Assembly: GCA_964360585.1 (NCBI GenBank)
Contig: CAYHXC010000008.1
Location: 8-64,007, forward strand
Source: an uncultured Candidatus Saccharibacteria bacterium
GTDB lineage: Bacteria; Patescibacteriota; Minisyncoccia; UBA6257; 2-01-FULL-56-20
Reading direction: 5' to 3'
DNA: 64,000 nucleotides
In this document: positions 1 to 64,000 of the stretch, piece by piece
How the letters are laid out: every line of letters begins with the position of its first letter
Position numbering within the stretch: the first letter of the stretch is position 1
The notes under the pieces: generated by a model
What the model saw: only the letters and a program-made list of their open reading frames with translations
Told to the model about the DNA's origin: nothing
Database searches by the model: none
Translations under genes and position numbers: made by a program

Positions 1-658
1 AAAGTCGCGACTATTTGGATATTATTGAAAGAGCGCCGGATACTTACGCCAAAGTTTCCGCAGATTGGCGGCAGGAAAATTTCATTATGGCCGTGTCGGT
101 TATATATTTTTTGCATAACCGAGAAAACCATCCTGATTTTCTGTTTCCTTGGTTCTTTCAGCTCCTCCGGCACAAGAACGGAAATATTCTACGTGTATAG
201 GCTGGTTACGGTAATAGTTCCAATTACCCTCCTTTACTGAAGCTCTGGCGGACGAGTCGGACGGGCAAGCGCCTGCCTGCCGGTAGGCTGGTCCCCTTCG
301 ACAAGCTCAGGGTAAACCACGTCGAGAGCCTTATGGGATGAACGGACACAAAACGTCCGTTTTTCTCTATGCTTATTTCCCCTTTTTAGCATAGTACACT
401 GGACAAAAAATACCGATGTTGTCCACTACAGTGATCCAACTGGTCAAAATCAGCTTTTCCGTAATGATACAAAAGTGTCATATTACGGAAACGCAGAGTA
501 AAAAGTCTTAGTTTACTGACTTTGTGCACCTTGCCCCTAGCGTATCAATTGCATCGCCTTTTTGTGTCAAGTCGTAATACAGATATCCTTATTGCACTTT
601 TTATGGATATCTGGTAATATGGGAATACGTATTTCAACTTAGATAAAACAGTAAAACT

Positions 659-1819
659 ATGGCAAACAAAGCGCAGCAAAATCACTTTATAGCGGGGACC
701 CACAAGAAGCACTTTTGGGGCAAAGACTACGAATATCGGAGTTTTTTGCCGTCCCCGGTTAATCGCCCTTATGAATGGCAGGACAAAAGAATCCCCGTCC
801 TCTTGGAAGAAGCGATCAGACTTGTCGGTGAATTGAATGCCTACTCCATCCTTGTTCCAGATGTAGATTTTTTCATTCAAATGCACGTACGTAATGAAGC
901 AGTGAAGTCAAGTCGCATTGAAGGTACTCGCACCGGCATGGATGAAGCCGTCTTGCCGGAAGAAGAAATCTCTCCAGAAAAAAGAGACGATTGGACCGAG
1001 GTGCAAAATTATATAAAAGCAATGAATACAAGCATTGCTCGACTTAGCGAGCTCCCAATCTCAATGAGACTTCTGCAAGGAGCTCACAAAATTTTGTTGT
1101 CTGGTGTTCGTGGCGAACACAAACAGCCGGGAGAAGTTCGCACTGGGCAAAATTGGATTGGTGGCACAAGTATTCAGACGGCCGCTTTCATTCCACCTCA
1201 CCCCGAAGATATGGGAGAGGCCTTAAAGGACCTTGAGTTCTTTTGGCATAACAAAGGATTGAATATGCCTCATCTGATCAAGATGGCGATTTCTCATTAT
1301 CAGTTTGAGACAATTCACCCCTTCAATGATGGTAATGGAAGAATTGGTCGTATGCTGATCGGACTTCATCTTATTGAACTTGGAATTCTACGAAAACCAA
1401 CACTATACCTTTCTGACTTCTTTGAAAGAAACAAAGGAGCGTATTATGACGCGCTCACTTTTGTGCGTGAGCGAAACGATTTGGATCAATGGATTGTATT
1501 TTTTCTCTCGGCAGTCATTGAAACAGCTAAAAAAGGCAAGGACACATTTGAGAAGATTATTGATCTACGCGCTCGCTACGAGAAACAAATTATGGAGCTT
1601 GGACGTCGGGCAAAACTGGCTCATAAACTGTTGTTGCAATCATTCTCTATGCCGGCATTTAAGGTTTCTAATGCCTCTAAATATCTGAATGCCTCGAATA
1701 CGGCAACCAATACTCTTGTCGGAGAAATGGAACGTGTCGGAATTCTTAAAGAAGTAACCGGTTTTTCCCGTAACCGGATTTTTGTCTTGCACGAGTATCT
1801 GGAGCTCTTTAAGAGATAA
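659..1819 (+). CDS. Fic/Fido family protein (putative AMPylase/toxin-like)
   Basis: Canonical Fic motif [12 protein letters not shown] in a 386-aa ORF. Confidence 0.85.
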
Positions 1820-1908
1820 AACCATGCCACAGAAAATTGCCAAATGATCTGCAAGATAGACAACCGGACTAAATCTGGAAATTAAATTTATGTTAAGTAA
1901 AAAAAATA

Positions 1909-2481
1909 ATGATCATAACCATAAAAATTATCCTAATATTTATAGTCCCTTTAATTCTAAGTTTGGTCATTCGGTCAAGTCATCATCAAACATATGAATT
2001 TGTGAATAAGGAAAGCAAAAGAATGGTTGCACCTACGGTGCCATATCCTTATTTGTCAGGTTTGTTTTCGGATATACTGCTTCAAATTGGCATAAGTCCT
2101 TATAGTTTTTGCATAGAAAACAATTCTTTTTCAAAAGAATATTCTCTGCCCCATGACTTAGCTTTTAGATTAGAGGGTGAGGCTGAGTTTAGTAAAATTC
2201 ACTACAGCGAAAAAAAATGTATACCCATACTTAAAAAAGATGTTTTCTACGATGTGGCATGGGGTGGCTTTGTTATTCCTAATAAAGAATGGGCAGACAA
2301 GAATTTTAAATGCGATTCTGGAAAGTGTTCACTAAATTTTAAAGTTGATGAAATTGTGAACTTCAATGTTTATTCACGATTAAATTTTCCAGCACTAATT
2401 ATTGTGTATATCCTTTTAGTCGCCGCCGTGTTTGGATTTGTTAAGCTTGCTATTTCTTTATACACTTTCATCAGGCCGTAA
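1909..2481 (+). CDS. hypothetical membrane protein, markedly AT-rich
   Basis: 190-aa ORF with hydrophobic N- and C-terminal segments; A+T-rich codon usage unlike neighbours. Confidence 0.4.
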   Translation: MIITIKIILIFIVPLILSLVIRSSHHQTYEFVNKESKRMVAPTVPYPYLSGLFSDILLQIGISPYSFCIENNSFSKEYSLPHDLAFRLEGEAEFSKIHYSEKKCIPILKKDVFYDVAWGGFVIPNKEWADKNFKCDSGKCSLNFKVDEIVNFNVYSRLNFPALIIVYILLVAAVFGFVKLAISLYTFIRP

Positions 2482-2864
2482 TTGTAATTGCCGCCGCCAA
2501 AAAATTCGCCAGCCCAAGCGAGAGCGAGGCGGGAACTGCAAAGCACATACAAGTCGAATCAAAACCCTAGTAGTACAGCATCCCCGTAGCAGAAACTTCG
2601 TTTCGCTACGGAACAAGAAGCTGACTACGGGGCAAGCAACCCCGAAGCAAACGCGATGCGTTGCAACGGGGCGAGCCCCATACCAGTTCGCGACGGGTAA
2701 ACCCGCCTTTGCCAGAGGCTACGGACGGGCAGGCAAATGGTAAATTCGTGGTGCCTTACACGTTCTCGTACTTGGCAAGCAGGCCTTGACACCATCTTTC
2801 AAAAAGTGCGGCCACGAGGAGATATTCGCACAGTGGAGTCCTGCGACGAGGAGTTAATCGGTTC

Positions 2865-2873
2865 TGTTATAAT
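2865..2873 (+). promoter_or_regulatory. extended -10 promoter element (TGtTATAAT) giving a near-leaderless transcript of the NADAR gene
   Basis: TGtTATAAT lies about 7 nt upstream of the ATG at 2880. Confidence 0.35.
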
Positions 2874-2879
2874 TTCACT

Positions 2880-3335
2880 ATGCACAGATTAGATACGGAA
2901 AAACAAATCTTTTTCTACGAGAATGAGTTCTATGTCTTCTCCAATTATTCTTCTTTCACCATCGAATGGAAAGGTAGCTTATATCCAACATCGGAACATG
3001 TATACCACTCTGAAAAATTTAATGACGAGAACCTAAAAGAGCAAGTGAGACTTGCGCGTTCAGCCCATGATTCGCAAAAGTTCGCGCAAGCGAATGTCGA
3101 TAAATACAGAAAGGATTGGAATCAAATTAGGATAGGTATTATGAAAGATATCCTTCTAGTAAAAGTTGAGCAACATCCCTACGTGAAGAAGAAGCTTCTG
3201 GAATCAGAAAACAAGGAACTTATTGAAGATTCCTGGCGAGATTCATTTTGGGGCTGGGGACCAAATAAAGATGGTGAGAATCGCCTTGGTAAGCTTTGGA
3301 TGGAAATCAGGAATGATTTTAGAAATAAGGAGTAG
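2880..3335 (+). CDS. NADAR domain protein (YbiA-like)
   Basis: YbiA-like conserved blocks: PTSEHvYHseKF and WGwGpnkdGeNRLGklWMEiR. Confidence 0.7.
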   Translation: MHRLDTEKQIFFYENEFYVFSNYSSFTIEWKGSLYPTSEHVYHSEKFNDENLKEQVRLARSAHDSQKFAQANVDKYRKDWNQIRIGIMKDILLVKVEQHPYVKKKLLESENKELIEDSWRDSFWGWGPNKDGENRLGKLWMEIRNDFRNKE

Positions 3336-3357
3336 TTTTTCATAATATAATCAGGGT

Positions 3358-3615
3358 ATGTCCGAAAAAGAAACGTTGCACAAAGTGCCAGTGGATTTAC
3401 GAAAAGCTCTTACTTCCAGCGCCGCGGCGCGAGCAGTATGGGAGGACATTACGCCACTGGCGCGCAATGAGTGGATTTGCTGGGTCATCTCCGGTAAAAA
3501 AATGGAAACGAGAGGTATCCGTATCGAGAAAGCGCTCTCAAAACTGAAAGGCGGCATGCGCCGGCCTTGTTGCTGGGTCGGCTGTGGACATCGTGGTTCG
3601 ACAAGCTCACCATAA
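3358..3615 (+). CDS. YdeI/OmdA-like small protein, copy 1
   Basis: 85 aa with ARNEWICWV...KKxETRxxRIxKAxSKLKGGMRRPCCWxGCGHR signature; one of three paralogs in the window. Confidence 0.6.
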   Translation: MSEKETLHKVPVDLRKALTSSAAARAVWEDITPLARNEWICWVISGKKMETRGIRIEKALSKLKGGMRRPCCWVGCGHRGSTSSP

Positions 3616-3854
3616 TTTTAGATTTTCCTGTTCTGTTGCAACTTATCTCGGTAGATAATGGAAACGAGCGCAAAACTGAGAATTAAGAGGAGGAACCAGG
3701 AGCCGATCTTATTGGCTGACGCACAAATCCAAAAAATCCTAGAACAACTTGAGAATCATGAAAAAAGTATAGCATCCTCGAAAAAAGAAAAAAGCCCGAT
3801 TACCACATGATGATGTGATAATCGGGCTCAAGTACTTTAGAACGGAATCACCTC

Positions 3855-4625
3855 TTAGCCTTCGATGAAGGCGGAGGCAACGAGCAGGTTTCGAAGTGAA
3901 ACCGGATCGTTCTTCGAGATGACGTGGAACTGAGGGATGAATTTGGCGACGTCCGCATGACCGCTTTCGATCTGCGCGATCACTTCGTCGGCCGCACGCC
4001 CCGTGCCTTCGACGAGCACTGTCGGCCAGCCGCGTCGTGCGGAGTGCATGATCTCATCTTTCGTGATAGGCCCGCCGTTCCAGGCGATGGTACCGAGAGC
4101 CTCGAAGCCGGCGTACGTCCTCCAGTGTTCCATCATGGTGAAGTAGGTGGGAACATCGAGGTCCCACTCTGCCTTACCGTCAGGACCATTCTGGACGATC
4201 AAGATGCCCAGCATGTCCGGATTTGGCACGGTTCCGTACTCGTCGAGCACGAGACGTGAGTCCTCCTGAAGTGAGAGCATGCTGGTGCGTGGACACGTGC
4301 CCAACGCGACACACCCCGGATTTTCCGAGGCGATCAGGCCCGGCACATCGGTGACCATCGGATCCACTTCGCCGTTCGCAACCTGACGCGTGCCGCCCGA
4401 CCAAGCCAGTCCTTCGAAACCTCGAAGAGCTTTCGAGAAAAACGAAAGCATTGCACGCTTGTCATCGGGTCCCATGCCTTTGCATCCGCCGAGGAAACGC
4501 AACGCCACCTTCTTTCGCGCGCGCGTACCCATGAGAGCGAATGCGGCGGGAAGACCATCGGTCGCATTCATCACGACCAGATGCACCTTCTCGCCATTCA
4601 CGTGATAAGGTCTCGTTCTATCCAT
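3855..4625 (-). CDS. divergent LOG/SLOG-superfamily Rossmann protein (paralog A)
   Basis: Glycine-rich motifs FLGGCKGMG, AWSGGTR and WNGGPITKDEI...VLVEGTGRAAD resemble the LOG GGGxGxMG / PGGxGTxEE pattern; compare canonical LOG at 48152. Start set at an internal ATG with a GGAGG SD. Confidence 0.5.
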   Translation of the reverse strand: MDRTRPYHVNGEKVHLVVMNATDGLPAAFALMGTRARKKVALRFLGGCKGMGPDDKRAMLSFFSKALRGFEGLAWSGGTRQVANGEVDPMVTDVPGLIASENPGCVALGTCPRTSMLSLQEDSRLVLDEYGTVPNPDMLGILIVQNGPDGKAEWDLDVPTYFTMMEHWRTYAGFEALGTIAWNGGPITKDEIMHSARRGWPTVLVEGTGRAADEVIAQIESGHADVAKFIPQFHVISKNDPVSLRNLLVASAFIEG

Positions 4626-4649
4626 TATTCCTCCTCCCATCGCTGGGTG

Positions 4650-5447
4650 TTATGTTCCGGTTCTTTCTACAAGCCGGAAACGTGACTCAGTTTTCGGCAC
4701 TATCGAAAGTTTCTCGAGTTGATGCCGAAGTGACATTTCCGTAAGTTCGGCAACGTGAACATGCGGATGCGCCAGAAGAAATTCTTTATCGTTTGCGTAG
4801 CGATCGGTCGTCCGACCACTACCGCGGATAAGAAGAACTGGCCACGCACGCTTTGCCCAAAGAAGAATTTCCTTTTCGGTAATACCTCCTCCGTTATAGG
4901 TGAGTAGAAGCGACCGCCACCCGCCACCATAGGTGACGAGATGCTGAACAATCTCTGCACACGTCTCATACTCCGTGTCCCAACAGCTCTTCTGATCAAC
5001 AGAAGCCTGCACGATGAGACACGTATCCTGATTCGGATGTGCAATGGTGAAGTAGGGATCTTCCGGATTATCCGCGACCACCAGTCCGTGTTGGGTGAGC
5101 TGAAGATCGCTTTGTCGTGCGACAACCCCGAGCGTGTATGAGTCGGGGCAGAGCTCACGAACAATGGGCGCAATCTCAGTAATGCCTAGAACAACCTTTG
5201 TGGGATCACTCCGGGAACGCATCTGTGTCCCTCCGAAGAGAACTGCTCCGCGGAAACCGCGAAACACATTCCCAAAAAGATTAAACATTCCTTGAGCATG
5301 CTCATCGGACATGAATCCACAACCGCCGGTCAGTCGAACAACGACAGTGTCTTTAGCCTTCGTGAGGCTAAGAGCCACCTTTACGGAAAGCTTTTCCCCC
5401 TCGTTTTCTATATACAAGGAGGGAACGTTTTTCACAGGAAAGCTCAT
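4650..5447 (-). CDS. divergent LOG/SLOG-superfamily Rossmann protein (paralog B)
   Basis: Paralog of previous (RLTGGCGFMSDEH, LFGGTQMRS, YNGGGITEKEI...LLIRGSGRTTD); strong SD aaggaggag upstream. Confidence 0.5.
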   Translation of the reverse strand: MSFPVKNVPSLYIENEGEKLSVKVALSLTKAKDTVVVRLTGGCGFMSDEHAQGMFNLFGNVFRGFRGAVLFGGTQMRSRSDPTKVVLGITEIAPIVRELCPDSYTLGVVARQSDLQLTQHGLVVADNPEDPYFTIAHPNQDTCLIVQASVDQKSCWDTEYETCAEIVQHLVTYGGGWRSLLLTYNGGGITEKEILLWAKRAWPVLLIRGSGRTTDRYANDKEFLLAHPHVHVAELTEMSLRHQLEKLSIVPKTESRFRLVERTGT

Positions 5448-5610
5448 GGATTCTCCTCCTTTTTTGATTCTGTTTTTTGAATTGTGAAGGGCTGAAACTA
5501 GGGCACATTATCATCTAATTTTAATGTATTGTCAATACCCTGGATATACACAACCCGCGCGGTAAGAAGCGTACGTTTACGTCTGTATATTTGTCCCGTA
5601 GAATGACCTC

Positions 5611-7545
5611 ATGACCCCTGAAAAACCACATGATGGTGAGGGAAATACAGAACGAGTAGAAAAATCACACCTTACCCCTCCCGCTCTCGAACTACTTCTT
5701 GACACAGGAGAAGCGGTTGTCTGGCCGGAAAAAATCAAAAACGATGTCGAGTTTGTAAAGCAACGAGAAGAACGGAAACAACTGATTAATAATTTGGAGC
5801 GAGTCACAGATCGATTACCTCGTCCTGATGTTTCTCTCCAAAACGCCGTAGCAGAAAAGATCATTAGTGAACCGGAAGTCGCTACTTTATATGAATCGCT
5901 ACAGAAACTCCTAGAAGACCCGGACTATGGGAGAGCTCTTCTCTATATTCCTTTTGAGTTCTTACCGAAATCAACGTGGAGTGCCGAAACAACGGAACTG
6001 AAAACGGCGATAACGGCATTCACGAATATCTATCTAAAAACATGGGAGAAACTTCTTCATTCACATGACGTACGAACAAATTTTGTTGATGGCGATATGA
6101 TCGAAATAGATTTTCGCGAAGGAGATGACTGGCCTCGTGTAGTCAAAGCAGCCCACCTTATACCACAACTTTTAGAGCACGATCTCATTACTACGGAACA
6201 GATATTCTCTCTGGCAGAAAAAACTAACGATACTCTTCTGAAGAGTACTATTGACGACGCATTGCTCGTAGCAGCAGATCTTGGTCGTCTCACTCCAGAG
6301 GATCGAGCCCGCATGCGATCGTCCAGCGATGAAGCTCTTCGAGGAACGGAAAAACTATTTGATGAACCCCTTGCAAACGAAAGCAACGTTACCGGACCAA
6401 TCGATTTTCAAGTGGTTGAGCAGGAGCTGAACACCACACTAGAGGAAGCCCGAACGGCCGACTACGGCTCCGTATCCCCCAACAGAAAAACCTGGCTGCA
6501 ACAGGAAAAACGACGACACCTCCTTGCAGCGGCCAGCCAGAAAATGTATCAGGCAATTGCTTCCAAACAACTTACTCCCGAGATTGGAAAAACATATATT
6601 GAAACCACCGGCAGTGCTATGGGAGAAGCTTGCATTGAAGGCATACGACAAGCAGTAGAAGCCGCTGTGGAAAAAGATCCAGGCAAGGGACAGCAACTCT
6701 TCGAGGAGTATCGCAATGTTATTACTACCGCTTGGAAAGAAAAACGAATTGAGACTCGGGATGCGTTAGGAAAACTATTTTTCCGCCTCAATACTCTCGG
6801 TGTTATCAATACTCAAGAACTAGAAACTCTGGGAATTGCTCGCCCAAATCTGGTTGGGCCATTTACAGAAAATCTGAAGTTCATGGAATCTGAAATGGGC
6901 GATGTGGATCGAATGTTGCGAGCGATCGAGAACAATCCAGGATTATCAGAACTCATTTATCCAGTAATTCTGATGCACGGGTCACGACTTAAGGGCTATA
7001 GCGCCGCCGAGTCTGATATCGACATCAGTATTATTGTTCGCCCCGAGGTGTCTGTCGAAGAACGCGAAAAGTTAGAGAAATTATTACAAGATGTATTTGC
7101 TCACGAAAAAATCCCTGAAAAAGTGATTGAATTTTGGCTCACCGAAAAAGACGGAAATCTATCCGTTCGGAATTTTGAAAAAAACGATCCTGCTTTAGGA
7201 GAATCCTCGTTTGTTCATATCTTATTCGGCGCCGTCTGGAAAGGCGATCCGAAAGTAGTTGAAGAATTACGAGAAAAATTACTAGTCCCCTATTTTTATC
7301 CGACTGAAGAAAAACTCTACGGCCGAGAGGCGCGAGATATTTATATTGAGCAGTTAGAGCGCGATGCTCTCCAATATCGACTCATGCACAAGGGTTATGA
7401 ACGATTCTTTCCGCGATTCGGAGGTGTCCGTTCGAAGCACGCTAACTTAATTGATGGTGAAAGTACTTTCTGGGACTCTGGGTATCGACAAACTGCCTTA
7501 CAGTTGTATGCCCGTCGAGTATTCTTGCCGAAACTGCAATCATAA
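5611..7545 (+). CDS. large protein with C-terminal Pol-beta-type nucleotidyltransferase (MNT/CD-NTase-like) domain
   Basis: hGS...GxxxxxSDxD NTase signature HGSRLKGYSAAESDIDISIIV in the last ~200 aa; ~430-aa N-terminal region of unknown function. Confidence 0.6.
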   Translation: MTPEKPHDGEGNTERVEKSHLTPPALELLLDTGEAVVWPEKIKNDVEFVKQREERKQLINNLERVTDRLPRPDVSLQNAVAEKIISEPEVATLYESLQKLLEDPDYGRALLYIPFEFLPKSTWSAETTELKTAITAFTNIYLKTWEKLLHSHDVRTNFVDGDMIEIDFREGDDWPRVVKAAHLIPQLLEHDLITTEQIFSLAEKTNDTLLKSTIDDALLVAADLGRLTPEDRARMRSSSDEALRGTEKLFDEPLANESNVTGPIDFQVVEQELNTTLEEARTADYGSVSPNRKTWLQQEKRRHLLAAASQKMYQAIASKQLTPEIGKTYIETTGSAMGEACIEGIRQAVEAAVEKDPGKGQQLFEEYRNVITTAWKEKRIETRDALGKLFFRLNTLGVINTQELETLGIARPNLVGPFTENLKFMESEMGDVDRMLRAIENNPGLSELIYPVILMHGSRLKGYSAAESDIDISIIVRPEVSVEEREKLEKLLQDVFAHEKIPEKVIEFWLTEKDGNLSVRNFEKNDPALGESSFVHILFGAVWKGDPKVVEELREKLLVPYFYPTEEKLYGREARDIYIEQLERDALQYRLMHKGYERFFPRFGGVRSKHANLIDGESTFWDSGYRQTALQLYARRVFLPKLQS

Positions 7546-7548
7546 AAA

Positions 7549-7583
7549 AAGCCGGACGATCACGAATGATTGTCCGGCTTAGG
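7549..7583. terminator. bidirectional rho-independent terminator
   Basis: aaaaaaaGCCGGACgatcacgaatgattGTCCGGCtta between convergent genes. Confidence 0.65.
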
Positions 7584-7610
7584 CTAACTACTAAAAAAGA
7601 ACTGTTGAGC

Positions 7611-8798
7611 CTAGAGACTGGTCTTGGCTTTGCCGCCGATGCCGGTGAGATCTCTTCCGCCATTGCGACGAACACCGCCACCGTCCAAGTGACTCCACGG
7701 AATCGCCACACCGAGCTGCCACAGCGCGGTGATGTAGGTGAGCTCCGTCTGGCCAACACTGACGTTCGGAAGCTCAATAACTCCCAGGGTGTAGCCCTTC
7801 AGACTCTGCTCGAGCCTGGGATAGTCTGATGAAACAGCCACTCCCAGCTGCTTGAGCATCTGATCGCGATTCAGTGCGCCGACCTGTGCCGGAAGACTCG
7901 GATTCTCCAGAGCCCTCCTGATCTGTTGAGCATCATAGGCCAATGCCATGGCCACGGGAATGCCCGTACCAGCAAAGATACCGTTGATGCTTGTGATCAC
8001 AGCTTCGGCTGCATCACGGAGACCGTCGGTGGGAGGCGGAGGCATCATTCCAGATGACAAACCTCCCGCCCCACCTGCCATACTGGCAAAGACGGCCATC
8101 ATGGTTGCTGGATTTGCCATTCCTTTCTGCCAGGAATCGATCCAGCCGACCAAGAGCTCTTGAAAAGAGATTAGGGACGGCCAAAGGTTGGTATCCATCT
8201 TGGCAAGCAGGGCTGTCTTGCGACTCTTCGTCGCGAAGCGGCCCGTTGGCCCTGGCATCGCCGCGAAGATCTCAGCATAGCTACGTTCGGTCAGGGTTCG
8301 CTGCATATCCCAGAACTCCGGACTGGCTGGTTCTTCGAGCGACTCGGCATTTCGCTCCATGGCAATGACGATCTTCTCAGGAAGGTCGTAGAGACCCACC
8401 CGATTGGCCAGCGCAGCACTCACGGTTCCAATGACCGTCTCGCGGTTGAACTTGAGAACTCCCCCAACCTTCAGGGCTGCGAGCCACGAAGTGTCGTCAG
8501 GAACGGGCGGCAGGACCCCCTCGAAGGAAATCCTTGCCATAGCAGCCGCGTCGGCCGGAGCGCTCACTGCCGGCTTCAGAGCCGCCAGCAGATTGCGAGC
8601 AGGAATTCGCTTCATCCCCGCTTCGATCAGATCGGCTTCGGTCAGTGCGCCGAGGTCTTCGACCTTGGTCACACCGAAGTCTTCCTTGATCTTGGCGATC
8701 ACATTCACGTCGGCGCCGTGCTCGATGAGCTTGGCGTCGACCGGATCCACTGGGGCTGGCTCTCCCGATGCTACGGGAGTGGTTTCCTCTGTTGTCAT
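7611..8798 (-). CDS. hypothetical protein (396 aa) with Gly/Pro-rich segment
   Basis: ORF trimmed to internal ATG (MTTEETTPV) preceded by AAGGAGAA; the longer form would overlap the upstream gene by >300 nt. Confidence 0.5.
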   Translation of the reverse strand: MTTEETTPVASGEPAPVDPVDAKLIEHGADVNVIAKIKEDFGVTKVEDLGALTEADLIEAGMKRIPARNLLAALKPAVSAPADAAAMARISFEGVLPPVPDDTSWLAALKVGGVLKFNRETVIGTVSAALANRVGLYDLPEKIVIAMERNAESLEEPASPEFWDMQRTLTERSYAEIFAAMPGPTGRFATKSRKTALLAKMDTNLWPSLISFQELLVGWIDSWQKGMANPATMMAVFASMAGGAGGLSSGMMPPPPTDGLRDAAEAVITSINGIFAGTGIPVAMALAYDAQQIRRALENPSLPAQVGALNRDQMLKQLGVAVSSDYPRLEQSLKGYTLGVIELPNVSVGQTELTYITALWQLGVAIPWSHLDGGGVRRNGGRDLTGIGGKAKTSL

Positions 8799-8808
8799 GC
8801 GCTTCTCC

Positions 8809-10197
8809 TTATCTGCAGAGTTTGTCCCGTTCAGTTGGGCCGAACGAAACCAGGCGAACGGGTATGCCCAGTTTCTGGCCAAGGATCCCCACACACAGAT
8901 CGTACAATATGTCACGATCGGCGGCAGGGGCGATATCAAAAGAGAATATCTCCGGCACGCAGTTTTGCAACTCGTGTCCAAGACATTCTTGAAAGGATAG
9001 TCGGGACAGATCCTCACCATGCCGCACACGCAATTCGCCGCTTGGCGTAAAATACGTAAAATCATCGGCACCTGAGTATCTGTCTGAGAGTGACCAGATT
9101 TTATTTTTCTGGATCTGATCAAACCAGGTTACGGCGAGACCGTCGAAGGCTTTAGTGCCGCCACACGCCTCGATGGCGTATCGCAACAACACCAGGTCGA
9201 GTGGACCCACTCGAGCTTTGCCTTGATAACGATTCTCTACCTTGTTGCTGCCCGGCAAGAGCTGCTCGCTCATGGCCGGATCAGCGGTTGGCATCGGTCC
9301 TGCTCCGTGGCGTATCTGATACGCCCGAGTGACGCCGATTTTTATCACCTCTCCACTGTATCCAGCTTCCTCGATCATCGCCCAAGTAAACTGAGGCAAC
9401 GTTCGAATGGCAGACACATGCGGATGAAAACCATAGTAGCGATCGGTGAGCACTCCGTGAGAACTCTCGACCACCACTACGCCATCACGATTAAGGATCT
9501 CTCGCCGGAGATAGTCTTGATCGACTATGTACACACGCTCCGCCGTTTCCCGAAAACGACTGACAACGTAATTCAGAAAACCATCATCTCCGAGGAGACT
9601 CAGTTCTTCCTGAACCACATCGCGGTCATCTTCTAGAAATGAACCCTCAATGATATGCACCAGATCACGACGAACGTATTCACGAATCGCCGCAATCTGA
9701 TCACGGAGGCAAGATCCCGAAAGATCTCGAGCGCGCACGGCGGTGTCAGGATAACGTTCGGCTTGCCGATACGCCTCGCCGACACCAGTACCAATCGTTC
9801 CGCGAGGATTATCCCCACGGGCCAGTTCTTTGATGCGAGAAGCGATGCCATGAAATGGCGTCGCACAGAGTGCATCTTCGTCGATAGTCAGAAGACCAAA
9901 GACTCCGTCGAGGCCACAGGCAAATTGCAACTGGGTCCCTTCGTTTAAGATACCTTCCGGCGTAACGACGAAGCGAGACGAAAGATGCGTCCTCGCTCCT
10001 TCGAAGGTGCCGCACCCCCACTGACTGAACGCGAAGCGATCGCCAGCTGAGGTTTGTACACCGTGACTTCCTTGAGCACCGCCAACTTTGATGATGGTGT
10101 GTGCTCGTCGCATCGAACTGATCTTGTGAATAATTCCACCCTTACCACCGTCACCAGGACCAAGGTCCGTGACGGTGTACAGCTTTTTTGTTGCCAT
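8809..10197 (-). CDS. adenylosuccinate synthetase (PurA) family homolog, divergent
   Basis: N-terminal GDGGKGG (PurA GDEGKGK P-loop) and VGGAQGSHG (PurA GGxNAGHT) blocks, plus PurA-like length; start set at MATKKLYTV. Confidence 0.6.
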   Translation of the reverse strand: MATKKLYTVTDLGPGDGGKGGIIHKISSMRRAHTIIKVGGAQGSHGVQTSAGDRFAFSQWGCGTFEGARTHLSSRFVVTPEGILNEGTQLQFACGLDGVFGLLTIDEDALCATPFHGIASRIKELARGDNPRGTIGTGVGEAYRQAERYPDTAVRARDLSGSCLRDQIAAIREYVRRDLVHIIEGSFLEDDRDVVQEELSLLGDDGFLNYVVSRFRETAERVYIVDQDYLRREILNRDGVVVVESSHGVLTDRYYGFHPHVSAIRTLPQFTWAMIEEAGYSGEVIKIGVTRAYQIRHGAGPMPTADPAMSEQLLPGSNKVENRYQGKARVGPLDLVLLRYAIEACGGTKAFDGLAVTWFDQIQKNKIWSLSDRYSGADDFTYFTPSGELRVRHGEDLSRLSFQECLGHELQNCVPEIFSFDIAPAADRDILYDLCVGILGQKLGIPVRLVSFGPTERDKLCR

Positions 10198-10233
10198 ACC
10201 ATCACGTCCTTGATCCTGGTTGAGGGTCAACCC

Positions 10234-11367
10234 TTAGAGCCAACCGCCGTCGGGCTTGGTAGCAGTAGATTTACCCTTCTTCTTCGACAAACCGCCAAGT
10301 TCGGCGGCTTCGTCCGCATTGACCGGCCAGAGGTCGGTTTTGGTGTGGAAGATGTCACCTTTCTTTGGCTGCCTGTTGAAGTTCGGTAACGCTTTCTGCG
10401 CCCCGAGTGGAATGCTCGAAACCGCACTTAGAATCATCGCCACCTCTCTCTCTGTCAGATTCTGATGACCCAGGAAATCCTTGGCCGATCGAAGATCCAA
10501 CGTTCCTTCCGTGAGACCGATGATCGTGGCCATCGCGTACGGAGCGTGCTGGACTCGAGACAGACGGATGAGTCGATCCTTTCCGTAGAGATCCCGCCAG
10601 AAAGCGGGAGCACCCGGATTGGGATCGACGATCAGGATGAAGATGTGCGCTTGCTTCGTCAGCTCACGCACGACGTCCCGTGTTTCGGGAAGGTCGCGCG
10701 GATCAATCTCGTAACCGTTCTCTTTGACCTTGTCGAACACCTCAGATCCGTAGATCTGCTTCAGAGCGGCCGCCTCCAGTCTTTCGCGTGCCGGCGCATC
10801 GGTGATCGTGAAGTCGTACGACTTCAGACCAATCAGCCGTTGGTAGGCGCGGGTCAAGTAGGCAGCCCCGAAAAGTCCGTAGTGCGGATCTTCGGGTATG
10901 TCGCCGCCTTGTCGGATCGGGTTCATCAGAGTCAGCTGATTGACCATCCGATCGGCCAGCACTTCGAACTGTCCACGACACATGATGAATTGGTCGTCGA
11001 CATCATTGAAGACACCCGCACAGTAGAACGGATCTCGTCCAGAAAGCACTTCGGCGACGGGCTCGCACAATGCCGGCAAAGCCGCCAAGGCCAAGTCCAC
11101 ATTGTCGCCCATCGACGATGTCGTATCGAGACGATACTCGATCGAAACTGGCGAACCGACAGCGACCTCGAAGAGGCCGTCCGATCGGTCGAGGAGACGA
11201 ATCCGCGAAGGACGGATGACCCCGTACTGAGCTGGATCAACCAGCGGGTCGAGCTTGCCGGTTTTCTTGACCGTTTGCTCCCCACGCACGGTTACTGCAG
11301 CTCCCCTGGTCGTCAGCTTTGACGTCGTTTCCTCGAATGTAGTTCTCGAAAAACCACCTTTGGCCAT
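10234..11367 (-). CDS. vWA-like domain protein (TerY-like)
   Basis: Putative MIDAS-like D-T-T-S-S-M after a hydrophobic strand; start at M3 with GAGGAG SD. Confidence 0.4.
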   Translation of the reverse strand: MAKGGFSRTTFEETTSKLTTRGAAVTVRGEQTVKKTGKLDPLVDPAQYGVIRPSRIRLLDRSDGLFEVAVGSPVSIEYRLDTTSSMGDNVDLALAALPALCEPVAEVLSGRDPFYCAGVFNDVDDQFIMCRGQFEVLADRMVNQLTLMNPIRQGGDIPEDPHYGLFGAAYLTRAYQRLIGLKSYDFTITDAPARERLEAAALKQIYGSEVFDKVKENGYEIDPRDLPETRDVVRELTKQAHIFILIVDPNPGAPAFWRDLYGKDRLIRLSRVQHAPYAMATIIGLTEGTLDLRSAKDFLGHQNLTEREVAMILSAVSSIPLGAQKALPNFNRQPKKGDIFHTKTDLWPVNADEAAELGGLSKKKGKSTATKPDGGWL

Positions 11368-11379
11368 GTGCATTCTCCT

Positions 11380-12198
11380 CTAAAGCGGTAGGGTGGTGAA
11401 AGGATAAAATCCCCTCTCCCACAGTTGATCAACGAGTTCGTAGAAGTCCCGATGGGCTTCCTGAGCACTACGATGACCGTTCTCTCGAAGGACCATCAGG
11501 TACTCACTGTACTGATCGAACTCTTTACTTCCGTCTCCCGGAATGCCTCCTTCATCTGTGCCGCCCAAAACTGCAAAAACAGTTTGGGCTGCGGCCTTCA
11601 CCTCCTCAGACGCATCGATCCGAGTCACACCGTCGGGGTGTCGCTGGGCGTTTCCCCAGTTGAACACCAAAACGCCATGCTGGCTTGGTTCGATGAGAAC
11701 GTTGCCTGGAGTGATCTGGTTAATGGTGATGTCTGCGCCATGTGCGAAAGCGACAATCTTCAGAAGTTTGCCTAGGATCCAAACGCTGGACCGAAGGTCA
11801 ACCCTCTGTTGGTCTCGGTGCACAACGTTGTGCAAGGGCACCATTCTCCGTGTGTCGTCGATGTTCCTGAAGGCAAGCACATTGGCCCGCCGCTCCCCCT
11901 GTTCGGTCAGCAAGAAGCTGTCGACTAGGGCAGGAAAACCGAGCTCATAGTGGAGTTTACTCTCCGGGTTGGTCTTGATCTTGGTATACATCTCTTCCAA
12001 CTCACCAGCTCGCGCCAAAAGTTGTTCGAGAAAATACGCTCCGCGATCAAGCATGCCATTCTGAGCAACATCCGTTGCCACTTGCAGTAACTGCCCTTGA
12101 CCGTCCCCCTCTGGCGAGCAAAGGTACAAACGGTACTCGGGTGTTTCTGCGACACGATCGCCAACATGGTACATACGTGAACCATTTCTAACGATCAT
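11380..12198 (-). CDS. protein kinase-like fold protein, divergent (possible pseudokinase)
   Basis: Catalytic-loop-like HGADITINQITPGNVLIEP (cf HRDLKPxNIL) and VHRD, but no clear DFG Asp; strong SD GGAGGTG. Confidence 0.35.
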   Translation of the reverse strand: MIVRNGSRMYHVGDRVAETPEYRLYLCSPEGDGQGQLLQVATDVAQNGMLDRGAYFLEQLLARAGELEEMYTKIKTNPESKLHYELGFPALVDSFLLTEQGERRANVLAFRNIDDTRRMVPLHNVVHRDQQRVDLRSSVWILGKLLKIVAFAHGADITINQITPGNVLIEPSQHGVLVFNWGNAQRHPDGVTRIDASEEVKAAAQTVFAVLGGTDEGGIPGDGSKEFDQYSEYLMVLRENGHRSAQEAHRDFYELVDQLWERGFYPFTTLPL

Positions 12199-12362
12199 AA
12201 CTCTCTCACCTCCTATCCTTTCTTGATACTTGGTTAACTGAACTAAAATAAGTTATCAAAGGGCACCTCCGGTCGAAAATCCCATAAATACAGGATTCCG
12301 GCGGATGTTGCATTTAAGTATAAATTGTTCCTTTTGTCAATATTTTCTGCCATCAAGATTTC

Positions 12363-12596
12363 TTGAATCATTGTAGTTTGGTGAGCAGTTCATCGGAACA
12401 AATCCTACTGAACCGAGGCGCCGCGGCACGAGCAGTATGGGAAGACATGACGCCCCTCGCCCGCAACGAATGGATCTGTTGGATTATTTCCGGTAAAAAA
12501 ATGGAAACGAGAGGTATCCGTATCGAGAAAGCGCTCTCTAAACTGAAAGGCGGCATGCGCCGGCCTTGTTGCTGGGTCGGCTGTGGACATCGTTAA
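12363..12596 (+). pseudogene. YdeI/OmdA-like paralog, copy 2, N-terminally diverged or truncated
   Basis: Shares the C-terminal 60 aa and a ~107-bp near-identical nucleotide block with copy 1; lacks the HKVPxDLRKAL N-terminus and only a TTG/GTG start is available. Confidence 0.4.
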
Positions 12597-12696
12597 CAGG
12601 TAGACACCACCATATTTTCACAAGTAATTGCCGGAACAATACTTGACCTTTCTTATTTTTTACGTTATTTAAATCTTAGACTAAAGGAGAAGTCTT

Positions 12697-13053
12697 TTGA
12701 GAACATTAACAAAAAGTACACCGACCACAGCGACTCCATGGACCAAAGCAATCCGGCAAACCCGAGATCATGACAACCGTCTGTCTCTTATCCAAGAGAT
12801 GCCCATCGTGGCGTGGTTTTCGAAAATAAGAGGCCGGATACATCGATTGATCAAAGTAAGAGCGCGACTCGGAGACAATGCGTGGATTATCGTCGATGCG
12901 CAAGGGTTCTTTGGAACGTTGTCGCCTACCACCCTGGATGCCTGTCTGCGCACTCTTACCGCTGAAAATGGGTGGGTACTCTGCGAGTTCACAAGCGAGG
13001 CTGACTTTTACAGGACTGCACTCGCTTATCTTGAAGAGGCACGCACAGATTGA
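12697..13053 (+). CDS. hypothetical protein (118 aa)
   Basis: TTG start 6 nt after AAGGAG; terminator follows. Confidence 0.35.
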   Translation: MRTLTKSTPTTATPWTKAIRQTRDHDNRLSLIQEMPIVAWFSKIRGRIHRLIKVRARLGDNAWIIVDAQGFFGTLSPTTLDACLRTLTAENGWVLCEFTSEADFYRTALAYLEEARTD

Positions 13054-13065
13054 CTTCAATTATAC

Positions 13066-13104
13066 CGTCTCACCTTTACAGGTGCGGCGGTTTTTTATTT
13101 TTTG
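13066..13104 (+). terminator. rho-independent terminator
   Basis: Hairpin CACCTttacAGGTG followed by cggcgg and a T-run. Confidence 0.5.
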
Positions 13105-13204
13105 TCCCAAGAAAAAGCCGCTGGAGCCGCATATGTTGACACTCAGCTATTTATAGTGCATTTTCTAGGCAGCAGATATAGGAATCCTTGAGAGGAGGGT
13201 TGTT

Positions 13205-13759
13205 ATGCCCATCTACTTGCCGAAACAGATTGAGCCGCTCACGCCGACGGTTGATTCCCCACTATTTTTTCTGGCCGGACCGATTCGTGGAGGCGGCGAC
13301 TGGCAGTCTCACATGGCTGTCTGTATCCTCGATCGAGAACCATCGGCACTCATTGCTTGCCCGTCACGATGGGGTAGCAATCATCGGCTGGCGCATCACT
13401 TCTATCGGCCATACTCACAAGCAAACAACCGACAGCTCGTGTGGGAACGCCACTACCTCAAGCAGGCTGGGCTTGAACCGAATGTGCCAGGCTGTATTAT
13501 CTTCTGGCTCGGCCTTGAAAGCACGCGGGATCCTCATCCGGGTCCTCAACCATATGCGATGGACACCCGACGCGAACTGGGGAAATTCACTGCCTTCGCG
13601 GAAATGATGAACGTTCGCATGGTGGTCGGCGGCAACCGCGGCTTCCATGGACTCGGAGTCATCCTCTTCGAACTGAGCGAGGCCATCGGAAAAACCTTTC
13701 CGTTCCACGAAACAATGGAAGATGTCGTTACTCATGCAGTGGCAACTGCCCAACGGTAG
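13205..13759 (+). CDS. nucleoside 2-deoxyribosyltransferase-like (NDT/Rcl-like) protein
   Basis: N-terminal FFLAGPIRGGGDW resembles the NDT-family YLAGP glycine-rich motif; strong SD gagaggaggg. Confidence 0.5.
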   Translation: MPIYLPKQIEPLTPTVDSPLFFLAGPIRGGGDWQSHMAVCILDREPSALIACPSRWGSNHRLAHHFYRPYSQANNRQLVWERHYLKQAGLEPNVPGCIIFWLGLESTRDPHPGPQPYAMDTRRELGKFTAFAEMMNVRMVVGGNRGFHGLGVILFELSEAIGKTFPFHETMEDVVTHAVATAQR

Positions 13760-13765
13760 ACGAAC

Positions 13766-13802
13766 ACCCGCCCCTCTTCAATGATCGGGCGGTTTTTATT
13801 TC
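13766..13802 (+). terminator. rho-independent terminator
   Basis: CCCGCCCctcttcaatgatcGGGCGG + TTTTTATTT. Confidence 0.6.
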
Positions 13803-13888
13803 TTCAAAAAAGTCTCGCGCCGAGAGTAGAACCGAATCCCCTGTTTGTTTTGTAGTATTTAGAATCCTAATTAATGTAAAATAAAAGT

Positions 13889-14131
13889 ATGGTCAGAAAA
13901 GGAATAGTACATAAAGTGCCGGCGGACTTACGCAAAGCTCTGATTGCAACACCCGCGGCGCGAGCAGTATGGGAGGATATTACGCCTTTAGCGCGCAACG
14001 AATGGATCTGCTGGGTCATATCTGGCAAAAAAGCGGAAACGAGAATTATCCGTATCAAAAAGGCACTCTCAAAACTAAAAGGCGGCATGCGCCGACCGTG
14101 CTGCTGGGCCGGTTGCGGTCATAGAAAATAA
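13889..14131 (+). CDS. YdeI/OmdA-like small protein, copy 3
   Basis: 80 aa with the same signature as copy 1; more diverged at nucleotide level. Confidence 0.6.
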   Translation: MVRKGIVHKVPADLRKALIATPAARAVWEDITPLARNEWICWVISGKKAETRIIRIKKALSKLKGGMRRPCCWAGCGHRK

Positions 14132-14275
14132 AGCGAAGGAGGGCGGAAAAGAAATATTAAAATGAATTCATCCGAAATTCATTTGCGATTGCGTAAATTT
14201 TTTATGTTGGAGTACGCACATCGACACAACGTTCTTTGACATACTTGAATAAGCTCCATCTCTCCTCTCCCTTCT

Positions 14276-14310
14276 CTCCACCACAACCGCGCTCCACTTC
14301 CGAGCGCGGC
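14276..14310 (+). terminator. rho-independent terminator
   Basis: CCGCGCTCcacttccGAGCGCGG + CTTTTATTTT. Confidence 0.5.
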
Positions 14311-14474
14311 TTTTATTTTGTGATAAAAAAAATAATAAAAATGAAGAAATATTTTTCTTACTTCTTGGGCGGCATAGCAATCCTAGCACTGTCTCACGCT
14401 ATTGAGCCATTACGGCTGGTTGACAAAAGAAGGAATTGTGTTTAATTTGTGGTCAGAACATAAAGGAGAAGTAT

Positions 14475-15020
14475 ATGCGTCATGCGCTGGTCGAATCATA
14501 TGTCCGACAGCTCCGCTCATCGCTTCAGGCGACAGCAGTGCCAGTCGAGGAAGATATGTTGCGATCTTTGTATGACCGTCGGAGTTATGGCGGTCTGGTT
14601 GGTGTGATCAAAAAAATCATGCACCTGGAATTGCGAATCCGCCTGGGTCTCGTAAATAATGGAGGACCTAATGCGCCGGCCTGGGTTCAATGCCCGGACC
14701 CGATGCCTCTCTATGGAAGCTCGGAATTTTGCAAGATAGAGGTACCGCTCTATCTGAGGAAAAGCTTCTTGAGAGAAGTTGAGTTCGAGCAGGTGGTGTG
14801 CGCGATCGCTCACGAACTCGCCCATGTGGTGTTACATAGCCTGCGCCATCCTCTCAGAACCGAGGAAGAGGCGGTGGATCTCACGGCGATGCTCCTGGGA
14901 TTTCGGGACTTCTATATGACCGGGTGCGTTCAATCGTTCAGAGGCCATGTCGTGTACCAGCAGGGATATCTCTCAGAAAAAGAGATTTGTTACGCTGCGC
15001 ACTACATGACATTTAGATAA
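14475..15020 (+). CDS. putative HExxH zinc metallopeptidase-like protein
   Basis: AIAHELAHVV motif; start at ATG after AAAGGAGAAG. Confidence 0.45.
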   Translation: MRHALVESYVRQLRSSLQATAVPVEEDMLRSLYDRRSYGGLVGVIKKIMHLELRIRLGLVNNGGPNAPAWVQCPDPMPLYGSSEFCKIEVPLYLRKSFLREVEFEQVVCAIAHELAHVVLHSLRHPLRTEEEAVDLTAMLLGFRDFYMTGCVQSFRGHVVYQQGYLSEKEICYAAHYMTFR

Positions 15021-15024
15021 TTTA

Positions 15025-15056
15025 AGTCGCTACTCGTAGCGGCTTTTTATTTTCTC
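15025..15056. terminator. bidirectional terminator
   Basis: AGTCGCTACtcgTAGCGGCT + TTTTATTTT between convergent genes. Confidence 0.55.
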
Positions 15057-15826
15057 TTAAAGCGACTTCGGTAAATAATAGAAACAAGCGCAAAGCTTAA
15101 GATGAGCAGGAGAAACCACGAGCCAACCTTACCAAGTGAAACCAGGCGCCAGGAATCCAGCTGGCTGGGGTAAATCCAGATGCGGGTAAAGGTGCCGATA
15201 TTTTCCGCAATCCAAACAAAGAGCGCAGTCAAAAATGCGGCTAAGAGAAATGGCATGTTCCGAACTTTACGGTAGACTTGGAAGTGGATTTTGGTTTTGA
15301 AAAATATCAGAAGTACGTACGCAAATAAAAAGTAGCGGATATCGAAGAAAAAGTGATGCGCGAAGAAGTTAACATAAATGAGAATTGCGAGTACCCAAAG
15401 ATGGAGGTAGGCGGGAAAATTTTCATATGAGAGTTTGAGGAAGATAAAAGCCCGCGAGATGTAGCTTCCGACGGCGGAGTACAGAAACCCGGTAAACAGT
15501 GGCACCGTACCGAGAGCAAATATCGCCGTCGCGAGACCCGGATAGCTCCAGGAGCCGATGGCCGGATTAGTTTTGAATAATTCCATGATTGTGGCTAGGA
15601 TATGGAAAATGATAATGACCGCAAACTCTTTGAGTTGTTCGAAGCGAAATAAGAGCGCGCATATCTGGAATCCGATCGCCGCAAGAAAAATAAAGTCATA
15701 TCGGCTGATTAACGGAACAGTGACAACCTCGGTCAAAAGAAATATAGAAAGCAAAAATACGCCAAAATAACTGGCCCGCAGATTGGCAAGAAAGAAATGC
15801 CATAACTCGATAAGGAAAGTCCGCAT
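15047..15826 (-). CDS. polytopic integral membrane protein
   Basis: 259 aa, multiple hydrophobic helices. Confidence 0.6.
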   Translation of the reverse strand: MRTFLIELWHFFLANLRASYFGVFLLSIFLLTEVVTVPLISRYDFIFLAAIGFQICALLFRFEQLKEFAVIIIFHILATIMELFKTNPAIGSWSYPGLATAIFALGTVPLFTGFLYSAVGSYISRAFIFLKLSYENFPAYLHLWVLAILIYVNFFAHHFFFDIRYFLFAYVLLIFFKTKIHFQVYRKVRNMPFLLAAFLTALFVWIAENIGTFTRIWIYPSQLDSWRLVSLGKVGSWFLLLILSFALVSIIYRSRFKRK

Positions 15827-15976
15827 ACTTATATAGTATGCATCATAAGTACCATTTCTTCTTCAATTCGGACAGAGATCTCCTGCGGGCAATGATTAAT
15901 CAAAACTGAAGTTTTTAGTTATATCATGGTAATATATTAGAAAGGGTCATAAAGGTCGCAATTTCTTATTGAAACA

Positions 15977-16165
15977 ATGAAAATCTTTAAATCCTGGACA
16001 TTCGCATGGTGGGAAGTCAGTCTTATCAAACTCTGCCTCATGTCCCTTGGCATCCTCCTTGGCCTTTATTTCTACGACTATCTCATAGATCTCCTTTCGC
16101 TCTGGTGGGCAGTGTTTGTTGTGACGGCTCTCTATTTTATTATAAGATTCTTCCGTGAAGGATAA
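15977..16165 (+). CDS. small membrane protein
   Basis: 62 aa, two hydrophobic helices, immediately upstream of the SPFH gene. Confidence 0.4.
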   Translation: MKIFKSWTFAWWEVSLIKLCLMSLGILLGLYFYDYLIDLLSLWWAVFVVTALYFIIRFFREG

Positions 16166-16214
16166 GGAGGAGGATTAATAGACAACGTTTTCTGAAAACA
16201 CTATAATTTACGCT

Positions 16215-16994
16215 ATGGAACTTTATTACATTGCGGGAGGATTTGTAATTTTTATTATCCTTATTAGCACCAAACAGGTAAACCAGTTTGAACGCGGTAT
16301 CAAATTTACCATGGGCAGATTCACTAAGATTATGGAACCGGGCTGGCGACTCGTCTTCCCGATTTTCCAGTCCTATCAGAAAGTGGACATGCGCATAAAA
16401 GCGGTGGATGTTCCCGACCAGAATGCAATTACCAAAGACAATGTTTCCGTAGCCGTAAATGCCGTCATCTACTATCGCGTCTCATCGGCCGAGAAAGCCA
16501 TCTTGGAAGTAGAGAATTTTTTCTACGCCATCTCGCAGTACGCCCAAACCACCATGCGCAACATTGTTGGTGAAGTGACGCTTGATGAGCTCCTGAGCAG
16601 TCGCGAGTCTATCGCCAATCGCATCAAGGAAATTGTCGACCAGGAAACCGATGCCTGGGGACTCAAGGTGAATAACGTGGAACTGAAGGATATCAAACTG
16701 CCTGAGACGATGGAACGAACCATTGCTAAACAGGCTGAAGCCGAACGCGAAAAGCGCGCCGTAATTATCACTTCCGAAGGAGAGTTGGCTGCTTCCCAGA
16801 ATATCGCCCAAGCGGCTGCGACACTCGCTGGCTCAGAGGGCGCTCTCCATTTACGCACGCTTCAGTCCATCAACGATGTCTCTTCCGATCAGTCAAATAC
16901 GATTGTCTTCACCGTTCCCTTAGAAATTCTTCAGGCCTTCACCGGCTACGTGAAAAAGCACAAGAGCGATCTACACGAACATGAGTCCGTATAG
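16215..16994 (+). CDS. SPFH/band-7 (stomatin/prohibitin-like) protein
   Basis: N-terminal TM helix then a band-7-like core, followed by a Glu/Ala-rich region (AKQAEAEREKRA). Confidence 0.8.
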   Translation: MELYYIAGGFVIFIILISTKQVNQFERGIKFTMGRFTKIMEPGWRLVFPIFQSYQKVDMRIKAVDVPDQNAITKDNVSVAVNAVIYYRVSSAEKAILEVENFFYAISQYAQTTMRNIVGEVTLDELLSSRESIANRIKEIVDQETDAWGLKVNNVELKDIKLPETMERTIAKQAEAEREKRAVIITSEGELAASQNIAQAAATLAGSEGALHLRTLQSINDVSSDQSNTIVFTVPLEILQAFTGYVKKHKSDLHEHESV

Positions 16995-17060
16995 TTACTC
17001 GCAGTAATTTTTAAGTTTGCTATACTAGAGATAGCCCACCATCTCGGAAGGAGGAATGTC

Positions 17061-17456
17061 ATGCGACATGCGCGTTGGCTCTTGATTTTAGGACTGTTCG
17101 TTCCAATCCTTGCGCTCGCGTCGCGAGTACAAGGAGGACAAAGCATCTGCGAGTATCTGGAACGAGTACCCGACATGAGTCCGTTCTGTGATTACACTGT
17201 GGAACTGGCCGAGCCTCTTGATCCCACTTCCACCTGTCGCGAGCTTCAGTGTGATCCTGCGACGAAACGTTGCCTGGTCTACTCGAGCTGCACACATGAC
17301 ACAGCAACGGAATGTTTCAGTGTCATCGTCGACGGACTCGAGGGAGCTTGCACGGCCGATGGACATCCGATCATCGAAGTGGCCAGTTGCCCGAATTCGA
17401 GTATCGTCGGCATGTTTCCCAAGATGGTGAATCCCCACGCCGTCTGCGCCCGCTAA
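17061..17456 (+). CDS. secreted cysteine-rich protein
   Basis: Signal peptide, ~12 Cys. Confidence 0.5.
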   Translation: MRHARWLLILGLFVPILALASRVQGGQSICEYLERVPDMSPFCDYTVELAEPLDPTSTCRELQCDPATKRCLVYSSCTHDTATECFSVIVDGLEGACTADGHPIIEVASCPNSSIVGMFPKMVNPHAVCAR

Positions 17457-17479
17457 CTTCCCGCCTCTGGCTCGCCAGT

Positions 17480-17531
17480 CGCCCGCCCGCCATCGCTATG
17501 CTCCGGCATTGCAGGCAGGCGGTTTTTTATT
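17480..17531 (+). terminator. putative terminator
   Basis: Imperfect stem CCGCCCGCC...GGCAGGCGG + TTTTTTATTT. Confidence 0.4.
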
Positions 17532-17593
17532 TACAAGGAGAAATAGGTTTGAGCTAACGTTTATATATCCGCCTCTTATGGTAGAATATCGTC

Positions 17594-17893
17594 ATGATTA
17601 AAAATCCATTGCTCAGCGCCCTTGCGGCCTCCGTTTATATTATTCTGGTTGTCACAATGGTTAGTTTTCTCTTCGGAGAAAAAGATCCGGATTCTCCGTT
17701 CACCCCTGTAGCCATGCTTTCTCTTTTTACACTCTCAGCGGCGGTCATGGGTTATCTTTTTATTCTTCAGCCTGCCGAACTCTACTTGAGCGGCAAGAAA
17801 AAAGAAGGGGTAACGCTCTTCCTCCAGACTGTCGCTAGCTTTGCTGTCATCACTATTGTTTTCTTCGTCGCCCTTTCTTTAGGAATTCTCTAA
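17594..17893 (+). CDS. small membrane protein (99 aa)
   Basis: Three hydrophobic segments. Confidence 0.45.
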   Translation: MIKNPLLSALAASVYIILVVTMVSFLFGEKDPDSPFTPVAMLSLFTLSAAVMGYLFILQPAELYLSGKKKEGVTLFLQTVASFAVITIVFFVALSLGIL

Positions 17894-17917
17894 GTTGAAA
17901 TATCGAGTCAATACAAT

Positions 17918-18439
17918 ATGAAACCAATTCACATTCTTGTCTTTATTGGAGTCATCGCAGTAGTTGTAAGTGGCGTGTTCATTGTTACTTTGAACAAAGC
18001 GCCGAACAACGAACAAGTATTCTGCACCGCCGATGCCTTGCTGTGTCCTGACGGTTCGTATGTCGGTCGCACCGGACGAGAGTGTCAGTTTAGCGCCTGT
18101 CCGAACGCGGAGACCGCCGCCGATACAACCGTGGGCGAGATTGGTGTCAAAGAAACAAAAATGATTAATGGCGTCCGTATCGCGGTAAACAGTGTTACCG
18201 AAGACAGCCGTTGTCCAAGCGATGCAACCTGTATCTGGGCCGGCCGACTGACCGCCAACGTCAGTTTAAAGAGTAATATCAATTCTGAAACACGGACGAT
18301 TTTCTCCGATACGCCGGTAGAATTTGACACGCATACAATTTCTCTTGTGAGCGCTACTCCTCCTCCCAAATCCACTGAGAAAAAAGATTTTTCTCAGTAC
18401 CGCCTTACTTTCAAAGTGGTGCCGACGAGCGGAAACTAA
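17918..18439 (+). CDS. N-terminally anchored secreted protein with Cys pairs
   Basis: TM/signal anchor, CxxCxDG motifs. Confidence 0.5.
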   Translation: MKPIHILVFIGVIAVVVSGVFIVTLNKAPNNEQVFCTADALLCPDGSYVGRTGRECQFSACPNAETAADTTVGEIGVKETKMINGVRIAVNSVTEDSRCPSDATCIWAGRLTANVSLKSNINSETRTIFSDTPVEFDTHTISLVSATPPPKSTEKKDFSQYRLTFKVVPTSGN

Positions 18440-18498
18440 ATTGACAGCACTGTAGTAGCAGTAGTTTAATACTTGGAGCACAGAAGGGAGGATTTCGT

Positions 18499-19152
18499 AT
18501 GCGGCAAGTCACCGATGATTTCTTGGAGAAGATCAGACCGTATGTAAATCTGCATGAGAAACGAGTGCTCGAGATCGGCTGTGGCAACGGATCGCGATCG
18601 GTCGAGATCGCCGCCCTGTGTCAGTCTCTCATAGCCATCGAGCCAAATGTTGAACTTTTCACTACGGCTTGTAGCGAAAATCTACGACCGAACATCACCT
18701 ACGGACTCGACTCGATTTTGCGTTTCCCGTACGATCCAAGATCGTTTGATGTGACCATATTCACACTCTCGCTCCATCATATTCCGGAGGAGCTGATGGC
18801 GAGGGCCATTGACCGAGCAGTGGAAGCCACACATCCTGAAGGAGCAATCATCTTCCTCGAACCGTGGTTCTTGGGACCATTTTTCTCGGCAGAACAACAG
18901 TTCGATGCGTGCGATGGCGACGAGCGAGCAAACAAAGCCGCCGCTTACCGCGCCATTCTCAACCACCCTCGCCTTGAGGAACAGGTTGAGATCACCGGCC
19001 AGACCACCTTCCAGTTCGATTCTCCTCAGGATTTCATGGACTCAATGCGTCCTCAGCGCAACACCGAAAGAGTCATTGCTTTCCTCCGAAAACACAAATA
19101 CCAACTGAAGGCGCCGCGACGGATTACCGTTTGTACACCAGCCGCTCGTTAA
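18499..19152 (+). CDS. class I SAM-dependent methyltransferase
   Basis: Motif I VLEIGCGNGSRS. Confidence 0.7.
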   Translation: MRQVTDDFLEKIRPYVNLHEKRVLEIGCGNGSRSVEIAALCQSLIAIEPNVELFTTACSENLRPNITYGLDSILRFPYDPRSFDVTIFTLSLHHIPEELMARAIDRAVEATHPEGAIIFLEPWFLGPFFSAEQQFDACDGDERANKAAAYRAILNHPRLEEQVEITGQTTFQFDSPQDFMDSMRPQRNTERVIAFLRKHKYQLKAPRRITVCTPAAR

Positions 19153-19174
19153 CACCAGCGGCTTTTTTATTTAA
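19141..19174 (+). terminator. rho-independent terminator
   Basis: GCCGCTcgttaacaccAGCGGC + TTTTTTATTT. Confidence 0.6.
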
Positions 19175-19342
19175 CTAGAACCCATCTCAAAAATAGAATC
19201 ACGCAGTCTTCCGGCTAGATTCGGCTATAAACCCACCCGACCCTCCTTGAAATACCATAGGGTATTCCTGTCTCGGGTCGGATGGTTCTCGCTCGAATCT
19301 ATCACGGAATACCCCTGTGCCTATTTTTGAGATGGGTTCTAG
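19175..19342. mobile_element. MITE-like palindromic element, copy A (168 bp, 21-bp perfect TIRs CTAGAACCCATCTCAAAAATA)
   Basis: Perfect terminal inverted repeats, long imperfect internal palindrome, no coding capacity. Confidence 0.7.
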
Positions 19343-19405
19343 GCTCCCACCGGCGGAGGACAAAACCCTTGGAACCGAATGGTAGATTTTTGAGATGGGT
19401 TCTAA
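19343..19405. repeat. partial MITE-like copy (one TIR plus ~40 bp) abutting copy A
   Basis: gatttttgagatgggttctaa repeats the TIR; overlaps the stop codon of the downstream minus-strand gene. Confidence 0.55.
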
Positions 19406-20121
19406 TATCCAGTAAAATCCTCGCTTCGTACCATATCCGGATCGATACCGAGATCACGCGTAACCCGTCGCATCGCCCCAACCATGGCCGCCGGTCCAAC
19501 CAGATAGTACACTGCATTGGGTTCAGAAATATATTTTTTAACCATCTCCGCATTTACATAACCCGTTTTTCCTGTCCAAGTTTGTTGCGACTTATCCATC
19601 TCGGTCATCGTGCCGATAAACGTGTAGTTCGAATTTTTACTTTGTAATTCTTGAAGTTCGGATAAAAACGGTGCGTCCTCGGGACGGCGGTTTGAATAAA
19701 ATAAAAATAACTTGTGCGGCTTATGCTCTTGAGCTGCCACAATCAGCATCGAACGAACAGGCGTAATCCCAATCCCGCCGATTAAAAAAACGGCTGGACG
19801 TGTCACATTCTCATGGAGAACAAAATCGCCATACGGACCTTCGAATATAACTGCACTGCCGAGCGGCAGATTTTTTAAAACCCGCTTGAAGGCAGTGTCT
19901 CGCATACGTGTCGCAATCATAATACGCGGCTCGTGCGGCGCGCTGGCAATGGAAAACTGGCGGGAGTTTCCTTCGCCGTCGGTTTCAGGTGGATTAATTA
20001 AAGTTATTTCGCAAAACTGTCCGGCCACAAAAGAAAAACCGGCCGGCTTCTCAAAATAAAAAGCCATTGTCCCCTCGGCTATTTCTTTCCGGTTGATCAA
20101 TTTTACCGTATATCTAGCCAT
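19402..20121 (-). CDS. ferredoxin-NADP+ reductase-like FAD/NAD(P)-binding oxidoreductase
   Basis: RQFSIAS (RxYS FAD motif) and GGIGITP NAD-binding motif. Confidence 0.75.
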   Translation of the reverse strand: MARYTVKLINRKEIAEGTMAFYFEKPAGFSFVAGQFCEITLINPPETDGEGNSRQFSIASAPHEPRIMIATRMRDTAFKRVLKNLPLGSAVIFEGPYGDFVLHENVTRPAVFLIGGIGITPVRSMLIVAAQEHKPHKLFLFYSNRRPEDAPFLSELQELQSKNSNYTFIGTMTEMDKSQQTWTGKTGYVNAEMVKKYISEPNAVYYLVGPAAMVGAMRRVTRDLGIDPDMVRSEDFTGY

Positions 20122-20216
20122 GCTGTTCCAGTGTCATTCGGTCATTATGGCATAGGCCTTACACAATTCAATCCGAACGGATATGCTATACTTTCAATAG
20201 ATTGAAGGAGGTGGCT

Positions 20217-20339
20217 TATGTTGAAGTTGACATGGCTCCCCAACTGGCAAGCTTACGCTGTTCGCTGGAACGGAAAAAATCTGGGGATGGTGCGTTGCCA
20301 GGTCCCACTTCCGTTCCGTTCGCCAGTAACCTTCGCTTA
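20217..20339 (+). CDS. small W-rich peptide (40 aa) with strong SD and terminator
   Basis: AGGAGGTG 4 nt before the ATG; MLKLTWLPNWQAYAVRWNGKNLGMVRCQVPLPFRSPVTFA; terminator 20 nt downstream. Confidence 0.35.
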
Positions 20340-20361
20340 GTGAGGTCGTTTCTCATATCTC

Positions 20362-20395
20362 AACCGCTCTGCCTCTCGAGAGCGGTTTTTTTATT
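20362..20395 (+). terminator. rho-independent terminator
   Basis: CCGCTCTgcctctcgAGAGCGG + TTTTTTTATT. Confidence 0.65.
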
Positions 20396-20424
20396 CATGA
20401 AAAAGGCTGTACCTATGCTAAAAT

Positions 20425-21324
20425 ATGCCTATGCATATAGCACTTATAGGCGCCGGAGCGTTGGGACAAGCCGTTAAAAGCCTCCTCGCAGAAAAACCTG
20501 TATCAATAAGTATCTGGGACATCGACCCTCAAAAAACTGACCCGTCCCAAACTCTCGAAATCATAATTCCTCAAGCCAATTTTGTTTTCTTCGCCCTGCC
20601 CTCGTGGGGCATGCGACAAGCTATTCAAAGCGTGCAACCCTTGCTTCGACCCACCACCCGCCTCGTCTCGTTCGCGAAAGGCATTGAAGAAGAATCCGGA
20701 AAAACCACCTATGATCTTTTTATGGAAATTGTTCCATCGCACCCTTTGGTTGTGGTTGGCGGCCCGATGTTAGCCGAAGAGATTCATGAGGGCAAGAAGG
20801 CTATCGCAGTTATTGCTTCTCGTGATAGCGAAACAATGAACACCCTCCGCGAATTAATGAGTTCGCCACGTCTCCGCGTCGAAACCTCAAACCAACCTGA
20901 CGCGCTCGCGGTCGCCGGCGTACTCAAAAACATCTACACAGTCGCGCTCGGTTTGGCGGACGGGCTCGAACTTTCCGGAAACGAAAAAGGGTGGTTGGTC
21001 GCACAATGTGTAGAAGAAATGCTTGCTATCGCCCGCACCATGCATACCGATGAAACAATTATTCTGGGAACTGGCGGTCTGGGAGATTTTATTGCGACTG
21101 GCTTTAGCCCCTCCTCCCGCAACCGCACCGTGGGCTACGAAATCGCGACGAAAGGGATTTGCAATCTTCGCGCCGAAGGCTTGTCGTCACTTCCTGGACT
21201 GATGAAACGACTCGGAGAAGAAACGAAGCATCTTCCCCTGCTTCACCTCATCAACGCGGTAGGCATCGTTTGCAAACCGGCTCAAACAGAATTTACAAAA
21301 TACTTTGATGCCCAAGAAAAATAA
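20425..21324 (+). CDS. gpsA: NAD(P)H-dependent glycerol-3-phosphate dehydrogenase
   Basis: N-terminal Rossmann IALIGAGALGQA; overall GpsA-like architecture. Confidence 0.7.
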   Translation: MPMHIALIGAGALGQAVKSLLAEKPVSISIWDIDPQKTDPSQTLEIIIPQANFVFFALPSWGMRQAIQSVQPLLRPTTRLVSFAKGIEEESGKTTYDLFMEIVPSHPLVVVGGPMLAEEIHEGKKAIAVIASRDSETMNTLRELMSSPRLRVETSNQPDALAVAGVLKNIYTVALGLADGLELSGNEKGWLVAQCVEEMLAIARTMHTDETIILGTGGLGDFIATGFSPSSRNRTVGYEIATKGICNLRAEGLSSLPGLMKRLGEETKHLPLLHLINAVGIVCKPAQTEFTKYFDAQEK

Positions 21325-22513
21325 TATTCTTGTTCTTGATGTCGGCACAACCGGTGTTAAGGGATTGGTCTTTAATGCTGTTTTCGAACCGATAGCACAG
21401 TCATATCACACACTCAAAAAAACTAAGAAGCAACGGGGGTGGGTGGAACAAGATCCGGAAGAGATACTTCGCGTTTCACAAATCGCGCTTCGAAACACGC
21501 TCGAAAAAAGTCGCGTACCTCAACAATCTATCATTGGCTTAGGGCTCGCCAATCAAAGAGAAACAACCATTCTCTGGGATAAGAAAACCGGACGAGCCAT
21601 CTATCCGGCGATCGTTTGGGAAGATGAGCGGACAAAAACGCACTGCGCCAGGCTCAAACAGCACGAAACACTCATTCGGATGAAAACCGGACTGAAACTC
21701 GACCCCTATTTTTCTGCGACAAAGATTCAGTGGATTTTGGAGCATGTTCCAACAGCCAAACCACTCCTTCAAAAAAACCGGCTCCTCTTCGGCACTGTGG
21801 ACACTTGGATTCTATGGCATTTCTTGGATGGTCATCCCCATAGTACGGATTACACAAATGCCTCGCGAACACTTATTTTCAACATCAAAACACTCCGTTG
21901 GGATGCCGATCTCTTAAAACTATTCGGAATTCCAAAAACTATCCTGCCGCGCGTCAAACCATCCTCTAGCCGCTTTGGCCGCATGAAGAAAAGTCTTTTA
22001 GGGTTTCCCCTTCCCGTTCTCGCTGTTTGCGGCGACCAGGAAGCCAGCCTCTTCGCCGCCGGCGAAAAAAAGGGGGTAACCAAGATAACCTACGGCACCG
22101 GCGCTTTTGTGAGCCAAATTATCGGATCGCGCTTCATGAGCCGCGAACCATTTTTTACCACGCTCGCTGCCCATCTTGGTAAAAAACCTTTGTACATTCT
22201 CGAAGCTAAAGTAAATGACTGCGGCAAGACTGTTCAAGAAGCTCTGCGCCATCCCCGCACACTTGAGAAAACGGTACGAAAGATTGCTCGAGAAATTGCT
22301 CGCTACACGAAAAAACTGCCTCTCACGCCACAGTACATTATGCTGGACGGGGGCGTGACTCGATACGAAGGTCTCAAAAACATTCAAGCCTCGGCTTCCG
22401 GTACGCCAACCGAGCTCCAAAGAACGTATAACGGCACAGCGCTCGGCGTAGCCAAACTCGTCGCCAAACAAAAACCAGAACCCATCTCAAAAGTGCCGCG
22501 AGCCGCGATATGA
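21305..22513 (+). CDS. FGGY-family glycerol kinase-like protein, C-terminally short
   Basis: GlpK blocks LVLDVGTTGVKG and GTVDTWILWHF; last 12 codons and stop lie inside a MITE-like element. Confidence 0.7.
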   Translation: MMPKKNNILVLDVGTTGVKGLVFNAVFEPIAQSYHTLKKTKKQRGWVEQDPEEILRVSQIALRNTLEKSRVPQQSIIGLGLANQRETTILWDKKTGRAIYPAIVWEDERTKTHCARLKQHETLIRMKTGLKLDPYFSATKIQWILEHVPTAKPLLQKNRLLFGTVDTWILWHFLDGHPHSTDYTNASRTLIFNIKTLRWDADLLKLFGIPKTILPRVKPSSSRFGRMKKSLLGFPLPVLAVCGDQEASLFAAGEKKGVTKITYGTGAFVSQIIGSRFMSREPFFTTLAAHLGKKPLYILEAKVNDCGKTVQEALRHPRTLEKTVRKIAREIARYTKKLPLTPQYIMLDGGVTRYEGLKNIQASASGTPTELQRTYNGTALGVAKLVAKQKPEPISKVPRAAI

Positions 22514-22753
22514 GCCAACTTTCACAAGATTAAGGAGTAAGGACGAAGGCGTACCCTTTGGTACGTCGAGTCCGCAGCGACAAATAAGATTGTGAAAATT
22601 GGCTCATATCCCTTCGGGTTTCCGCTGTTTTTCCATTCCGCGTTGTTCCGACCTCCTTGAAGTACCTATGGGTACATCTTCGGAGTCCGTGCCTAGCGGA
22701 ATGGAAAAACAGCTGGAAACGCGTCGCCGTGGTACTTTTGAGATGGGTTCTAG
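22475..22753. mobile_element. MITE-like element, copy C (~279 bp, same termini, different palindromic core)
   Basis: Termini cAGAACCCATCTCAAAAG / CTTTTGAGATGGGTTCTAG; internal palindromes such as gtaccctttggtac. Confidence 0.6.
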
Positions 22754-23325
22754 GGTCGTAGTCGTCGTAAAAGAAGAACACCTACGAGAAGCAAGTTCAT
22801 AAAAACAAGCGACACGGGATAAAGAAAGGTCAGCGGCGTGTAGATTTCAAGCGCGAAGATCGCCAAGGTGAATTTTACGGCATTGAGAAAATACGTAATG
22901 GCCGCCTCCTGGTTTGGACGCCGAAAAGCCTTCTTCAATGTCGGCGCGAATCCGATCGCTCCAATAAGAATAGAGAGGAGCACGGCCCACAAAGGATCGC
23001 TCGTCGCGTACCAGATGCCGATCGCGAAAACTGCGCCAATCAAACTCACGCTATCTATCGGCTGTATTTTTCCATCATGACGAAGATAAACGGAAAATGA
23101 GATGAGGAAGCAAACGACTGCCGTTAGGGCAGTCGCCCATGCCCCAGGTCCGGCTGCTCCTGCCATCTGCGCGAAAAACGTAATCGTCGCTAACATGCCC
23201 CAGATTAACCAGGAAAATGGGTCGGGTTTGATCTTTCCCCGAAAAATATTCTGAAAATAAATGGAGTAACTCACAATGCCAATCGCGATGGTGAGTAACC
23301 CTAAAATTACTTTGTCATTAAGCAT
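22750..23325 (-). CDS. polytopic membrane protein (191 aa)
   Basis: Five to six hydrophobic helices; its stop lies in the right TIR of element C. Confidence 0.5.
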   Translation of the reverse strand: MLNDKVILGLLTIAIGIVSYSIYFQNIFRGKIKPDPFSWLIWGMLATITFFAQMAGAAGPGAWATALTAVVCFLISFSVYLRHDGKIQPIDSVSLIGAVFAIGIWYATSDPLWAVLLSILIGAIGFAPTLKKAFRRPNQEAAITYFLNAVKFTLAIFALEIYTPLTFLYPVSLVFMNLLLVGVLLLRRLRP

Positions 23326-23530
23326 ATACTATTTCCGAATACACACTTCATTATATCACCAGGCGCGCTCATGTGCGGCATTGAACCGCACAGTATAAAG
23401 AACAGCTTATCCAGAGAGAAATCTTGACAAAGTTTGAATAAAATGTACTATCCAAAGTAGCGCGCTGGCTAAAAACCAGTGTTTACAGAGAAGGTAAATA
23501 ACCGAATAACAACGTTCTCAACGACTACTT

Positions 23531-25144
23531 TTGGAGGGTACGGAAATGTCGAAGCGAATCATGACGGCGATTGTGGCGGCCACACTGCTACTCAGCTTGG
23601 TTGCCGAATCTTCGGCAGCCGTAACCCAAACTATCGTGATTCGAAAGGGTCAGAAGGTTTGGACAACTTGCGCCTCGGTAATGGGAAGCGATCCCAAGTC
23701 GGCGACGACTGGGAACTGCGTGAACAGTGTCACGGACTTGAATCTCAAACTCAATGAGAACTTCAATGTGAACTGGATTCTGGCCGGTACGCCGGTTGTC
23801 TTCCCGATGGGAACGACTCCGGTAGCTGAAACCATTCCCAACTCGCACCATGAAATGGCCGAGCGAGCTCCAATGGCAGGAATGCCGCCGGTGAACGTGG
23901 CTCGTGGAGCGGCTGATCAGAACCAACCCGCGCCAAGCCCTGTCGTGCAACTCGGACTTCATCAAGTGGATGCCCTGAAGGCCGCAGAAACGACCATCAC
24001 TCAGCTCCGCAAACAGCTCGCCGAGAAGGCTCCGATGGAAGGTAGCGACGCAGTCGTTGCCGATCTCCAGAAAAATCTCGAGGCAGCCGTTACGCGGGAA
24101 GAAGTTGCAGAAATACAACTCGAAGCCCGTACGGCAGAACGAGATCGTCTCGCCAAGGCAAATGAAGGCATGGCACGACAACTCGCGACAGTTCAGAAAG
24201 CCAAGCCGGATGTAGCAAACAACAGCTTGAAAGAAGCTCTGGAGAGAGAGCAGAAAGAACGGGCGATTGCTGAAGGCACGCTCGCTGCTCAAGTCACGAG
24301 TCTCCTCGAGGAGAAAGACATCCTCACAAGGAAACTTGAAGTGGCGGAGAAATCCGTCGCTGACAGTAACAAACTCTCCGGAGAACTCGCGACGGCGAAG
24401 AGCGTGGTCGAAGCGAAAGAGGCTGAGATCATGGAACTCCACCAACCATGGCTCACAATCGACTTCAGCAAAGCGAATTGGATCGCGGTTGCTGGAAACA
24501 TCATCCTCCTCTTGGCTCTTTTCATTCGGAGAAAACGCTCGTACTATAAGGCCGGGAACGAAACCACTAATCTACTCCGAATGAAGTTCGAAGCCCTGCA
24601 AGTTGAGCTGCGCGAGGAACGAGAACGCTCGTGGAATAACGCCGCCCTATCCCGAGAAGTTGACGAGCAGTGGGAAACGACGTTGGAGAAGGTTCCTGAT
24701 GAAGGACGCCTGCCATTCCGCATCTCCCCTCTTCTTTTCGATGGAAAGCACGCAGGAAAATTTGTCTACTTCAAGTCGACGATCCCTATGCGCTGCGGCA
24801 GGCTGGTTCAGTCTAAACGCAAGTTTTTCGAGCACGTAAAGGAATGCTCAACCTGCCTCGCGCAAATCGACCAAGAACTTACTTTGAGTAACGGGCATCC
24901 CGATGCACCGGCGGCCTCCCTTGGGGGAGTGTCAAAGGCTATGCATCAAAGTGGCAACGGAGCGGACTCGGCATCTCACGTCGAAGTTCCAAACCTTGTA
25001 GCCACGGATTCACTTGCTCAAAACGGCAACGCACACGCCCAGAATGGCAACGGCGACAATAGACGCCGCGTCAGTCTTGGAGCGATCGACGACACAGGTG
25101 GCGACCCCGTCTTGCGTAAATCGCAAGGCGAAAAGGTTGCCTGA
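23531..25144 (+). CDS. signal peptide, coiled-coil, mid-protein TM protein (537 aa)
   Basis: Signal peptide, long heptad-like E/K/A-rich region, TM helix WIAVAGNIILLLALFI, C-terminal Cys-containing region. Confidence 0.5.
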   Translation: MEGTEMSKRIMTAIVAATLLLSLVAESSAAVTQTIVIRKGQKVWTTCASVMGSDPKSATTGNCVNSVTDLNLKLNENFNVNWILAGTPVVFPMGTTPVAETIPNSHHEMAERAPMAGMPPVNVARGAADQNQPAPSPVVQLGLHQVDALKAAETTITQLRKQLAEKAPMEGSDAVVADLQKNLEAAVTREEVAEIQLEARTAERDRLAKANEGMARQLATVQKAKPDVANNSLKEALEREQKERAIAEGTLAAQVTSLLEEKDILTRKLEVAEKSVADSNKLSGELATAKSVVEAKEAEIMELHQPWLTIDFSKANWIAVAGNIILLLALFIRRKRSYYKAGNETTNLLRMKFEALQVELREERERSWNNAALSREVDEQWETTLEKVPDEGRLPFRISPLLFDGKHAGKFVYFKSTIPMRCGRLVQSKRKFFEHVKECSTCLAQIDQELTLSNGHPDAPAASLGGVSKAMHQSGNGADSASHVEVPNLVATDSLAQNGNAHAQNGNGDNRRRVSLGAIDDTGGDPVLRKSQGEKVA

Positions 25145-25175
25145 TTATGAAGTTCGGTTAGATACCCACCCATAA

Positions 25176-25207
25176 GGCCAGTCCATCACACGGACGGGCC
25201 TTTTTTA
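25176..25207 (+). terminator. rho-independent terminator
   Basis: GGCCaGTCCatcacacGGACgGGCC + TTTTTTATT. Confidence 0.55.
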
Positions 25208-25316
25208 TTCTTCGCAATAATATGTGTTGTGAGATTGCCGCGTCGTTCGCCAACTGGCGAACTCCTCGCAATGACAAATAAGCACATCGAAGGAAGATTG
25301 ATCCTAATCTGCTATA

Positions 25317-25655
25317 ATGTACTGTATGACTACTTTTATCGGAACGATCTCCTGGTTCTTGGGCAAACTCAGTCGACTCATTGTGTATGCCTACTGTTTT
25401 CTTGTCGTGGCTTCTTATCTTGCGGTTCACAGTAAAATTGCCGCCTCGACCGGCGCTCCGGAACGGTTTGCGTTCAGCATCTTCCTCGCCATTTTTGAAG
25501 CGATCGTCCTTATTCTCATTCCCATCGCTTTTTTTTCGTTTCAACCGGTCGTTGCAACCTACAGCCACTGGGCAATTTTTGGCGTACTCGCCGCGATTTT
25601 CGCCTTCCTCTATCCTGATGTATTAGAACTGGCAATCTCGTATATCCACTTTTAG
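25317..25655 (+). CDS. possible small membrane protein (112 aa)
   Basis: Three hydrophobic helices; no clear SD. Confidence 0.3.
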   Translation: MYCMTTFIGTISWFLGKLSRLIVYAYCFLVVASYLAVHSKIAASTGAPERFAFSIFLAIFEAIVLILIPIAFFSFQPVVATYSHWAIFGVLAAIFAFLYPDVLELAISYIHF

Positions 25656-25787
25656 AAATCGCCAATCTGGAAGAGATTGCCGCGCCCGCTTCGCAGAGCT
25701 TTAGCGAGGCGAGTCGCTTGCGCTCCTCCCGCCTGAGGCGGGCAGGCGCAATGACATACGGGTATGCCCCGTATCCACGGGTTTATG

Positions 25788-25823
25788 CCCGTGGTTTTGG
25801 CATGGGAATTTGGCATATAAAAA
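25788..25823 (+). repeat. hairpin + TTTGGCATATAAAAA motif, copy 1
   Basis: cccgtggttttggcatgggaatttggcatataaaaa, about 85% identical to the copy at 35926. Confidence 0.45.
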
Positions 25824-25848
25824 CCAGCCAAAAAATGGCGGTTTTCGT

Positions 25849-27906
25849 TTAGTTTCCGGCGTTAAAGATATCACGCACTTCCGTTGCCGTAAGCGCTTTA
25901 TTATAGACCCTTACCGCATCCAACCGACCAGCAAAAGAAGTGTTGTAGGGGAAATTAAATGGATTGACCGCAGTGGACGATGGCGCCCACGATCCCACAA
26001 ATGATGAGGCTACAGAGTTTCCATTAACATATGCCGCTCCGGTCGTGGGCGAACTAATTACCGCCACAAGATGAGTCCACGCTCCAACAGGCGGGGCATA
26101 CGAAGTAAAGGTGAGCCCGGAAGAAGTAAAATTATCAAACAGCACTGTCGACGCTGAGTTCAAAGCAAATCGAAGCTGCGCATTTTTTCGTACGATTTCT
26201 TTACCGTTCAACACCGAAGTTGGATAGACCCAAACCGATAGAGACAGTGGCGCGGCATCAAAGTCAATGGATGCGGCGTGCGGAACAGAGACATAGTTAT
26301 CACTGCCGTTGAATTCCAAGCAACCACCCTCTTTACAACTGGCGCCTGAAAGCCAAGCCGGACTACCGCTCGCATTTCCAGTATTCCCATTCGCAGTCGC
26401 ATCGGCAACGGGTATGCCAGGCGTATCATTCATTCTCCAGTAACCTTTAAGATTGGCATCGTAGTTCACGGTAAAGAAATTTTCAGTATTAAATTGCAGA
26501 TCCGGATTGGTAACCGTCACACTGCGCACACCAACCGGCGCTGTGCTTGACACATTGATTGTGACATCAATCCGGGTAGAGTTCACGAAAGTCGGCGAAC
26601 CGACATTCGTAATACCGGCTCCGCCAAAGACAACCGTCGCGCCACTCACGAAATCAGCGCCATTAACCTGCACGACAAGATTATTCGTCGCCTGGTTACC
26701 GGCACTTGGTGAGAGCGAGAAAATTGAAGGCGCCGGTGCGGCGGCCGCATTCACGGTAAAGGTACTGGCATTGGAGGTCTGGGTATCAGGATTGGTCACG
26801 GTCACACTTCTCGCGCCCACTGTGGCGCCACCGGCAATGTTGATCGTTACCGTTAAAGTACTGGAGTTTACATATGTCGGCGAGCCCACCTGGGTAATAC
26901 CAGTGCCGCTAAAGAGTACGGTTGGTAAGGAAGGCGTATTCACAAAGTTAGCACCGTTCACGGTGACGACAAGGCTGCTCGATCCTTGGGTGCCGAAATT
27001 CGGGGAAAGCGAGGAAATTGACGGGGCTGGCGCGCCAGGCGCAGTTATCGTGAAAGCATTTGAGGCGGTGTTTGAGGAGTTGTCCAAATTGATAACCTTG
27101 AGATCCCACTGACCAACGGCGGCGCCGGAGATGTTAAATGATCCGCCCGTAATGGTTGTGCCGTTGGTCACGCTAAAACCCGTCCCCGTAATATCGGTCT
27201 GGCCAGTCTTCATAAGTTTAACTGACGCGCCGGACACGAATCCTTGTCCGGAAATCGAGGTAATACTCACCGTGTTGTTATTCACACCGGTTGAAGGAGT
27301 AATTGAATAGACTTGGACGCTTTGCGAGTTGGGACGAAGCGGCGCCACAGTCAAATGATTCCCGATCTCAAGCAAAGTCGTGTCGTCGCCGCCGTCCTGA
27401 ATAAGATCACTGCGGTATCGCTGTGACTCCATCGCGGCATTTAACTCCCAACTACCAGCAACAAAAGTATAGTAGTAACCCGAAGAGGTGGTGTTCGTCG
27501 GATCTATTGGCAGAACCGGAAGATTGGGATTGAATGACATATTCCCAAAGTTCACGGGAAGCCAACCGGTGCCATCAGCGTTCCGGAAGGTTGAACTGGG
27601 GCTACAGTAGAATGTCCAACCCGCAGGTGGCGTCAGGCCTGTATTGGCACAACCGGGATCGGAATCTGGAATGGAAAGATACACGACCGAAGGGGAGCCA
27701 AACGTTGCTCCAGGAATGTCAGTTTGGTAAAGACGAAGGGCGGTGTTGATCATTTGGAGATCTTGAAGACGTCGTGAGTCTCGGGCGGCGCGTAAAAGCT
27801 CAACCGGATTCAAGACAAGGAGAACCACGACCGAAAGCACGGCAATAATACCGATCACTACCAAGAGTTCAATCATGGTGAACCCTTTTTTCGACGCAAA
27901 ATTCAT
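25849..27906 (-). CDS. large type IV pilin-like protein with IPT/TIG-like repeats and C-terminal LamG domain
   Basis: Prepilin N-terminus KKGFTMIELLVVIGIIAVL; two tandem ~95-aa Ig-like repeats; C-terminal LamG-like ...RLDAVRVYNKAL. Confidence 0.75.
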   Translation of the reverse strand: MNFASKKGFTMIELLVVIGIIAVLSVVVLLVLNPVELLRAARDSRRLQDLQMINTALRLYQTDIPGATFGSPSVVYLSIPDSDPGCANTGLTPPAGWTFYCSPSSTFRNADGTGWLPVNFGNMSFNPNLPVLPIDPTNTTSSGYYYTFVAGSWELNAAMESQRYRSDLIQDGGDDTTLLEIGNHLTVAPLRPNSQSVQVYSITPSTGVNNNTVSITSISGQGFVSGASVKLMKTGQTDITGTGFSVTNGTTITGGSFNISGAAVGQWDLKVINLDNSSNTASNAFTITAPGAPAPSISSLSPNFGTQGSSSLVVTVNGANFVNTPSLPTVLFSGTGITQVGSPTYVNSSTLTVTINIAGGATVGARSVTVTNPDTQTSNASTFTVNAAAAPAPSIFSLSPSAGNQATNNLVVQVNGADFVSGATVVFGGAGITNVGSPTFVNSTRIDVTINVSSTAPVGVRSVTVTNPDLQFNTENFFTVNYDANLKGYWRMNDTPGIPVADATANGNTGNASGSPAWLSGASCKEGGCLEFNGSDNYVSVPHAASIDFDAAPLSLSVWVYPTSVLNGKEIVRKNAQLRFALNSASTVLFDNFTSSGLTFTSYAPPVGAWTHLVAVISSPTTGAAYVNGNSVASSFVGSWAPSSTAVNPFNFPYNTSFAGRLDAVRVYNKALTATEVRDIFNAGN

Positions 27907-27932
27907 TATTTTTTTATTATATCACAAATACC

Positions 27933-30900
27933 TTAACCGCCGCTCCGTAGTTTCTCCACAAGGAGCATGAGAAGCTGAAGCAGTCTCGCTTGAAGATCGT
28001 GGAGAAGCGCTTCAAGTTGGGCGCGTGTCCGGATCGGCGTTGTTGTCTGCGGCGTTTTTCCGTACAGTTGATTTAACTTAAGTCGGGTGGCTGGTCCGGC
28101 TAAACCATAGCCAGTGGTGTTGGGGGTGCCACTCGTGACGAGGTTCTGTTTGGTCTGGAATCTCTGGACGGCTTGGATAGTGGCTTGGTCATAAATACCG
28201 GTCGGAGTTCCCGTGTAACTGCCATCATCTATCAGGTACTGCTGGAGGAGGGTGACTTGGGTGTTGACCATGCCCGGGGAGAAGGGACCGGTCAGAGCTT
28301 GCCTGGTGATTGTTGGGGATTGAGGGACTGTCGGCGTGGTTGGAGTAAGCGGTACTAAGGGTGGTGGAATGAAGGGTTGGCCGGGGATACCACCGGTGTT
28401 TCCTGAGGCTCCGGTGTTACCACTCACGGTTGTCTGACCTGCTACAGTAGTTGCCTGTCCTGTGGCCGGGCTACTGTAGTTTGCATTCTGGTCGTAGGAG
28501 TAGAGGGCGTAGAAGTAGGTGACACCATTCACGAGGTTGGTATCGGTAGTGGAAGTACCCGTACCATCGTAGATGGAGATGCCATCAGTTCTTGAAGTTG
28601 GGATACTTCCCTGTTTTCTCACAACCATGGTACGGACAAAATCTGGGTCAGTGGGGTTCACCCAACTCAGTGAGACTTGACGATCAGCGCCTTGAGTTAT
28701 CAGATTGCTTGGTGATCCTGGCGGAGTTGTATCTACCTGAGGCGTAGAAGTTGTTGTCGAGCTTGGCGTGACCGGAAGAGAAAGTGTCGTGAAACTGACG
28801 AGACTGGAAACAGGAGAGAGATTATTTGCATCATCACGTGAGGTAAGCGCAACGGAGTAGGTCGTATTGGGAATGAGGCCAACGAGGGTGTAGGTCTCGG
28901 CTTGTCCCGCCATCTGGGGAGTTGGTTCACCCGTGACTTGCGTCGCCGAGTTATAGCTGAAGGATCCTTGGGTGTACCGGAGATCGTAACTCAAGGCCTG
29001 GCCGAGCAAAAGATCATCCCCTGGCGCCGTCCAGGCAAGAACGGCTGAGGTTTGGGTCGTTGTGGTAACGCGGAGATCGGTTGTCTGACTGGGCGGCAAG
29101 GTATCCGGAATTACATTTATAAGTGTGGCTGCCAGTTGATTAGTAGAGAAACTGAGGTTGTTTGCGGCATCAGCCGATCGAAGTCGTATGTTATACGTAG
29201 TGCCATCCGAGAGATTCTGGAGAGTGACTGAGTGGCTGGTGGTAAGCGACGAGATGAAAGGTGATGACTGGCCATACGTAGTAGTGAGACCATAATCGAT
29301 TTGCGTGGTCGCTGGTTCATTGGTTGTCCAGCTGATCGTTATAGAACTCGTGGTGCCTGATGAAATAATTCCTGAGATCGTGGGCGGAATCGTATCAGGA
29401 AGAGGAATCGTTGAGGTGGTTGTGGTGAGTTTTTCCATAAAGTCTTCTGCAGACCAACCACTGACTCCAGAGTCCCAGTTCACGTTCCACCAGGTGAAGC
29501 CATTAGCAACTGTCGGGCCGCCGGTGACCGTACCCTGCTCATTGTTCTGAAGAAGAGCAAGAGACGTGCCCGAAGTTGATGGAGTTGAACGGACATTCAG
29601 GGGGCCGGAGGAAACATAGACTCTGTCATTTATCTGGAATTTAGCCGGACCGGCAACGTTCGAAACTGTAATCGTAACCGCGTTCGCCGTGGTTCGATTG
29701 CCAGCGGCATCGCGCGCCGTGGCCGTTACGCTGTGCGAGCCATTCACGGTTTGCGCGGTGTCCCAGGAAACAGAGTAAGGGGCAGTTGTATCTTCAGCTC
29801 CGAGATTCGCGCCATCGATAGCGAACTGAACTCCCGCGATGCCTATATTATCAGAGGCAGTAGCGGAAACAGTCGCTGAGCCGAAAAGTGTCGCGCCGGC
29901 GGCCGGAGCGGTCAGTGAAATAGTTGGCGGAACAGTGTCTGTTGTGGGCGTAGACGAGGTGATACTCACCGTGAGGGAAAGCGGACCCGAGACCGTACTC
30001 ATCGGCGTCGGCGTGACACCGTTAAAAGCCTTAGCCGTCCAAAGGTGCGTGCCATTTTGAGCCGCCGAGATATTCCAAGAATACTGATATGGCGCAACCG
30101 TATCAGTGCTGGCCAAAACCGCGCCGTCATAAAACTCCACTTTGCTTATTCCGCTTTCTGGATCGGAAGCCGTGGCCGTAATTATAACGGTCGAAGGAGT
30201 TGCGTATGGAACAGAACTCGAAGGCGCGGAGAGACTGACAATCGGCGGCGTCGAATCACTTCCACCATTCACCGTGTAGCAAAGAACGAGCTGGGTTGAT
30301 CTGTCGCCAGCATACGTTTGAGCGTCCCGGGGAACAAGCGGCGCGAGGTTATCTTCGTTTACTGCCGGCGGGGTGTTGTCGGTGAAGGTGAGTCGTAGGC
30401 CCGTATACCCGGAAAGATTTACATTTGACTGGATAGTGCTCAAGGCCACTGTCTGACGGCCGCTCGCTGTTGGTCTTACAATCGAAGCCGCAAACAGTGG
30501 ATCGGTTGAGTTCACTGAACCATTAGTCCAGTCGGCAGTGGACAGTCCCGCCGACGATGCCCACGGATGCCAGTCGAGAATCATTGACCGCGGTCCTCCG
30601 CCAGCTCCCGCCCAGTACGGCCGGAGATACCCGCCCAGAATTTGTGTGCCCTGAGGCCAAGCTGAACCATCCGGACGCACGGCCGTATTCCAACGCCACA
30701 ATGCCAGTTGTGTCACGTACGGCGAACTGCCCTGATTCTTGCGATTTACATAATCTATGTAATCAGCATAGTAACTAGTTTCGACGATTGGTGAGCCAAG
30801 ATTTGCATAGGTAGTGCCACTTCGCCTCACCGTTCCGTCATCGGCGCTCACCGCGATAGGATAGACGGCTTCCAACTGACCGGCGGGGCACGCGTTTGGA

Positions 30901-33900
30901 AGACTCGTTGGTGGTATGTATCGCGGGGCTGGCGGTATCGGCCATGACAACGGTGTAAATGGTGTGGCGTTTGTTCCTGGCGTATATTCGAAGGCGCCGA
31001 CATCAAGCGCTCCGTTTACCGGCCTCGTCATCGACTGCTTGTCATAGACGTACTGTTGGGTTGGCGTGAGATTATAGCCCCGCGCATCAGATCCCGGATC
31101 AACTCCTTGATCGATCACTGCCGTTGAATTCGCCGTCAAACGATAATCATACGCGCTTTGATTAAGAAGGCTTGGGCTAACCGTCACATTATTTGTCGTC
31201 ACTCGAGCGCCGCCGGCCGGCCAGTTGATGGTTGTTCCCAGCCCCAAGAAAATATTATTCTTGGCCCAAAGAAGCGGGGCCGAACCAAAACCGCGAATAA
31301 AGTTGGCTCCGGTAGCTCGTTCATTCACCAAAGTATTATTCACGACATAGAGCTCGTACGTGGTGGGAGCAGAAGTGGAGCAGGCTGACGAGCCCAGTTC
31401 CGCCGCGTACTTCACCACATCGCCACTATCGGCGTTCGATCCTTTTTGAATCACGTTACCAATGACATAGGTCAGTCCGCCACATGGCAGTTCTATCGGC
31501 ACGCTCGAACCACAGGTGCCAGGATCAGTGCAGTCGTTTATCACGCCATTCGATTCATCCATAAACCGGTTGTAGAGAATTTCATTCGTGCCGGCCCGGC
31601 TCTTCAGCTGATGCCCGACGATCGCGCCGCGACTGTAGTTATTGCGGAAAATGAGCTTGTCATTATTACGGTTCAGATACAGATTATGTGATTGACCGTC
31701 GCCCCAACCGTTTCTAAAGAATTCGGTATTTTCAATCAAGACGGTACCCACTGGCGACGATGTTATCGGCCCGCCTAAAATACCATTATCATTGTCGTGG
31801 AAATAGGAGTTGCGCACCGTGAGGCCCGCCGCTTGCAGACGGATGCCGGCATCATTATCGTCGCCCACCGCCACACCCGAACAGAAGGGATTGTTCAAAC
31901 GCGAAGTGGCACAGGCAAACTCAATAGTATCAACGGTTGTGTTATTGCCGTTCACGACCCAGATACCCTTCCAACTATCCGAACCCAGGCTGGTGGTGAG
32001 ATCGCCATTCGTAATGATCAGCTTCGGCCGGCCGCCTACGCCGCGCAGCGTAATATTCTGGGCGCTCGCCGGCCATCTGGCCAAGGCATATTCATTTTCA
32101 TAGGTCGCGGCATCAATATACACACAGTCATTTGACTGAACGACTGCCGCCGCCTGGCTGATCTTGGTAAACGTTCGCGTCGGACCAACCTGCCGAATCG
32201 TACCGGCACAAGCGCCAATCGGCGGCACATAGATTTCCAGATTTTGTTCTACGCCCCAACCATCCACTCCCGAATCATAATCCACATTCCACCAGGTGAA
32301 ACCATCCGCCACCGTCGGTCCGCCGATAACGGTGCCAACTGCATTCACCGCCTGTGTCCCCAGGACTGTTCCCGAAAGCGAAGCAGTTGATCGGACACTG
32401 AGCGGTCCGACTGAAACATACACTCGGTTGCCCGTCTGAAACTTTGAGGGCGGCGTTACCACATTCGAAACCGTTACAGAAACTGGAGTAGATAGCGCCG
32501 AATTTCCAGCCGCGTCGCGCGCTCGGGCGGAGAGCGCGTGGCTACCGTTCGCTGATTGAGCTGTATTCCAGGAGATACTATAGGGACTGGTCGTGTCTTC
32601 GACTCCAAGATTCGCGCCGTTCAACAAAAACTGCACGCCCACGACACCGACATTATCTGAAGCGTTCGCGGAAACGGTTACTGTTCCGGAAAGCGTCGCG
32701 CCGGCGGTCGGAGCGGTTAGGGACGTGGTCGGCGAGGTTGTGTCCGCGATTGTATCGTTATCATTAATCGTAACGGTGAGCGTAGATGGATTGCCCAACG
32801 TGGCGCCGCCCGTGGGGCTACTCAAGCTAAGCGAAAAAGTCTCGGTGGTTTCAATTGTCGTGTCGTTCAGAATAGGAATGGTTACTTGTTTGGCTGTGAC
32901 ATCGCCGTCAGCAAAAGTTACCGTGCCGGCTTGAGTCGTATAATCCGATCCGGCTAACGCCGTGCCGTTCGTCGTCGAGTAACTGACACTGACCGCGCCT
33001 TGAGAGCCACCGTAACGATTGATGGTGGAAATGGCCGCAGTCGCGCCTTCGGAAACTGTGGTCGCGCTCGCCCCCAACTGCACTGTTCCCGGAGAAGGGG
33101 CAGAAGGAGAGAGTTTAAATGCCCAGGTTTCAACATCGCCCGAACCAATACCACCAGTGCCGCCGGCTCCACCTCCTCGCGTAAGCACGAAGTAAAATTG
33201 TTGGTAAATTAAATCGTACCAGAGCTGAGCATAGCTTAATTCAAATTTATAAAAAGGTGGTTTGATTCCTCCCGCTGGCCCGACGTTCGCCCAAACGCCA
33301 GCGCTATCTAACGTCCACAATTCAAACTTTCCGATGGTCGTATTCGGAACGGCAATAAGAAACTGCTGGCTCTGTGGATCGTATGCCAATGACGCGCCAT
33401 TTCGAGCCACTTCCGAAGGAACAGTTAACTTTGTTGACCATGTTTTCGCGCGGGCATTGTAAAACCAGTAACCGGCGGATGGAAAATATACTAGATGCAA
33501 TTTTCTTACCGAATCATAGGCGGTGTAAATCTCACTCCAATTCCCTGGATAGTCGCTCGGATAGTTCACCTCTTGAACCCAGGCTCCGGTCGTGTAGTTA
33601 AAACTATAAACCTTTCTCACGCTAGATCCGAGAAAAAGCAGAACCGACCCATTGCCATCGCCGTCGGGATCGACATCAGGATCATACGCTAAAGATTTAT
33701 TGCTGACATCAGCCCCTGGCAATGTTCCGCCAACAAGCCGCGTCCACGCTTTTGTGCTAACTTTATACGAATACAGTCCGGCGTCATCATACATCATGAA
33801 TATGTCCCTATCGGGATCGTACACCTGCTTCTGGAATGTATGGGTCGTCCACGGCTTGCCCGTGGGAGAAGCGGTGATCGGATCAGCGCCATTCAAGACG

Positions 33901-35675
33901 TTGCACGCGCCCGCTTCAAGAGATCCTGCCACGCACGTGTTCGGAACGCCATTCCCCCCGCAACAGGCGGGTAAACATTCCGGAGCATATTGCTGTGTCC
34001 AGCGATTCGTCCGCACATCAAATAACTCAACATCATTTCCTGGATGAGACCCGTGTCCGCCGCCGAAATTAAAGAGATAACCGTTGCCATAGGCCACACC
34101 TGAAAATGCCCTGCCGACCGGATGACTAAGCGATATTTGCTGTGTGGGAGTGCATTGATTAAAACTTGCGCCATAATACCTCATCACCGCTGATCCGGTA
34201 TTCAGTTTCACCCAGGTGTTCGGTGTGATGGCGCCTGGCGGAGTTGAAGTTGGTGTAACCACAACCGCCTGTGTCGTCGCGCTCACACTCCCCGATTGAG
34301 CAGAATTATTTCCGGCGGCGTCGGTGGCTTGGACAGTGTAGGAATACGTCGTCGCGGCAGTGAGTCCGAGATCCTGGTATGAGTTTGAGGGAGCCGTGGC
34401 AAGTTGGATGCCATTCCGATACACACGATAACCGGTCACACCCACATTATCCGTGGAAGCAGTCCAAGAAAGATTAATCTGCGAGGTGGAAACCGGCGTA
34501 GCGGAAAGATTAGCGGGCGTTGTTGGAGCTTGCGTGTCTACTGTTGGAGTTGACGCTACCGAAAAAGAAATGGTCGTGTCGTTCGTCGTTACGTTACCGG
34601 CGGTGTCTTGACAGCGGACGTAGTAGAAGTAGGAAGAACCGGCGGCAAGACCAGAAACTGTGGCGGTGTGCGATTGGGAACCGCCGCCAGTCATAACGCT
34701 CGCGATACTCGCGTACACAACATTGGGAGTTGTTCCGTACCTACAGGTCGCTGGCTCATTCGTTGCCACTCCAAGATTTGTCTGGGTTGTACCGAAAATA
34801 AGTTGGCCGCCGGGCGTGGGGTTAGTAACCGAGGGAGGCGTGGTGTCGGCAACAGGAACACCGCCGCCAAAGGCATACAGAGATTGAATCTCACTCAAAG
34901 ACAATGATCGATTATAAATTCTCACATCATCAACGAAACCATTTACTTGACCACCTCCTCCAGGCCGACGACCGATATTTGGCCCCACTCCATTGTCAGT
35001 CAGGACGGGCGAAGCAGAGAGTGATCCATCAACCACGCCGTTCGTATAAATCGTTAGTGTGTTGCCATTATACGTACCAGAGATATGATGCCAGGTATTT
35101 ATTGAAAGCGTTGTGTTGCCGCTCACCACACTCGAACCTGCTCGAAATGAAACTTTGCCATTACTACCAACGGCCAAGAAATATGTTATCGTTCCGCCAT
35201 TATCACGATCAATCACCCGGTGAACAATCGTATTACTGCGTACATTGACCCACGCCGAAAGGGTAACTGTCTGTGGATTGAGAACGGTATTATTCGGAAT
35301 GGAAACATAATCATCCACGCCATCAAGGTTCAAAGCTCCGCCAATTCTCCCACTGGACCAAAGAGGGGTATTGATCAGCGCTCCGGTATTTCCATTTCCG
35401 GAACTATCACTCGCTGTCGTTCCCGATCCCTCATCAAAATTCCAGTAGCCAACTAAACCGCTCGTGGGTGCGACTTGGGCTAGTTGGCTTCCTCCCGGAA
35501 CTCGGGCAAAAAGCGACTGGATCAGTTGAGCAATAGATTGCAGTTGACTAAAAATGCCGGAGAGGTTTCCGGAAACTGATGTCTGGCCAAGTACCGGAAG
35601 CGGCGCAACAAAAACACTCGTCATCAGGACGAGAGTGACAAACATTCTCCGCTTTTTAAAGTTACTTCTCGACAT
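27933..35675 (-). CDS. giant (2580 aa) multidomain cell-surface protein with C-terminal peptidoglycan-binding domain
   Basis: Signal peptide; Con A/LamG-like domain (DDVRIYNRSLS); FN3 repeats; beta-propeller-like region; Calx-beta-like segment; right-handed beta-helix repeats (NSYFHDNDNGILGG); a duplicated Ig+SH3-like module; C-terminal PG_binding_1-like domain. Confidence 0.85.
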   Translation of the reverse strand: MSRSNFKKRRMFVTLVLMTSVFVAPLPVLGQTSVSGNLSGIFSQLQSIAQLIQSLFARVPGGSQLAQVAPTSGLVGYWNFDEGSGTTASDSSGNGNTGALINTPLWSSGRIGGALNLDGVDDYVSIPNNTVLNPQTVTLSAWVNVRSNTIVHRVIDRDNGGTITYFLAVGSNGKVSFRAGSSVVSGNTTLSINTWHHISGTYNGNTLTIYTNGVVDGSLSASPVLTDNGVGPNIGRRPGGGGQVNGFVDDVRIYNRSLSLSEIQSLYAFGGGVPVADTTPPSVTNPTPGGQLIFGTTQTNLGVATNEPATCRYGTTPNVVYASIASVMTGGGSQSHTATVSGLAAGSSYFYYVRCQDTAGNVTTNDTTISFSVASTPTVDTQAPTTPANLSATPVSTSQINLSWTASTDNVGVTGYRVYRNGIQLATAPSNSYQDLGLTAATTYSYTVQATDAAGNNSAQSGSVSATTQAVVVTPTSTPPGAITPNTWVKLNTGSAVMRYYGASFNQCTPTQQISLSHPVGRAFSGVAYGNGYLFNFGGGHGSHPGNDVELFDVRTNRWTQQYAPECLPACCGGNGVPNTCVAGSLEAGACNVLNGADPITASPTGKPWTTHTFQKQVYDPDRDIFMMYDDAGLYSYKVSTKAWTRLVGGTLPGADVSNKSLAYDPDVDPDGDGNGSVLLFLGSSVRKVYSFNYTTGAWVQEVNYPSDYPGNWSEIYTAYDSVRKLHLVYFPSAGYWFYNARAKTWSTKLTVPSEVARNGASLAYDPQSQQFLIAVPNTTIGKFELWTLDSAGVWANVGPAGGIKPPFYKFELSYAQLWYDLIYQQFYFVLTRGGGAGGTGGIGSGDVETWAFKLSPSAPSPGTVQLGASATTVSEGATAAISTINRYGGSQGAVSVSYSTTNGTALAGSDYTTQAGTVTFADGDVTAKQVTIPILNDTTIETTETFSLSLSSPTGGATLGNPSTLTVTINDNDTIADTTSPTTSLTAPTAGATLSGTVTVSANASDNVGVVGVQFLLNGANLGVEDTTSPYSISWNTAQSANGSHALSARARDAAGNSALSTPVSVTVSNVVTPPSKFQTGNRVYVSVGPLSVRSTASLSGTVLGTQAVNAVGTVIGGPTVADGFTWWNVDYDSGVDGWGVEQNLEIYVPPIGACAGTIRQVGPTRTFTKISQAAAVVQSNDCVYIDAATYENEYALARWPASAQNITLRGVGGRPKLIITNGDLTTSLGSDSWKGIWVVNGNNTTVDTIEFACATSRLNNPFCSGVAVGDDNDAGIRLQAAGLTVRNSYFHDNDNGILGGPITSSPVGTVLIENTEFFRNGWGDGQSHNLYLNRNNDKLIFRNNYSRGAIVGHQLKSRAGTNEILYNRFMDESNGVINDCTDPGTCGSSVPIELPCGGLTYVIGNVIQKGSNADSGDVVKYAAELGSSACSTSAPTTYELYVVNNTLVNERATGANFIRGFGSAPLLWAKNNIFLGLGTTINWPAGGARVTTNNVTVSPSLLNQSAYDYRLTANSTAVIDQGVDPGSDARGYNLTPTQQYVYDKQSMTRPVNGALDVGAFEYTPGTNATPFTPLSWPIPPAPRYIPPTSLPNACPAGQLEAVYPIAVSADDGTVRRSGTTYANLGSPIVETSYYADYIDYVNRKNQGSSPYVTQLALWRWNTAVRPDGSAWPQGTQILGGYLRPYWAGAGGGPRSMILDWHPWASSAGLSTADWTNGSVNSTDPLFAASIVRPTASGRQTVALSTIQSNVNLSGYTGLRLTFTDNTPPAVNEDNLAPLVPRDAQTYAGDRSTQLVLCYTVNGGSDSTPPIVSLSAPSSSVPYATPSTVIITATASDPESGISKVEFYDGAVLASTDTVAPYQYSWNISAAQNGTHLWTAKAFNGVTPTPMSTVSGPLSLTVSITSSTPTTDTVPPTISLTAPAAGATLFGSATVSATASDNIGIAGVQFAIDGANLGAEDTTAPYSVSWDTAQTVNGSHSVTATARDAAGNRTTANAVTITVSNVAGPAKFQINDRVYVSSGPLNVRSTPSTSGTSLALLQNNEQGTVTGGPTVANGFTWWNVNWDSGVSGWSAEDFMEKLTTTTSTIPLPDTIPPTISGIISSGTTSSITISWTTNEPATTQIDYGLTTTYGQSSPFISSLTTSHSVTLQNLSDGTTYNIRLRSADAANNLSFSTNQLAATLINVIPDTLPPSQTTDLRVTTTTQTSAVLAWTAPGDDLLLGQALSYDLRYTQGSFSYNSATQVTGEPTPQMAGQAETYTLVGLIPNTTYSVALTSRDDANNLSPVSSLVSFTTLSLPVTPSSTTTSTPQVDTTPPGSPSNLITQGADRQVSLSWVNPTDPDFVRTMVVRKQGSIPTSRTDGISIYDGTGTSTTDTNLVNGVTYFYALYSYDQNANYSSPATGQATTVAGQTTVSGNTGASGNTGGIPGQPFIPPPLVPLTPTTPTVPQSPTITRQALTGPFSPGMVNTQVTLLQQYLIDDGSYTGTPTGIYDQATIQAVQRFQTKQNLVTSGTPNTTGYGLAGPATRLKLNQLYGKTPQTTTPIRTRAQLEALLHDLQARLLQLLMLLVEKLRSGG
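29448..29942 (-). repeat. intragenic duplicated module 2 (Ig-like + SH3-like, ~165 aa) within the giant gene
   Basis: aa 1912-2076 are ~60% identical to aa 976-1144; the antisense shadow ORFs at 29839 and 32593 are also similar to each other. Confidence 0.7.
32244..32750 (-). repeat. intragenic duplicated module 1 (Ig-like + SH3-like)
   Basis: See module 2. Confidence 0.7.
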
Positions 35676-35726
35676 CTATCGACACCTTAATTTTACTCTA
35701 CTACTACTCAACCGCAAGGGGGAAAA

Positions 35727-35894
35727 CTAGAATCCATCTCAAAAATAGGCACAGGGGTATTCCGTGATAGATTCGAGCGAGAACCATCCGACCCGAGACA
35801 GGAATACCCTATGGTATTTCAAGGAGGGTCGGGTGGGTTTATAGCCGAATCTAGCCGGAAGACTGCGTGATTCTATTTTTGAGATGGGTTCTAG
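35727..35894. mobile_element. MITE-like element, copy B; reverse complement of copy A with one mismatch
   Basis: 168/168 bp alignment to the reverse complement of 19175-19342 with 1 substitution; lies 52 bp upstream of the giant gene start codon. Confidence 0.7.
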
Positions 35895-35925
35895 CTATTC
35901 ATAAATAAACCTCCACGGCCTAACG

Positions 35926-35962
35926 CCCATGGTTTTGACAGGGAACTTTGGCATATAAAAAA
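35926..35962 (+). repeat. hairpin + TTTGGCATATAAAAA motif, copy 2
   Basis: cccatggttttgacagggaactttggcatataaaaaa. Confidence 0.45.
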
Positions 35963-36434
35963 GCCACCCTTTCATTAGGTGGCCGGAGTCTTTCTCGACA
36001 GGAATTGTCGAATGCGACAGGTCAATATGTCTCCGAAACTTCGGCTATGACTATTTCCGTTCAGCTGTGGCGGTAGGTTGTCCCAACCGCGCAGGTCACT
36101 GTCCATTCGCCAAACAATGATCTGTTCAGCCTGGGCGATTCGTTCAAGATCGTCGTGGTTTCGCTTCTCCTGTCTAAGGAGCGCTCGGTATTCAGCGACA
36201 ACCTCTTTGGTCGGCATTCCGCGAAACTTATTTGCAAGAGCGTTTCTTGGCATTCTTCTTTTCCTTTTGTTTCAACCGCTCTTCGGAATCAGGAGCGGAA
36301 TCAGGATTCGGAAAATCTCCCCATGGATCACCGCATATCATGTGTTCTCACCGAATCTGTGAACTATAAAAAATGTACATCCACGAAACCCAATCGTCAA
36401 TAGTTTCGAGGAGCAAAGAAAAAGCCGATCGCGA

Positions 36435-36677
36435 TCAGCGATGGCTAAGGTCTGTTTCCGGGCCTTCGGGAAGAGCATCTGTTGGATAGCATTTGGAAGT
36501 TGAAGCCTTCCCTTTGCTGGCCTGCTGTGCCCATGTTGCTCCCTCGGTGCAATTTTCTTCTGTGGCGAATAGCTGAGAGGAGGTAAAAACGCTTGGAGCC
36601 ATTGTTCCTCCTTCTCCCACAAACATGAAAAACCAGCCCACAAGCACTGCCGCGTGTAGCAATTGTTTCATAGCCAC
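36435..36677 (-). CDS. possible small secreted protein (80 aa)
   Basis: N-terminal signal-peptide-like segment; weak support. Confidence 0.3.
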   Translation of the reverse strand: MAMKQLLHAAVLVGWFFMFVGEGGTMAPSVFTSSQLFATEENCTEGATWAQQASKGKASTSKCYPTDALPEGPETDLSHR

Positions 36678-36751
36678 CCCCGCCTGTGATCTGATTCCAG
36701 TATAGCACTTTCGACATGAAAATTTTCAGCGAGGAATGATACACTATTTTC

Positions 36752-37207
36752 ATGGCCAATGAGGAGTATAGGGTCTTATCAGTTGAAGACGACGAGTTCA
36801 TTACTCTTTTTCTGACCGATGTGATGTGGATTTTTGGCACAGCGGATAATATCAAGCTGATAAACGCAGCCACAACTGAAAAAGCGATGGAGATTGTGAA
36901 AAATCCAGTCCAAAAACCGCAGCTCATCTTGCTCGACCTAGCCTTGCCGGAAAAAACCGGAGACCCATCCGATCCGGAGCACGGCTTTCGATTTTTGGAA
37001 CTTTTGAAAACTGACCCGGCACTCATAGATATAAAAGTGTTAGTTTTTGCCGGATCAACTGATCCTCAGTACAAAAAACGAGCACTGCGTTTGGGAGCGG
37101 ATAAATTTTTAGTGAAGGGTGACTATTTACCCAAGGAGCTGATCGAGGTGGTCAGAGAAGCTTTATATATAACCCCCGCTTCCTCCGCGTTTCCTCCACA
37201 GGGTTAA
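36752..37207 (+). CDS. stand-alone response regulator receiver (CheY-like)
   Basis: Acidic pocket VEDDEF and phospho-acceptor region LILLDLALP; 151 aa. Confidence 0.7.
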   Translation: MANEEYRVLSVEDDEFITLFLTDVMWIFGTADNIKLINAATTEKAMEIVKNPVQKPQLILLDLALPEKTGDPSDPEHGFRFLELLKTDPALIDIKVLVFAGSTDPQYKKRALRLGADKFLVKGDYLPKELIEVVREALYITPASSAFPPQG

Positions 37208-37327
37208 CATTTACAGTTGGAGTTTTTTAGGTCTCATTCCGGCCCAGGTTTCCCTTGCGTCCTTGTTTTGATTAATTACTAGAAACTCGTATACTACGGG
37301 AAGCAATTTCACACGGGGAGGAACTGA

Positions 37328-38683
37328 ATGTCGAAGAAGGTATTCACTGTAGACACAAGCCCGATCATCCACGATCCGCGGTCGCTCCGGAATTTTCAAG
37401 ACAATGTTGTAGTGATTCCGTATTGGGTGATCCAGGAGCTCGATGGCTTGAAGGAGGCAGAAAACGGACGGGGGTTCGCTGCTCGCGAGGCTATACGTTT
37501 TCTTCGCTCACTGGTGGGCCAGTATGGTTCATTGGAAAAGGGCGTGCCTCTTGAAGGGGGTGGGGAGTTATTTGTTAGTCGAGATATGGCTAACATTCGT
37601 AAAAAGATTAAGGGTCTTCCTGATACGATAGATAATCGTATCGTGGCTACCGCTTTGTTCTGGCATATAGCAGAGGAGAGAAGGCCAGCAAGAGAGCGTC
37701 GACCGGTCATTCTCGTCACGAAAGACGGGACAATGGCGATAACTGCTGATACCTGCGGCCTCAAGGTGCAGGACTACCTGACAGATCGGGGTATTCTTTC
37801 CGCTTCCGACTTGCCGACAGGACATATCGAGATTCCGTTTACGGGTGATCGGGGGACTCTTTCCAAGTTTTTCAAGGAGGGGAAGATTCCTGAATCGTTT
37901 ATCCATCCGATCATTGGCGACGATGTGCCGACTAACACCTGCATCTCGTTGACGTTCGAGGATGGCCGAGGCATTCACGGCATTTGGAAAGGTGACTACT
38001 TTTCTGTTGTTTCCCACAAAGCCAAATCGGCTGGGGGCCAACTCAATCTTCGCCAGGCATTTGCCGAAGCGCTGATATGTTCCCCAGAGATTTCCATTGT
38101 GGCTCTCGCTGGTCAAGCGGGCACGGGGAAGACTTTTTCTGCTTTGGTTGCTGGACTGAAACATCTGCAGAGTCAGTTTCAGCATATCACCGTATATCGA
38201 CCGAACATTCCCCTCGGCAAGGATCTGGGCTACCTGCCGGGTAATCTCGATGAGAAGTTTGCCCCTTGGATGAGGCCGATCGTCGACAATCTCGAGTCGA
38301 TTTTCGAAATTTTTCGCGCAGAGTCATGGTGTCGTCAGTTGCAGGATAAAGACCCTTATCAGTTGATCAGAGATAGCGTTGTCGAGGTTTCTCCGATCAA
38401 CTTCATTCGAGGAAGAAGCATTGCCCACAGTCTGGTTATTGTTGATGAGTGTCAGAATCTCACGCCTCATGAGGTGAAGACCATCATCAGTCGAGCGGCC
38501 GCCGGCACGAAGATTGTTCTAACTGGCGATCTGGGACAAATCGACAATCCTTTCCTTGATCCCTTAACCAATGGGCTCGCCCATGTAATCAAGAAGCTGC
38601 ATGGGATGGAAGATTTTGGCCACGTTCTTCTCACTGAGGGAGAGCGGTCAAAGTTGGCTGATCTAGCAGCGCGTTATCTCTAG
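37328..38683 (+). CDS. PIN-PhoH protein (YlaK-like)
   Basis: N-terminal PIN fold, Walker A GQAGTGKT, PhoH block VIVDECQNLT...LTGDLGQID. Confidence 0.85.
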   Translation: MSKKVFTVDTSPIIHDPRSLRNFQDNVVVIPYWVIQELDGLKEAENGRGFAAREAIRFLRSLVGQYGSLEKGVPLEGGGELFVSRDMANIRKKIKGLPDTIDNRIVATALFWHIAEERRPARERRPVILVTKDGTMAITADTCGLKVQDYLTDRGILSASDLPTGHIEIPFTGDRGTLSKFFKEGKIPESFIHPIIGDDVPTNTCISLTFEDGRGIHGIWKGDYFSVVSHKAKSAGGQLNLRQAFAEALICSPEISIVALAGQAGTGKTFSALVAGLKHLQSQFQHITVYRPNIPLGKDLGYLPGNLDEKFAPWMRPIVDNLESIFEIFRAESWCRQLQDKDPYQLIRDSVVEVSPINFIRGRSIAHSLVIVDECQNLTPHEVKTIISRAAAGTKIVLTGDLGQIDNPFLDPLTNGLAHVIKKLHGMEDFGHVLLTEGERSKLADLAARYL

Positions 38684-38710
38684 CCGAATCTTTCGATTCG
38701 GTTTTTTTAT
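38683..38710 (+). terminator. rho-independent terminator
   Basis: CCGAATCtttcGATTCGG + TTTTTTTATT. Confidence 0.7.
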
Positions 38711-38771
38711 TAGCACAGTAATACTCCAGGCGTAAGCCCGTGGAGAATCATTCCTCCCGTATGAGTTTCTA

Positions 38772-39242
38772 CTACAGTTCGTGATGTAGTCCGAAGAGTT
38801 TTTCTCCTGACGATTGCCAGCGTTCGTAAAGATGGCGGGCGCTCATGATATATACAGCCGCAGTGATGATAAAAGCAGAGTAACTAGGAGCGATAGACAT
38901 GCCGATATTTGTGCCGGCTAAACCGACGATCCCAAGATTCAGGCCGGAGGCGACGCTGATAAAGAAAGCGGCAGTATCGGCTGTTTCATTTTTGCCAAAT
39001 AATTTTTTGCCGTGTTCCATCCAGCGATAAAGGAGGTAGAGGGAAGCAAGGCCGGAAGTGATCCAGGTCAGTTTGAGAATAGTACCAATAAACCCAGAGA
39101 GAGCGGGGACTCGAATAAAAAACCGGAGAACTGGTGTGCCGCCAAGAAGAAGGGCCACTGCCGCAATCAAAAGCCGCACTTCTGACCAAAGAAAACTGTA
39201 TCGTTCGAGAGTATCCGGATGGGTGTGCTTACTTATATCCAT
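38772..39242 (-). CDS. membrane protein (156 aa)
   Basis: Four hydrophobic helices. Confidence 0.5.
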   Translation of the reverse strand: MDISKHTHPDTLERYSFLWSEVRLLIAAVALLLGGTPVLRFFIRVPALSGFIGTILKLTWITSGLASLYLLYRWMEHGKKLFGKNETADTAAFFISVASGLNLGIVGLAGTNIGMSIAPSYSAFIITAAVYIMSARHLYERWQSSGEKLFGLHHEL

Positions 39243-39273
39243 GGAAATAGTATAGCATTTTCAGAGGTCCTAT

Positions 39274-39699
39274 TTGACTATAGGAGGAAATTCTGGTATT
39301 TCTAGTTCTAGAAACTCGAAGGGAGATTTTCAAATGGTGCACGTTGTTGGTTTGGTTTCACTGCTTCTTCTCATTTCGCTTACACCCCAGAAGATGGAAG
39401 AGCCGAGGTTCGATGACCCAAAGATTCAGGCGACCGCCACGCTCATCAATCTCACACTCCTCAATCACTATCGGCGCACGGGGGATATGATCGAGTGCGA
39501 TGGGTCGATTCGCTGTGAATGTCTGATGCGGGTCAGGTTCGAAAAGGGTTTGATTGTTCAGATCAATAAAATATCCGACAGCGCGTTGGTCAGTCAGTGG
39601 CGCATCATGATATACAATCCGGCCGCCAAGAAGGCCGGAGTGTATTTCTTCAATCACTTCAAAATAGATCCTCGCAGTCTCAAGCCTGGCGGTTTATAA
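39274..39699 (+). CDS. hypothetical exported protein
   Basis: Internal hydrophobic N-terminus MVHVVGLVSLLLLISL; followed by a terminator at ~39683-39715. Confidence 0.4.
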   Translation: MTIGGNSGISSSRNSKGDFQMVHVVGLVSLLLLISLTPQKMEEPRFDDPKIQATATLINLTLLNHYRRTGDMIECDGSIRCECLMRVRFEKGLIVQINKISDSALVSQWRIMIYNPAAKKAGVYFFNHFKIDPRSLKPGGL

Positions 39700-40027
39700 C
39701 CGCTAGGCTTTTTTATATGCAAAAGTCCCCTGTCAAAACCATGAGCGTCAGCCCGTGGATACGGGGCATATCCGCCTGTCATTGCGATCCGTCATCCGCC
39801 AACTGGCTGGAGGCGGAGAAGCAATCTCGATTGCCACGTTCCGTTTCGTCAGAGTTTTCAGCGAGACGGGTTGCTTCCCCTCCCTCCCCATGACATGGGG
39901 ACGAGGGCAGCTTGATCTCCAGTGATGCTACGGACGGAAACCGGGAAAGAATCACTGTATCAAAGAAAGATGCGGGTATTGTATAATAGTACGCATACCA
40001 AACAGAACTATATTTTTCGTCATCGGC

Positions 40028-40426
40028 GTGGTCGTTCTTGGATTAGTACTTTGGGTGCTCAATATAAATCAAAATTCGATCACGCCAACCCCGATGGGAA
40101 GCACTGGAGAAAGTTCAACCACACCACTTCCTTCCGATCAACCAGAAATGAATGGAGGAGCATCTTCATCATCAATGGGCGGCACAACCAAAGTCTACAC
40201 GTTGACTGATGTCACAATGCATAAAGATGCAACGAGTTGTTGGAGCGCGGTGAACGGCAGCGTCTATGATCTCACCAACTGGATCTCGAAACATCCAGGC
40301 GGCGAACAGGCCATTATCAGTCTCTGCGGTAAAGACGGTTCAGCTATCTTTAACGGCAAGCACGGCGACATGCAAAAACAAGCTGATATTTTAGCCACCT
40401 TCAAGATCGGCACACTCGCTAACTAG
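40028..40426 (+). CDS. cytochrome b5-like heme-binding domain protein, membrane-anchored
   Basis: HPGG motif (WISKHPGGEQAI) after an N-terminal TM helix. Confidence 0.65.
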   Translation: MVVLGLVLWVLNINQNSITPTPMGSTGESSTTPLPSDQPEMNGGASSSSMGGTTKVYTLTDVTMHKDATSCWSAVNGSVYDLTNWISKHPGGEQAIISLCGKDGSAIFNGKHGDMQKQADILATFKIGTLAN

Positions 40427-40427
40427 C

Positions 40428-40826
40428 ATGGATCAAAAACTTTCGCCATACGCGCCGATCCTTCTCCGCTTCACGCTTGTCCTGGTCTATGCCTATTTCG
40501 GCATTTCTCAATTGACAAATCCAGAAGCATGGACCAGTCTCGTGCCCTCATGGGCTTCGGAATTGACCGGATTAAGTCCCACACTTTTGGTGTATAGCAA
40601 TGCCAGCTTCGAAGTCGTCGCCAGCCTTCTTCTCCTTCTTGGAATCTTTGTTCGCCCCGTGGCTCTTCTTCTTTTCGCTCACTTGATTGTGATCGCCTCT
40701 GGTTTTGGTCTTAGTCCCACTGGTGTTCGCGATTTTGGTTTGAGCTTCTCGACACTTGCCCTCGCCTTTTTCGGACAAGACAAATGGTGTCTCTACCCTA
40801 AAAACACAAATGCCTCTCGGGTCTAG
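40428..40826 (+). CDS. DoxX-like membrane protein
   Basis: 132 aa, four helices, DoxX-like N-terminus. Confidence 0.5.
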   Translation: MDQKLSPYAPILLRFTLVLVYAYFGISQLTNPEAWTSLVPSWASELTGLSPTLLVYSNASFEVVASLLLLLGIFVRPVALLLFAHLIVIASGFGLSPTGVRDFGLSFSTLALAFFGQDKWCLYPKNTNASRV

Positions 40827-41376
40827 CAAGCAGATTGTTGTCGCTGTTTGTATTATTCTCCTTGTTGCTGGAATTCTTTTCGCTATGGGCCGCACGCCTT
40901 GGTACAAGTACGGAGGTCCAGGCTTATGGTCCGGTGACACAACAAGCGATCAAAACTCACAACAGCTATTTGATCCCTACACGTTCACGCACATAATTCA
41001 TGGTATTGGTTTTTATTTTTTACTCTGGTTTTTCTTCCGCGAAAAACTCTCCCCCGGCGCGCGCTTCTTAATCGCTCTCGGGATTGAGGGCAGCTGGGAG
41101 ATTGTTGAAAACACCGACTTCGTCATCAACCGCTACCGCGAAGCCACCATCTCACTCGACTACTATGGTGACAGCATCCTGAATACAATCGGCGATATGT
41201 TGGCCTGTGTAGTTGGTTATTTTCTGGCCGCTCGTTTCTCAATCTGGGCAACGATCTCTTGCGTTCTTATTCTGGAACTTGCGCTTCTCTTTTGGATTAG
41301 AGACAATCTCATCCTCAACATTATCATGCTTATCTATCCCTTTCCGGGCATCAAAGTCTGGCAAGGCGGCGGATAA
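40756..41376 (+). CDS. polytopic membrane protein (start uncertain)
   Basis: 206-aa hydrophobic ORF overlapping previous gene by ~70 nt. Confidence 0.4.
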   Translation: MPSPFSDKTNGVSTLKTQMPLGSSKQIVVAVCIILLVAGILFAMGRTPWYKYGGPGLWSGDTTSDQNSQQLFDPYTFTHIIHGIGFYFLLWFFFREKLSPGARFLIALGIEGSWEIVENTDFVINRYREATISLDYYGDSILNTIGDMLACVVGYFLAARFSIWATISCVLILELALLFWIRDNLILNIIMLIYPFPGIKVWQGGG

Positions 41377-41394
41377 GGAGTATAATCACCTCCT

Positions 41395-41976
41395 GTGGAA
41401 ATCAAACGACCAGAACCAAAACAGCCCACTCCGCCACACGCCAAAAAAATTTTCGAAGGCATCATTTTTGACATCTACCAGTGGGAACAGGAAATGTACG
41501 ATGGCACCACTGCCACATTTGAACGACTGAAACGCCCAGATACTGTTGGTGTTATTCCCGTTCTCCCCGATGGAAAGATTGTGATCGCCGAAGAAGAACA
41601 ACCGGGTAAAAAAACTGCCACCACACTTCTCGGAGGAAGAGTGGAAGAAATCGAAGATCCTCTTGAAGCCGTTAAACGAGAGTTGTTGGAAGAATCTGGA
41701 TACGAAGGAGACTCATGGAATTTACTCCTGGCCATCCAGCCAGTTATTAAAATGGACTGGGCAATTTATACCTTCGTGGCTCGCGGCTGTCATAAAACGA
41801 GGGAGCAACATCTAGATAGTGGAGAAAAAATTAAACTCAAGACAGTATCCTTCGAAGAATTTACCGATCTCATTTCCAACGGGACAATCAATGACCCCGA
41901 TCTCAGAATAAAATTCCTCGAGGCCAAACTTGATCCGCAAAAAATGGCGGAACTGAAAAAAATAATATTAGATTAA
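41395..41976 (+). CDS. NUDIX hydrolase
   Basis: Nudix box GGRVEEIEDPLEAVKRELLEESG. Confidence 0.8.
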   Translation: MEIKRPEPKQPTPPHAKKIFEGIIFDIYQWEQEMYDGTTATFERLKRPDTVGVIPVLPDGKIVIAEEEQPGKKTATTLLGGRVEEIEDPLEAVKRELLEESGYEGDSWNLLLAIQPVIKMDWAIYTFVARGCHKTREQHLDSGEKIKLKTVSFEEFTDLISNGTINDPDLRIKFLEAKLDPQKMAELKKIILD

Positions 41977-41977
41977 A

Positions 41978-42008
41978 AAACGCAAGGATTTTCTCCTTGC
42001 GTTTGAGT
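41978..42008. terminator. bidirectional terminator
   Basis: aaaaaACGCAAGGAttttcTCCTTGCGTtt. Confidence 0.6.
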
Positions 42009-42011
42009 CCG

Positions 42012-42194
42012 TCAGTCAATTTCTTCGCCGGAGGCAATGCCTCCGAACGTCGAAACTCGTGCCAGGACTGGCAGGAGGACGATGAGGGCAAGAATATTCA
42101 GAGGGGTCATTGCCACCTCTACCACCCTATCCCACATCCCTTTTTCCCTCGGTTCCCACTTAGGGATCTTCTTTATCGCTGCAACCTTTGCCAT
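42012..42194 (-). CDS. small protein (60 aa) with hydrophobic C-terminal half
   Basis: ATG 5 nt after AAAGGAGGT; terminator immediately downstream. Confidence 0.4.
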   Translation of the reverse strand: MAKVAAIKKIPKWEPREKGMWDRVVEVAMTPLNILALIVLLPVLARVSTFGGIASGEEID

Positions 42195-42377
42195 GGGGCA
42201 CCTCCTTTTATTATCGTGGCATTCTAAATGCATTAGACTGCTACAACATAACTTTGTCAATAGCTCTTCCGCACAGCCCTAGGAAGCGTGTTTGGCCTTA
42301 TTTAAATCGTTCAGAACCACCCGTATCCGTTCAACACTTTTATCCTCTAAAACTGATCCTTGGCAGTAAGAACTTTT

Positions 42378-42417
42378 AAAAACTCTTCTTTCTCACGATC
42401 GTGAGAAAGAAGAGTTT
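42378..42417. terminator. perfect 40-bp palindrome (20-bp arms, no loop) flanked by T/A runs
   Basis: aaaactcttctttctcacga|tcgtgagaaagaagagtttt. Confidence 0.55.
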
Positions 42418-42456
42418 TTCTTTTAGACATATCTTTTCACTTTCGCCCACGAGAGG

Positions 42457-43422
42457 CTACACGGCGTGTTTTGCCTTATTCAGATCGTTTAAGACAACGC
42501 GAACCCGCTCCACACTCTTATCCTCCAAAATTGTGATCGCCTGGACTGGTCGATCAAGTTTGGCAAATTTTTTCATAATGCCCTCGAGCTGACTTTCCAT
42601 CACCGTATCCGCTCGACTGATAAAAATATACTCCGGCTTATGAAGAAGTTCTTCGTTATATGTTCCCAGCTCTTTTCTGATCGTTTCGTAATCTTTCAGG
42701 TGATCAAATGAATCGGCGGCAATAAAATGAAACAAGACATTGGTGCGTTCCACATGCCGCAAAAATTTTGTGCCTAATCCTTTTCCTTCCGAAGCGCCTT
42801 CAATTAATCCAGGAATATCCGCCAGAATCAGATCTTCGTAGACACCGAGGTTCGGCTCGAGCGTGGTGAAGGGATAGTTCGCCACACGCGCCTGTGATCG
42901 CGTGAGGACGTTTAACAAACTCGACTTCCCCACATTCGGCAAACCCACAAAACCGATATCAGCGATCAGTTTCAACTCCAGTCTGATCTCAAATTTCTCG
43001 CCCGGAGTGCCGAATTCAAACTCTTTGGGCGAGGTATTAATAGAAGACCGAAAATGAAAGTTGCCGCGCCCGCCTTTCCCGCCTCTTGCGAGAAGGATCA
43101 CTTCTCCAACTTTATTAATCTCTTTTAGACCGTGTGGAAAATGGATCACGGTGCCCACCGGTAGTTTTAAAATAAGTTCCTCGCCGCGCCGACCATCCAC
43201 AAACTGACCGCGCCCGTCTTTACCGCTTTTCGCCTTCACGTCTTTCGAAAATCGAAACTGACGTAAAGCGGCCAGATCGGACACTCCCTGGCCATAGATA
43301 CTGGCGCCATTGCCACCGCTCCCGCCGGCCGGTCCTAAGCTCATCAAGTTTTTATTGAACGCCACCGCGCCTTTTCCGCCATGACCGGCAGAAACGCGGA
43401 TAGTAATATCGTCAACCAACAT
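42457..43422 (-). CDS. obg: GTPase Obg (short form without C-terminal domain)
   Basis: Gly-rich Obg fold GGKGGRGN, then the G domain GLPNVGKSSLL, DIPGLIEGA. Confidence 0.85.
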   Translation of the reverse strand: MLVDDITIRVSAGHGGKGAVAFNKNLMSLGPAGGSGGNGASIYGQGVSDLAALRQFRFSKDVKAKSGKDGRGQFVDGRRGEELILKLPVGTVIHFPHGLKEINKVGEVILLARGGKGGRGNFHFRSSINTSPKEFEFGTPGEKFEIRLELKLIADIGFVGLPNVGKSSLLNVLTRSQARVANYPFTTLEPNLGVYEDLILADIPGLIEGASEGKGLGTKFLRHVERTNVLFHFIAADSFDHLKDYETIRKELGTYNEELLHKPEYIFISRADTVMESQLEGIMKKFAKLDRPVQAITILEDKSVERVRVVLNDLNKAKHAV

Positions 43423-43492
43423 ACCACCATTATACGCTAAGAGATGACAAATGAAGACTCGTGAAGAGTTTTAACGAAAAATTTAAAATTCC

Positions 43493-43738
43493 TTAGTGGC
43501 TGCCTTGCTGTTCGGAAACAGACTCTTCTTCCAAGAAATCCGTCACTCGGGCGAGCTCGCCGCAATGATGGACTTTGTTTAGATTCGGAAGCTTGGCTTC
43601 GGAGAAACTAGAATCGCAGTTCTTACAGTAATACTTCGTGGTCATTGGCGGAAAATCAGGATTTTTAATTGAAACCTCTATTATGTTTCCACTTAGTATA
43701 TTTATATAGTAAGCTAAAGGCAAACAAATTATCCACAT
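43493..43738 (-). CDS. small Cys-containing protein (81 aa)
   Basis: CKNCD...HHCGE; weak. Confidence 0.3.
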   Translation of the reverse strand: MWIICLPLAYYINILSGNIIEVSIKNPDFPPMTTKYYCKNCDSSFSEAKLPNLNKVHHCGELARVTDFLEEESVSEQQGSH

Positions 43739-44089
43739 ATGCTCGGACGATTATTCAAAAGTTTTCAGTATGCCGCGCGAGGACTTCGCTATGTTTTCCG
43801 AGAAGAAGAAAACTTCTACCTTCAGGTCTACGCCGCCGGATTGGTTATTGCAGCCGGCTGGATTTTGGACATTACGAGGACAGATTGGCTTTTTCTTATT
43901 TTCGCCATCGTTCTTGTCCTCGGTTCGGAAATTTTAAATACTATTCTCGAAGATGTCGCAAATGAACTTCAGCCCAATCATCATCCCCTCGTTGGGAAAG
44001 CGAAAGACATGATGGCCGCCTTCGTTTTACTCTCGGCCATGGCGGCATTTCTGATCGGCTGTTTCATCTTCCTTCCGCTCATTTTTTAA
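43739..44089 (+). CDS. dgkA: diacylglycerol kinase family protein (DgkA/UDPK-like)
   Basis: 116 aa, three helices, NTILEDVAN... Confidence 0.65.
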   Translation: MLGRLFKSFQYAARGLRYVFREEENFYLQVYAAGLVIAAGWILDITRTDWLFLIFAIVLVLGSEILNTILEDVANELQPNHHPLVGKAKDMMAAFVLLSAMAAFLIGCFIFLPLIF

Positions 44090-44105
44090 GGTAGTATCAT
44101 ACTCA

Positions 44106-45677
44106 ATGAAACGAAGAATGAATCATCTTTTGAACTTGATTCGCAACGCCTCGCGACGCCAGATTGTTCTTTCTGGTGGCATCCTGATCATCGTCCTCGT
44201 CTACTTCTTTTTCTTCACCGGATCGGAACCAAAAAGAACTCTCGTTCAAGTGGAGCGCGGCACGGTGACACAGGAACTCAAAGTAACGGGTGTTACAAAA
44301 CCACTCGAAAGCGTAACCCTCGCCTTCGAAGAAAGCGGGAAAATAACTGGCGTCACTGTGGCCGTCGGGAGCCGAGTTGGCGCCGGCCAGACGCTAGCTT
44401 ATTTAAATCAGGGACAGTTACTGGCCCAGTTGGCCCAACAACAAGCGGCGGTGCAAAGCGAAGAGGCGAAATTGGAGGAGATGCAAAAGGGTTCGCGCCC
44501 GGAAGAAGTCAGCATCAAACAAGCGGCTCTTAACAAAGCCAACCAAGATCTCACGAATGAATATCAGAGTGTCGCGAATGTCTTGAATGACGCCTATATT
44601 AAAGCGGACAACGCGATACGCAATGATCTCGACAATCTCTTTACGAATGACGAAGCAATCAACGTCAAATTAAGTTTTGTATCGAACAACTCCCAGCTCA
44701 CAAGTAATTTGGAGAATGATCGCCATACCGCTTCAGGATATTTAAATATCTGGAAAAAAGAACTGGAAAACATGTCTAACGATCAGGCAACCGTGGATAC
44801 TGCTCTCTTAAAATCAACAACCTATCTTTCTTTTTTTAGAACATTCATTGCCGATCTTTCAACAGCGTTAGACGCGGCGCCAAACTTGGTAGCTGCAACG
44901 ATCGCTAGTTATAAAAGCAGTGTGGCAACCGCGAGAACTGATGCCAATACCGCCCTGACGAATGTGAACGGCGCCGCGCAAGATATCGCTGCCCAAAAAC
45001 TGGTGGTGAAACAAAGCGAAGCTGACTTGAATCAAGTTCTGGCCGGCAATACGCCGGAGAGCATCAAGTCGCAGACGGCCAAGCTAAAGGAAGCTGAAGC
45101 GCGCGTTCAAGGAACCCAAGCGCAAATTGAAAAAATAATTCTCCGCGCCCCCTTTAGCGGCGTCGTCACAAAGCAAGACGCCAAAGTTGGCGAGATCGCC
45201 TCACCGAACACCCCGGTCATCTCCTTGATCTCCGAAGGCAAACTGGAAATCGAAGCCAACATCTCCGAAGTGGATGTTGGAAAAGTGGCTGTTGGCAATC
45301 CGACAAGCATTACCATTGACGCCTTCCCCGGCGAAACATTTACCGGCAAAGTTAGCTATGTTGATCCAGCCGAAACCGTCGTTGACGGCGTCACCAACTT
45401 CAAAACAAAAATTGTCTTCGATACAAAAGATACCCGCCTGAAGAGCGGCCTCACTGTAAACCTCACTATCGAAACGCTCAAGAAAGAAGGGGTCTTAACC
45501 CTGCCGCAGTTCACGCTGATCGAGAAAGATGGAAAAACATACGTTGAAAAAACGATTGGCGAAACAATCACCTCGACCTTGGTGACAATCGGCATCCGCG
45601 GTCAAGGCGGCGTAGTGGAAATCCTTTCCGGCGTGAGCGAAGGAGAAAGTGTCTTGGGTGAAACGGAAACGCCGTAA
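44106..45677 (+). CDS. HlyD-family periplasmic adaptor / membrane fusion protein
   Basis: N-terminal TM, long coiled-coil, beta-barrel/lipoyl-like C-terminus. Confidence 0.65.
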   Translation: MKRRMNHLLNLIRNASRRQIVLSGGILIIVLVYFFFFTGSEPKRTLVQVERGTVTQELKVTGVTKPLESVTLAFEESGKITGVTVAVGSRVGAGQTLAYLNQGQLLAQLAQQQAAVQSEEAKLEEMQKGSRPEEVSIKQAALNKANQDLTNEYQSVANVLNDAYIKADNAIRNDLDNLFTNDEAINVKLSFVSNNSQLTSNLENDRHTASGYLNIWKKELENMSNDQATVDTALLKSTTYLSFFRTFIADLSTALDAAPNLVAATIASYKSSVATARTDANTALTNVNGAAQDIAAQKLVVKQSEADLNQVLAGNTPESIKSQTAKLKEAEARVQGTQAQIEKIILRAPFSGVVTKQDAKVGEIASPNTPVISLISEGKLEIEANISEVDVGKVAVGNPTSITIDAFPGETFTGKVSYVDPAETVVDGVTNFKTKIVFDTKDTRLKSGLTVNLTIETLKKEGVLTLPQFTLIEKDGKTYVEKTIGETITSTLVTIGIRGQGGVVEILSGVSEGESVLGETETP

Positions 45678-45726
45678 TCAACTCCGTCATTTGTGAAGGC
45701 CTCCCCGGGTCTGCTAGAATACCTCC

Positions 45727-47154
45727 ATGTCACAGCGGTCTGATTCGTTGCCCACCATCTTCGTCATCTTTGGCGCCACTGGCGACTTGGCGAGTAAAAA
45801 AATTCTCCCCGCCCTCTACCGTCTCCACGCCAAGAAACTTCTCCCTCCCCTTTTTCAGATCGTCGCTTTTTCACGGCAACAGCTCACTCCGGACGATTTT
45901 CGAAAAAAAGTTCGCGAGCTTCCGGCATTTAAAAATCATCGCCACAGCTCCAGTCTCACTTCCTTTTTAAAACTCATTACCTACACCCAGGGAGTGTTCG
46001 GGGAAAAGAAGGGGTATGAAAATCTGGCGACGCTCTTGGGCGCCAAAGATCAAGCCTGGCGAACCTGCGCCAATAAACTGTTTTACCTCTCCACCTCGCC
46101 GGAACACTACGTTACGATCTTTAACCACTTAAAGAGTTTCGGCCTTACCATCCCGTGCAGTCCCGAAGAGGGCTGGACACGAGTCGTCGTTGAAAAACCG
46201 TTTGGTAAAGACACCAAGACGGCCGAAGCACTCGATCTTTTGATGGGCAAACTGTTCAAGGAAGAACAGATCTATCGTATCGACCACTATCTCGGCAAAG
46301 AAACCGTCCAGAATATTCTGGCTTTTCGTTTTTCAAACTCAATTTTCGAGCCCGCTTGGAATCATAATCACATCGAAGCCATCTCGGTTCGCGTTCTTGA
46401 AAAAGACGGCATCGGTTCGCGCGGTGAGTTCTATGACGCCACGGGCGCCCTCCGCGACTTCGGACAAAACCATCTTCTCCAACTGCTGGCGCTCTTTACC
46501 ATGGATAATCCCGGCACGCTTGATGCCAAAAAGATTCACCGGAAACGCGCGGAAATTATCCAGGCCCTTCAGCCGTTTACTTTAAAAGACGTGGCCCAAC
46601 ACTCGGTTCGCGGCCAGTACGCAGGATACAAAAAACAATCGACCATTTCTCCCCGCTCGCTCACCGAAACCTACTTCCGCCTCCAGGCAAACCTCACTAC
46701 GCCGCGCTGGAAAGGCGTCCGCGTTTATTTGGAAAGCGGTAAAAAAATGTTCCAGTCGCTCGCGACCGTCACCGTCACCTTCAAATCCCCCACACCCTGC
46801 CTCTGTCCGGCGATCGGCGAAACTACTCATTACCAAAATGTCTTGAAGTACCACATCCAGCCGGACGAAAAAATAAAAATCTCTTTCTGGGTCAAAAAAC
46901 CGGGAACGGAAATGTTGGTTGAGGAACGCGATTTTGAATTTGATTACAAACGCGCCTATCCCGGCGCCGGTTTTCTCGATCCGTACGACAAGCTCCTCCA
47001 GGATGTAATCGAGGGGAACCAAACACTGTTTGTTTCGACCGAGGAGATCAAGGCCAGCTGGCAGTTTATTGATCCGATTGTTCGCGGCTGGAAACGGAAT
47101 GCCACACCACTCATCATCTACAAACCGGGTCAGAAGGAAATGAATCTGTATTAA
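45727..47154 (+). CDS. zwf: glucose-6-phosphate 1-dehydrogenase
   Basis: IFVIFGATGDLASKKILPALY, RIDHYLGKE. Confidence 0.9.
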   Translation: MSQRSDSLPTIFVIFGATGDLASKKILPALYRLHAKKLLPPLFQIVAFSRQQLTPDDFRKKVRELPAFKNHRHSSSLTSFLKLITYTQGVFGEKKGYENLATLLGAKDQAWRTCANKLFYLSTSPEHYVTIFNHLKSFGLTIPCSPEEGWTRVVVEKPFGKDTKTAEALDLLMGKLFKEEQIYRIDHYLGKETVQNILAFRFSNSIFEPAWNHNHIEAISVRVLEKDGIGSRGEFYDATGALRDFGQNHLLQLLALFTMDNPGTLDAKKIHRKRAEIIQALQPFTLKDVAQHSVRGQYAGYKKQSTISPRSLTETYFRLQANLTTPRWKGVRVYLESGKKMFQSLATVTVTFKSPTPCLCPAIGETTHYQNVLKYHIQPDEKIKISFWVKKPGTEMLVEERDFEFDYKRAYPGAGFLDPYDKLLQDVIEGNQTLFVSTEEIKASWQFIDPIVRGWKRNATPLIIYKPGQKEMNLY

Positions 47155-47155
47155 A

Positions 47156-48097
47156 ATGAAAAAAGAAATCGCTTATATCGGTTTGGGAAAGATGGGAAAA
47201 AATATGGTGCTTCGCCTCTTGGAACATGGCTGGCGGGTGCATGTTTTCGATACCGACCAGACAGCAGTTCGAGAAGTCGTAAAAATGGGGGCGCGTCATC
47301 TCGCTTCGCTACAAGAAATTTCCCGCCTTCCAAAACCTCGTCTCGTCTGGGTCATGGTTCCCGCCTTCGTTCCTGCTTCGGCGGGCAAGCCGGCGGGAAA
47401 ACCGGTTGACGACGTTCTCTTCGGAAGGAGTGGTCTTACCTCCATTCTAAAAAAAGGAGATGTCGTTATTGACGGCGGTAACTCGTTTTTCGAAGACACG
47501 CTTCGCCGGGCAAAAAAAGTTCAGGCAAAAAAAATAGAGTTTATGGATATCGGCACGTCTGGCGGACCACGCGGCGCACGAAATGGCGCCTGTCTTATGA
47601 TCGGCGGCGATAAAAAATTATTTATCAGACTGAAACCGCTCTTCGAAGATCTCGCCGCGCCTCACGCCTACGCCCACTGCGGGAAAGCCGGTTCCGGACA
47701 CTTTGTGAAAATGATTCACAATGGAATCGAATACGGCATGATGCAGGCAATTGCTGAAGGATTTAATCTGATGAAACACTCGTCCTTTAAACCGAATTTG
47801 AAAGCAGTGGCTGAACTGTATAATCACAAGAGCGTCGTCGAATCCCGCCTCATTGGCTGGCTTAAGGAAGGATTCGATATCTATGGCGAGAACCTTCAAG
47901 CTATTTCCGGCACTGTTGGCGCAACGGGCGAGGGTGAGTGGACGGTAAAAACGGCGAAAAAAATGAAACTGCCCGTGCCAATTATCGAAGGCTCTTATAT
48001 TTTTCGGTTGCAATCGAAAAAGAACCCAAGCTATGCGGGAAAAGTACTCTCGGTAATGCGCCACCAGTTTGGCGGCCACGAAGCCAAACGGAAGTAG
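47156..48097 (+). CDS. gnd: 6-phosphogluconate dehydrogenase, short (~300 aa) form
   Basis: IGLGKMGKNMVLRL, GTSGGPRGARNGACLMIGG. Confidence 0.85.
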   Translation: MKKEIAYIGLGKMGKNMVLRLLEHGWRVHVFDTDQTAVREVVKMGARHLASLQEISRLPKPRLVWVMVPAFVPASAGKPAGKPVDDVLFGRSGLTSILKKGDVVIDGGNSFFEDTLRRAKKVQAKKIEFMDIGTSGGPRGARNGACLMIGGDKKLFIRLKPLFEDLAAPHAYAHCGKAGSGHFVKMIHNGIEYGMMQAIAEGFNLMKHSSFKPNLKAVAELYNHKSVVESRLIGWLKEGFDIYGENLQAISGTVGATGEGEWTVKTAKKMKLPVPIIEGSYIFRLQSKKNPSYAGKVLSVMRHQFGGHEAKRK

Positions 48098-48151
48098 GAA
48101 AAAAGTGAAAAACAATGTAGTATTAGGGATATAAAAATTCCGCTGTTTCGT

Positions 48152-48886
48152 ATGCCGCAACACAATAAGAACAAACTGTCCAAAAAACCAACCTATCCCC
48201 CAAGGCGCGTTGAGGAGATCCTCGGCCAGCATGAAGACGATACGTCGCCGTGGCGCATTTTCAAGATCATGACCGAGTTCGTCTCCGGCTTTGATTTCTT
48301 AAAGCGCTATGATACGGCGGTGAGCATCTTCGGTTCCGCTCGGTTTAATCCCAAGAGCCACGACTACAAAGAAGCCGAAAAACTGGCCAATCGCTTGGCT
48401 AAAGCCGGCTTTGCGGTGATTACCGGCGGCGGGCCCGGCGTGATGGAAGCGGCGAACCGCGGCGCCTATCTGGCCCATGGCAAGTCGATTGGCTTCAACA
48501 TTCAACTCCCCCAGGAACAACGGATTAATAAGTACGTCACCGACTCCCAGTCATTTTATTACTTTTTCGTTCGCAAGGTGATGCTGGCTTTTGCTTCGGA
48601 AATCTATATCTTTTTCCCCGGCGGTTTCGGCACCATTGATGAGTTTTCGGAAATTGTCACGCTCGTCCAGACTAAAAAAATAAATCCGGTGCCCATTATT
48701 TTGATCGGCAAGGATTTCTGGCAGCCCTTCTTAAACTGGATCGAAGAAACAGTCTACCAGAAGTATCACGCGATTGATCGAGAAGACATGAAGATCTATC
48801 ATATTGTCGACAGCTCTGAAGAAGCTTGGGTCCTTGTTCAATCCCTCATGAAAAAACATAAACTCCAGCGCGGCGATATTCATTAA
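48152..48886 (+). CDS. LOG family (TIGR00730) cytokinin riboside 5'-monophosphate phosphoribohydrolase-like protein
   Basis: Canonical LOG motifs VITGGGPGVMEAANRGA and FPGGFGTIDEF. Confidence 0.85.
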   Translation: MPQHNKNKLSKKPTYPPRRVEEILGQHEDDTSPWRIFKIMTEFVSGFDFLKRYDTAVSIFGSARFNPKSHDYKEAEKLANRLAKAGFAVITGGGPGVMEAANRGAYLAHGKSIGFNIQLPQEQRINKYVTDSQSFYYFFVRKVMLAFASEIYIFFPGGFGTIDEFSEIVTLVQTKKINPVPIILIGKDFWQPFLNWIEETVYQKYHAIDREDMKIYHIVDSSEEAWVLVQSLMKKHKLQRGDIH

Positions 48887-48890
48887 AACT

Positions 48891-49319
48891 ATGTCTGAAT
48901 CACAGGAAAGTTACGTTAAAAAAGTTCCCAAACCGTGGGGTCACGAAATCCACTGGGTACCGGATGGATTTCCCTACATGGGAAAAATTCTTCACTTGGA
49001 CGCGGGTAAACAAACTTCTCTCCAACGCCACAACAAAAAACAAGAAAGTTGGTTCCTGATGCAGGGTGAGGCGAAAATTATCTGGGATAATCCTGTGGGA
49101 GAGATGGTGGAAACCATGATGCTTCCCGGCCAAGGATATTCCTGCGCGATTGGTCAAAAACACCGCCTCATGGGAGTGACCGATTGCGATATCATCGAGA
49201 TCTCCACGCCGGAAATAGGAATCACGGAACGCCTTGAAGATGATTACCAACGGCCGGATGAGACGGAGGAGATGCGGAAATTGGGTAATCGGGGCTGGGG
49301 AGATCACGACTACGCCTAA
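48891..49319 (+). CDS. cupin domain protein
   Basis: Cupin two-motif pattern with His residues (HWVPDG..., ...HRLMG). Confidence 0.55.
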   Translation: MSESQESYVKKVPKPWGHEIHWVPDGFPYMGKILHLDAGKQTSLQRHNKKQESWFLMQGEAKIIWDNPVGEMVETMMLPGQGYSCAIGQKHRLMGVTDCDIIEISTPEIGITERLEDDYQRPDETEEMRKLGNRGWGDHDYA

Positions 49320-49331
49320 TATTTTTCTAGC

Positions 49332-49940
49332 ATGAACCCTCACGATTTTAATTACGTCTTTAAACACTACGCGCCGCGAACCGAGGAAAAAATGCGGGAG
49401 GTTTTGATGAGTCCGAACTCGCCCGGACCAACGTTTCATTACTATATGATTCGCGGCGGAAAGGATCAGAAGAATATTACTGTCTGGGAACCGGGAACCG
49501 TGGACCGCGAGTATATCAAAGCCTATGGCCACTATCACGTTGGCACTATCGACGAAACGTACCGAGTGCTCATGGGAAATGGCGTGGCCTTACTTCAAAA
49601 GCTAGCCGTGGATCAGGAGGGGAAAATGATTCCTGACGTAGTCGAGGAGTTTAAAGCAATCGTTGTCCATCCGGGAGACGAGGTCTACATGCCCCCGGCC
49701 TACGGCCATCTGTTCGCCAACACCGGAGAAACGTATCTCGTCACTTCAGACAATAGTCCGGTTGATTTTGAAGAAAAAGATCCGGCCTCGCTTCCGGGAC
49801 ACGCCGACTACGAGCCGGTGAGAATTATGCACGGATTCGCCTATTATGTTGTCGAGCACGACGGGAAACCGGCGCTCACAAAAAATGGACGCTACAAAGA
49901 AATCCGGAAAGAAGATTTTGGCGGCCTCGCGGTAGTTTAG
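49332..49940 (+). CDS. cupin-type sugar-phosphate isomerase-like protein (candidate cPGI family)
   Basis: Metal-binding-like YGHYHVGTIDE and PPAYGH in a ~200-aa cupin. Confidence 0.4.
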   Translation: MNPHDFNYVFKHYAPRTEEKMREVLMSPNSPGPTFHYYMIRGGKDQKNITVWEPGTVDREYIKAYGHYHVGTIDETYRVLMGNGVALLQKLAVDQEGKMIPDVVEEFKAIVVHPGDEVYMPPAYGHLFANTGETYLVTSDNSPVDFEEKDPASLPGHADYEPVRIMHGFAYYVVEHDGKPALTKNGRYKEIRKEDFGGLAVV

Positions 49941-50632
49941 TGGCGATGACGCTTCCCGATAAACCGATCATTGCGGTTTGGAAGCCCAAAGGACCAACCT
50001 CGTTTCGAGTGATTCACGAGCTTCGGAAAATTACGGGCATTACAAAAATCGGCCATGCCGGCACGCTCGATCCGTTGGCCGAAGGTATTTTGATTATCGG
50101 TCTTGGCCGAGAGGGAACGAGACAACTCAACGATCCGGCTTTTAAGGAAAAAGAGTATGAGGCGACTGTAAAACTTGGCGAAACCAGCGCAACTGACGAC
50201 GGCGAAGGGCCGACTGAGAAACAGGAGGTGAAAGATATTCCTGATATCTCTAAAGTAGAACAGGTAATTAAAAAATATATCGGACAGATCAACCAGATTC
50301 CCCCGCCCTACAGCGCCTTGAAAGTTAAGGGGAAAACCGCGTACGCCTTAGCCCGAAAAGGAAAAGTGCTCAATCTTCCCGCCCGGCCGGTCGAGATAAA
50401 AAATATTGAGCTCCAGGATTACACCTGGCCGTTTTTAAAAATAAAAGTTGTAACTGGCCCGGGAGTGTATATTCGCAGTCTGGCGCGCGATATTGGGCGA
50501 GAGCTGGGAACAGGCGGATATCTGACGAAACTCATCCGAACGCGCGTGGGAACGTATACGCGCCGTGAGGCCGAGGAGATCGTAATTCCGTTTACTGCCA
50601 AAAATAAAAAAGAAGAAGCGCCCCAAGAATAA
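49940..50632 (+). CDS. truB: tRNA pseudouridine(55) synthase
   Basis: KPKGPTSF, IGHAGTLDPLAEGIL. Confidence 0.85.
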   Translation: MAMTLPDKPIIAVWKPKGPTSFRVIHELRKITGITKIGHAGTLDPLAEGILIIGLGREGTRQLNDPAFKEKEYEATVKLGETSATDDGEGPTEKQEVKDIPDISKVEQVIKKYIGQINQIPPPYSALKVKGKTAYALARKGKVLNLPARPVEIKNIELQDYTWPFLKIKVVTGPGVYIRSLARDIGRELGTGGYLTKLIRTRVGTYTRREAEEIVIPFTAKNKKEEAPQE

Positions 50633-51389
50633 TACGGTAGTAGGCAAAACCGCGGAAACTGTGGCTTTTGATATACCGCATAAAAATTTTAAGAACGGCG
50701 AGGGCAACGAGGAAGGAAACAAGAAAACCGATGGTCAGCAGTTTCAACTCATCATCACTCATAACGGCCTGATATTTCAAAAGGGAGTAGAGAGAAGCCG
50801 CGGCCATAGTGGGCACGGCCAGAAAAAATGAAAACTCGGCTGCCGTGGCTCGGGACAGACCCAAAAGCAGTCCGGCAATAATCGTGGCCGCTGAACGAGA
50901 AACGCCAGGAATAAGCGCGGTACACTGTGCCAGTCCAATCCAAAAAGCGGCGGAGAGATGAATCTGATCGGTCGAAAAAAATCGTTCCATGGTCTTTCGC
51001 CGTTCGGCATAGAGGAGAATCAGTCCGCCGAGGATGAGTGTGGTCGCGACAACCAGCGGCGTAAAAAGATTTTCTTCGATAACCTCCCCCGCCAAAAATC
51101 CGACGACCAAGGCTGGCAGGACACCCACGATCATTCTTCCCCAAACGGCAAGTACTTCTTTTCTTTTTTGCTCGCTCCGCCGGAACGGCCAAAACTGACC
51201 GAAGAATCCGACGACCACCGCGAGAATCGCCCCCAACTGGATAACCACGTCAAACAAAACGGTGAACGCTCCGCCAAAAGAAATCCACTGGTTCACAACA
51301 ATGAGATGTCCGGTCGAGGAGATCGGCAAAAATTCAGTTACCCCCTCAACAATTCCGAGAACAACTGCCTTAAAAATATCTGGTGACAT
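50592..51389 (-). CDS. uppP: undecaprenyl-diphosphatase
   Basis: GIVEGVTEFLPISSTGHL and downstream BacA blocks. Confidence 0.85.
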   Translation of the reverse strand: MSPDIFKAVVLGIVEGVTEFLPISSTGHLIVVNQWISFGGAFTVLFDVVIQLGAILAVVVGFFGQFWPFRRSEQKRKEVLAVWGRMIVGVLPALVVGFLAGEVIEENLFTPLVVATTLILGGLILLYAERRKTMERFFSTDQIHLSAAFWIGLAQCTALIPGVSRSAATIIAGLLLGLSRATAAEFSFFLAVPTMAAASLYSLLKYQAVMSDDELKLLTIGFLVSFLVALAVLKIFMRYIKSHSFRGFAYYRIILGALLLFYFWQ

Positions 51390-51453
51390 ACTTCAGGTTA
51401 TGTCTTAATTATACCCCTCTGACCTCAACGAGTCGAAAACAGTCTTCATGAAA

Positions 51454-51879
51454 TTACCGTATGAGAGCGGTAATGAGAACGCCTGCCACAACCAGTCCCC
51501 CGCCTAGAATATTTCCAGTGGTCGGTTTTTCGCCAAGGAAGAGAAGTGCCAGGAGAATCGTAAGACCGACGCTTAACTTGTCTATCGGCGCCACTTTTGA
51601 CGCTTCTCCCAGTTGAAGCGCTTTGTAATAAAAGAGCCAGGAAAGACCGGTCGCGATCGCTGAAAGAATAATAAAAAGATAAGAATGCCCGGAGATCTTC
51701 CAGAGATCGCCTACATTCCCCTGGATCCAGACGATGCCCCAGGCAAAGAGAACGATGATAGCGGTGCGAATGGCGACGGCTAGATTACTGTCCACTCCTT
51801 GGATACCAATTTTCCCGAAAATCGCCACAAGAGAAGCGAAGAATGCGGCGAGAAGCGCGTAGATGACCCAGCTTTCCAT
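51454..51879 (-). CDS. small EamA/DMT-like membrane protein
   Basis: ~140 aa four-helix EamA-like; start trimmed to internal ATG. Confidence 0.5.
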   Translation of the reverse strand: MESWVIYALLAAFFASLVAIFGKIGIQGVDSNLAVAIRTAIIVLFAWGIVWIQGNVGDLWKISGHSYLFIILSAIATGLSWLFYYKALQLGEASKVAPIDKLSVGLTILLALLFLGEKPTTGNILGGGLVVAGVLITALIR

Positions 51880-51884
51880 AATTA

Positions 51885-52310
51885 TTACCACGTACCCAAA
51901 ATGTATCCGAACGTGATAAAGAGTACGAGCTGGTAGCCAGACTGAATAAGAAACCGAGACCAAGCAATCTTTCGAGAGTCGTTGTTCCACATCGCGCTTC
52001 CCGCCACGATCGGCATAATAAATGCCGCCCAGATCCAAAGAGCCGTCTCCAAACTCGAAGCATCAGCCCAGGCCTGAATAAAATGAGCGAGAACGTAAAC
52101 CTGGAAAAGCGTGAGGAGAAATTGCACGAGGTAGAGCGGTCCAGCTTTTTTCTGCATCTCTTTTCGCGCCGCCATATCCTTCGGATTGGCTCCGACAATT
52201 TCCATCCATTTTTTTCCAAAAAGCGGCCCATACCAGATAAATCCGATAACCATCGAGAGAATGCCGCACGCTAAGACTGCCCAGTAATTTATTTGAATTG
52301 TTTCAATCAT
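51885..52310 (-). CDS. DUF1761-like membrane protein
   Basis: 141 aa, four helices. Confidence 0.45.
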   Translation of the reverse strand: MIETIQINYWAVLACGILSMVIGFIWYGPLFGKKWMEIVGANPKDMAARKEMQKKAGPLYLVQFLLTLFQVYVLAHFIQAWADASSLETALWIWAAFIMPIVAGSAMWNNDSRKIAWSRFLIQSGYQLVLFITFGYILGTW

Positions 52311-52331
52311 AATAAAAGTTAGTTTTTCGAT

Positions 52332-52634
52332 TTATTCTTTTTTCTTATCCAAACGATCCAAACCGATCATCTTTACTCCGTAATAGACGACCAGTGCGAC
52401 TACCAAAAAATCGATAATCACACTCAAGAGATCTCCGTAGAGAATTTTGGCTTCTCCCACGTTAATTGCGGCGGTTTTTAAGCCACCAACCGAACCTAAA
52501 ACTAAACCTAATAATGGATTAATGATATCGGTCACGAGAGCCGTCACGACCTTTGAAACGGCACCGCCTAAAATAAAACCAACGGCCAAACCGACCACCC
52601 CCTGTTCTCGAATAAAATCAATAAATCCTTTCAT
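52332..52634 (-). CDS. mscL: large-conductance mechanosensitive channel
   Basis: MKGFIDFIREQGVVGLAVGFILGGA. Confidence 0.8.
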   Translation of the reverse strand: MKGFIDFIREQGVVGLAVGFILGGAVSKVVTALVTDIINPLLGLVLGSVGGLKTAAINVGEAKILYGDLLSVIIDFLVVALVVYYGVKMIGLDRLDKKKE

Positions 52635-52643
52635 AATAATTAT

Positions 52644-53216
52644 TTAATCAAGATCGGGTTGATGGGGTAACTTAATTTCGAATGAAACCTCATTACTTTT
52701 CTTCCCCCAAGGAATAACGTAAATCTTATACATGCCCGAAAAAAGTGTCAGAAAGTTTTCACACTCACCACCTTTATAAGAAAGATCTTCTTTGCACAAT
52801 TTCGGTTTTAGGGTAGTCGCAATAAAATCATTCGTTGAGTTAGTTTCTCCGTACAGTATCCCTTTCTCACCCTTATCATTTTCTATCCAAGCATTCTTAT
52901 CACCTTCGAATCCCGCCAAATTACATCCATGTATCTGAATGCCTACAAGAGAGGGAAATGAAAGGGCGGAAAAAGATACATAACTAGGCAGAATCGAAGT
53001 AATCACCGGTTGTCCGGGTTCGGGACTGGTTTGCGGATCCACCGAAACACAGGTAGTTGGCGCGGAGGTCGAAGTCGTACTCGAAGTCTGATTATTTTGC
53101 ACCTCGCCGGGAATCGGAGTAGCTGCTTTATTCGTCAAAAGATAATAACTAAGACCTGCCGCCATAGTGGCGACGATAACAAGGAGAATCACCCGAGTCG
53201 TTCCATTTCTACTCAT
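52644..53216 (-). CDS. secreted protein (190 aa)
   Basis: N-terminal signal anchor, Thr/Ser-rich linker. Confidence 0.5.
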   Translation of the reverse strand: MSRNGTTRVILLVIVATMAAGLSYYLLTNKAATPIPGEVQNNQTSSTTSTSAPTTCVSVDPQTSPEPGQPVITSILPSYVSFSALSFPSLVGIQIHGCNLAGFEGDKNAWIENDKGEKGILYGETNSTNDFIATTLKPKLCKEDLSYKGGECENFLTLFSGMYKIYVIPWGKKSNEVSFEIKLPHQPDLD

Positions 53217-53256
53217 ATACTTAGTCTACCTTAAGCAAGGGGTTCGGCCAACCGAA

Positions 53257-54117
53257 CTAGGATCGAGTAAAACGCACATAGATTCCCGCCGGAATACATC
53301 GTTCCGAATCCTGTTCGCCTATCTGGAGTTCGCCAAACTCCCCTTTCACTTTCGGGAAAAAATCTTGAACCACCTGTAAAAATGATTGCGGTGAATAACC
53401 AGCGGCATAACCATTCAAGAGGAAAAAGGCATGGGCTTTGGGCGAAAGAATTTTCTTAAGTGCGGCGAGTAATCGCGGAAGATCTTCTTCAATCTTCCAG
53501 ACTTCACCTTTGGCCCCACGGCCAAAAGCCGGAGGATCAAGAATGACTCCATCATAGACTGCACCGCGTCGCACCTCGCGTTCCACAAACTTCAAAGAAT
53601 CATCAAATAAATAGCGAACGCCTCTTTCCGGGATACCGGAAATCCGAGCATTTTCTTCGGCCCATAGATTAGTTTGCTTTGAAGCATCAATGTGCGTGAC
53701 GTTCGCGCCATGCTGTACGGCGACGATACTCGCCACTCCGGTATATCCAAATAAATTTAAAACCTTCGGTTGTGTAATCGTATCGAGATGCTCTCCCAGC
53801 CATCGCCAGTTGACCGCTTGCTCCGGAAAAATTCCGGTGTGCTTAAACGAAGTGAGCCGCACAATACACTGCACGTCATCCCACGACATTTGCCATGCCT
53901 CCGGTGTTTCTCCTTTTTTCCAACTGCCCTTGCCTTCAATAAATCGAAACTCAGCATTCGCCTCCTTCCACAGATGAGGACGCTTCGGCGCCCAGATCGC
54001 CTGCGTTTCGGGACGGATCAAGGTAAAGTCTCCAAAACGCTCAAGCTTGCGATTATCACCCGAGTCGATCAGTTCGTAGTCCTGCCAGCCTTTTACAATG
54101 AGGTCGTTGCGTTTCAT
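53257..54117 (-). CDS. class I SAM-dependent RNA methyltransferase (RlmI/RlmK-like)
   Basis: LNLFGYTGVASIVAVQHGANVTHIDAS. Confidence 0.6.
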   Translation of the reverse strand: MKRNDLIVKGWQDYELIDSGDNRKLERFGDFTLIRPETQAIWAPKRPHLWKEANAEFRFIEGKGSWKKGETPEAWQMSWDDVQCIVRLTSFKHTGIFPEQAVNWRWLGEHLDTITQPKVLNLFGYTGVASIVAVQHGANVTHIDASKQTNLWAEENARISGIPERGVRYLFDDSLKFVEREVRRGAVYDGVILDPPAFGRGAKGEVWKIEEDLPRLLAALKKILSPKAHAFFLLNGYAAGYSPQSFLQVVQDFFPKVKGEFGELQIGEQDSERCIPAGIYVRFTRS

Positions 54118-54227
54118 CCCCCCACCTTAAATCCACCACAAAAAGCGGATTCAAATGTATAATAGACGACTTTTTTAAACAGAGACATGGTGATTATTTT
54201 GCGATGAAGGTAGGGGGATTCGTTCCA

Positions 54228-54992
54228 TTATTTATTTTTTCGCAAAGCTGCGCCATGATGTTTGCTCCATTCGAATAAAACCACCGCGGCTGAAACGGAC
54301 ACGTTTAAAGACTCACACCGCGGATTCATTGGGATGCGTAATTTCACATCACACAAATCAAGAGTCTTCTCACGAATTCCCTTACCTTCGTTGCCAACGA
54401 TAAATAACGTCGGCTCCTCAAATTTTTCTTCCGTCACGGCGCGCGATCCTTCCATGATCAAACCGTACGTTCGAAATCCTTCGTTTTTCAGTTTGCCGAT
54501 GGTGTAGTTCACATTACCAATCGAAACTAAGGGCACCCGAAAAGCCATTCCCGCCGAGGCCTTCACCACCGCGCCGGTAATTGGCGCTTGGTTATGGTAG
54601 GGCATCAGAATTCCTGAGGCACCGAAAGCGGCCGCCGAACGGATAATCGCCCCAACATTATGCGGATCAGTCAGCTCGTCCAGCAAAACCAACATTGTCT
54701 CCGGTGTGGTTTTGAGTTCGCGGAAAAAATCATCAAAATCGATCATCAGCCCTGCCGAGTCGACAATGGCCACAATCCCCTGGTGCGCCGCTTCATAGCC
54801 CACCATCTTCTCCGCTTCACGCTCCTTCAATTCTTGAAGCGTCGCGCCCGCTTTTCGCACCAGATTTCGCAGTTCCAAATCGTGGATACGCGGCGAAAAG
54901 AAAACCTTCTTGACTGCGCGCGGATAGTTCAAAAGCGCCTCGCTCAAGGCGTGTTTTCCGTAGATATAGAGCTTTTCAAATTCCTTTTGCAT
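54228..54992 (-). CDS. rlmB: TrmH/SpoU-family rRNA 2'-O-methyltransferase (RlmB-like)
   Basis: IYGKHALSEAL, LLDELTDPHNVGAIIRSA, SLNVSVSAAVVLFE; start set at MQKEFEKLYIYG. Confidence 0.75.
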   Translation of the reverse strand: MQKEFEKLYIYGKHALSEALLNYPRAVKKVFFSPRIHDLELRNLVRKAGATLQELKEREAEKMVGYEAAHQGIVAIVDSAGLMIDFDDFFRELKTTPETMLVLLDELTDPHNVGAIIRSAAAFGASGILMPYHNQAPITGAVVKASAGMAFRVPLVSIGNVNYTIGKLKNEGFRTYGLIMEGSRAVTEEKFEEPTLFIVGNEGKGIREKTLDLCDVKLRIPMNPRCESLNVSVSAAVVLFEWSKHHGAALRKNK

Positions 54993-55148
54993 CTCTCGAT
55001 GTATACCAGAAATCGCGAGGAAACTCCAGCTTTCGAGAGAAGGCTTGATCGACCGATTAGCTATCGGGAGGAATCTCGATATAGTTCCAAGACTTTCATC
55101 CAATCTTCATCTGTTTTCAAATAATCTAGGCATTGTATACTATATTGT

Positions 55149-56483
55149 ATGAATAAAAACATTTCAGGTCGTCATATACACTTTTTATTAATCAGCGCGG
55201 CGGTACTCCTGGGAGTAATGCTCCTTTCGCCGTTAGCACATGCCGCCACCCTCACGTTTAGTCAGTCGAGCGTGAACCTGGGGTCCGGACAAAACACCTC
55301 GGTCACAATAAGCGGCGGATCGGGATCATACTACGTTTCCGGGAATACCAATCCGAATGGCGTGACAATTGGCATCAGTGGAACAAACATGACCTTAACC
55401 GCCAATAACGGAGCGGCTAACGCCTCAATCACCATCTGTGACGCCGTCGAAACAACTTCCTGCGGCACGATTACAACCACCGCCAATACCTCCAGCAACA
55501 CCTCCGGTTCGGGTATAACCTTTACCCCTGGCAGTCTTTCCATGACCGTTGGATCGAGTCAGTCAGTTACCATTTCGGGAAATGGACCGTATTTCATTTC
55601 CGCCGGCGCTAATCCTTCTATCGCTAGCATTACCTTAGGTACAAGTACGCTCACCGTAACCAGCGCCGGTGATGGAACGACCAGCGTTACGATCTGTCAG
55701 CAGTCAGGCGGCAACTGCGGCACCTTTTCTGCAACTATCGCCGGCGGGGCCTCAAGTAACGTTTACTTCAGCCCTAATAACCCTTCAGTGGCGGTGGGCC
55801 AAAACCTGAACGTCACCATTTCCGGCTCATCTGGATCCTATACTCTTTCCAATAACTCCAATCCAAACCAGTTAAACGCCGGCATAAGCGGAAAGACCCT
55901 CACGCTAACGGGAAGAGAAATTGGTTCAGCCATTCTGAATATCTGTAGCACAACCAACATCTGTAACTTCCTTACCGTTACCATCGCCCCAGGCACAACA
56001 ACAACAACACCCCCAGCCACAACGGCAACACCCACCTACACCACACCAATTACGACAACCGTCGCCCCCACAAATATCTCCAGTGGTTTCGCGGTTCTTC
56101 TTCTGAATCAGATCCAATCCATGGAGGGTCAGCTGACCCAGTTCCAAAACCAACTCACCCAGCTCAAAGTAGCTCTGCAGGCCTTGGTGAGCGGCAAGAC
56201 CGGTAGCACCGGAACGACGACGAGCGGAAACTTTGGTTCGGTGGTCTCAAGCGTCACGCCGGGCAAATACTTCTTCACCATACCGCTTGTGCTCGGTGAC
56301 AGCGGCAACGAGGTGACTGAACTCCAAAAACGGCTCATCTCCCTCGGATTCCTCCCAGCCGGATCGGCAAGCGGTTACTTCGGCTCATTGACCCAGCAGG
56401 CGGTTATGAAATACCAAATTGCACGCGGACTCACTCCGCTCGGCAACGTTGGTCCTGGAACACGCGCCGAACTGAATAAGTAA
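55149..56483 (+). CDS. secreted triple-repeat protein with C-terminal peptidoglycan-binding domain
   Basis: Signal peptide; three ~95-aa repeats; C-terminal PG_binding_1-like EVTELQKRLISLGFL...AVMKYQ. Confidence 0.65.
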   Translation: MNKNISGRHIHFLLISAAVLLGVMLLSPLAHAATLTFSQSSVNLGSGQNTSVTISGGSGSYYVSGNTNPNGVTIGISGTNMTLTANNGAANASITICDAVETTSCGTITTTANTSSNTSGSGITFTPGSLSMTVGSSQSVTISGNGPYFISAGANPSIASITLGTSTLTVTSAGDGTTSVTICQQSGGNCGTFSATIAGGASSNVYFSPNNPSVAVGQNLNVTISGSSGSYTLSNNSNPNQLNAGISGKTLTLTGREIGSAILNICSTTNICNFLTVTIAPGTTTTTPPATTATPTYTTPITTTVAPTNISSGFAVLLLNQIQSMEGQLTQFQNQLTQLKVALQALVSGKTGSTGTTTSGNFGSVVSSVTPGKYFFTIPLVLGDSGNEVTELQKRLISLGFLPAGSASGYFGSLTQQAVMKYQIARGLTPLGNVGPGTRAELNK

Positions 56484-56497
56484 GCGGTTAGAAAATA

Positions 56498-59179
56498 TTA
56501 AATTGTTGCCAACGCTCTCTCGTGCATTCGGGAGAGCGTTTTTCGTATCTCTTCTAGAACAAGGACGGAAAACGCTACTGCTATGGCCACACCCCATTCG
56601 TTCAAACTCAAGGGAACAGTGTGGAGATACTTCTGCATCAGCGGATGATAGATCGCAAAAATTTGGAGAACAAAAACGAGCGCAGTCGCTCCCACCAACG
56701 CTCTATTTTCCAAAAGACCGGACGAGAAAACTGACTTGCTCTCGCTCTTCGCATTCCAAGCGTTAAACCACTGGAAGATCGCGAGCGTGGTCAACGACAT
56801 CGTGAGCGCTTTTGGCATATCGGTCGGAAAATAAAACGAAAAAATATAGATTGAGCCAACAGCAATAATCGCTCCCATAAAGATCATCCGGAGCGTCATT
56901 CCGAAATCAACAATATACTTCGATGGCTTTTTAAACGCACCATCCAAAAGTCCTTTCTCCTTGGGCTCCATGGCGAGCGCTACGGTTAGAAATCCGTCGG
57001 TCACGAAGTTCAGCCAGATAATCTGCGTTGGTAAAACGGGCAGTGGGAAACCGAGAAGCATGGCGCCGACAATCGCAAACACTTCACCGATACTTGTTGA
57101 AAAAAGATAGAGAATAACTTTCTTGATCGTTTTATAGATATTTCTCCCCTCCTCGACCGCCGCAATAATATTTCCAAAATTATCATCGAGAAGAACTATA
57201 TCCGCCGCTTCTTTGGCCACCTCCGTTCCCACCTTCCCCATCGCCACACCAAGATCAGCCGCCGCGAGTGACGGCGCATCATTTACCCCGTCGCCGGTCA
57301 TCGCCACCACCTCGCCTCGCTTTCTAAAAAGTTCAATGATCCGCATCTTGTGATCGGGCGCCACGCGCGCAAAAACACTCGTGTGTCCCAAGCGGCTCAG
57401 TAGTTCACGATCGGAAAGTTTTTCCAACTCCTCACCGGTAATGATGCCGTCGTGGTCATCCGCCAGGCCTGCCTCGTGCGCAATTGCCCGGGCCGTCACC
57501 ATGTGATCACCGGTCATCATAACCACCCGAATCCCCGCCTGTCTGGCCTCAAAAATTGCCTGCTTTGCTTCTTCCCGCAAAGGATCTTTGATCCCGAAAA
57601 AACCGCCAAAAATAAGATGGGGCATTGTCTCTCCTGAAACCGATTCCGGTCCGTCCGCCAGATAGGCGAAAGCCAAAACACGCAAACCATCTTTCGACAT
57701 CTCCGAAAAAACATTTTCGAGGTCAGCTTTCCGTTCGGAGGTAAGCGGAATTGACCCCTCCTCTTTCGCCACACGATTACAAAAACCTAAAACCCGTTCC
57801 GGCGCTCCCACCACCGTTAAAAGATGCGCCGTGTGGAGTTTGTGAATCGTGGCGTGATACTTCGTCGTGTAATCAAACGGCAACTCGAAGATTTTCGGCG
57901 ACTCCCGCTCACCATCCTTAAAACCGACCTTCCGGGCAAACACCTCAAGCGCCGCCTCGGTCGGATCACCGGAAACTTTCCAGATCTTTTTTTCTTCGAG
58001 ATACATGGCGTGGGCGTTGGCCGAAAAAAAGGCCGATCGGGCGGCGAGCAACAACCCCGGATGATTCAGCGGCTCAACCGGCGATCCATGAAAAAGAACA
58101 TCCCCTTTTGGCTCATAGCCGACACCCTGGACTTCAAATGTTTCTCCGCCGACATACACTTTCTGAAGCATCATCTCATTCCTCGTGAGCGTACCGGTTT
58201 TATCGACGGCAATTATTTTCGCCTGCCCCAAAGCTTCAACCGCCTGCATTTTTTTGACTAGCACATTCTGGCTGGTCATCCGCCAAACGCCGGTCGCAAG
58301 CACTAAGGTCATCACAATCGGCAATCCTTCGGGGATAACTGAAACGGCCAGCGAAATTGCCGTGGCCAGCATTGTTTCAAATGACTCACCCCTAAGAACG
58401 CCAAAAACCACGAGCCCGCCACTCATCACAAAAACCACAGCAATAATCGCCCGGGACAAAAGTTCAATGCTCCGCTTCAATGGCACTTCCGTATCAATAG
58501 AAGCTACTGCTTCAGAAATTTTTCCAATCTCGGTTTTTACCCCCGTCCGAACAGCTACTGCCCGGCCGTGTCCCCCAATCACATTCGTTCCTTTAAAGAC
58601 CATATTTTTTTGGTCAGGAATCGAAATCGTTTCACGGGGCAGATCGTCCGCAATTTTTGATACTGGCACTGACTCGCCCGTCAGGCTCGACTCGTTCAGT
58701 TTTAAAGACTCTGAAGAAATGACCCGTGCGTCAGCCGGCACCTTGTCACCCTCCTGGAGAATAAGAATATCGCCCGGCACAACCTCCCGATCGGGCACAA
58801 CCATAATCTCACCCTCACGCATCACCGACGCCGATGTCTCCACAAACTGTCGCAAAGCAAAAAGTGTTTTCTGGGCCTTTCCTTCTTGAATGGTTCCGAC
58901 AATCGCATTAAAGAAAAGAACAAGGAGAATAATCACGGCGTCAACCGTCTCTCCGGTATAAAAAACCAAAGCCGCCGCGCCGATCAGGATATAGATGAGC
59001 GGACTCAAAAACTGGGCAAGAAAAATACGAACGACACCCGGCGCTTTTTTGTCCGGCAAAGCATTTGGACCATACTCCTTGAGACGTCTCTTTACCTCCT
59101 CTGCGACAAGTCCTGACTCTTCCGTCTGAAAAGCAGAAAAAAGATCCTCTTCCGAAGCCGCGTACCAAGCTGTGTCCAT
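56498..59179 (-). CDS. P-type ATPase (Ca2+/cation-transporting, type IIA-like)
   Basis: DKTGTLT, MTGDHMVTARAIA, VAMTGDGVNDAPSL. Confidence 0.9.
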   Translation of the reverse strand: MDTAWYAASEEDLFSAFQTEESGLVAEEVKRRLKEYGPNALPDKKAPGVVRIFLAQFLSPLIYILIGAAALVFYTGETVDAVIILLVLFFNAIVGTIQEGKAQKTLFALRQFVETSASVMREGEIMVVPDREVVPGDILILQEGDKVPADARVISSESLKLNESSLTGESVPVSKIADDLPRETISIPDQKNMVFKGTNVIGGHGRAVAVRTGVKTEIGKISEAVASIDTEVPLKRSIELLSRAIIAVVFVMSGGLVVFGVLRGESFETMLATAISLAVSVIPEGLPIVMTLVLATGVWRMTSQNVLVKKMQAVEALGQAKIIAVDKTGTLTRNEMMLQKVYVGGETFEVQGVGYEPKGDVLFHGSPVEPLNHPGLLLAARSAFFSANAHAMYLEEKKIWKVSGDPTEAALEVFARKVGFKDGERESPKIFELPFDYTTKYHATIHKLHTAHLLTVVGAPERVLGFCNRVAKEEGSIPLTSERKADLENVFSEMSKDGLRVLAFAYLADGPESVSGETMPHLIFGGFFGIKDPLREEAKQAIFEARQAGIRVVMMTGDHMVTARAIAHEAGLADDHDGIITGEELEKLSDRELLSRLGHTSVFARVAPDHKMRIIELFRKRGEVVAMTGDGVNDAPSLAAADLGVAMGKVGTEVAKEAADIVLLDDNFGNIIAAVEEGRNIYKTIKKVILYLFSTSIGEVFAIVGAMLLGFPLPVLPTQIIWLNFVTDGFLTVALAMEPKEKGLLDGAFKKPSKYIVDFGMTLRMIFMGAIIAVGSIYIFSFYFPTDMPKALTMSLTTLAIFQWFNAWNAKSESKSVFSSGLLENRALVGATALVFVLQIFAIYHPLMQKYLHTVPLSLNEWGVAIAVAFSVLVLEEIRKTLSRMHERALATI

Positions 59180-59257
59180 ATCATTTATTTTATCACGAAA
59201 AAAAATAGGACGGCTTCCGCCGCTTATTGAAACCCGAGTGCATTTATTTCCTCAACA

Positions 59258-59362
59258 AAAAGCACCAGCTACAAGGCTTGTCCGAGCACTGCTAGCGAAC
59301 TGTACTCAACGTACAGAGAGTGCAGCGCGGAGGACGTAACGCAGTAACTGGTGCTTTTTTGT
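59258..59362. terminator. long nested hairpin (~100 nt) flanked by A- and T-runs; bidirectional terminator or small RNA
   Basis: aaaaAGCACCAGCTAC...CTGTACtcaacGTACAG...GTAACTGGTGCTtttttt. Confidence 0.4.
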
Positions 59363-59370
59363 AGAAAATC

Positions 59371-59625
59371 CTAAGAGAGGTGTTTGGAGACCAATTTAGT
59401 CATCTCAAACATACTAACGGTCTTTTTTCCGCCGAAAACCTTCAGGAGCTTCTCATCGGCATTGATGTTTCGCTTATTCTCTGAATCCTGCAAACCGTGC
59501 TTTTTGATGTAGACCCAGAGACCTTTCACCACCTCCGAGCGCGGCATCGGACCCTTGCCAATGACTGCCTCGAGTTCATCACTCAAGTTCATCGGCTTCA
59601 TAAACGCTGAATTCGCTTTTGCCAT
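59371..59625 (-). CDS. SWIB/MDM2 domain protein
   Basis: LSDELEAVIG...RSEVVKGLWVYIKKHGLQD...MFEMTKLVSKHL. Confidence 0.65.
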   Translation of the reverse strand: MAKANSAFMKPMNLSDELEAVIGKGPMPRSEVVKGLWVYIKKHGLQDSENKRNINADEKLLKVFGGKKTVSMFEMTKLVSKHLS

Positions 59626-59768
59626 ATGTTTTTAGGTTTATTTAGACTTTCATTAAGGGTACCCTACTCTCGGAAAAGGGCAAGTTAGCCCATCCCCACC
59701 TTGTCAATACAGGAAAACCGACCCATTTCCCATTATTTACAAATTCGCTTTCTCATTCTATTGTCTTT

Positions 59769-60014
59769 TTGGCAATATCTCTTCACCTCGGAGGTATACT
59801 CATGGCGGAACCGGAACCATCACTCCTAACCCTGCTGTGGCACTATATTTGGTACAATCTGTGGTTTTTGTATGTTCCTCTCAGCTTCGTGGGACTGTTC
59901 GTTCTTACTGGGTTTGAGCCCCTTGCGCTCATTCTCCAAAGCGGCGGAGGGACTATCTTACTCCTCTTCGTTATCACTGCCTTCCTCTGGAAGCAAACCA
60001 CCAGGGATCCATAA
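59769..60014 (+). CDS. small membrane protein (81 aa)
   Basis: Three hydrophobic helices; hairpin + T-run follows. Confidence 0.35.
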   Translation: MAISLHLGGILMAEPEPSLLTLLWHYIWYNLWFLYVPLSFVGLFVLTGFEPLALILQSGGGTILLLFVITAFLWKQTTRDP

Positions 60015-60030
60015 TCGGATCCTTTTTTGT
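60005..60030 (+). terminator. rho-independent terminator
   Basis: GGATCCataatcGGATCC + TTTTTTGTTTT. Confidence 0.55.
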
Positions 60031-60366
60031 TTTCCCAAATAAAAAGCCCAGCATTTCTGCTAGGCCGTACTTCGGCGACGATACTCGGTCACCCGATATG
60101 GCTTCTGGTCCCCTTTGGGAGGAAAATTCTTGAGATCTGACCTTCGGCCCTCGATCAGACCATGCCCTTGGAGTTGTTTGAGATAGCGTCGAAATCTTTT
60201 CTTGGGACCACCGAACTTAGGGATGTGGGGTTGCCGCCATTCGGTGAAGCTCAACATTGCGAGAATATCTTTAGCTCGGCGTGACGGTCGGAACATGATG
60301 GACTCCTTTCTGGAGGTAGATTATGGATCGCCCCTCATAGAAAGTCAACGGAGAAAATACCGAAGA

Positions 60367-60564
60367 TCAATTCTTTTTCTTCCGCCCGACCGCCTTATAC
60401 CGTCCGGGCTTGCCTCGCCGAAGCCTCTCGGCATAGGCGGGCCAGCAAATCGGACACACCGGTTGATCCTTGCTCTTATAAAACCGATGCCCACGACTAC
60501 AGACCTTGTAGTGAGCCTGTCGAACCATCGTTAACTTTCCTTTTATCTTTCTCGGGGCAGGCAT
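60367..60564 (-). CDS. small basic zinc-ribbon-like protein (65 aa)
   Basis: CxxGH...CPIC pattern; Lys/Arg-rich. Confidence 0.35.
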   Translation of the reverse strand: MPAPRKIKGKLTMVRQAHYKVCSRGHRFYKSKDQPVCPICWPAYAERLRRGKPGRYKAVGRKKKN

Positions 60565-60660
60565 ACTTACAGCATACCAAATACACTCGTGAATTCTCCA
60601 TTAGAATTGACACCTGTACAGGCATAATTTAATCTACAGCCAGCACGAAAGGAGACAGGG

Positions 60661-61410
60661 GTGGATAACCTTCAGGAAGAAGCTCGAATGAATTTCGAAG
60701 CTCTCCTAAAAAATCGCTATCCCGGACGCAGCATTGTCATGGGAGGCGATCCTTCTGGCGAATACGTGATTCAAGTCTACTGGATCATGGCAAGGAAGGA
60801 AGAGCATCGTAATCGGGTGCTGGTGGACCGAGGTGACCGCATCATGACTGACGTCGCCGACACCACAAAGCCACGAAGGGACTCTTCAATCACCATCTAT
60901 AACGCCATGCGTGAGAGAAAAGGGTTCTACGTGGTAAGCAATGGCGAGCATACCGATACAGTGCTCGAGCAATGCATGGATGATGGATTTGAATTTTCCC
61001 ATGCGATGCGACATCTGGAATACGAACCGGACAAGCCCACGCATACTTCTCGGATAATGGCTATGTACTGTCACGATCCGATCACCGCTCTTCAGCCTTA
61101 TTTCCAAATCGGAATCGTGCGGAAATCCGCCCATGGAGCAGGTTGCGAGAGAAATGTCTATCAATACGACTCCTTCCCTCGGGGCTTTGGTGTCTGCATC
61201 ACGACCTACAAGCATGACGGCGATCCTCCACCGACTTTCTGCAACGATCCATATCTCCTGCGAATCGCCTACACAGATCCATACACGATTGCTTTGCAAT
61301 TCTGGAGTGCGCTGGATGAAGAAAACCGCGTCGCTCTGGCGGTAAAATCCATTAACGTCAAAAGCGGCGAAAGCACCTTCAAGATCATCAACAAGTACAA
61401 GAAAGTATAA
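60661..61410 (+). CDS. archaeal-type IMP cyclohydrolase (PurO family)-like protein
   Basis: GFYVVSNGEHTDTV block recalled from the PurO family; N-terminal YPGRSIVMGG; alternative ATG 27 nt in. Confidence 0.45.
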   Translation: MDNLQEEARMNFEALLKNRYPGRSIVMGGDPSGEYVIQVYWIMARKEEHRNRVLVDRGDRIMTDVADTTKPRRDSSITIYNAMRERKGFYVVSNGEHTDTVLEQCMDDGFEFSHAMRHLEYEPDKPTHTSRIMAMYCHDPITALQPYFQIGIVRKSAHGAGCERNVYQYDSFPRGFGVCITTYKHDGDPPPTFCNDPYLLRIAYTDPYTIALQFWSALDEENRVALAVKSINVKSGESTFKIINKYKKV

Positions 61411-61440
61411 CCACCGCCCCAATCGGTGGTTTTTTATTTT
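61411..61440 (+). terminator. rho-independent terminator
   Basis: CCACCGccccaatCGGTGG + TTTTTTATTTT. Confidence 0.7.
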
Positions 61441-61517
61441 CATAACATCTAAGCCTAATCATTGTCATTGCGCCTGTCCAGCCAGGGAGGAGTAAAGCGA
61501 CGTGGCAATCTTTTACC

Positions 61518-61904
61518 CTATCTTTCCCAAACTGTATCAGTTGGCGCAAAATCTACCTGGTACTCTGGAATACCGAGAGCAATACCATACTCTTTCGCAT
61601 CTTTATATAAAACTGGATTCGCTCGATCAACTTTAAAAACTTTATCCTTGTAGATAATGTAATGGTACTTATCGTTTTTATAATCAGCGTACCAGTAGTT
61701 TCTGTCGAGTGCTTCGCTTACTTTTTTCGTTACCTCATCAATTTTATCTTCAACAATTTCCACAGTATGCAATGTCCACTGTTTCAACCACGGCGTTTTG
61801 TGCTTCTCCTGAATCGGATCCACCTTTGTGGAAATAATTTTCACCTCGTTCAAAACGGATGCATCGCATAAACTCTCTTCAATAATAATTCCGCGGTAGT
61901 TCAT
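61518..61904 (-). CDS. hypothetical protein (128 aa)
   Basis: ORF with plausible composition; no motif recognised. Confidence 0.4.
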   Translation of the reverse strand: MNYRGIIIEESLCDASVLNEVKIISTKVDPIQEKHKTPWLKQWTLHTVEIVEDKIDEVTKKVSEALDRNYWYADYKNDKYHYIIYKDKVFKVDRANPVLYKDAKEYGIALGIPEYQVDFAPTDTVWER

Positions 61905-61910
61905 TGCGTT

Positions 61911-62498
61911 TCACAAAATCTTTTTTCGAAGGTAAGGCGAAAAATACTTCAAATACTTTTCCTGAATATCTTTCCTCTGCCAATCGTCCGGACTGATTCT
62001 TTTCCTGCACGCCTTCGTGCCACACCGACAATCAAACCCATCATAAGCCGTTTCACAAAAGGCATAATCAAAAACCAACTCCTCTCCTGGTTCGATATCC
62101 CGCATCGCGATAAAAACAGTTGAACTTGAAAAACCAATATTGGGTTCACACGAATGGTTAAACACTCCGTACTTTTCCAACTCTTCTCGCGTAGTCGGGG
62201 CGACAAAAAAATCATCATCGATCTGAATCCCAACCTGAGTCATCAGTCCTCGATATTCCCGTATGTCCTTCCGATGAACAATAACGCCGCCAAGCACACC
62301 CACTGGCTCGTCTTTCAAAATCTTTTCTTTAGTAAAAACACCTGTGCCCTCAATACCCGAAGGCCGCGATTCTGCTTTTGGATTCAACCACCGATGCCCC
62401 CACCGTTCGTGTAAATCTTGCATATTTATTTCACCGGCGAGTAAAACACTAACTTGTATCCGTCCGGATCTTTGACCACGAACTCGCGCTTGCCCCAT
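61911..62498 (-). CDS. SET domain protein (putative lysine methyltransferase)
   Basis: SET signature FNHSCEPN and GEELVFDY; Cys-rich post-SET. Confidence 0.75.
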   Translation of the reverse strand: MGQARVRGQRSGRIQVSVLLAGEINMQDLHERWGHRWLNPKAESRPSGIEGTGVFTKEKILKDEPVGVLGGVIVHRKDIREYRGLMTQVGIQIDDDFFVAPTTREELEKYGVFNHSCEPNIGFSSSTVFIAMRDIEPGEELVFDYAFCETAYDGFDCRCGTKACRKRISPDDWQRKDIQEKYLKYFSPYLRKKIL

Positions 62499-62800
62499 GA
62501 CCAGGTTTTCGGTTCGGTCCGTGGCTCAACATCACTCTTTTTTACAAACTCAAAATACTGATCGACGTCATCAACTTCGACATAGGTATAGATTCCTAAT
62601 CCTTTTGGCGTTTTCCCAGACTCATTCTGAATCGCTGTAGTGTTCTCATCAATAAAAGCCAGAGTAAAATCCCCCAATTTGACCCGCACCCCATCATTGC
62701 TTTTCTGCGGCTCAAAACCAAGCTTCTTATAAAACTCAAAAGTGTTCTCCAAGTTACTAGCGTAGAAAAGATTGGAGTGTAAACGTTTGATCATATTCAC
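62426..62800 (-). CDS. VOC/glyoxalase family protein
   Basis: 124 aa betaalphabetabetabeta-like pattern. Confidence 0.55.
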   Translation of the reverse strand: MNMIKRLHSNLFYASNLENTFEFYKKLGFEPQKSNDGVRVKLGDFTLAFIDENTTAIQNESGKTPKGLGIYTYVEVDDVDQYFEFVKKSDVEPRTEPKTWSWGKREFVVKDPDGYKLVFYSPVK

Positions 62801-62878
62801 TACCCACTATACCTTCACCCTCCCAACTTTTCCAGTAAAAAGCTGAGGGGCAAGTCCCTATACCCTTTACCCTATTCC

Positions 62879-63250
62879 CTAGTTTTTGCTGTAATCAAAC
62901 CAGACAACTTCGATATTGTGGCCGTCGGCGTCGTGAACAAACGCAGCGTAATATCCTGGCCAGTACTCTTTGCGATACCCTGGCACGCCGTTATCCTTCG
63001 CGCCCGCTTCTAGCGCCGTTTTGTAAAACGCATCTACCTCTTCCTTATTCTTAGCCTCAAAAGCCACGTGGCTCGGCACGACGCCTTTAGGATTCGTCGA
63101 GATCCAAAAATCCGTATTCTTCCCATCGTTAAATCCCGCCGCCTCGCCGTACTCCATATTCTGTTTGTACCCCAACGTCGCCAAAACCTTGGTATAAAAC
63201 TCCTTCGCCTTCTGATAATTACCGACGGGCAATGATGTATGTGCAATCAT
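62879..63250 (-). CDS. VOC/glyoxalase family protein
   Basis: 123 aa; second VOC-like paralog in tandem. Confidence 0.55.
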   Translation of the reverse strand: MIAHTSLPVGNYQKAKEFYTKVLATLGYKQNMEYGEAAGFNDGKNTDFWISTNPKGVVPSHVAFEAKNKEEVDAFYKTALEAGAKDNGVPGYRKEYWPGYYAAFVHDADGHNIEVVWFDYSKN

Positions 63251-63363
63251 AGGAGTAGTATAGCAGATACTACAATGAAAATTCGGCTAGGAATTACAAA
63301 GGAAAAGGCGCCGTACCCGAAGGTCGTGCGCCTGATGCAATACTACGAACTTGCCGTTCGTTC

Positions 63364-63900
63364 CTAGCTGGGAATCGGGCCCGGGCGAATTCCCCACTCG
63401 TCGTACTTCTTGTTGAAGACGGGGGGATTCAGACGCCACATCTGGCCGCGATTCTTGGGGCTTTCGAGAAGGACATCGCCGGGATTGATATCCACGGGAC
63501 CTTCAGCCGTCTCGAACTTTCCCGACTCGGCGATGACACCCACCACGATGGCCGGCTTGGTCTTCGTCGCTCGGTAGAGCGAGACGTCGTAACCCTGCTT
63601 CATCCAGAAGTCGTGGATGATACGGCCGCGCTCGTCGTCTTCTGGACGAACGGGAGCGACGATCTCGTAAAACGTTTCGTGCTCGTTGTTGGGGTAGATG
63701 TCGTCCGGCGTGAGCCCGGTGATCCAGTAGCCTTGTCCGGCATCAACTTCCTTCATACCCCCACCCCAACCTTTGGGCAAGGGAAAACTCGCCTTCCCTG
63801 GCACCTCGCAAACAACCACTTCGGCCCCAGGCGCCGGAAACGCGTGCCCACTCGTACCGTTCAGCAACTTCGGCAAATTGGACGAACTGAAATTCCTCAT
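63364..63900 (-). CDS. hypothetical protein (~178 aa)
   Basis: Start set at internal ATG 5 nt after GAGGAGG. Confidence 0.45.
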   Translation of the reverse strand: MRNFSSSNLPKLLNGTSGHAFPAPGAEVVVCEVPGKASFPLPKGWGGGMKEVDAGQGYWITGLTPDDIYPNNEHETFYEIVAPVRPEDDERGRIIHDFWMKQGYDVSLYRATKTKPAIVVGVIAESGKFETAEGPVDINPGDVLLESPKNRGQMWRLNPPVFNKKYDEWGIRPGPIPS

Positions 63901-64000
63901 CACTATCCTCCTCAAAGAGCGTTTGATATCGTGGCGACATGCCAAGATTCGGCTTACATTATACTACTATTATATATTCTGTCAAGCTTCATTGTACAAT

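Follow-up and report, generated by a model that had tools for sequence, protein, structure and literature searches.

What kind of enzyme is a nucleotidyltransferase (NTase) of 644 residues, two thirds of which precede its active site, and what might it act on? These questions are raised by a gene in the 64 kb stretch of DNA analysed here (the window). The original prediction, made from the letters alone, described a minimal NTase at the C-terminus of the protein, fused to a long N-terminal region of unknown nature. From its size and its position next to two SLOG genes it proposed a regulated enzyme that generates a signal or nucleotidylates proteins. The protein is an undescribed type of nucleotide-transferring enzyme, and belongs to a module found in ultra-small groundwater bacteria. 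We are highly confident that it represents a new three-part Pol-beta family and the signature gene of a module of Patescibacteria (CPR), with a partner operon for which derepression by ADP-ribose is predicted. The three parts are an N-terminal helical domain that has an invariant polar site of its own, a linker that can be dispensed with, and a minimal GS/DxD core with a helical cap. The gene always lies tail-to-tail with an operon for a pseudokinase, a vWA-like protein and a PurA-like protein, in which a helix-hairpin-helix (HhH) protein usually comes last (Table 1).

Table 1. Features of the NTase gene and of the operon that converges on it, in window positions.
Feature	Position	Strand	Size or residues	Basis or character
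NTase gene	5611..7545	+	644 aa; ATG start, stop included	ORF list, stop-free translation, homologues
N-terminal domain, all-alpha, exclusive to the family	5668..6360	+	aa ~20-250	Alignments, AF2 model
Variable helical linker	6361..6840	+	aa ~251-410	Alignment, model
Minimal Pol-beta NTase core	6841..7248	+	aa ~411-546	Pfam Polbeta, PDB profiles, Foldseek, conservation
Conserved C-terminal helical subdomain	7249..7542	+	aa 547-644	Alignments, model
Intrinsic terminator of the partner operon	7550..7579	-	13-bp hairpin, then U7	Between the convergent stop codons
HhH protein, last gene of the operon	7611..8798	-	395 aa	Rad51-N/SAM_TNK-like (HhH)2 N-terminus and uncharacterised C-terminal domain
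PurA-like (adenylosuccinate-synthetase-family) ligase	8809..10197	-	462 aa	Catalytic motifs intact
vWA-like protein	10234..11367	-	377 aa	MIDAS-like LDTTSSMG motif
Pseudokinase, first gene of the operon	11380..12198	-	272 aa	Protein-kinase fold; catalytic HRD Asp and Lys lost

A Pol-beta core between helical regions

The reading frame is a genuine gene, not one that is open by chance. The source metagenome contig carries an independent gene call of the same length, and full-length homologues with 31–50% identity form 38 clusters. There are also 568 representative clusters at 50% identity, of which 476 have E ≤ 1e-30. Assignment of the C-terminal part to the Pol-beta NTase superfamily, as originally proposed, is borne out by Pfam, PDB profile and Foldseek matches. 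Pfam Polbeta (PF18765) matches residues 453–498 at 26.9 bits, which is exactly the gathering score, and it matches all 31 aligned members of the family. A PDB profile search with the core retrieved HI0073 (E = 0.002) and MntA, the latter also being the only NCBIfam match of the protein. The best fold match of the core in Foldseek is the MNT antitoxin 8xeo (prob 0.95, TMt 0.53), and others are 2rff (prob 0.94) and a Catovirus Polbeta-domain protein (prob 0.97); all fold matches have E > 0.01, and the similarity to MNT enzymes is confined to the ~45 residues that surround the active site. Profile and alpha/beta fold are both those of the superfamily (PF18765/PF01909). Housekeeping enzymes can be set aside, as GlnE and GlnD are absent among the Pfam and NCBIfam matches.

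The catalytic motif, HGSRLKGYSAAESDIDISI, occupies residues 456–474 (nt 6976–7032). It contains the hG[GS] element of the superfamily, G457-S458 (nt 6979–6984), which in the model ends strand 449–456 and enters helix 458–461, and the [DE]h[DE]h metal-binding pair, D469-I-D471 (nt 7015–7023), which in the model lies where strand 471–476 begins. A candidate third carboxylate is E507 on strand 506–513; only 140 of 178 relatives have Glu at this position, while 16 have Gln and 7 have Leu. Among the same 178 sequences, G457 and S458 are kept in 177 (and are invariant in the 31-sequence alignment), D469 in 176 and D471 in 174, with two more having Glu. This conservation of the GS/DxD signature suggests that the enzyme is catalytically competent. 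The placement of the NTase at the very C-terminus has to be amended: the Pol-beta core is real, but it spans about residues 449–546 and precedes a helical subdomain of ~100 residues (547–644). That subdomain is among the most conserved stretches of the protein, with near-invariant E583, R590, H593, D615, D622 and R626, and in the 178 sequences the three conserved subdomains together have over 15 charged positions that are near-invariant.

The N-terminal ~430–440 residues are indeed uncharacterised, with no family match for residues 1–444 even at E ≤ 10. The whole region of ~440 residues is helical and unique to the family. Pfam, PDB and viral fold comparisons gave no match for it, and a profile search for its N-terminal domain in other architectures retrieved only fragments of the NTase family itself. 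Fold searches with the full-length protein returned only ARM/HEAT-type noise from the PDB (TM ≤ 0.17) and nothing significant from BFVD, and comparison of the N-terminal domain with phage gp263 revealed no homology. A likeness of residues 181–237 to TALE repeats (E 0.1–0.2) is non-significant and was taken as generic resemblance between helical hairpins. The N-terminal domain (pLDDT of the AF2 model 87) carries the invariant polar residues E116, R155, G161, D162, K179 and H182 and the motif PRVVKAAHLIP. A HEPN-like Rx5H reading of this motif was rejected, R176 being present in only 142 of 178 sequences while K179 and H182 are near-invariant. The linker that follows is naturally missing in some orthologues, for example P0027.

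Convergent partners, NAD-salvage clusters and phages

Wherever 5.5 kb or more of downstream sequence is available (45 loci), the complete triad of pseudokinase, vWA-like protein and PurA-like ligase is present, convergent to the NTase gene and within 5 kb of it. In 41 of these loci the HhH gene closes the operon; the other four lack it and keep the NTase. At locus L006, an HMM scan likewise placed the partners on the strand opposite the NTase. The module is restricted to Patescibacteria (CPR), and literature searches found no account of it. Since CPR are ultra-small symbionts with minimal metabolism, a five-gene accessory module that is kept across many lineages likely matters for their lifestyle. 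The PurA-like ligase retains the P-loop, the catalytic Asp/His and the guanine-specificity Asp, with changes in the Asp-binding loop and in one IMP-contacting Gln; it is a ligase of the GTP type. The vWA-like protein has no match among Pfam or PDB profiles. The terminator hairpin, spotted by eye, folds with -19.4 kcal/mol (z = -4.8); a promoter and terminator consensus scan of positions 5300–12800 gave sites no commoner than in shuffles.

In 21 loci from diverse CPR lineages, the module lies inside NAD-salvage clusters (NrtR, PncA, NadE and a PRTase). A predicted 21-bp NrtR-type operator, TTAGTGTAT-N3-ATACACTAA, is found upstream of the partner operon in 20 of 47 loci and upstream of the NTase in 3 of 57, compared with one match in shuffled DNA. 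The box of the partner operon agrees with the published NrtR operator, a 21-bp palindrome with a GT-N7-AC core, and the published effector of NrtR is ADP-ribose (PMC2330246). Given the NAD-salvage setting and the operator, both seen in many lineages, we predict that the partner operon is derepressed by ADP-ribose, the product of NAD cleavage. The window itself has neither an NrtR gene nor a box (no site of ≥8 bits across the 64 kb), so that the ADP-ribose link extends to it only by homology with other loci. Canonical NadD-like ORFs share clusters with the module at three loci (L037, L054 and L057), which disfavours the idea that the NTase replaces NadD. Identity with NadD, NadM or NadR was also rejected because their Rossmann-like HxGH fold and motifs differ from those of the NTase.

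The triad also occurs, without this NTase, in ~200 genomes of Bixzunavirus mycobacteriophages. Searches of phages with tblastn found no relative of the NTase and none of the vWA-like protein, whose phage relationship is visible by profiles. In Bixzunavirus, the Pol-beta NTase RlaP is encoded ~1.4 kb from the triad and a polynucleotide kinase within a few kb; the huge phage LR745208 encodes a Thg1-like NTase at a distance of 2.4 kb from its kinase/vWA pair. Comparison of our NTase with phage RlaP (gp3) gave an hhalign probability of 0.2%, and PF10127 is absent from its Pfam matches.

Possible roles of the enzyme

We tentatively favour a role for the NTase as a controller of the ligase complex that is transcribed separately and acts by nucleotidylating a protein, by analogy with GlnE or MntA. 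Its helical domains would provide a docking surface for a partner, a ligand-binding site or both, and the core would attach an NMP (in the likeliest case AMP) to a hydroxyl-bearing residue of one of the partner proteins, with the PurA-like ligase as the favoured target. Nucleotidylation would then switch the activity of the module, as GlnE does with glutamine synthetase and MntA with HepT. This proposal draws on the nearest relatives of the core, which are protein-AMPylating minimal NTases (HI0073, MntA, 8xeo), on the conserved signature and on the linkage to the triad in every one of the 45 loci. The existence of the Bixzunavirus triad without the NTase argues for an accessory rather than a pathway role, while the unequal distribution of NrtR boxes and the terminator between the convergent units point to separate regulation. 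The large, non-catalytic helical region, weakly ARM/HEAT-like, would be compatible with a scaffold for docking or sensing. The putative target, an NTP-dependent enzyme of the amidoligase type whose catalytic motifs are intact, suggests the parallel with GlnE acting on GlnA. On the other hand, the invariant charged residues of the helical parts would fit equally well if the ligand or substrate were a small phosphorylated molecule, and NrtR regulons typically consist of metabolic enzymes, which favours a role in a pathway.

It is possible, if on balance unlikely, that the enzyme is a small-molecule nucleotidyltransferase in an NAD/ADP-ribose-linked pathway of the PurA-like ligase. For example, it could transfer AMP to a phosphorylated pyridine or purine intermediate, or it could form or re-form a dinucleotide resembling ADP-ribose. 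The embedding in NAD-salvage clusters, the NrtR boxes on the partner operon and the many near-invariant charged residues would all fit, as would the presence of AAD(9)/ANT-type enzymes, which combine an NTase with a helical domain, among the weak fold matches. However, the simplest form of this explanation, replacement of NadD/NMNAT, is disfavoured by the coexisting NadD-like genes; in addition, the NTase gene is not part of the partner operon and seldom has a box to itself, and the phage triad does without it. We know of no Pol-beta-fold enzyme that forms pyridine dinucleotides.

A further and rather doubtful candidate is a template-independent RNA 3'-end nucleotidyltransferase for tailing or repair that acts on nucleic acid together with the HhH protein, as a functional analogue of RlaP, CCA-adding or poly(A)-polymerase enzymes beside phage kinase/vWA genes. 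Matches to an MTPAP-like poly(A)-polymerase palm domain are weak but recurrent (17 of 31 members at E < 1, best E = 4e-4), a GLD2 PDB profile matches at E about 0.4, and together with the adjacent (HhH)2 protein the palm matches leave room for an RNA substrate. The RlaP and polynucleotide kinase genes near the Bixzunavirus triad and the Thg1-like gene of LR745208 point the same way, although these phage associations rest on proximity only and RlaP has no detectable relation to the family. Moreover, no RNA-binding or PAP-associated domain was detected in the NTase, and four loci retain it without the HhH protein.

For the module as a whole, we regard as improbable a scheme in which it forms a previously undescribed NAD+/ADP-ribose-linked pathway, induced through NrtR when ADP-ribose builds up and gated by the NTase through nucleotidylation, with phages carrying the ungated core. 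PurA-like chemistry, in which an oxygen is phosphorylated and then displaced by a nitrogen nucleophile, would here be applied to an NAD-derived substrate, for example by joining ADP-ribose to a pyridine base so that NAD+ or a related nucleotide is restored, and the pseudokinase/vWA pair would scaffold the PurA-like enzyme. The Bixzunavirus core would counter NAD-depleting host immunity as a fourth NAD-restoring route beside NARP1–3. NARP3 itself consists of PnuC and NadR and is unrelated to the module.

The SLOG neighbourhood was read in the original prediction as a functional clue. SLOG domains are predicted sensors of nucleotide ligands, and the window does contain two LSDAT_prok SLOG genes divergent from the NTase gene, with a NADAR gene close by; a regulated, CD-NTase-like second messenger synthase whose signal is read by the SLOG proteins would account for this arrangement. 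We consider such a synthase very unlikely. SLOG relatives occur in none of the ~55 other family loci, where the invariant partners are different genes, and phmmer searches of the ORFs of other loci, which recovered no SLOG, no Fic and one NADAR, led us to reject these genes as conserved context. Since SLOG and Fic relatives are missing elsewhere, the divergent arrangement is specific to the window, and these context statistics largely refute the signalling explanation. Support for a cGAS/DncV-like signal synthase is also lacking: PADLOC has no CD-NTase model match, or any other defence-system match, for the NTase, no CBASS effector is conserved nearby, and the fold match to CdnE (7x4a) is poor (prob 0.30, TM 0.27). 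Finally, it is most improbable that the protein is an oversized type VII antitoxin of the MntA kind whose N-terminal part is the fused HEPN toxin of a HEPN/MNT pair, even though MNT antitoxins are the best sequence and fold relatives and R176-x5-H182 resembles HEPN Rx4-6H, as the MntA model (NF047752) reaches 23.7 bits over residues 452–497 only, against a cut-off of 60, with no HEPN family in the NTase or its neighbours and no HEPN fold match.

What was an orphan NTase is now a testable system with a new architecture and obligate partners around a divergent adenylosuccinate-synthetase-like ligase, with a predicted ADP-ribose/NrtR input and an evolutionary link to an unexplained gene block of ~200 mycobacteriophages. 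If the NAD link is true, the NrtR regulon and NAD-centred conflict between phages and hosts would extend to new enzymes; if GlnE-like gating is true, the module would be a new case of ligase control by nucleotidylation.

Comparison with known systems

Among known systems, the NrtR regulon and its Preiss-Handler genes (PncA, PncB, NadD, NadE) resemble the partner operon in their neighbourhoods and predicted operator in many CPR genomes, whereas no module protein belongs to any known NAD-biosynthetic family. The aminoglycoside nucleotidyltransferases KNTase, AAD(9) and ANT(3'')(9) share with our NTase a core followed by a C-terminal helical domain, which binds substrate in those enzymes, and give weak fold matches over ~200 columns. 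These matches have a TM of about 0.3 and prob ≤ 0.41, there is no Pfam match, and context and size are wholly different. RlaP (PF10127), predicted to act on RNA ends (PMC7824862), also combines a Pol-beta core with a helical C-terminal domain, but no homology is detectable past the superfamily and RlaP lacks the N-terminal domain.

HI0073 and the type VII antitoxin MntA have the catalytic signature hGSRxKG...SDxDh in common with the NTase, and like it have no nucleic-acid-binding domain; a protein-AMPylating role is plausible for the NTase as well. MNT enzymes are only ~100–140 residues long, and the 644-residue NTase, which lacks a HEPN partner and scores far under the MntA cut-off, differs from them in its unique 440-residue N-terminal region, its C-terminal helical cap and its pseudokinase, vWA-like and PurA-like partners. 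GlnE and GlnD differ in turn, with no family match to the NTase and, in GlnE, tandem NTase cores instead of a single one, and the proposed target is of the PurA family rather than glutamine synthetase. Nevertheless, GlnE is a large protein, mostly helical around its Pol-beta core, that adenylylates an NTP-dependent amidoligase, and it is this functional analogy that we propose for the NTase.

The nucleotidyltransferase family and its architecture

The nucleotidyltransferase (NTase) is encoded by a genuine gene, as is clear from its homologues and from an independent annotation of the source contig (Hainich aquifer metagenome, 0.1 µm fraction), which calls the identical 644-aa gene. Full-length homologues form 38 clusters (31–50% identity), and an exhaustive profile search retrieved 568 representative clusters of relatives at 50% identity, of which 476 reached E ≤ 1e-30. 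This search shows a sharp edge to the family, whose members are nearly always 580–660 aa long. The remaining window is ordinary bacterial chromosome (Obg, G6PD, GpsA, PhoH, a P-type ATPase, pilin-like genes); it includes a 2580-aa ORF (27933–35675, minus strand) adjoining a pilin-like Laminin_G_3 protein (25849–27906), and GC skew is strikingly positive (+0.21) at 28–30 kb. Since neither the NTase family with its N-terminal domain nor the five-gene module and phage triad described below turned up in the searchable literature, the NTase represents a new family and architecture within an undescribed, regulon-linked module.

A confident AlphaFold2 model built from 31 homologues (pLDDT 87, pTM 0.88) has four regions (table). 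Scoring conservation over 178 sequences, near-invariant positions in the N-terminal part are LYxPFE (Y112, P114, E116), W145, R155, G161, D162, K179, H182 and P185, and further along R292 and W295; the R155–D162 loop is the sole conserved segment that is modelled poorly. Residues 181–237 (window 6151–6321) resemble TALE repeats weakly but repeatedly (LIPxLvExGll...LPVLaDLGll; E 0.1–0.2, not significant), which suggests two helical-hairpin repeats. In the core, which carries the HGSRLKGYSAAESDIDISI motif (aa 456–474), G457-S458 sit on the turn past strand 1 and D469-x-D471 on strand 2, and the predicted GS/DxD catalytic centre is intact. The best candidate for the third catalytic acid is E507 on strand 3, a Glu in only 140 of the 178 sequences.

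Pfam recognises only aa 453–498, as PF18765, at a score equal to the cut-off (26.9 bits), and all 31 aligned members match the same family, bearing out the original prediction of a Pol-beta NTase superfamily member at the C-terminal part. The N-terminal region, described there as lacking a known family, indeed has none among those searched: aa 1–444, and likewise 505–644, gave no family even at E ≤ 10, no Pfam match recurred in the N-terminal part of the 31 aligned members, and a profile of aa 20–250 retrieved only fragments of the same family. With the full-length model, the PDB returned only ARM/HEAT-like noise (TM ≤ 0.17) and viral structures a sole match, a Pol-beta NTase-domain protein (probability 0.97, 90 columns). 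The C-terminal module, modelled separately (pLDDT 76), is closest to MNT antitoxins (8xeo, probability 0.95, TMt 0.53), followed by the Sulfolobus NTase 2rff, HEPN-MNT complexes, CdnE and AAD(9), none of them at E ≤ 0.001. Among solved proteins, profile comparison of the sequence puts HI0073 (E = 0.002) and MntA nearest, the latter also being the only NCBIfam match, at 23.7 bits vs a cut-off of 60. Assignments to MntA, the CD-NTases, GlnE/GlnD, RlaP and NadD-type enzymes were tried and each failed. A housekeeping identity such as GlnE, against which the original prediction was to be checked, can therefore be set aside; the cGAS/DncV-like topology that it raised is not supported, the best fold matches being MNT antitoxins.

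The convergent partner operon

The SLOG pair, originally taken as the telling context of the NTase, does not have this role: no other NTase locus has a relative of SLOG or Fic, one has a relative of NADAR, and the conserved genes lie downstream, in convergent orientation. The low-GC stretch at 659–5447 with the Fic, NADAR and SLOG genes (42–44% over 1–4000 vs ~49% for the window) has the look of a conflict islet with a nucleotide/ADP-ribose theme; of all loci examined, only this genome has it. Context was compared first on individual contigs and then in 54 species genomes, all of them Patescibacteria (CPR) MAGs save evident mislabels. In an HMM scan, a triad of kinase-like, vWA-like and PurA-like genes was convergent with the NTase within 5 kb in 45 of 45 loci having at least 5.5 kb downstream, and the HhH gene was also present in 41; the NTase is obligately coupled to the triad in these genomes. 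A hairpin between both stop codons is the predicted terminator of the partner operon, and the sequence indicates that NTase and partner operon are transcribed and terminated separately.

Features of the NTase, its surroundings and phage relatives
Feature	Position	Strand	Remarks
Fic gene	659-1819		upstream of NTase
190-aa ORF	1909-2481		unknown family
NADAR gene	2880-3335		upstream of NTase
OmdA-like small ORF	3358-3615
Two LSDAT_prok SLOG genes	3855-4640, 4650-5447	-	tandem
NTase ORF	5611-7545	+	ATG start, 644 aa
NTase all-alpha domain	aa ~20-250		AlphaFold2 model and alignment
NTase helical region	aa ~250-410		length varies; missing in natural variants, e.g. orthologue P0027
NTase minimal Pol-beta core	aa ~411-546		AlphaFold2 model
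NTase helical cap	aa 547-644		near-invariant E583, R590, H593, D615, D622, R626
Predicted terminator hairpin	7550-7579	-	13 bp then U7; -19.4 kcal/mol, z = -4.8
HhH protein gene	7611-8798	-
PurA-like ligase gene	8809-10197	-
vWA-like protein gene	10234-11367	-
Kinase-like protein gene	11380-12198	-
Mycobacterium phage LifeSavor (MG872839) block	L007 4785-9320; L008 473-1339		gp262, gp263, gp265 and flanks
Uncultured 485-kb phage LR745208.1 (L066)	11932-20308		kinase/vWA region

GC content is 55–56% over the partner operon (8001–12000) and ~47% in the NTase region (6001–8000), the window average being ~49%. Three small OmdA/YdeI-like ('bacteriocin-protection') ORFs surround the module, the first in the table and the others at 13889–14131 and about 12447–12596 (+); two are Pfam-confirmed and the third was seen by eye in the sequence only. 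In GCA_964538435.1 (loci L006/L026, 12075–15800) the deposited calls are plus-strand where the HMMs detect the triad on the opposite, minus strand, probably a gene-calling problem of that MAG.

The PurA-like protein matches Adenylsucc_synt (7e-32), far under the purA equivalog cut-offs. Compared with solved PurA it keeps the P-loop (GDGGKGG vs GDEGKGK), the catalytic Asp and His (GG.QG.HG vs GGANAGHT), GTxGxGxGxAY, RxGxGPxPT and the guanine-specificity Asp, with NRYQGKVR in place of the aspartate-binding TTGRPRR loop and His in place of the EGAQ Gln; these features suggest an active ligase whose substrate has changed. The kinase-like protein has a protein-kinase fold (CK2, E = 1e-4), and its HRD Asp and catalytic-loop Lys are gone in all CPR versions (ITINQITPGN in the window), by which motifs it is a pseudokinase. 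The vWA-like protein (about 372 aa) has a MIDAS-like LDTTGSMG motif and no Pfam or PDB profile match; its family comprises at least 726 clusters (90% identity), and wherever a lineage is named it is Patescibacteria/CPR, a few clusters being labelled just 'bacterium'. The HhH protein has a Rad51-N/SAM_TNK-like (HhH)2 N-terminus, the remainder being without known family.

NAD-related neighbours and phage relatives

Unbiased clustering of all flanking ORFs revealed recurrent neighbours of the module: NrtR (NUDIX plus NrtR winged helix; 16 loci), an isochorismatase/PncA-type protein (10), glutamine-dependent NadE (8) and a PRTase-like 526-aa protein with an RPDSGD motif (6), alongside a few other families of similar size (an ABC-transporter-like ORF, 8 loci; small ORFs, 5–7 loci). 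In 21 loci, spread over diverse CPR lineages, NAD-related genes adjoin the module on one side or the other. The 526-aa protein (L057 2522–4150, L022 4795–6327, L045 1983–3470 and other loci) has no Pfam match at E ≤ 0.001; its motif is typical of NAPRTase/NamPRT-type enzymes, so that a divergent enzyme of the PncB, NadV or Namat-like kind is possible. De novo motif search at module loci yielded a 21-bp palindrome, TTAGTGTAT-N3-ATACACTAA, with the symmetry and GT-N7-AC core of published 21-bp NrtR operators, from which ADP-ribose frees the repressor (PMC2330246). At ≤2 mismatches it has 21 sites in 924 kb vs ~0.24 expected, and its weight matrix (≥14 bits) finds 59 sites in 880 kb vs 1 in shuffled DNA. 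The NrtR, PncA, NadE and PRTase genes are preceded by such sites, as is the pseudokinase gene (at no more than 450 bp) in 20 of 47 loci, but the NTase gene in only 3 of 57. The partner operon is thus predicted to be under ADP-ribose-responsive control in many lineages. In the window, the regions examined contain no NrtR gene, and no NrtR box scores ≥8 bits across the 64 kb; its NADAR and SLOG genes upstream of the NTase share the ADP-ribose/nucleotide theme.

The triad also exists in phages, without the NTase, of which no phage relative was found. Full-length PurA-like relatives (32% identity, E = 1e-41) occur in ~200 Bixzunavirus (C1-cluster) mycobacteriophages. In LifeSavor, PurA-like gp265 comes after gp262, which bears a serine/threonine kinase annotation, and gp263, a hypothetical protein of 605 aa. 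The former fits the pseudokinase profile (hhalign probability 98.3%, E = 1e-14); it has a J-domain, and its catalytic Asp is missing too (HGA). The first 200 aa of the latter match the vWA-like profile (92%, E = 6e-7), LDVTGS motif included, and gp263 also gives a weak Hint/intein signal. The block, which some 200 Bixzunavirus genomes share, is flanked by polynucleotide kinase gp259 and by gp3, an RlaP-family Pol-beta NTase unrelated to ours, ~1.4 kb past the PurA-like gene if the permuted genome is read over its end. In LR745208 the gene for an intact J-domain kinase is followed by a vWA-like gene and then by one for a pyruvate-kinase-barrel-like protein of 306 aa, with a Thg1-like NTase (16410–17306) and an ADP-ribosylglycohydrolase (19106–20308) downstream. 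The kinase/vWA pair is thus the constant part, joined to varying enzymes, and only CPR genomes add the 644-aa NTase and the HhH protein. There is a Band_7/SPFH gene 4 kb past the module (16215–16994) and a band-7-like gene ~9 kb past the phage triad (L008 8857–9801), which may be coincidence.

Candidate roles of the NTase

Beyond homology and context, we infer function for both enzyme and module. Our leading, still tentative, reading from this analysis is that the NTase would be a controller, not a pathway step, nucleotidylating one of the partner proteins (the PurA-like ligase is the most plausible target), with its helical domains as docking or sensing modules. Action on a small molecule within an NAD/ADP-ribose-linked pathway, in keeping with the flanking genes, is more doubtful; a simple NadD replacement is disfavoured, because canonical NadD-like genes sit in the same clusters (loci L037, L054 and L057). 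Action on an RNA 3'-end is unlikely. Finally, the originally proposed signalling synthase is highly improbable, with the CD-NTase assignment failing, as is a HEPN-MNT fusion. For the favoured controller role, the proposed parallels are GlnE acting on glutamine synthetase, as the NTase would on the PurA-like ligase, and MntA acting on HepT.

What the first reader, a model, noticed from the sequence alone, without database searches (positions are those of the whole stretch)
8809..10197. PurA-family enzyme with altered P-loop (GDGGKGG for GDEGKGK) and switch (GGAQGSHG for GGHNAGHT)
The active-site signatures of adenylosuccinate synthetase are recognisable but substituted at positions that contact GTP, Mg2+ and IMP. 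Changes of this kind are seen in PurA paralogs that accept other substrates, such as dGMP in PurZ and deaza-purines in ToyG. The gene sits between an NTase and a vWA plus kinase pair rather than with purine-biosynthesis genes.
Basis: partly seen in the sequence, partly recalled or inferred. Interest (0 to 1): 0.7.

Follow-up and report, generated by a model that had tools for sequence, protein, structure and literature searches.

The report
PurA-like ligase paired with vWA protein
This gene is not the housekeeping AMP-making enzyme but a rebuilt relative of it that sits next to a metal-binding vWA protein and a dead kinase in nearly every case examined, in tiny parasitic bacteria and in hundreds of large phages, and nobody has yet said what this gene set does.

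Summary
It belongs to the adenylosuccinate synthetase (AdSS/PurA) superfamily (Pfam 111 bits) but scores far below the purA equivalog cut-off (71 vs 395 bits).

- **Kept:** the phosphotransfer core, namely Asp13, Lys16, His41, Asp333 and Ser414 (E. coli numbering).
- **Changed:** the aspartate loop (TTGR to NRYQGK) and several IMP contacts (N38Q, T129I, Q224H, V273H).
- **Not PurZ:** the defining Asp13-to-Ser change is absent.

The vWA and PurA-like pair also occurs in phages, usually behind a J-domain pseudokinase. It is in 78 of 80 viral loci examined (500 found) and in 219-220 cultured phages with the same genus counts.

In 8 of 40 CPR loci an NrtR-type NAD/ADP-ribose regulator lies beside the cluster.

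Best reading: an NTP-dependent purine-6 amino-ligase that does not use free aspartate and works with the vWA partner. Substrates and role are unknown.

The parts
8809..10197 (-). PurA-like ligase ('PurAL'), 462 aa; a divergent member of the adenylosuccinate synthetase superfamily
   Evidence: Pfam PF00709 111 bits. NCBIfam purA 71 bits against a cut-off of 395.55. PHROG 1211 139 bits. More than 1466 homologues; the top 120 are 60-74% identical and the named ones are mostly Patescibacteria.
10135..10155 (-). P-loop GDGGKGG (E. coli G12-K18). Asp13 and Lys16 equivalents are kept; E14G and K18G
10060..10083 (-). Switch loop GGAQGSHG (E. coli G35-T42). His41 equivalent is kept; H37A, N38Q, T42G
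   Evidence: HMMER alignment
9772..9801 (-). GTIGTGVGEA loop (E. coli G127-A136): T128 is kept; T129I, R131T, P135E
9454..9468 (-). ESSHG (E. coli E221-G225 EGAQG): Q224H, invariant in 141 of 141 family members
9304..9312 (-). RHG (E. coli R272-V273-G274): V273H, found in all vWA-linked PurA-likes where the motif pattern was detected
9211..9234 (-). Rebuilt aspartate loop NRYQGKAR, replacing E. coli A299-R306 (ATTGRRRR). T300, T301 and R303 are lost and the loop is one residue shorter
9118..9129 (-). TWFD (E. coli T330-D333 TKLD): guanine-recognising Asp333 is kept; K331W
10234..11373 (-). vWA-domain partner, 377-379 aa. MIDAS DTTSSM at nt 11110-11127 and TITDAP at nt 10792-10809
11380..12198 (-). 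Kinase-fold protein, probably a pseudokinase (KinL), 272 aa
   Evidence: PHROG 3043 'kinase' E 4e-12. Weak PglW and PD-T4-6 hits. Only Y25, F88, D134, W140 and H174 are invariant and the catalytic motifs are degenerate. A KinL-vWA fusion protein, P0402, exists.
7611..8798 (-). SAM/HhH-like N-terminal domain plus a roughly 280-aa all-helical domain with a Met-rich PPGMMxPPDT loop, 395 aa
5611..7545 (+). Pol-beta-type nucleotidyltransferase, 644 aa, convergent with the operon. GS...DxD motif at nt 6979-7029
   Evidence: Pfam Polbeta 26.9 bits. G457, S458, D469 and D471 are invariant or nearly so. Present in CPR loci.
3855..5447 (-). Two tandem SLOG (LSDAT_prok) genes, 3855-4640 and 4650-5447. 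They are accessory and found only in this locus
   Evidence: Pfam PF18171. Absent from the other loci.

Best explanation
**What is shown**
- The gene encodes a member of a distinct clade of the AdSS superfamily that has not, to my knowledge, been named.
- The clade keeps the machinery PurA uses to bind an NTP and transfer its gamma-phosphate to a purine 6-oxo group. These are the P-loop Gly and Lys, the catalytic Asp13 and His41 equivalents, and Asp333 and Ser414 for the donor base.
- The loop that holds L-aspartate has been rebuilt, and several residues around the ribose-5'-phosphate of IMP have been replaced.
- The gene is nearly always adjacent to a MIDAS-bearing vWA gene and usually follows a pseudokinase gene.
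- The same pair occurs in CPR bacteria and in many large phages.

**What is inferred**
- The enzyme still works by the PurA mechanism. NTP plus a 6-oxopurine nucleotide gives a 6-phosphoryl intermediate, which an amine then attacks to give an N6-substituted (or plain) adenine nucleotide.
- The amine is not free L-aspartate.
- The nucleotide is probably not a simple 5'-monophosphate bound as in PurA.
- It acts as a complex with the vWA protein. The vWA MIDAS metal or flexible N-terminus would supply what the lost Asp loop and the non-conserved Arg143 equivalent no longer provide. The pseudokinase would be a scaffold, and in phages it carries a J-domain that could recruit host Hsp70.
- In CPR a SAM-helical protein and a Pol-beta NTase are added. 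Recurrent adjacency to NrtR, NadE and ADP-ribosylglycohydrolase genes points to NAD/ADP-ribose-linked nucleotide metabolism.

The biological role is most likely nucleotide salvage or remodelling by replicators that live off host nucleotide pools. The exact substrates are unknown.
For: **Superfamily membership without equivalog status**

**Residue map**
- Kept: D16, K19, H45, D360 and S451, in 137-141 of 141 family members.
- Changed: N38Q, T129I/V, Q224H, V273H, TTGR to NR[YWF]QG, and K331W.

**Conservation in CPR**
- The top 120 homologues are 60-74% identical across CPR lineages.
- The five-gene cluster is found in essentially every CPR locus long enough to show it.
- Among 19 loci with at least 3 kb on both sides, no flanking gene family is shared by more than 5.

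**The vWA partner**

**The pair in phages**
- The Bixzunavirus order is J-domain kinase, vWA (split by an intein), PurA-like.
- 500 IMG/VR contigs carry the vWA. Of the 80 loci kept, 78 also have a PurA-like gene, nearly always immediately downstream.
- Among cultured phages, 219 records have the vWA and 220 have the PurA-like, with the same genus counts.
- The clade signature (N38Q, V273H, [FYW]QG) is recovered in most viral copies; the patterns were not found in 8, 39 and 20 of 77.

**Other support**
- A KinL-vWA fusion exists.
- The pseudokinase is degenerate.
- No purB and no second purA in the 64-kb window or in the other fetched loci.
- 93% of Patescibacteria genomes lack de novo nucleotide synthesis (bioRxiv 10.64898/2026.06.21.733656).
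- An NrtR-like regulator lies near the cluster in 8 of 40 distinct CPR loci. It is adjacent and co-oriented in 5.
Against: - No biochemical data exist for any member, so the chemistry is extrapolated from PurA.
- Gap placement in the Asp loop and around Arg143 is uncertain. An invariant Arg (R329) may still correspond to Arg305 or Arg306, and a nearly invariant Arg144 could replace Arg143.
- The IMP pocket is largely intact in the phage members (GDEGKG, EGAQG), so IMP itself remains possible as a substrate.
- A physical PurAL-vWA complex was not modelled.
- The NAD link rests on neighbourhood only. It is seen in a minority of loci, which are phylogenetically related.
- In phages NADAR was found near the pair in only 2 of 80 loci.
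Confidence: 0.5

Rival explanations
1. It is simply a very divergent housekeeping adenylosuccinate synthetase (IMP + Asp + GTP) used for AMP salvage.
For: PF00709 match. Catalytic Asp and His and the guanine-binding Asp are kept. Public annotations call it adenylosuccinate synthase.
Against: - It scores 71 bits against the 395-bit equivalog cut-off.
- T300, T301 and R303 of the Asp loop are gone, and Q224H, T129I and N38Q are fixed.
- No purB was found in the 64-kb window or in the other fetched loci.
- Most Patescibacteria lack the purine pathway.
- It is strictly coupled to vWA and pseudokinase genes, also in phages.
Confidence: 0.06
2. It is a PurZ-type enzyme making 2-aminoadenine (dZ) precursors from dGMP.
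For: The best PHROG hit is phrog_1211, labelled '2-aminooxy adenylosuccinate synthetase'. W replaces K331 as in phiVC8 PurZ.
Against: - PurZ is defined by Ser in place of Asp13, in 100% of phage PurZ (PMC12884076). Here Asp is kept.
- None of the seven genes scanned around it (3855-12198) is an HD-domain (DatZ-like), MazG (MazZ-like) or polymerase (DpoZ-like) protein.
- The host is a cellular CPR organism.
- In an NJ tree the clade is separate from phiVC8 PurZ.
Confidence: 0.02
3. It is a one-step aminase. It uses the same phosphoryl-IMP chemistry but takes ammonia (or an amide-derived NH3) as nucleophile. This would make AMP, or re-aminate ITP, IDP-ribose or deamino-NAD, without PurB. That would suit organisms and phages lacking purB and facing deaminase or NADase stress.
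For: - The carboxylate-binding residues of the Asp loop are lost and replaced by a compact aromatic-Gln-Gly loop.
- There is no purB in the CPR sequence at hand, and none of the 27 phage records with a PurB match is among the listed Mycobacterium, Rhizobium or Vibrio carriers of the pair.
- NAD-related neighbours recur: NrtR, NadE, ARH, NADAR, and the phage PRTase plus NMNAT/Nudix genes.
Against: It does not explain the near-constant vWA and pseudokinase partners. No glutaminase partner is present. No such enzyme is known. The substrates were not tested.
Confidence: 0.12
4. It has become a non-catalytic NTP-binding switch or scaffold that regulates the vWA and pseudokinase proteins.
For: Its partners are protein-interaction modules (vWA, pseudokinase, J-domain, SAM).
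Against: The residues needed only for chemistry (Asp13 and His41 equivalents) are invariant in 140-141 of 141 members, as is the whole nucleotide pocket. Such conservation is not expected of a mere binding module.
Confidence: 0.08

Closest known systems
Adenylosuccinate synthetase PurA (E. coli, PDB 1ade/1gim family)
   Same: Same fold and superfamily. Keeps the P-loop Gly and Lys, catalytic Asp13 and His41, Asp333 and Ser414 for the donor base, and T128/G127 and T239 (as Ser) of the IMP pocket.
   Different: About 22% identity. E14G, K18G, H37A, N38Q, T42G, T129I, R131T, Q224H, V273H and K331W. The Asp loop TTGRRR is replaced by NRYQGK-R. Arg143 is not conserved. There is no purine-pathway context. 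It is nearly always adjacent to a vWA gene.
Phage PurZ / PurZ0 (2-aminoadenylosuccinate synthetase; phiVC8, S-2L)
   Same: A PurA paralogue carried by phages with altered substrate choice. Trp at the K331 position. Falls into the same PHROG (1211).
   Different: PurZ has Ser for Asp13 and keeps a TT-containing aspartate loop (T273-T276 in S-2L, PMC8342488). It comes with DatZ, MazZ and DpoZ. The present clade keeps Asp13, has lost the TT loop and comes with vWA and a pseudokinase.
'PurA-like adenylosuccinate synthetase' of Bixzunavirus (cluster C1) mycobacteriophages, e.g. Sauce gp260
   Same: Closest annotated relative (32% identity over 99% of the protein). Same clade signature (N38Q, V273H, WQGK loop). 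Same gene order: kinase-fold, vWA, PurA-like.
   Different: The phage enzyme keeps EGAQG and has A and T rather than G and G in the P-loop. The phage kinase-fold protein has an N-terminal J-domain. The phage vWA is interrupted by an intein in many isolates. There is no SAM-helical or NTase partner. Its function is equally unknown.
NTPase + vWA pairs (MoxR-vWA, BchI-BchD, CobS-CobT, NorQ-NorD) and the TerY-P triad (vWA + kinase + PP2C)
   Same: A P-loop NTPase encoded next to a MIDAS vWA protein; vWA next to a kinase-fold protein.
   Different: The NTPase here is a PurA-type ligase, not an AAA+ ATPase. There is no PP2C phosphatase, and the kinase-fold protein lacks the catalytic residues.

Membership tests
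Adenylosuccinate synthetase (PurA, functional equivalog) | Homology to PF00709 / AdSS fold | tested here: met
   Pfam 111.2 bits, E 6.7e-32. All significant PDB matches are AdSS.
Adenylosuccinate synthetase (PurA, functional equivalog) | Score above the curated equivalog cut-off (TIGR00184 395.55; NF002223 402) | tested here: not met
   71.0 and 70.7 bits.
Adenylosuccinate synthetase (PurA, functional equivalog) | Catalytic Asp13 and His41 and P-loop Lys16 | tested here: met
   D16, H45 and K19 are invariant or nearly so in 141 family sequences.
Adenylosuccinate synthetase (PurA, functional equivalog) | L-aspartate loop T300-T301-G-R303-x-R305 | tested here: not met
   Replaced by N-R-[YWF]-Q-G-[KEQ]-[VIA]-R with a one-residue deletion. 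R329 may still match R305 or R306.
Adenylosuccinate synthetase (PurA, functional equivalog) | IMP contacts N38, T129, Q224, T239, and R143 from the second subunit | tested here: not met
   N38Q, T129I/V, Q224H, T239S. The column aligned to R143 is Y/F/L/H.
Adenylosuccinate synthetase (PurA, functional equivalog) | GTP base recognition (T/N)KxD plus Ser414 | tested here: inconclusive
   D360 and S451 are kept and K331W. The donor could be GTP or ATP.
Adenylosuccinate synthetase (PurA, functional equivalog) | Works with adenylosuccinate lyase PurB in the same organism | tested here: inconclusive
   No PurB homologue in the 64-kb window or in the other fetched loci. Whole genomes could not be scanned.
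PurZ / PurZ0 | Ser (or Gly) in place of Asp13 | tested here: not met
   Asp in 140 of 141 CPR members and in all 74 of 77 viral members where the P-loop pattern was found. Definition from PMC12884076.
PurZ / PurZ0 | Linked datZ, mazZ, dutZ or dpoZ genes | tested here: not met
   The neighbours are pseudokinase, vWA, SAM-helical protein, NTase and SLOG proteins.
vWA-linked PurA-like clade (defined here) | Signature N38Q + V273H + [FYWH]-Q-G in place of T-T-G | tested here: met
   Q42, H297 and Y324-Q325-G326.
vWA-linked PurA-like clade (defined here) | MIDAS vWA gene immediately upstream on the same strand | tested here: met
   vWA at 10234-11373(-), 36 nt upstream. The same arrangement is seen in the CPR loci and in 78 of 80 viral loci.
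vWA-linked PurA-like clade (defined here) | Kinase-fold (pseudokinase) gene upstream of the vWA | tested here: met
   KinL at 11380-12198(-). Found in 49 of 80 viral loci, there with a J-domain.
ToyG-type deazapurine enzymes | Sequence relationship to ToyG and a toyocamycin-type cluster | not tested
   No ToyG sequence was available in the collections. No deazapurine (QueC/D/E-like) genes were seen among the neighbours scanned.
TerY-P triad (vWA + Ser/Thr kinase + PP2C) | Active kinase and PP2C phosphatase next to the vWA | tested here: not met
   No PP2C is present, and the kinase motifs are degenerate.

The most novel reading that the evidence does not exclude
The PurA-like enzyme does not act on two free metabolites. 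Two variants are not excluded.

- **Protein-directed.** It couples a 6-oxopurine nucleotide to an amine presented by its protein partner. The strongly conserved N-terminal Gly of the vWA protein would give a new base-linked protein-nucleotide modification, which the CPR NTase might extend.
- **NAD-directed.** It aminates the hypoxanthine of an NAD- or ADP-ribose-type dinucleotide, giving a new NAD/ADPR repair or reconstitution route used by phages and CPR.

Either would be a new reaction class for the AdSS fold, with the vWA MIDAS completing the active site.
Probability: 0.12. Interest if true: 0.9.

Novelty: new variant of a known kind. Interest (0 to 1): 0.75.

Why it matters
**A conserved module with no assigned function.** Large phages carry it, including more than 200 genetically tractable Bixzunavirus mycobacteriophages. 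So do ultrasmall parasitic Patescibacteria, whose roughly 1-Mb genomes rarely keep dispensable 7-kb clusters. That conservation implies an important and unknown piece of nucleotide biochemistry common to replicators that live on host pools.

**Current annotation is misleading.**
- MAG pipelines call it adenylosuccinate synthase, so it can be counted as a purine-pathway marker.
- Phage pipelines call it PurZ ('2-aminooxy adenylosuccinate synthetase'), although the PurZ-defining Ser is absent.

**Possible new enzymology.** The rebuilt aspartate site, together with a MIDAS partner that is almost always present, suggests a new substrate pair for a textbook enzyme fold.

**A testable lead.** The recurrent NrtR and NAD-gene neighbourhood points towards NAD/ADP-ribose metabolism or counter-defence.

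Tried and rejected
- **Phage or mobile-element origin of the window.** Rejected. There is no megablast match in phages. The window carries ordinary CPR chromosomal genes: G6PD, glycerol kinase, P-type ATPase, and a giant surface protein.
- **Known defence system.** PADLOC gave only weak kinase and NTase hits.
- **Sequence identification of the vWA and SAM-helical partners.** Pfam, NCBIfam, PHROG and PDB profile searches found nothing. Only structure prediction resolved the vWA. The C-terminal helical domain of the SAM protein has no PDB or BFVD match. The afdb50 library was unavailable.
- **NADAR as a general partner.** It lies near the pair in the window, L054 and L057, but in only 2 of 80 viral loci, so it was dropped as a core component.
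- **Literature.** Eight full-text searches found no description of the module. The Southlakia Tn-seq paper and its supplements do not mention it.
- **A large MAFFT alignment.** It shifted the switch loop by one residue. The HMMER pairwise alignment and the smaller alignment were used instead.
- **A scan with the mixed CPR and phage vWA alignment.** It failed because no stretch was conserved enough.
- **ToyG comparison.** Not possible.
Full report
**1. The observation**

The finding's coordinates hold a real gene, but on the minus strand. The ORF is 8809..10230(-), and the ATG at 10197 gives a 462-aa protein. The plus strand of the span is full of stops.

The two quoted motifs are present. GDGGKGG is at residues 15-21 and GGAQGSHG at residues 39-46.

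Homology to adenylosuccinate synthetase (AdSS/PurA) is unambiguous. Pfam PF00709 gives 111 bits, E 6.7e-32, and all significant PDB hits are AdSS. Every curated NCBIfam purA equivalog scores far below its cut-off, the best being 71 bits against 395.55. It is a member of the superfamily but not a recognisable orthologue of the housekeeping enzyme.

**2. Active-site map**

I aligned the protein with E. coli PurA (fetched from NC_000913), phiVC8 PurZ, a mycobacteriophage homologue and 140 family members. Residue roles rest on my knowledge of the E. coli AdSS structures and on PMC8342488.

Kept, in E. coli numbering:
- G12, D13, G15, K16, G17
- H41
- G127, T128
- E221, G225
- T239 (as Ser)
- R272, G274
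- D333, S414, G416

Changed, and fixed within the family:
- E14G, K18G
- H37A, N38Q, T42G
- T129I/V, R131T
- G222S, A223S, Q224H
- V273H
- K331W

The aspartate loop GATTGRRRR becomes N-R-[Y/W/F]-Q-G-x-x-R and is one residue shorter, so T300, T301 and R303 are gone.

The column aligned with Arg143, which in PurA reaches into the neighbouring subunit's IMP site, is Y/F/L/H. A nearby Arg (R144 of the query) is nearly invariant and could substitute.

The machinery for NTP binding and phosphoryl transfer is therefore under strong constraint. The aspartate site and the surroundings of the ribose-5'-phosphate have been rebuilt.

One caveat applies. The large MAFFT alignment is shifted by one residue in the switch loop, so I used the HMMER alignment there. 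Gap placement in the Asp loop is also ambiguous.

**3. Who has it**

More than 1466 homologues were found. The top 120 are 60-74% identical, about 461 aa long, and the named ones are mostly Patescibacteria (CPR) metagenome-assembled genomes (MAGs). The window itself matches a groundwater contig.

The rest of the window carries ordinary CPR chromosomal genes. These include G6PD, glycerol kinase, a P-type ATPase, PhoH-PIN, a 2580-aa LamG/Ig/fn3 surface protein and a pilin-like LamG protein. It has no tRNAs and no phage match.

**4. The gene cluster**

In the window the minus-strand operon is:
- kinase-fold protein (11380-12198)
- a 379-aa protein (10234-11373)
- the PurA-like gene (8809-10197)
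- a 395-aa protein (7611-8798)

The gaps between them are 6, 36 and 10 nt. A 644-aa Pol-beta nucleotidyltransferase (5611-7545, plus strand) converges on its end.

The same five genes in the same order occur in three unrelated genomic contexts. They are also found in essentially every one of 38 species-level CPR loci long enough to show them. These span Saccharibacteria, Parcubacteria-type groups, Peribacteria, Daviesbacteria and others.

The PurA-like protein is the best conserved member, at 42-67% identity. The partners are mostly 27-52% identical, and the SAM-helical protein reaches about 65% in a few loci.

Among 19 loci with at least 3 kb on both sides, no flanking gene family is shared by more than five. 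The cluster is therefore an autonomous unit. The two SLOG genes, NADAR and Fic next to it in the window are local additions.

**5. The partners**

*The 'kinase'.* It matches phage 'kinase' PHROG 3043 (E 4e-12). Only five positions are invariant. The HRD Asp, the DFG Asp and the beta3 Lys are not conserved. In the window they read ITINQ, FNW and LLQVA. It is most likely a pseudokinase.

*The NTase.* It keeps the GS...DxD signature and has conserved N- and C-terminal regions of unknown fold.

**6. The same core in phages**

The closest annotated relatives of the enzyme are the 'PurA-like adenylosuccinate synthetase' genes of more than 200 Bixzunavirus mycobacteriophages. They are 32% identical over 99% of the protein.

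In phage Sauce the order is Ser/Thr-kinase-like gp258, 'HNH endonuclease' gp259, PurA-like gp260. A profile of the CPR vWA family hits gp259 in two pieces, residues 9-165 and 471-566 (E 7e-14). The middle is a Hint/intein module. So gp259 is the vWA homologue split by an intein, inserted a few residues before the MIDAS Asp.

Other phages carrying the pair:
- An actinophage-like IMG/VR contig (L054, with terminase and portal genes) has J-domain-kinase-fold, vWA (PHROG 2971, unknown function) and PurA-like genes.
- Rhizobium and Vibrio jumbo phages have a Met/Gly-rich protein, vWA and PurA-like genes.

A scan of IMG/VR with the phage vWA alignment found 500 contigs. In the 80 loci kept, 78 have a PurA-like gene, almost always immediately downstream, and 49 have the J-domain pseudokinase upstream.

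In cultured phages the two genes co-occur with the same genus counts. The vWA is in 219 records and the PurA-like in 220. The breakdown is Mycobacterium 201 and 202, Rhizobium 10 and 10, Vibrio 6 and 6.

Further points:
- The phage kinase-fold proteins all carry an N-terminal J-domain (HPD motif) and lack the catalytic Asp residues.
- A natural pseudokinase-vWA fusion exists (P0402).
- In 1.84 billion representative proteins the CPR-type vWA profile finds 419 clusters at E 0.001 or better, and 87 at 1e-30 or better.

**7. A clade signature**

The vWA-linked PurA-likes share N38Q, V273H and [F/Y/W/H]-Q-G in place of T-T-G wherever the motif patterns were found. They keep Asp13.

The phage members otherwise look canonical (GDEGKG, GGAQAGHT, EGAQG).

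A neighbour-joining tree was built with no bootstrap and only two outgroups. It places the vWA-linked sequences together, apart from E. coli PurA and phiVC8 PurZ. The CPR sequences are monophyletic and sister to the actinophage ones.

PurZ membership is excluded by its own definition. Ser replaces Asp13 in 100% of phage PurZ (PMC12884076). That paper also shows that only 147 of 481 phage PF00709 proteins are PurZ, so the rest, including this clade, are uncharacterised.

**8. Context clues to function**

There is no purB and no second purA in the 64-kb window or in the other fetched loci. 93% of Patescibacteria genomes lack de novo nucleotide synthesis (bioRxiv 10.64898/2026.06.21.733656). None of the 27 phage records with a PurB match is among the listed Mycobacterium, Rhizobium or Vibrio carriers of the pair.

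The only recurrent neighbour in CPR is an NrtR-type Nudix regulator, known as an ADP-ribose-responsive regulator of NAD genes. It occurs in 8 of 40 distinct loci:
- adjacent to and co-oriented with the pseudokinase in L001, L008 and L016
- adjacent to and co-oriented with the NTase in L013 and L015
- within a few kb in L019 and L038

NadE is found in 5 of 40 loci and ADP-ribosylglycohydrolase in 2 of 40.

With a 2% chance expectation the binomial tail is about 1e-6. This is not corrected for relatedness of the loci.

Other NAD-related neighbours:
- two SLOG genes and NADAR in the window
- NADAR in L054 and L057
- a PRTase plus NMNAT/Nudix pair in the Rhizobium phage

NADAR is not a general partner, being found in only 2 of 80 viral loci.

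**9. Interpretation**

*Shown:*
- a catalytically equipped AdSS-fold enzyme with a rebuilt aspartate site
- a MIDAS vWA gene beside it in nearly every locus examined, usually with a pseudokinase gene
- presence across CPR and many large phages

*Inferred:*
- It still uses the PurA mechanism, with a 6-phosphoryl-purine intermediate and then attack by an amine.
- The amine is not free L-aspartate.
- The nucleotide is bound differently at its 5' end.
- The vWA protein is a subunit or substrate presenter.
- The role lies in nucleotide or NAD-related metabolism of host-dependent replicators.

The vWA N-terminus is 'MG' in 102 of 120 CPR homologues and about 76 of 81 phage homologues, and it is disordered in the model. 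This leaves open the more radical idea that the N-terminal glycine amine is the nucleophile.

I put about 0.5 on the general model and much less on any specific substrate.

**10. Novelty**

I found no description of this module in eight full-text searches. Subscription-only literature was not covered.

It is a new variant of a known enzyme kind, embedded in a gene set that matches no described system. It is currently mis-annotated in both CPR genomes (as PurA) and phage genomes (as PurZ).

Noticed in passing
L047 5197-6984 (Mycobacterium phage Sauce gp259): The gene annotated 'HNH endonuclease' is the vWA partner interrupted by a Hint/intein module. The exteins are residues 9-165 and 471-566, and the insertion lies a few residues before the MIDAS Asp. 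Other Bixzunavirus isolates carry an intein-free copy (a single BLAST piece covering residues 42-257).
   Followed up: partly
P0402 (679 aa, from the representative library): A natural fusion of the pseudokinase (residues 8-265) and the vWA protein (residues 340-670). This argues that the two interact physically.
   Followed up: yes
window 11367-11373 and homologues (vWA N-terminus): The vWA proteins begin with Met-Gly in 102 of 120 CPR homologues and about 76 of 81 phage homologues (phage MGGGxW, CPR MGxxTFSR), despite only 20-25% overall identity. The window copy itself is an exception, starting MHMAKGG or MAKGG. The C-terminus also ends in a conserved hydrophobic residue plus Leu (WL, YL or RL).
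   Followed up: partly
L001 6894-7589; L008 5006-5698; L016 3476-4165; L013 6318-7025; L015 6954-7589: An NrtR-like Nudix/winged-helix regulator lies directly next to either end of the cluster and is co-oriented with the adjacent gene. NadE and ADP-ribosylglycohydrolase genes are nearby in some loci.
   Followed up: partly
window 3855-5447, 2880-3335, 659-1819: Two tandem stand-alone SLOG (LSDAT_prok) genes, a NADAR gene and a Fic gene flank the cluster only in this genome. The SLOG pair diverges from the NTase across a 163-nt region with good promoter-like hexamers on both strands (an 11/12 match at 5535-5507).
   Followed up: partly
L056 2639-3433; L057 3123-3842: In Rhizobium and Vibrio jumbo phages the gene upstream of the vWA is a homologous Met/Gly-rich protein (tails such as MMQTMMMMKMMGGM) instead of the J-domain pseudokinase. 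Seven of 80 viral loci have it. The CPR SAM-helical protein also has a Met-rich loop, but no homology was shown.
   Followed up: partly
PHROG 1211 / RefSeq annotations (e.g. NC_054722 gp260): More than 200 mycobacteriophage genes, and the jumbo-phage copies, are labelled '2-aminooxy adenylosuccinate synthetase' (PurZ). They keep Asp13 and lack the PurZ-defining Ser, so this is probably an annotation error spread through the PHROG name.
   Followed up: yes
L008, L012, L026 (labelled Gammaproteobacteria), L009 (Fibrobacteres), P0098 (Omnitrophota): Contigs carrying the typical CPR cluster at 56-67% identity are filed under non-CPR MAG taxonomies. This is probably mis-binning rather than true distribution outside Patescibacteria.
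   Followed up: no
L043 7998-9071: A Saccharibacteria locus has a solitary, shorter PurA-like relative (36% identity to residues 2-295), with none of the four partner genes within 8 kb.
   Followed up: no
window 27933-35675 and 25849-27906: A 2580-aa protein with LamG, Calx-beta, fn3, Kelch, Big_7, SH3 and PG-binding domains sits next to a 685-aa protein with a type IV pilin N-methylation motif and a LamG domain. These are typical CPR surface or pilus-tip adhesin candidates.
   Followed up: no
L054 1428-3305: The ThyX gene of the actinophage-like contig that carries the triad also contains a LAGLIDADG intein.
   Followed up: no
bioRxiv 10.64898/2026.06.21.733656 (methods): Adenylosuccinate synthase is used there as a marker of de novo purine synthesis in Patescibacteria. 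Members of the present family carry PF00709 and public 'adenylosuccinate synthase' names, so they could inflate such counts.
   Followed up: no

Follow-up and report, generated by a model that had tools for sequence, protein, structure and literature searches.

MITE-like repeats with IS5-family ends flank a surface-protein locus in a groundwater Patescibacteria genome

The window (the whole stretch of 64,000 nucleotides analysed here) contains two inverted copies, A and B, of a short repeat on either side of a 16.4-kb interval, which holds the genes of a 2580-aa surface protein and a 685-aa pilin-like protein. These copies are best explained, with a probability of about 0.85, as two recent insertions of a single non-autonomous MITE with the ends of IS5-family (IS427-type) insertion sequences. 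In the proposed mechanism, a transposase supplied in trans would bind both ends of the element, cut it out or copy it, and insert it at a YTAR site with duplication of the central TA. An element landing in the TA of a stop codon (TAA or TAG) would regenerate TAG, so that insertions at gene ends would be silent, and the inverted orientation of A and B, a 50% chance outcome for two copies, would be incidental. Both insertions are probably recent and probably neutral. No empty site was found for either copy, as the nearest homologue of the oxidoreductase flanking copy A (64% identical, among 5.8 billion proteins) is not syntenic, and all Hainich groundwater contigs carry the elements.

Copies A and B had been described as near-identical inverted repeats with a one-base difference, which is confirmed here. 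The repeats (19175-19342 and 35727-35894) are reverse complements with 167 of 168 positions identical, and their sole mismatch lies at 35733, where the end reads GGATTC in place of GGGTTC. The size of 168 bp originally given to the element holds for the span of the repeat, but the mobile unit within it is 162 bp (GAACCC...GGGTTC) plus TA flanks, and the outer C and G of the CTAG around each copy are target-site bases outside this unit. The TIRs are perfect over 19 nt (22 nt when the CTA/TAG flanks are included), and a repeat search of the window extends the inverted arms to 180 nt at 97% complementarity. Each copy folds over its whole length into a hairpin; the two strands have MFE values of -79 and -94 kcal/mol (z-scores -10 and -11.6). 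The surroundings of the two copies are unrelated, with TA on both sides of each. Copy A lies between convergent genes for a methyltransferase (18499-19152, +), whose terminator directly precedes it, and a FAD/NAD-binding oxidoreductase (19402-20121, -), while copy B lies upstream of the surface-protein gene on one side and downstream of the terminator of a 92-aa ORF (35975-36253) on the other. Its position upstream of this gene was correctly predicted, although the spacer is 51 nt to the ATG at 35675 and not 52 bp. This subfamily is known from copies A and B only, and JGI metagenome contigs gave no exact match to the copy A apex (CTCCTTGAAATACCATAGGGTA).

Further pieces of the same family are present in the window, where a 21-nt terminal sequence with up to three mismatches matches seven times, compared with no match in 100 shuffles. 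The earlier reading of this DNA overlooked two of these pieces, a related 273-bp element (element C) and a solo terminal repeat (Table 1). Within element C lie two inverted hairpin modules, of which the right-hand one shares homology with the copy A core (local alignment score of 40, versus 20.4 ± 4.5 for shuffles). The element is flanked by TA on the right and by a decayed CA on the left. A glycerol-kinase ORF (21305-22513) extends 36 nt into element C, and the stop codon of the ORF on its other side (22750-23325, -) is its TA+G junction. The solo end, 42 bp to the right of copy A, is the remnant of a further element, and its terminal G, together with TA, makes up the TAG stop of the oxidoreductase gene; the window thus has two TA+G stop cases, at 19402 and 22750. 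The elements of 162 and 273 bp are short and non-coding, being overlapped by chance ORFs only. The TIRs, the TA duplication and the lack of coding capacity bear out the original identification of the copies as MITE-like non-autonomous elements.

Table 1. Coordinates of the elements, their target sites, neighbouring genes and related sequences (window positions unless another contig is named).
Feature	Position	Strand	Details
MITE copy A	19178..19339	+	162 bp, 19-nt perfect TIRs GAACCCATCTCAAAAATAG / CTATTTTTGAGATGGGTTC, whole-length imperfect hairpin
TA target-site duplication, copy A	19176..19177 left, 19340-19341 right	.	
Solo terminal repeat	19384..19402	-	AGATTTTTGAGATGGGTTC, then TA 19403-19404
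Element C, related MITE	22478..22750	.	273 bp, same TIRs GAACCCATCTCAAAAGTG / TACTTTTGAGATGGGTTC
685-aa pilin-like protein	25849..27906	-	N_methyl prepilin motif and Laminin_G_3; context, inside the 16.4-kb interval
2580-aa surface protein	27933..35675	-	Laminin_G_3, fn3, Calx-beta, Big_7 and PG_binding_1 domains; context, inside the 16.4-kb interval
Spacer, copy B to ATG of the 2580-aa gene	35676..35726	-	51 nt
MITE copy B	35730..35891	-	Reverse complement of copy A, mismatch 35733
TA target-site duplication, copy B	35728-35729 and 35892-35893		
Contigs crossing copy A			L118/L127 (replicate R1), L126/L135 (R2), L136 (R3)
Contig crossing copy B	about 27.6-52.9 kb		L129 (R1)
IS of contig L016	831-1671 of L016		841 bp, TA flanks, ends GAACGTATCTCAAAAAT... 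and ...GGTATTTTTGAGATGGGTTC
Family end, mismatch-tolerant search form			GAACCCATCTCAAAA

The 19-22-bp ends of the MITEs are also the ends of insertion sequences of about 840 bp in Planctomycetota and Leptospira, which belong to the IS5 family, have the architecture of the IS427 group, are flanked by a TA duplication and encode a DDE transposase through an A AAA AAG frameshift. In the example on contig L016, orfA and orfB overlap at A AAA AAG, and the fused protein matches the NCBIfam model NF033580 'IS5 family transposase' (E = 5.5e-72, 242 bits, cutoff 110) as well as Pfam DUF4096 and DDE_Tnp_1. An insertion sequence of about 860 bp on a Leptospira weilii plasmid has the same ends, two overlapping ORFs with the same frameshift signal and a transposase 57% identical to that of L016. 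The last transposase codons (...LLRYF, then TGA) overlap the right end of the insertion sequence, and two further loci (L025 and L064) contain truncated or internally deleted intermediates. The nearest named relatives of the transposase, according to RefSeq annotation, are ISDds9 (54% identity) and IS1421 (38%). The length, 2-bp duplication, frameshift and NF033580 match probably place the parent insertion sequences in the IS427 group, which is an assignment from these features and not an ISfinder classification. Members of this group are 832-865 bp long, with 2-bp direct repeats and two frameshifted ORFs, and IS1248, ISPaes2 and ISPpa6 likewise have TIRs of 13-21 bp starting with GA and a 2-bp duplication (PMC3281130). 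The two overlapping frameshifted ORFs are shared by the L016 and Leptospira weilii insertion sequences, whereas the window elements encode nothing, are only 162 and 273 bp long and form hairpins over their whole length.

A cognate transposase family, as sought by the original prediction, therefore exists (IS5 family, NF033580). Its absence from the window was also correctly predicted, as a tblastn search with the L016 transposase yielded nothing above noise and the Pfam matches of the window ORFs scanned included no transposase or recombinase. Together with the shared ends, these results support the proposal that the MITE was mobilised in trans, which is probable. No cognate transposase was found in about 45 Patescibacteria loci examined among the matches listed, and none of the named best 120 homologues is from Patescibacteria. 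The MAGs are incomplete, which bears on this absence in Patescibacteria loci.

A scan of species-representative genomes with the 20-nt end pattern found it at at least 117 loci of other genomes, so that the TIR is present well beyond copies A and B, both within the window and elsewhere. Among the matches listed are 66 short paired elements, which range over 54-841 bp and are most often 142 bp long. More than 60 short hairpin elements have these ends, in MAGs whose labels cover several phyla and are in many cases Patescibacteria. Families of 19 and seven paired elements were found in Desulfobacterales MAGs. Among the matches listed, TA flanks 40 of the 58 partner ends left free by the search pattern, compared with about 6% by chance. 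Recent transfer of whole MITEs across phyla was considered and rejected, as the interiors cluster strictly by lineage and the ends alone are shared. Viral contigs scanned with the end pattern gave no matches, and there is accordingly no sign of phage carriage. Literature searches found no description of the terminal sequence and nothing relevant on IS427 with MITEs or on MITEs with Patescibacteria. The family with these ends is apparently undescribed in the literature searched.

The insertion target of the family is YTAR, and the position following the distal TA is occupied by G (44 cases), A (38), T (14) or C (seven) among the matches listed. Many of these sites are the ends of genes. In a test of the TA-flanked ends from the matches listed against two control frames, 43 of 179 ends (about a quarter) adjoin an open frame, 80 codons or longer, whose stop falls exactly at TA+G, compared with 13 and seven in the controls. 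With G as its first base, an element inserted into a TAA or TAG stop codon restores TAG; such insertions are expected to be harmless and would therefore accumulate at gene ends.

The TA duplication, together with the frequency of CTAG-like targets, would also suit an origin from an IS630/Tc1-mariner-type transposon, as in RUP of Streptococcus pneumoniae, since IS630/Tc1-mariner is the other large group that duplicates TA. This origin is barely conceivable, and an IS630-type parent is ruled out by the transposase family: identical ends are found on insertion sequences whose transposase (NF033580, DDE_Tnp_1) is of the IS5 family and not IS630. A second alternative, put forward by the original prediction, is that A and B delimit an invertible cassette, in which recombination between them flips the 16.4-kb interval and switches expression of the giant surface-protein and pilin-like genes. 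The repeats are inverted and near-identical, and their 168 bp would suffice for RecA-dependent recombination; surface-protein genes lie between them, and several assemblies break within them, which would also be expected if both orientations coexisted. These breaks are nevertheless explained by the 5-6x coverage and a repeat exceeding the assembler k-mer, and every contig crossing a copy shows the arrangement of the window, as judged on contigs of three replicate short-read assemblies, a view below which a minor inverted fraction would fall. Both boundaries of the interval are intergenic and the 51-nt leader would travel with the giant gene, so that inversion would uncouple no gene and split no promoter. 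GC skew keeps its sign across both 19.3 and 35.7 kb, its profile following gene content, and no invertase or recombinase was found by Pfam among the window ORFs scanned. Invertible switches such as fimS, hin and the shufflons likewise have inverted repeats bracketing DNA near surface-structure genes, but their repeats are short, a dedicated site-specific recombinase is encoded close by and inversion splits a promoter or coding segment, features that are all absent here. Inversion for phase variation is therefore very unlikely. Homologous recombination could act on copies A and B, yet nothing points to inversion of the interval or to control of the surface-protein genes by the elements.

The related suggestion that copy B supplies or disrupts the promoter of the giant gene was not upheld. 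A promoter scan found no sigma-70-like site in or beside copy B toward this gene, and an outward hybrid promoter was rejected for want of a -10 box at 16-18 nt in that direction. The only readable -35/-10-like pair (TTGCGG at 35717-35712, a 16-nt spacer and TAAAAT at 35695-35690) is a weak match read by eye, on which the scan is silent, and it lies wholly in the 51-nt spacer downstream of copy B, as does a Shine-Dalgarno-like AAGGTG (35688-35683). The family end itself contains TTGAGA, a 5/6 match to the -35 box, which scores as a promoter at the solo end with its flanking DNA.

As the source is a short-read metagenome assembly from groundwater, the near-identity of the copies or the orientation of the interval could also be an artefact of de Bruijn repeat collapse or a wrong join. 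Independent contigs, from five assemblies, end within the elements (at 19203, 19314, 22506, 22531, 35840 and 35865). Over about 25 kb, the window differs from other assemblies solely at element position 83, with A in both copies of the window and C in both elsewhere, a pattern that fits a bubble in a collapsed repeat node popped once per assembly. Collapse of the repeat in the assembly graph may therefore account in part for the identity of its central portion. Such an artefact is highly improbable as an explanation of the whole, because copy A is spanned by contigs of three replicates and copy B by one 25-kb contig, with unique kilobases on each side and the same arrangement, and because the copy B contig also shows the terminal mismatch at 35733. 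The flanks, TA duplications and family context of the elements hold regardless.

It is possible, though unlikely, that the elements have been co-opted as regulatory hairpins, acting as mobile bidirectional terminators, as stabilisers of mRNA 3' ends or, in the case of copy B, as a 5'-UTR or upstream structure modulating the giant gene. Both strands read as an A-tract, a long stable hairpin and a U-tract (AAAAATAG...CTATTTTT), a scan flags a terminator-like site at the 3' end of the element, and many copies lie between convergent genes and exactly at stop codons. In eight divergent MAGs (six of them Patescibacteria), compensatory changes preserve the hairpin of the ~270-bp subfamily, with 87% of cells paired compared with 35-47% when partners are slid, and 33 double-change pairs compared with 10-20, values reached by none of 500 shuffles; the 142-bp family of Desulfobacterales has 13 covarying pairs. 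However, the structures were derived from the same alignments as the pairs counted, and the covariation may reflect a need of transposition or arm-to-arm repair and not a host function. Copy A, moreover, follows a gene with its own terminator. In the 19-member Desulfobacterales family the more stable strand is not preferentially that read by the adjoining gene (2 versus 6), whereas a terminator under selection at the RNA level should show such co-orientation. Rfam gave no match in the whole window at gathering thresholds and none on 19100-22850 even at E = 1, indicating that the element is not a described RNA family.

Among known systems, the window MITEs resemble short hairpin elements of other bacteria in form. 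Effects on promoters, termination and RNase III processing are documented for the Correia elements. The window MITEs share with these the hairpin and TA duplication, but their TIRs are unrelated and regulatory effects are documented for Correia alone. The Correia/NEMIS elements of Neisseria are 100-155-bp hairpins with a TA duplication, located beside genes, whose stem-loop transcripts affect mRNA processing (PMC2229807). RUP, in the same source's account, is short and non-coding, has ends matching a resident insertion sequence, inserts at TA and has highly similar copies, with IS630-Spn1 thought to be its mobiliser (PMC2229807). It differs from the window MITEs in that its parent is IS630 and not IS5, and in being co-resident with that parent, whereas no transposase turned up in the loci of the host lineage examined here. 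ERIC/IRU (RU-1) and related small mobile sequences of enterobacteria are imperfect palindromes (100-170 bp) that lie between genes or at their ends and sometimes add codons to ORFs (PMC2759123, PMC2229807). By these descriptions, element C resembles them in contributing codons to a neighbouring ORF (glycerol kinase), but sequences and hosts differ, and ERIC/IRU are not known to have a parent insertion sequence.

These results explain the breaks of short-read assemblies around the surface-protein locus by the elements themselves, and they mean that both the orientation of the 16.4-kb block and the precise identity of the flanking repeats depend on how the assembler resolved the repeats. None of the findings makes the surface-protein genes phase-variable. 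An unlikely conjecture is that Patescibacteria without a transposase carry hairpin MITEs mobilised from another replicon or organism, which would home to YTAR stop codons and whose hairpins might be selected as portable bidirectional terminators, a selection to which the compensatory changes across CPR lineages would point. If so, the hairpins would serve between tightly packed convergent genes, with the first base of the element rebuilding the stop codon. Mobile elements of Patescibacteria are little studied, and the 20-nt end of this family is common to many MAGs of differing phylum labels, many of them Patescibacteria. Silent insertion at gene ends through the rebuilding of TAG and the maintenance of hairpins by compensated changes both fit known transposon biology.

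The two repeats that bracket the surface-protein genes, copies A and B, are near-identical and inverted, as the original prediction held: 19175-19342 and 35727-35894 are reverse complements with a single mismatch, at 35733 within the terminal repeat. In a repeat search of the window they fall in inverted arms of 180 nt with 97% complementarity, separated by 16,366 nt. Each 168-bp copy is predicted to fold over its whole length into a single hairpin (minimum free energy -79 and -94 kcal/mol, z-scores -10 and -11.6 for the two strands), and the elements have no match in Rfam. The 21-nt end has seven matches in the window at up to three mismatches, against none in 100 dinucleotide-preserving shuffles. 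Two further features bear these ends and were absent from the original prediction, a 273-bp element (element C) and a lone terminal repeat (the solo end) 42 bp rightward of copy A. All four lie within the 16.7 kb from 19175 to 35894 around the surface-protein genes, with none in the remaining 47 kb, a clustering that could reflect local hopping, relaxed constraint or chance.

Coordinates of elements, neighbouring genes, other repeats and crossing contigs (window coordinates unless another locus is named)
Feature	Coordinates	Strand	Remark
Copy A	19178-19339	+	162 bp, TA-flanked
Solo end	19384-19402	-	
Element C	22478-22750		
Copy B	35730-35891	-	162 bp, TA-flanked
Methyltransferase gene	18499-19152	+	convergent on copy A
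FAD/NAD-binding oxidoreductase gene	19402-20121	-	stop at junction TAG 19402-19404
Glycerol-kinase ORF	21305-22513		overlaps element C at 22478-22513
ORF next to element C	22750-23325		stop at junction 22750-22752
Pilin-like gene	25849-27906	-	685 aa
Giant gene	27933-35675	-	2580 aa
92-aa ORF	35975-36253		
Promoter-like pair	35717-35690		TTGCGG-16-TAAAAT
IS (L016)	831-1671		Planctomycetota MAG
Deleted IS derivative (L025)	5244-5737		Acidobacteriales MAG
Element (L059)	6776-6937		
Element (L074)	7212-7396		
~55-90-nt module	25747-25823; 35912-35965; 39706-39786		
246-nt direct repeats	3346-3591; 12345-12590; 13877-14122		
Nested 37-nt motif, further copy	3632-3668		
103-nt direct repeat	29432-29534; 32234-32336		
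Contigs crossing copy A and element C			L118/L127 (R1); L126/L135 (R2, 35-kb contig); L136 (R3)
Contig crossing copy B and entire giant gene	~27.6-52.9 kb		L129 (R1, 25-kb contig)

The occurrence of the terminal repeat elsewhere, raised in the original prediction, was confirmed by scanning the end pattern TAGAACCCATCTCAAAARTA against one genome per species, which gave at least 117 loci in other genomes. By the labels on the MAGs and isolates, hosts among the matches listed include Desulfobacterales, Cyclobacteriaceae, Flammeovirgaceae, Chloroflexia, Myxococcota, Planctomycetota, Verrucomicrobiota, Truepera, Leptospira and others, as well as the Patescibacteria groups Sacchari-, Pacei-, Kaiser-, Lipton-, Harrison-, Colwell-, Kerfeld- and Magasanikbacteria. 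Among these matches an inverted second end lies 54-841 bp away in 66 cases, with a modal length of 142 bp; the paired unit is always GAACCC...GGGTTC flanked by TA, and of 58 partner ends whose sequence was not imposed by the search pattern, 40 have TA. It follows that, in the CTAG of the window, C and G are target bases and not part of the element. Also among the matches listed, interiors group strictly by lineage, with 19- and 7-member Desulfobacterales families and one Cyclobacteriaceae family, those of Patescibacteria are mostly singletons, and only the ends are common to different phylum labels. No close relative of copies A and B is present among the matches listed, and a scan of JGI metagenome contigs gave no exact match to their apex.

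The same ends bound an 841-bp insertion sequence (IS) with TA flanks in a Planctomycetota MAG (L016). This IS has two ORFs that overlap and are joined at A AAA AAG. Their fused product gives hits to NCBIfam NF033580 'IS5 family transposase' (E = 5.5e-72) and to Pfam DUF4096 and DDE_Tnp_1, and the transposase ORF extends into the right end of the IS with its final codons and stop (LLRYF-TGA). The same ends (TA-GAACCCATCTCAAAAAC ... GGTATTTTTGAGATGGGTTA-TA) also bound an IS on a Leptospira weilii plasmid, the transposase of which is just 57% identical, and the ends of Deinococcus ISDds9 (54% identity) are related. Members of the IS427 group of the IS5 family are 832-865 bp long, with 13-21-bp inverted repeats, 2-bp duplications and two frameshifted ORFs (PMC3281130); the parent ISs here match this published description, from which we infer that they belong to the IS427 group. 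Truncated or internally deleted copies are present in L025 and L064. The ~494-bp derivative in L025 has a 137-aa ORF in which N-terminal DUF4096 sequence is joined to the ...LLRYF C terminus, and it resembles a transitional form between IS and MITE.

The transposase clade, a very widespread one, comprises 7856 database proteins at E <= 1e-10, and the named hosts among the best 120 of these carry many phylum labels, with no Patescibacteria among them. Queried by tblastn with the L016 transposase, the window yields nothing above noise and ~45 Patescibacteria loci among the matches listed yield no hit, and none of the window ORFs scanned has a Pfam match to a transposase, integrase or invertase, so the elements are non-autonomous, in agreement with the original prediction. 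Its MITE reading likewise stands, refined to IS5/IS427-type ends, TA duplication and a YTAR target.

This target follows from the base after the distal TA, which among the matches listed is G in 44 cases, A in 38, T in 14 and C in 7, the preceding base being mostly C or T by symmetry. TAA and TAG stops are themselves TAR, and insertion into their TA rebuilds a TAG, the G being the first base of the element. Counting only open frames of at least 80 codons, 43 of the 179 TA-flanked ends among the matches listed abut a frame that stops exactly at the junction TA + G, against 13 and 7 in the control frames. In the window, the oxidoreductase gene beside the solo end and the ORF next to element C both stop in a junction, and at L059 and L074 both convergent neighbours do so. 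The glycerol-kinase ORF runs into element C, from which it takes its final 12 codons and stop (...PEPISKVPRAAI); to the left of this element, mutation has changed the flanking TA to CA.

Across its entire length, element C shares 68% identity with ~270-bp elements from MAGs of Paceibacteria, Liptonbacteria and Harrisonbacteria. In an alignment of these eight sequences, 87% of cells pair against 35-47% with partners slid, and 33 pairs are changed on both sides against 10-20; in none of 500 shuffles were such values reached. The 142-bp Desulfobacterales family has 13 covarying pairs. These counts lean towards the structures, which were predicted from the same alignments, yet the margin is wide. 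Compensatory pairing in both families marks the hairpin as a maintained family property, which may serve transposition, host tolerance or an RNA role. Element C has two hairpin modules, and one of them is homologous to the copy A core (alignment score 40 against 20.4 +/- 4.5 for shuffles).

A role for the elements as terminators is attractive on paper, since both strands read as A-tract, hairpin and U-tract. The 142-bp Desulfobacterales family was the only one large enough for a strand test. In 18 of its 19 copies one strand folds 10-20 kcal/mol better, G-U pairs being conserved, but the more stable strand is not the one that the abutting gene reads (2 versus 6). The proposal that copy B supplies or disrupts the giant-gene promoter found no support: in a promoter scan, copy B and its surroundings showed no sigma-70-like site directed towards the gene, and the sole legible pair, read by eye, is weak and lies downstream of the element, placing the insertion at about -46 or further upstream. 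The MITE end contains TTGAGA, able to form a hybrid promoter given suitable flanking DNA; one was scored at the solo end and not at copy B.

Inversion of the segment between A and B, proposed as phase variation of surface structures, is also unsupported. In independent assemblies of three replicate samples, contigs run through the repeats into kilobases of unique sequence on either side, and every crossing contig has the window's arrangement; the alternative orientation was seen in none of these assembled contigs. The remaining contigs stop within elements, which is what coverage of 5-6x should produce at a 168-bp repeat. Inversion would uncouple nothing, because copy A lies between convergent gene ends and copy B lies upstream of the whole 51-nt leader of the giant gene, and the leader would move together with the gene. 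GC skew keeps its sign across both repeat boundaries. Low-frequency, RecA-driven inversion is possible, but nothing points to an inversion switch. Over ~25 kb, the window differs from contigs L126 and L129 at 19257 and 35812 only, which are position 83 of the element in each copy, in the hairpin loop. This position is A/A in the window and C/C in L118, L126 and L129, the C allele turning the apex into the perfect palindrome ACCCTAGGGT with a central CTAG. The pattern is that expected from a collapsed repeat node in which one bubble was popped; gene conversion or variation between two strains could also produce it.

The window derives from Hainich groundwater (well H51, 0.1-um fraction), and its gene content, a prepilin-type N_methyl and Laminin_G protein, the 2580-aa LamG/fn3/Calx-beta/Big_7 protein and compact housekeeping genes, fits the Patescibacteria label. 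No tRNA, rRNA or other Rfam family reached gathering score across the 64 kb. A third repeat family, unrelated to the MITE, is a ~55-90-nt module (consensus TTTTTATATGCCAAAGTCCCCTGTCAAAACCATGGGCGTnAGCCCGTGGATACGGGGCATATCCGT) that begins in the terminator T-run of three genes, the pilin-like gene, the 92-aa ORF and a 141-aa ORF; the module adjoining copy B is cut off after GTGGA. The 246-nt direct repeats (71-79% identity) overlap small ORFs, and contig L118 breaks at 13987, within their third copy. The 103-nt direct repeat (72% identity) within the giant gene probably derives from repeated domains.

The conservation of the ends across phyla, the insertions that restore stop codons and the covarying hairpins are worth recording, yet they lie within ordinary transposon biology.
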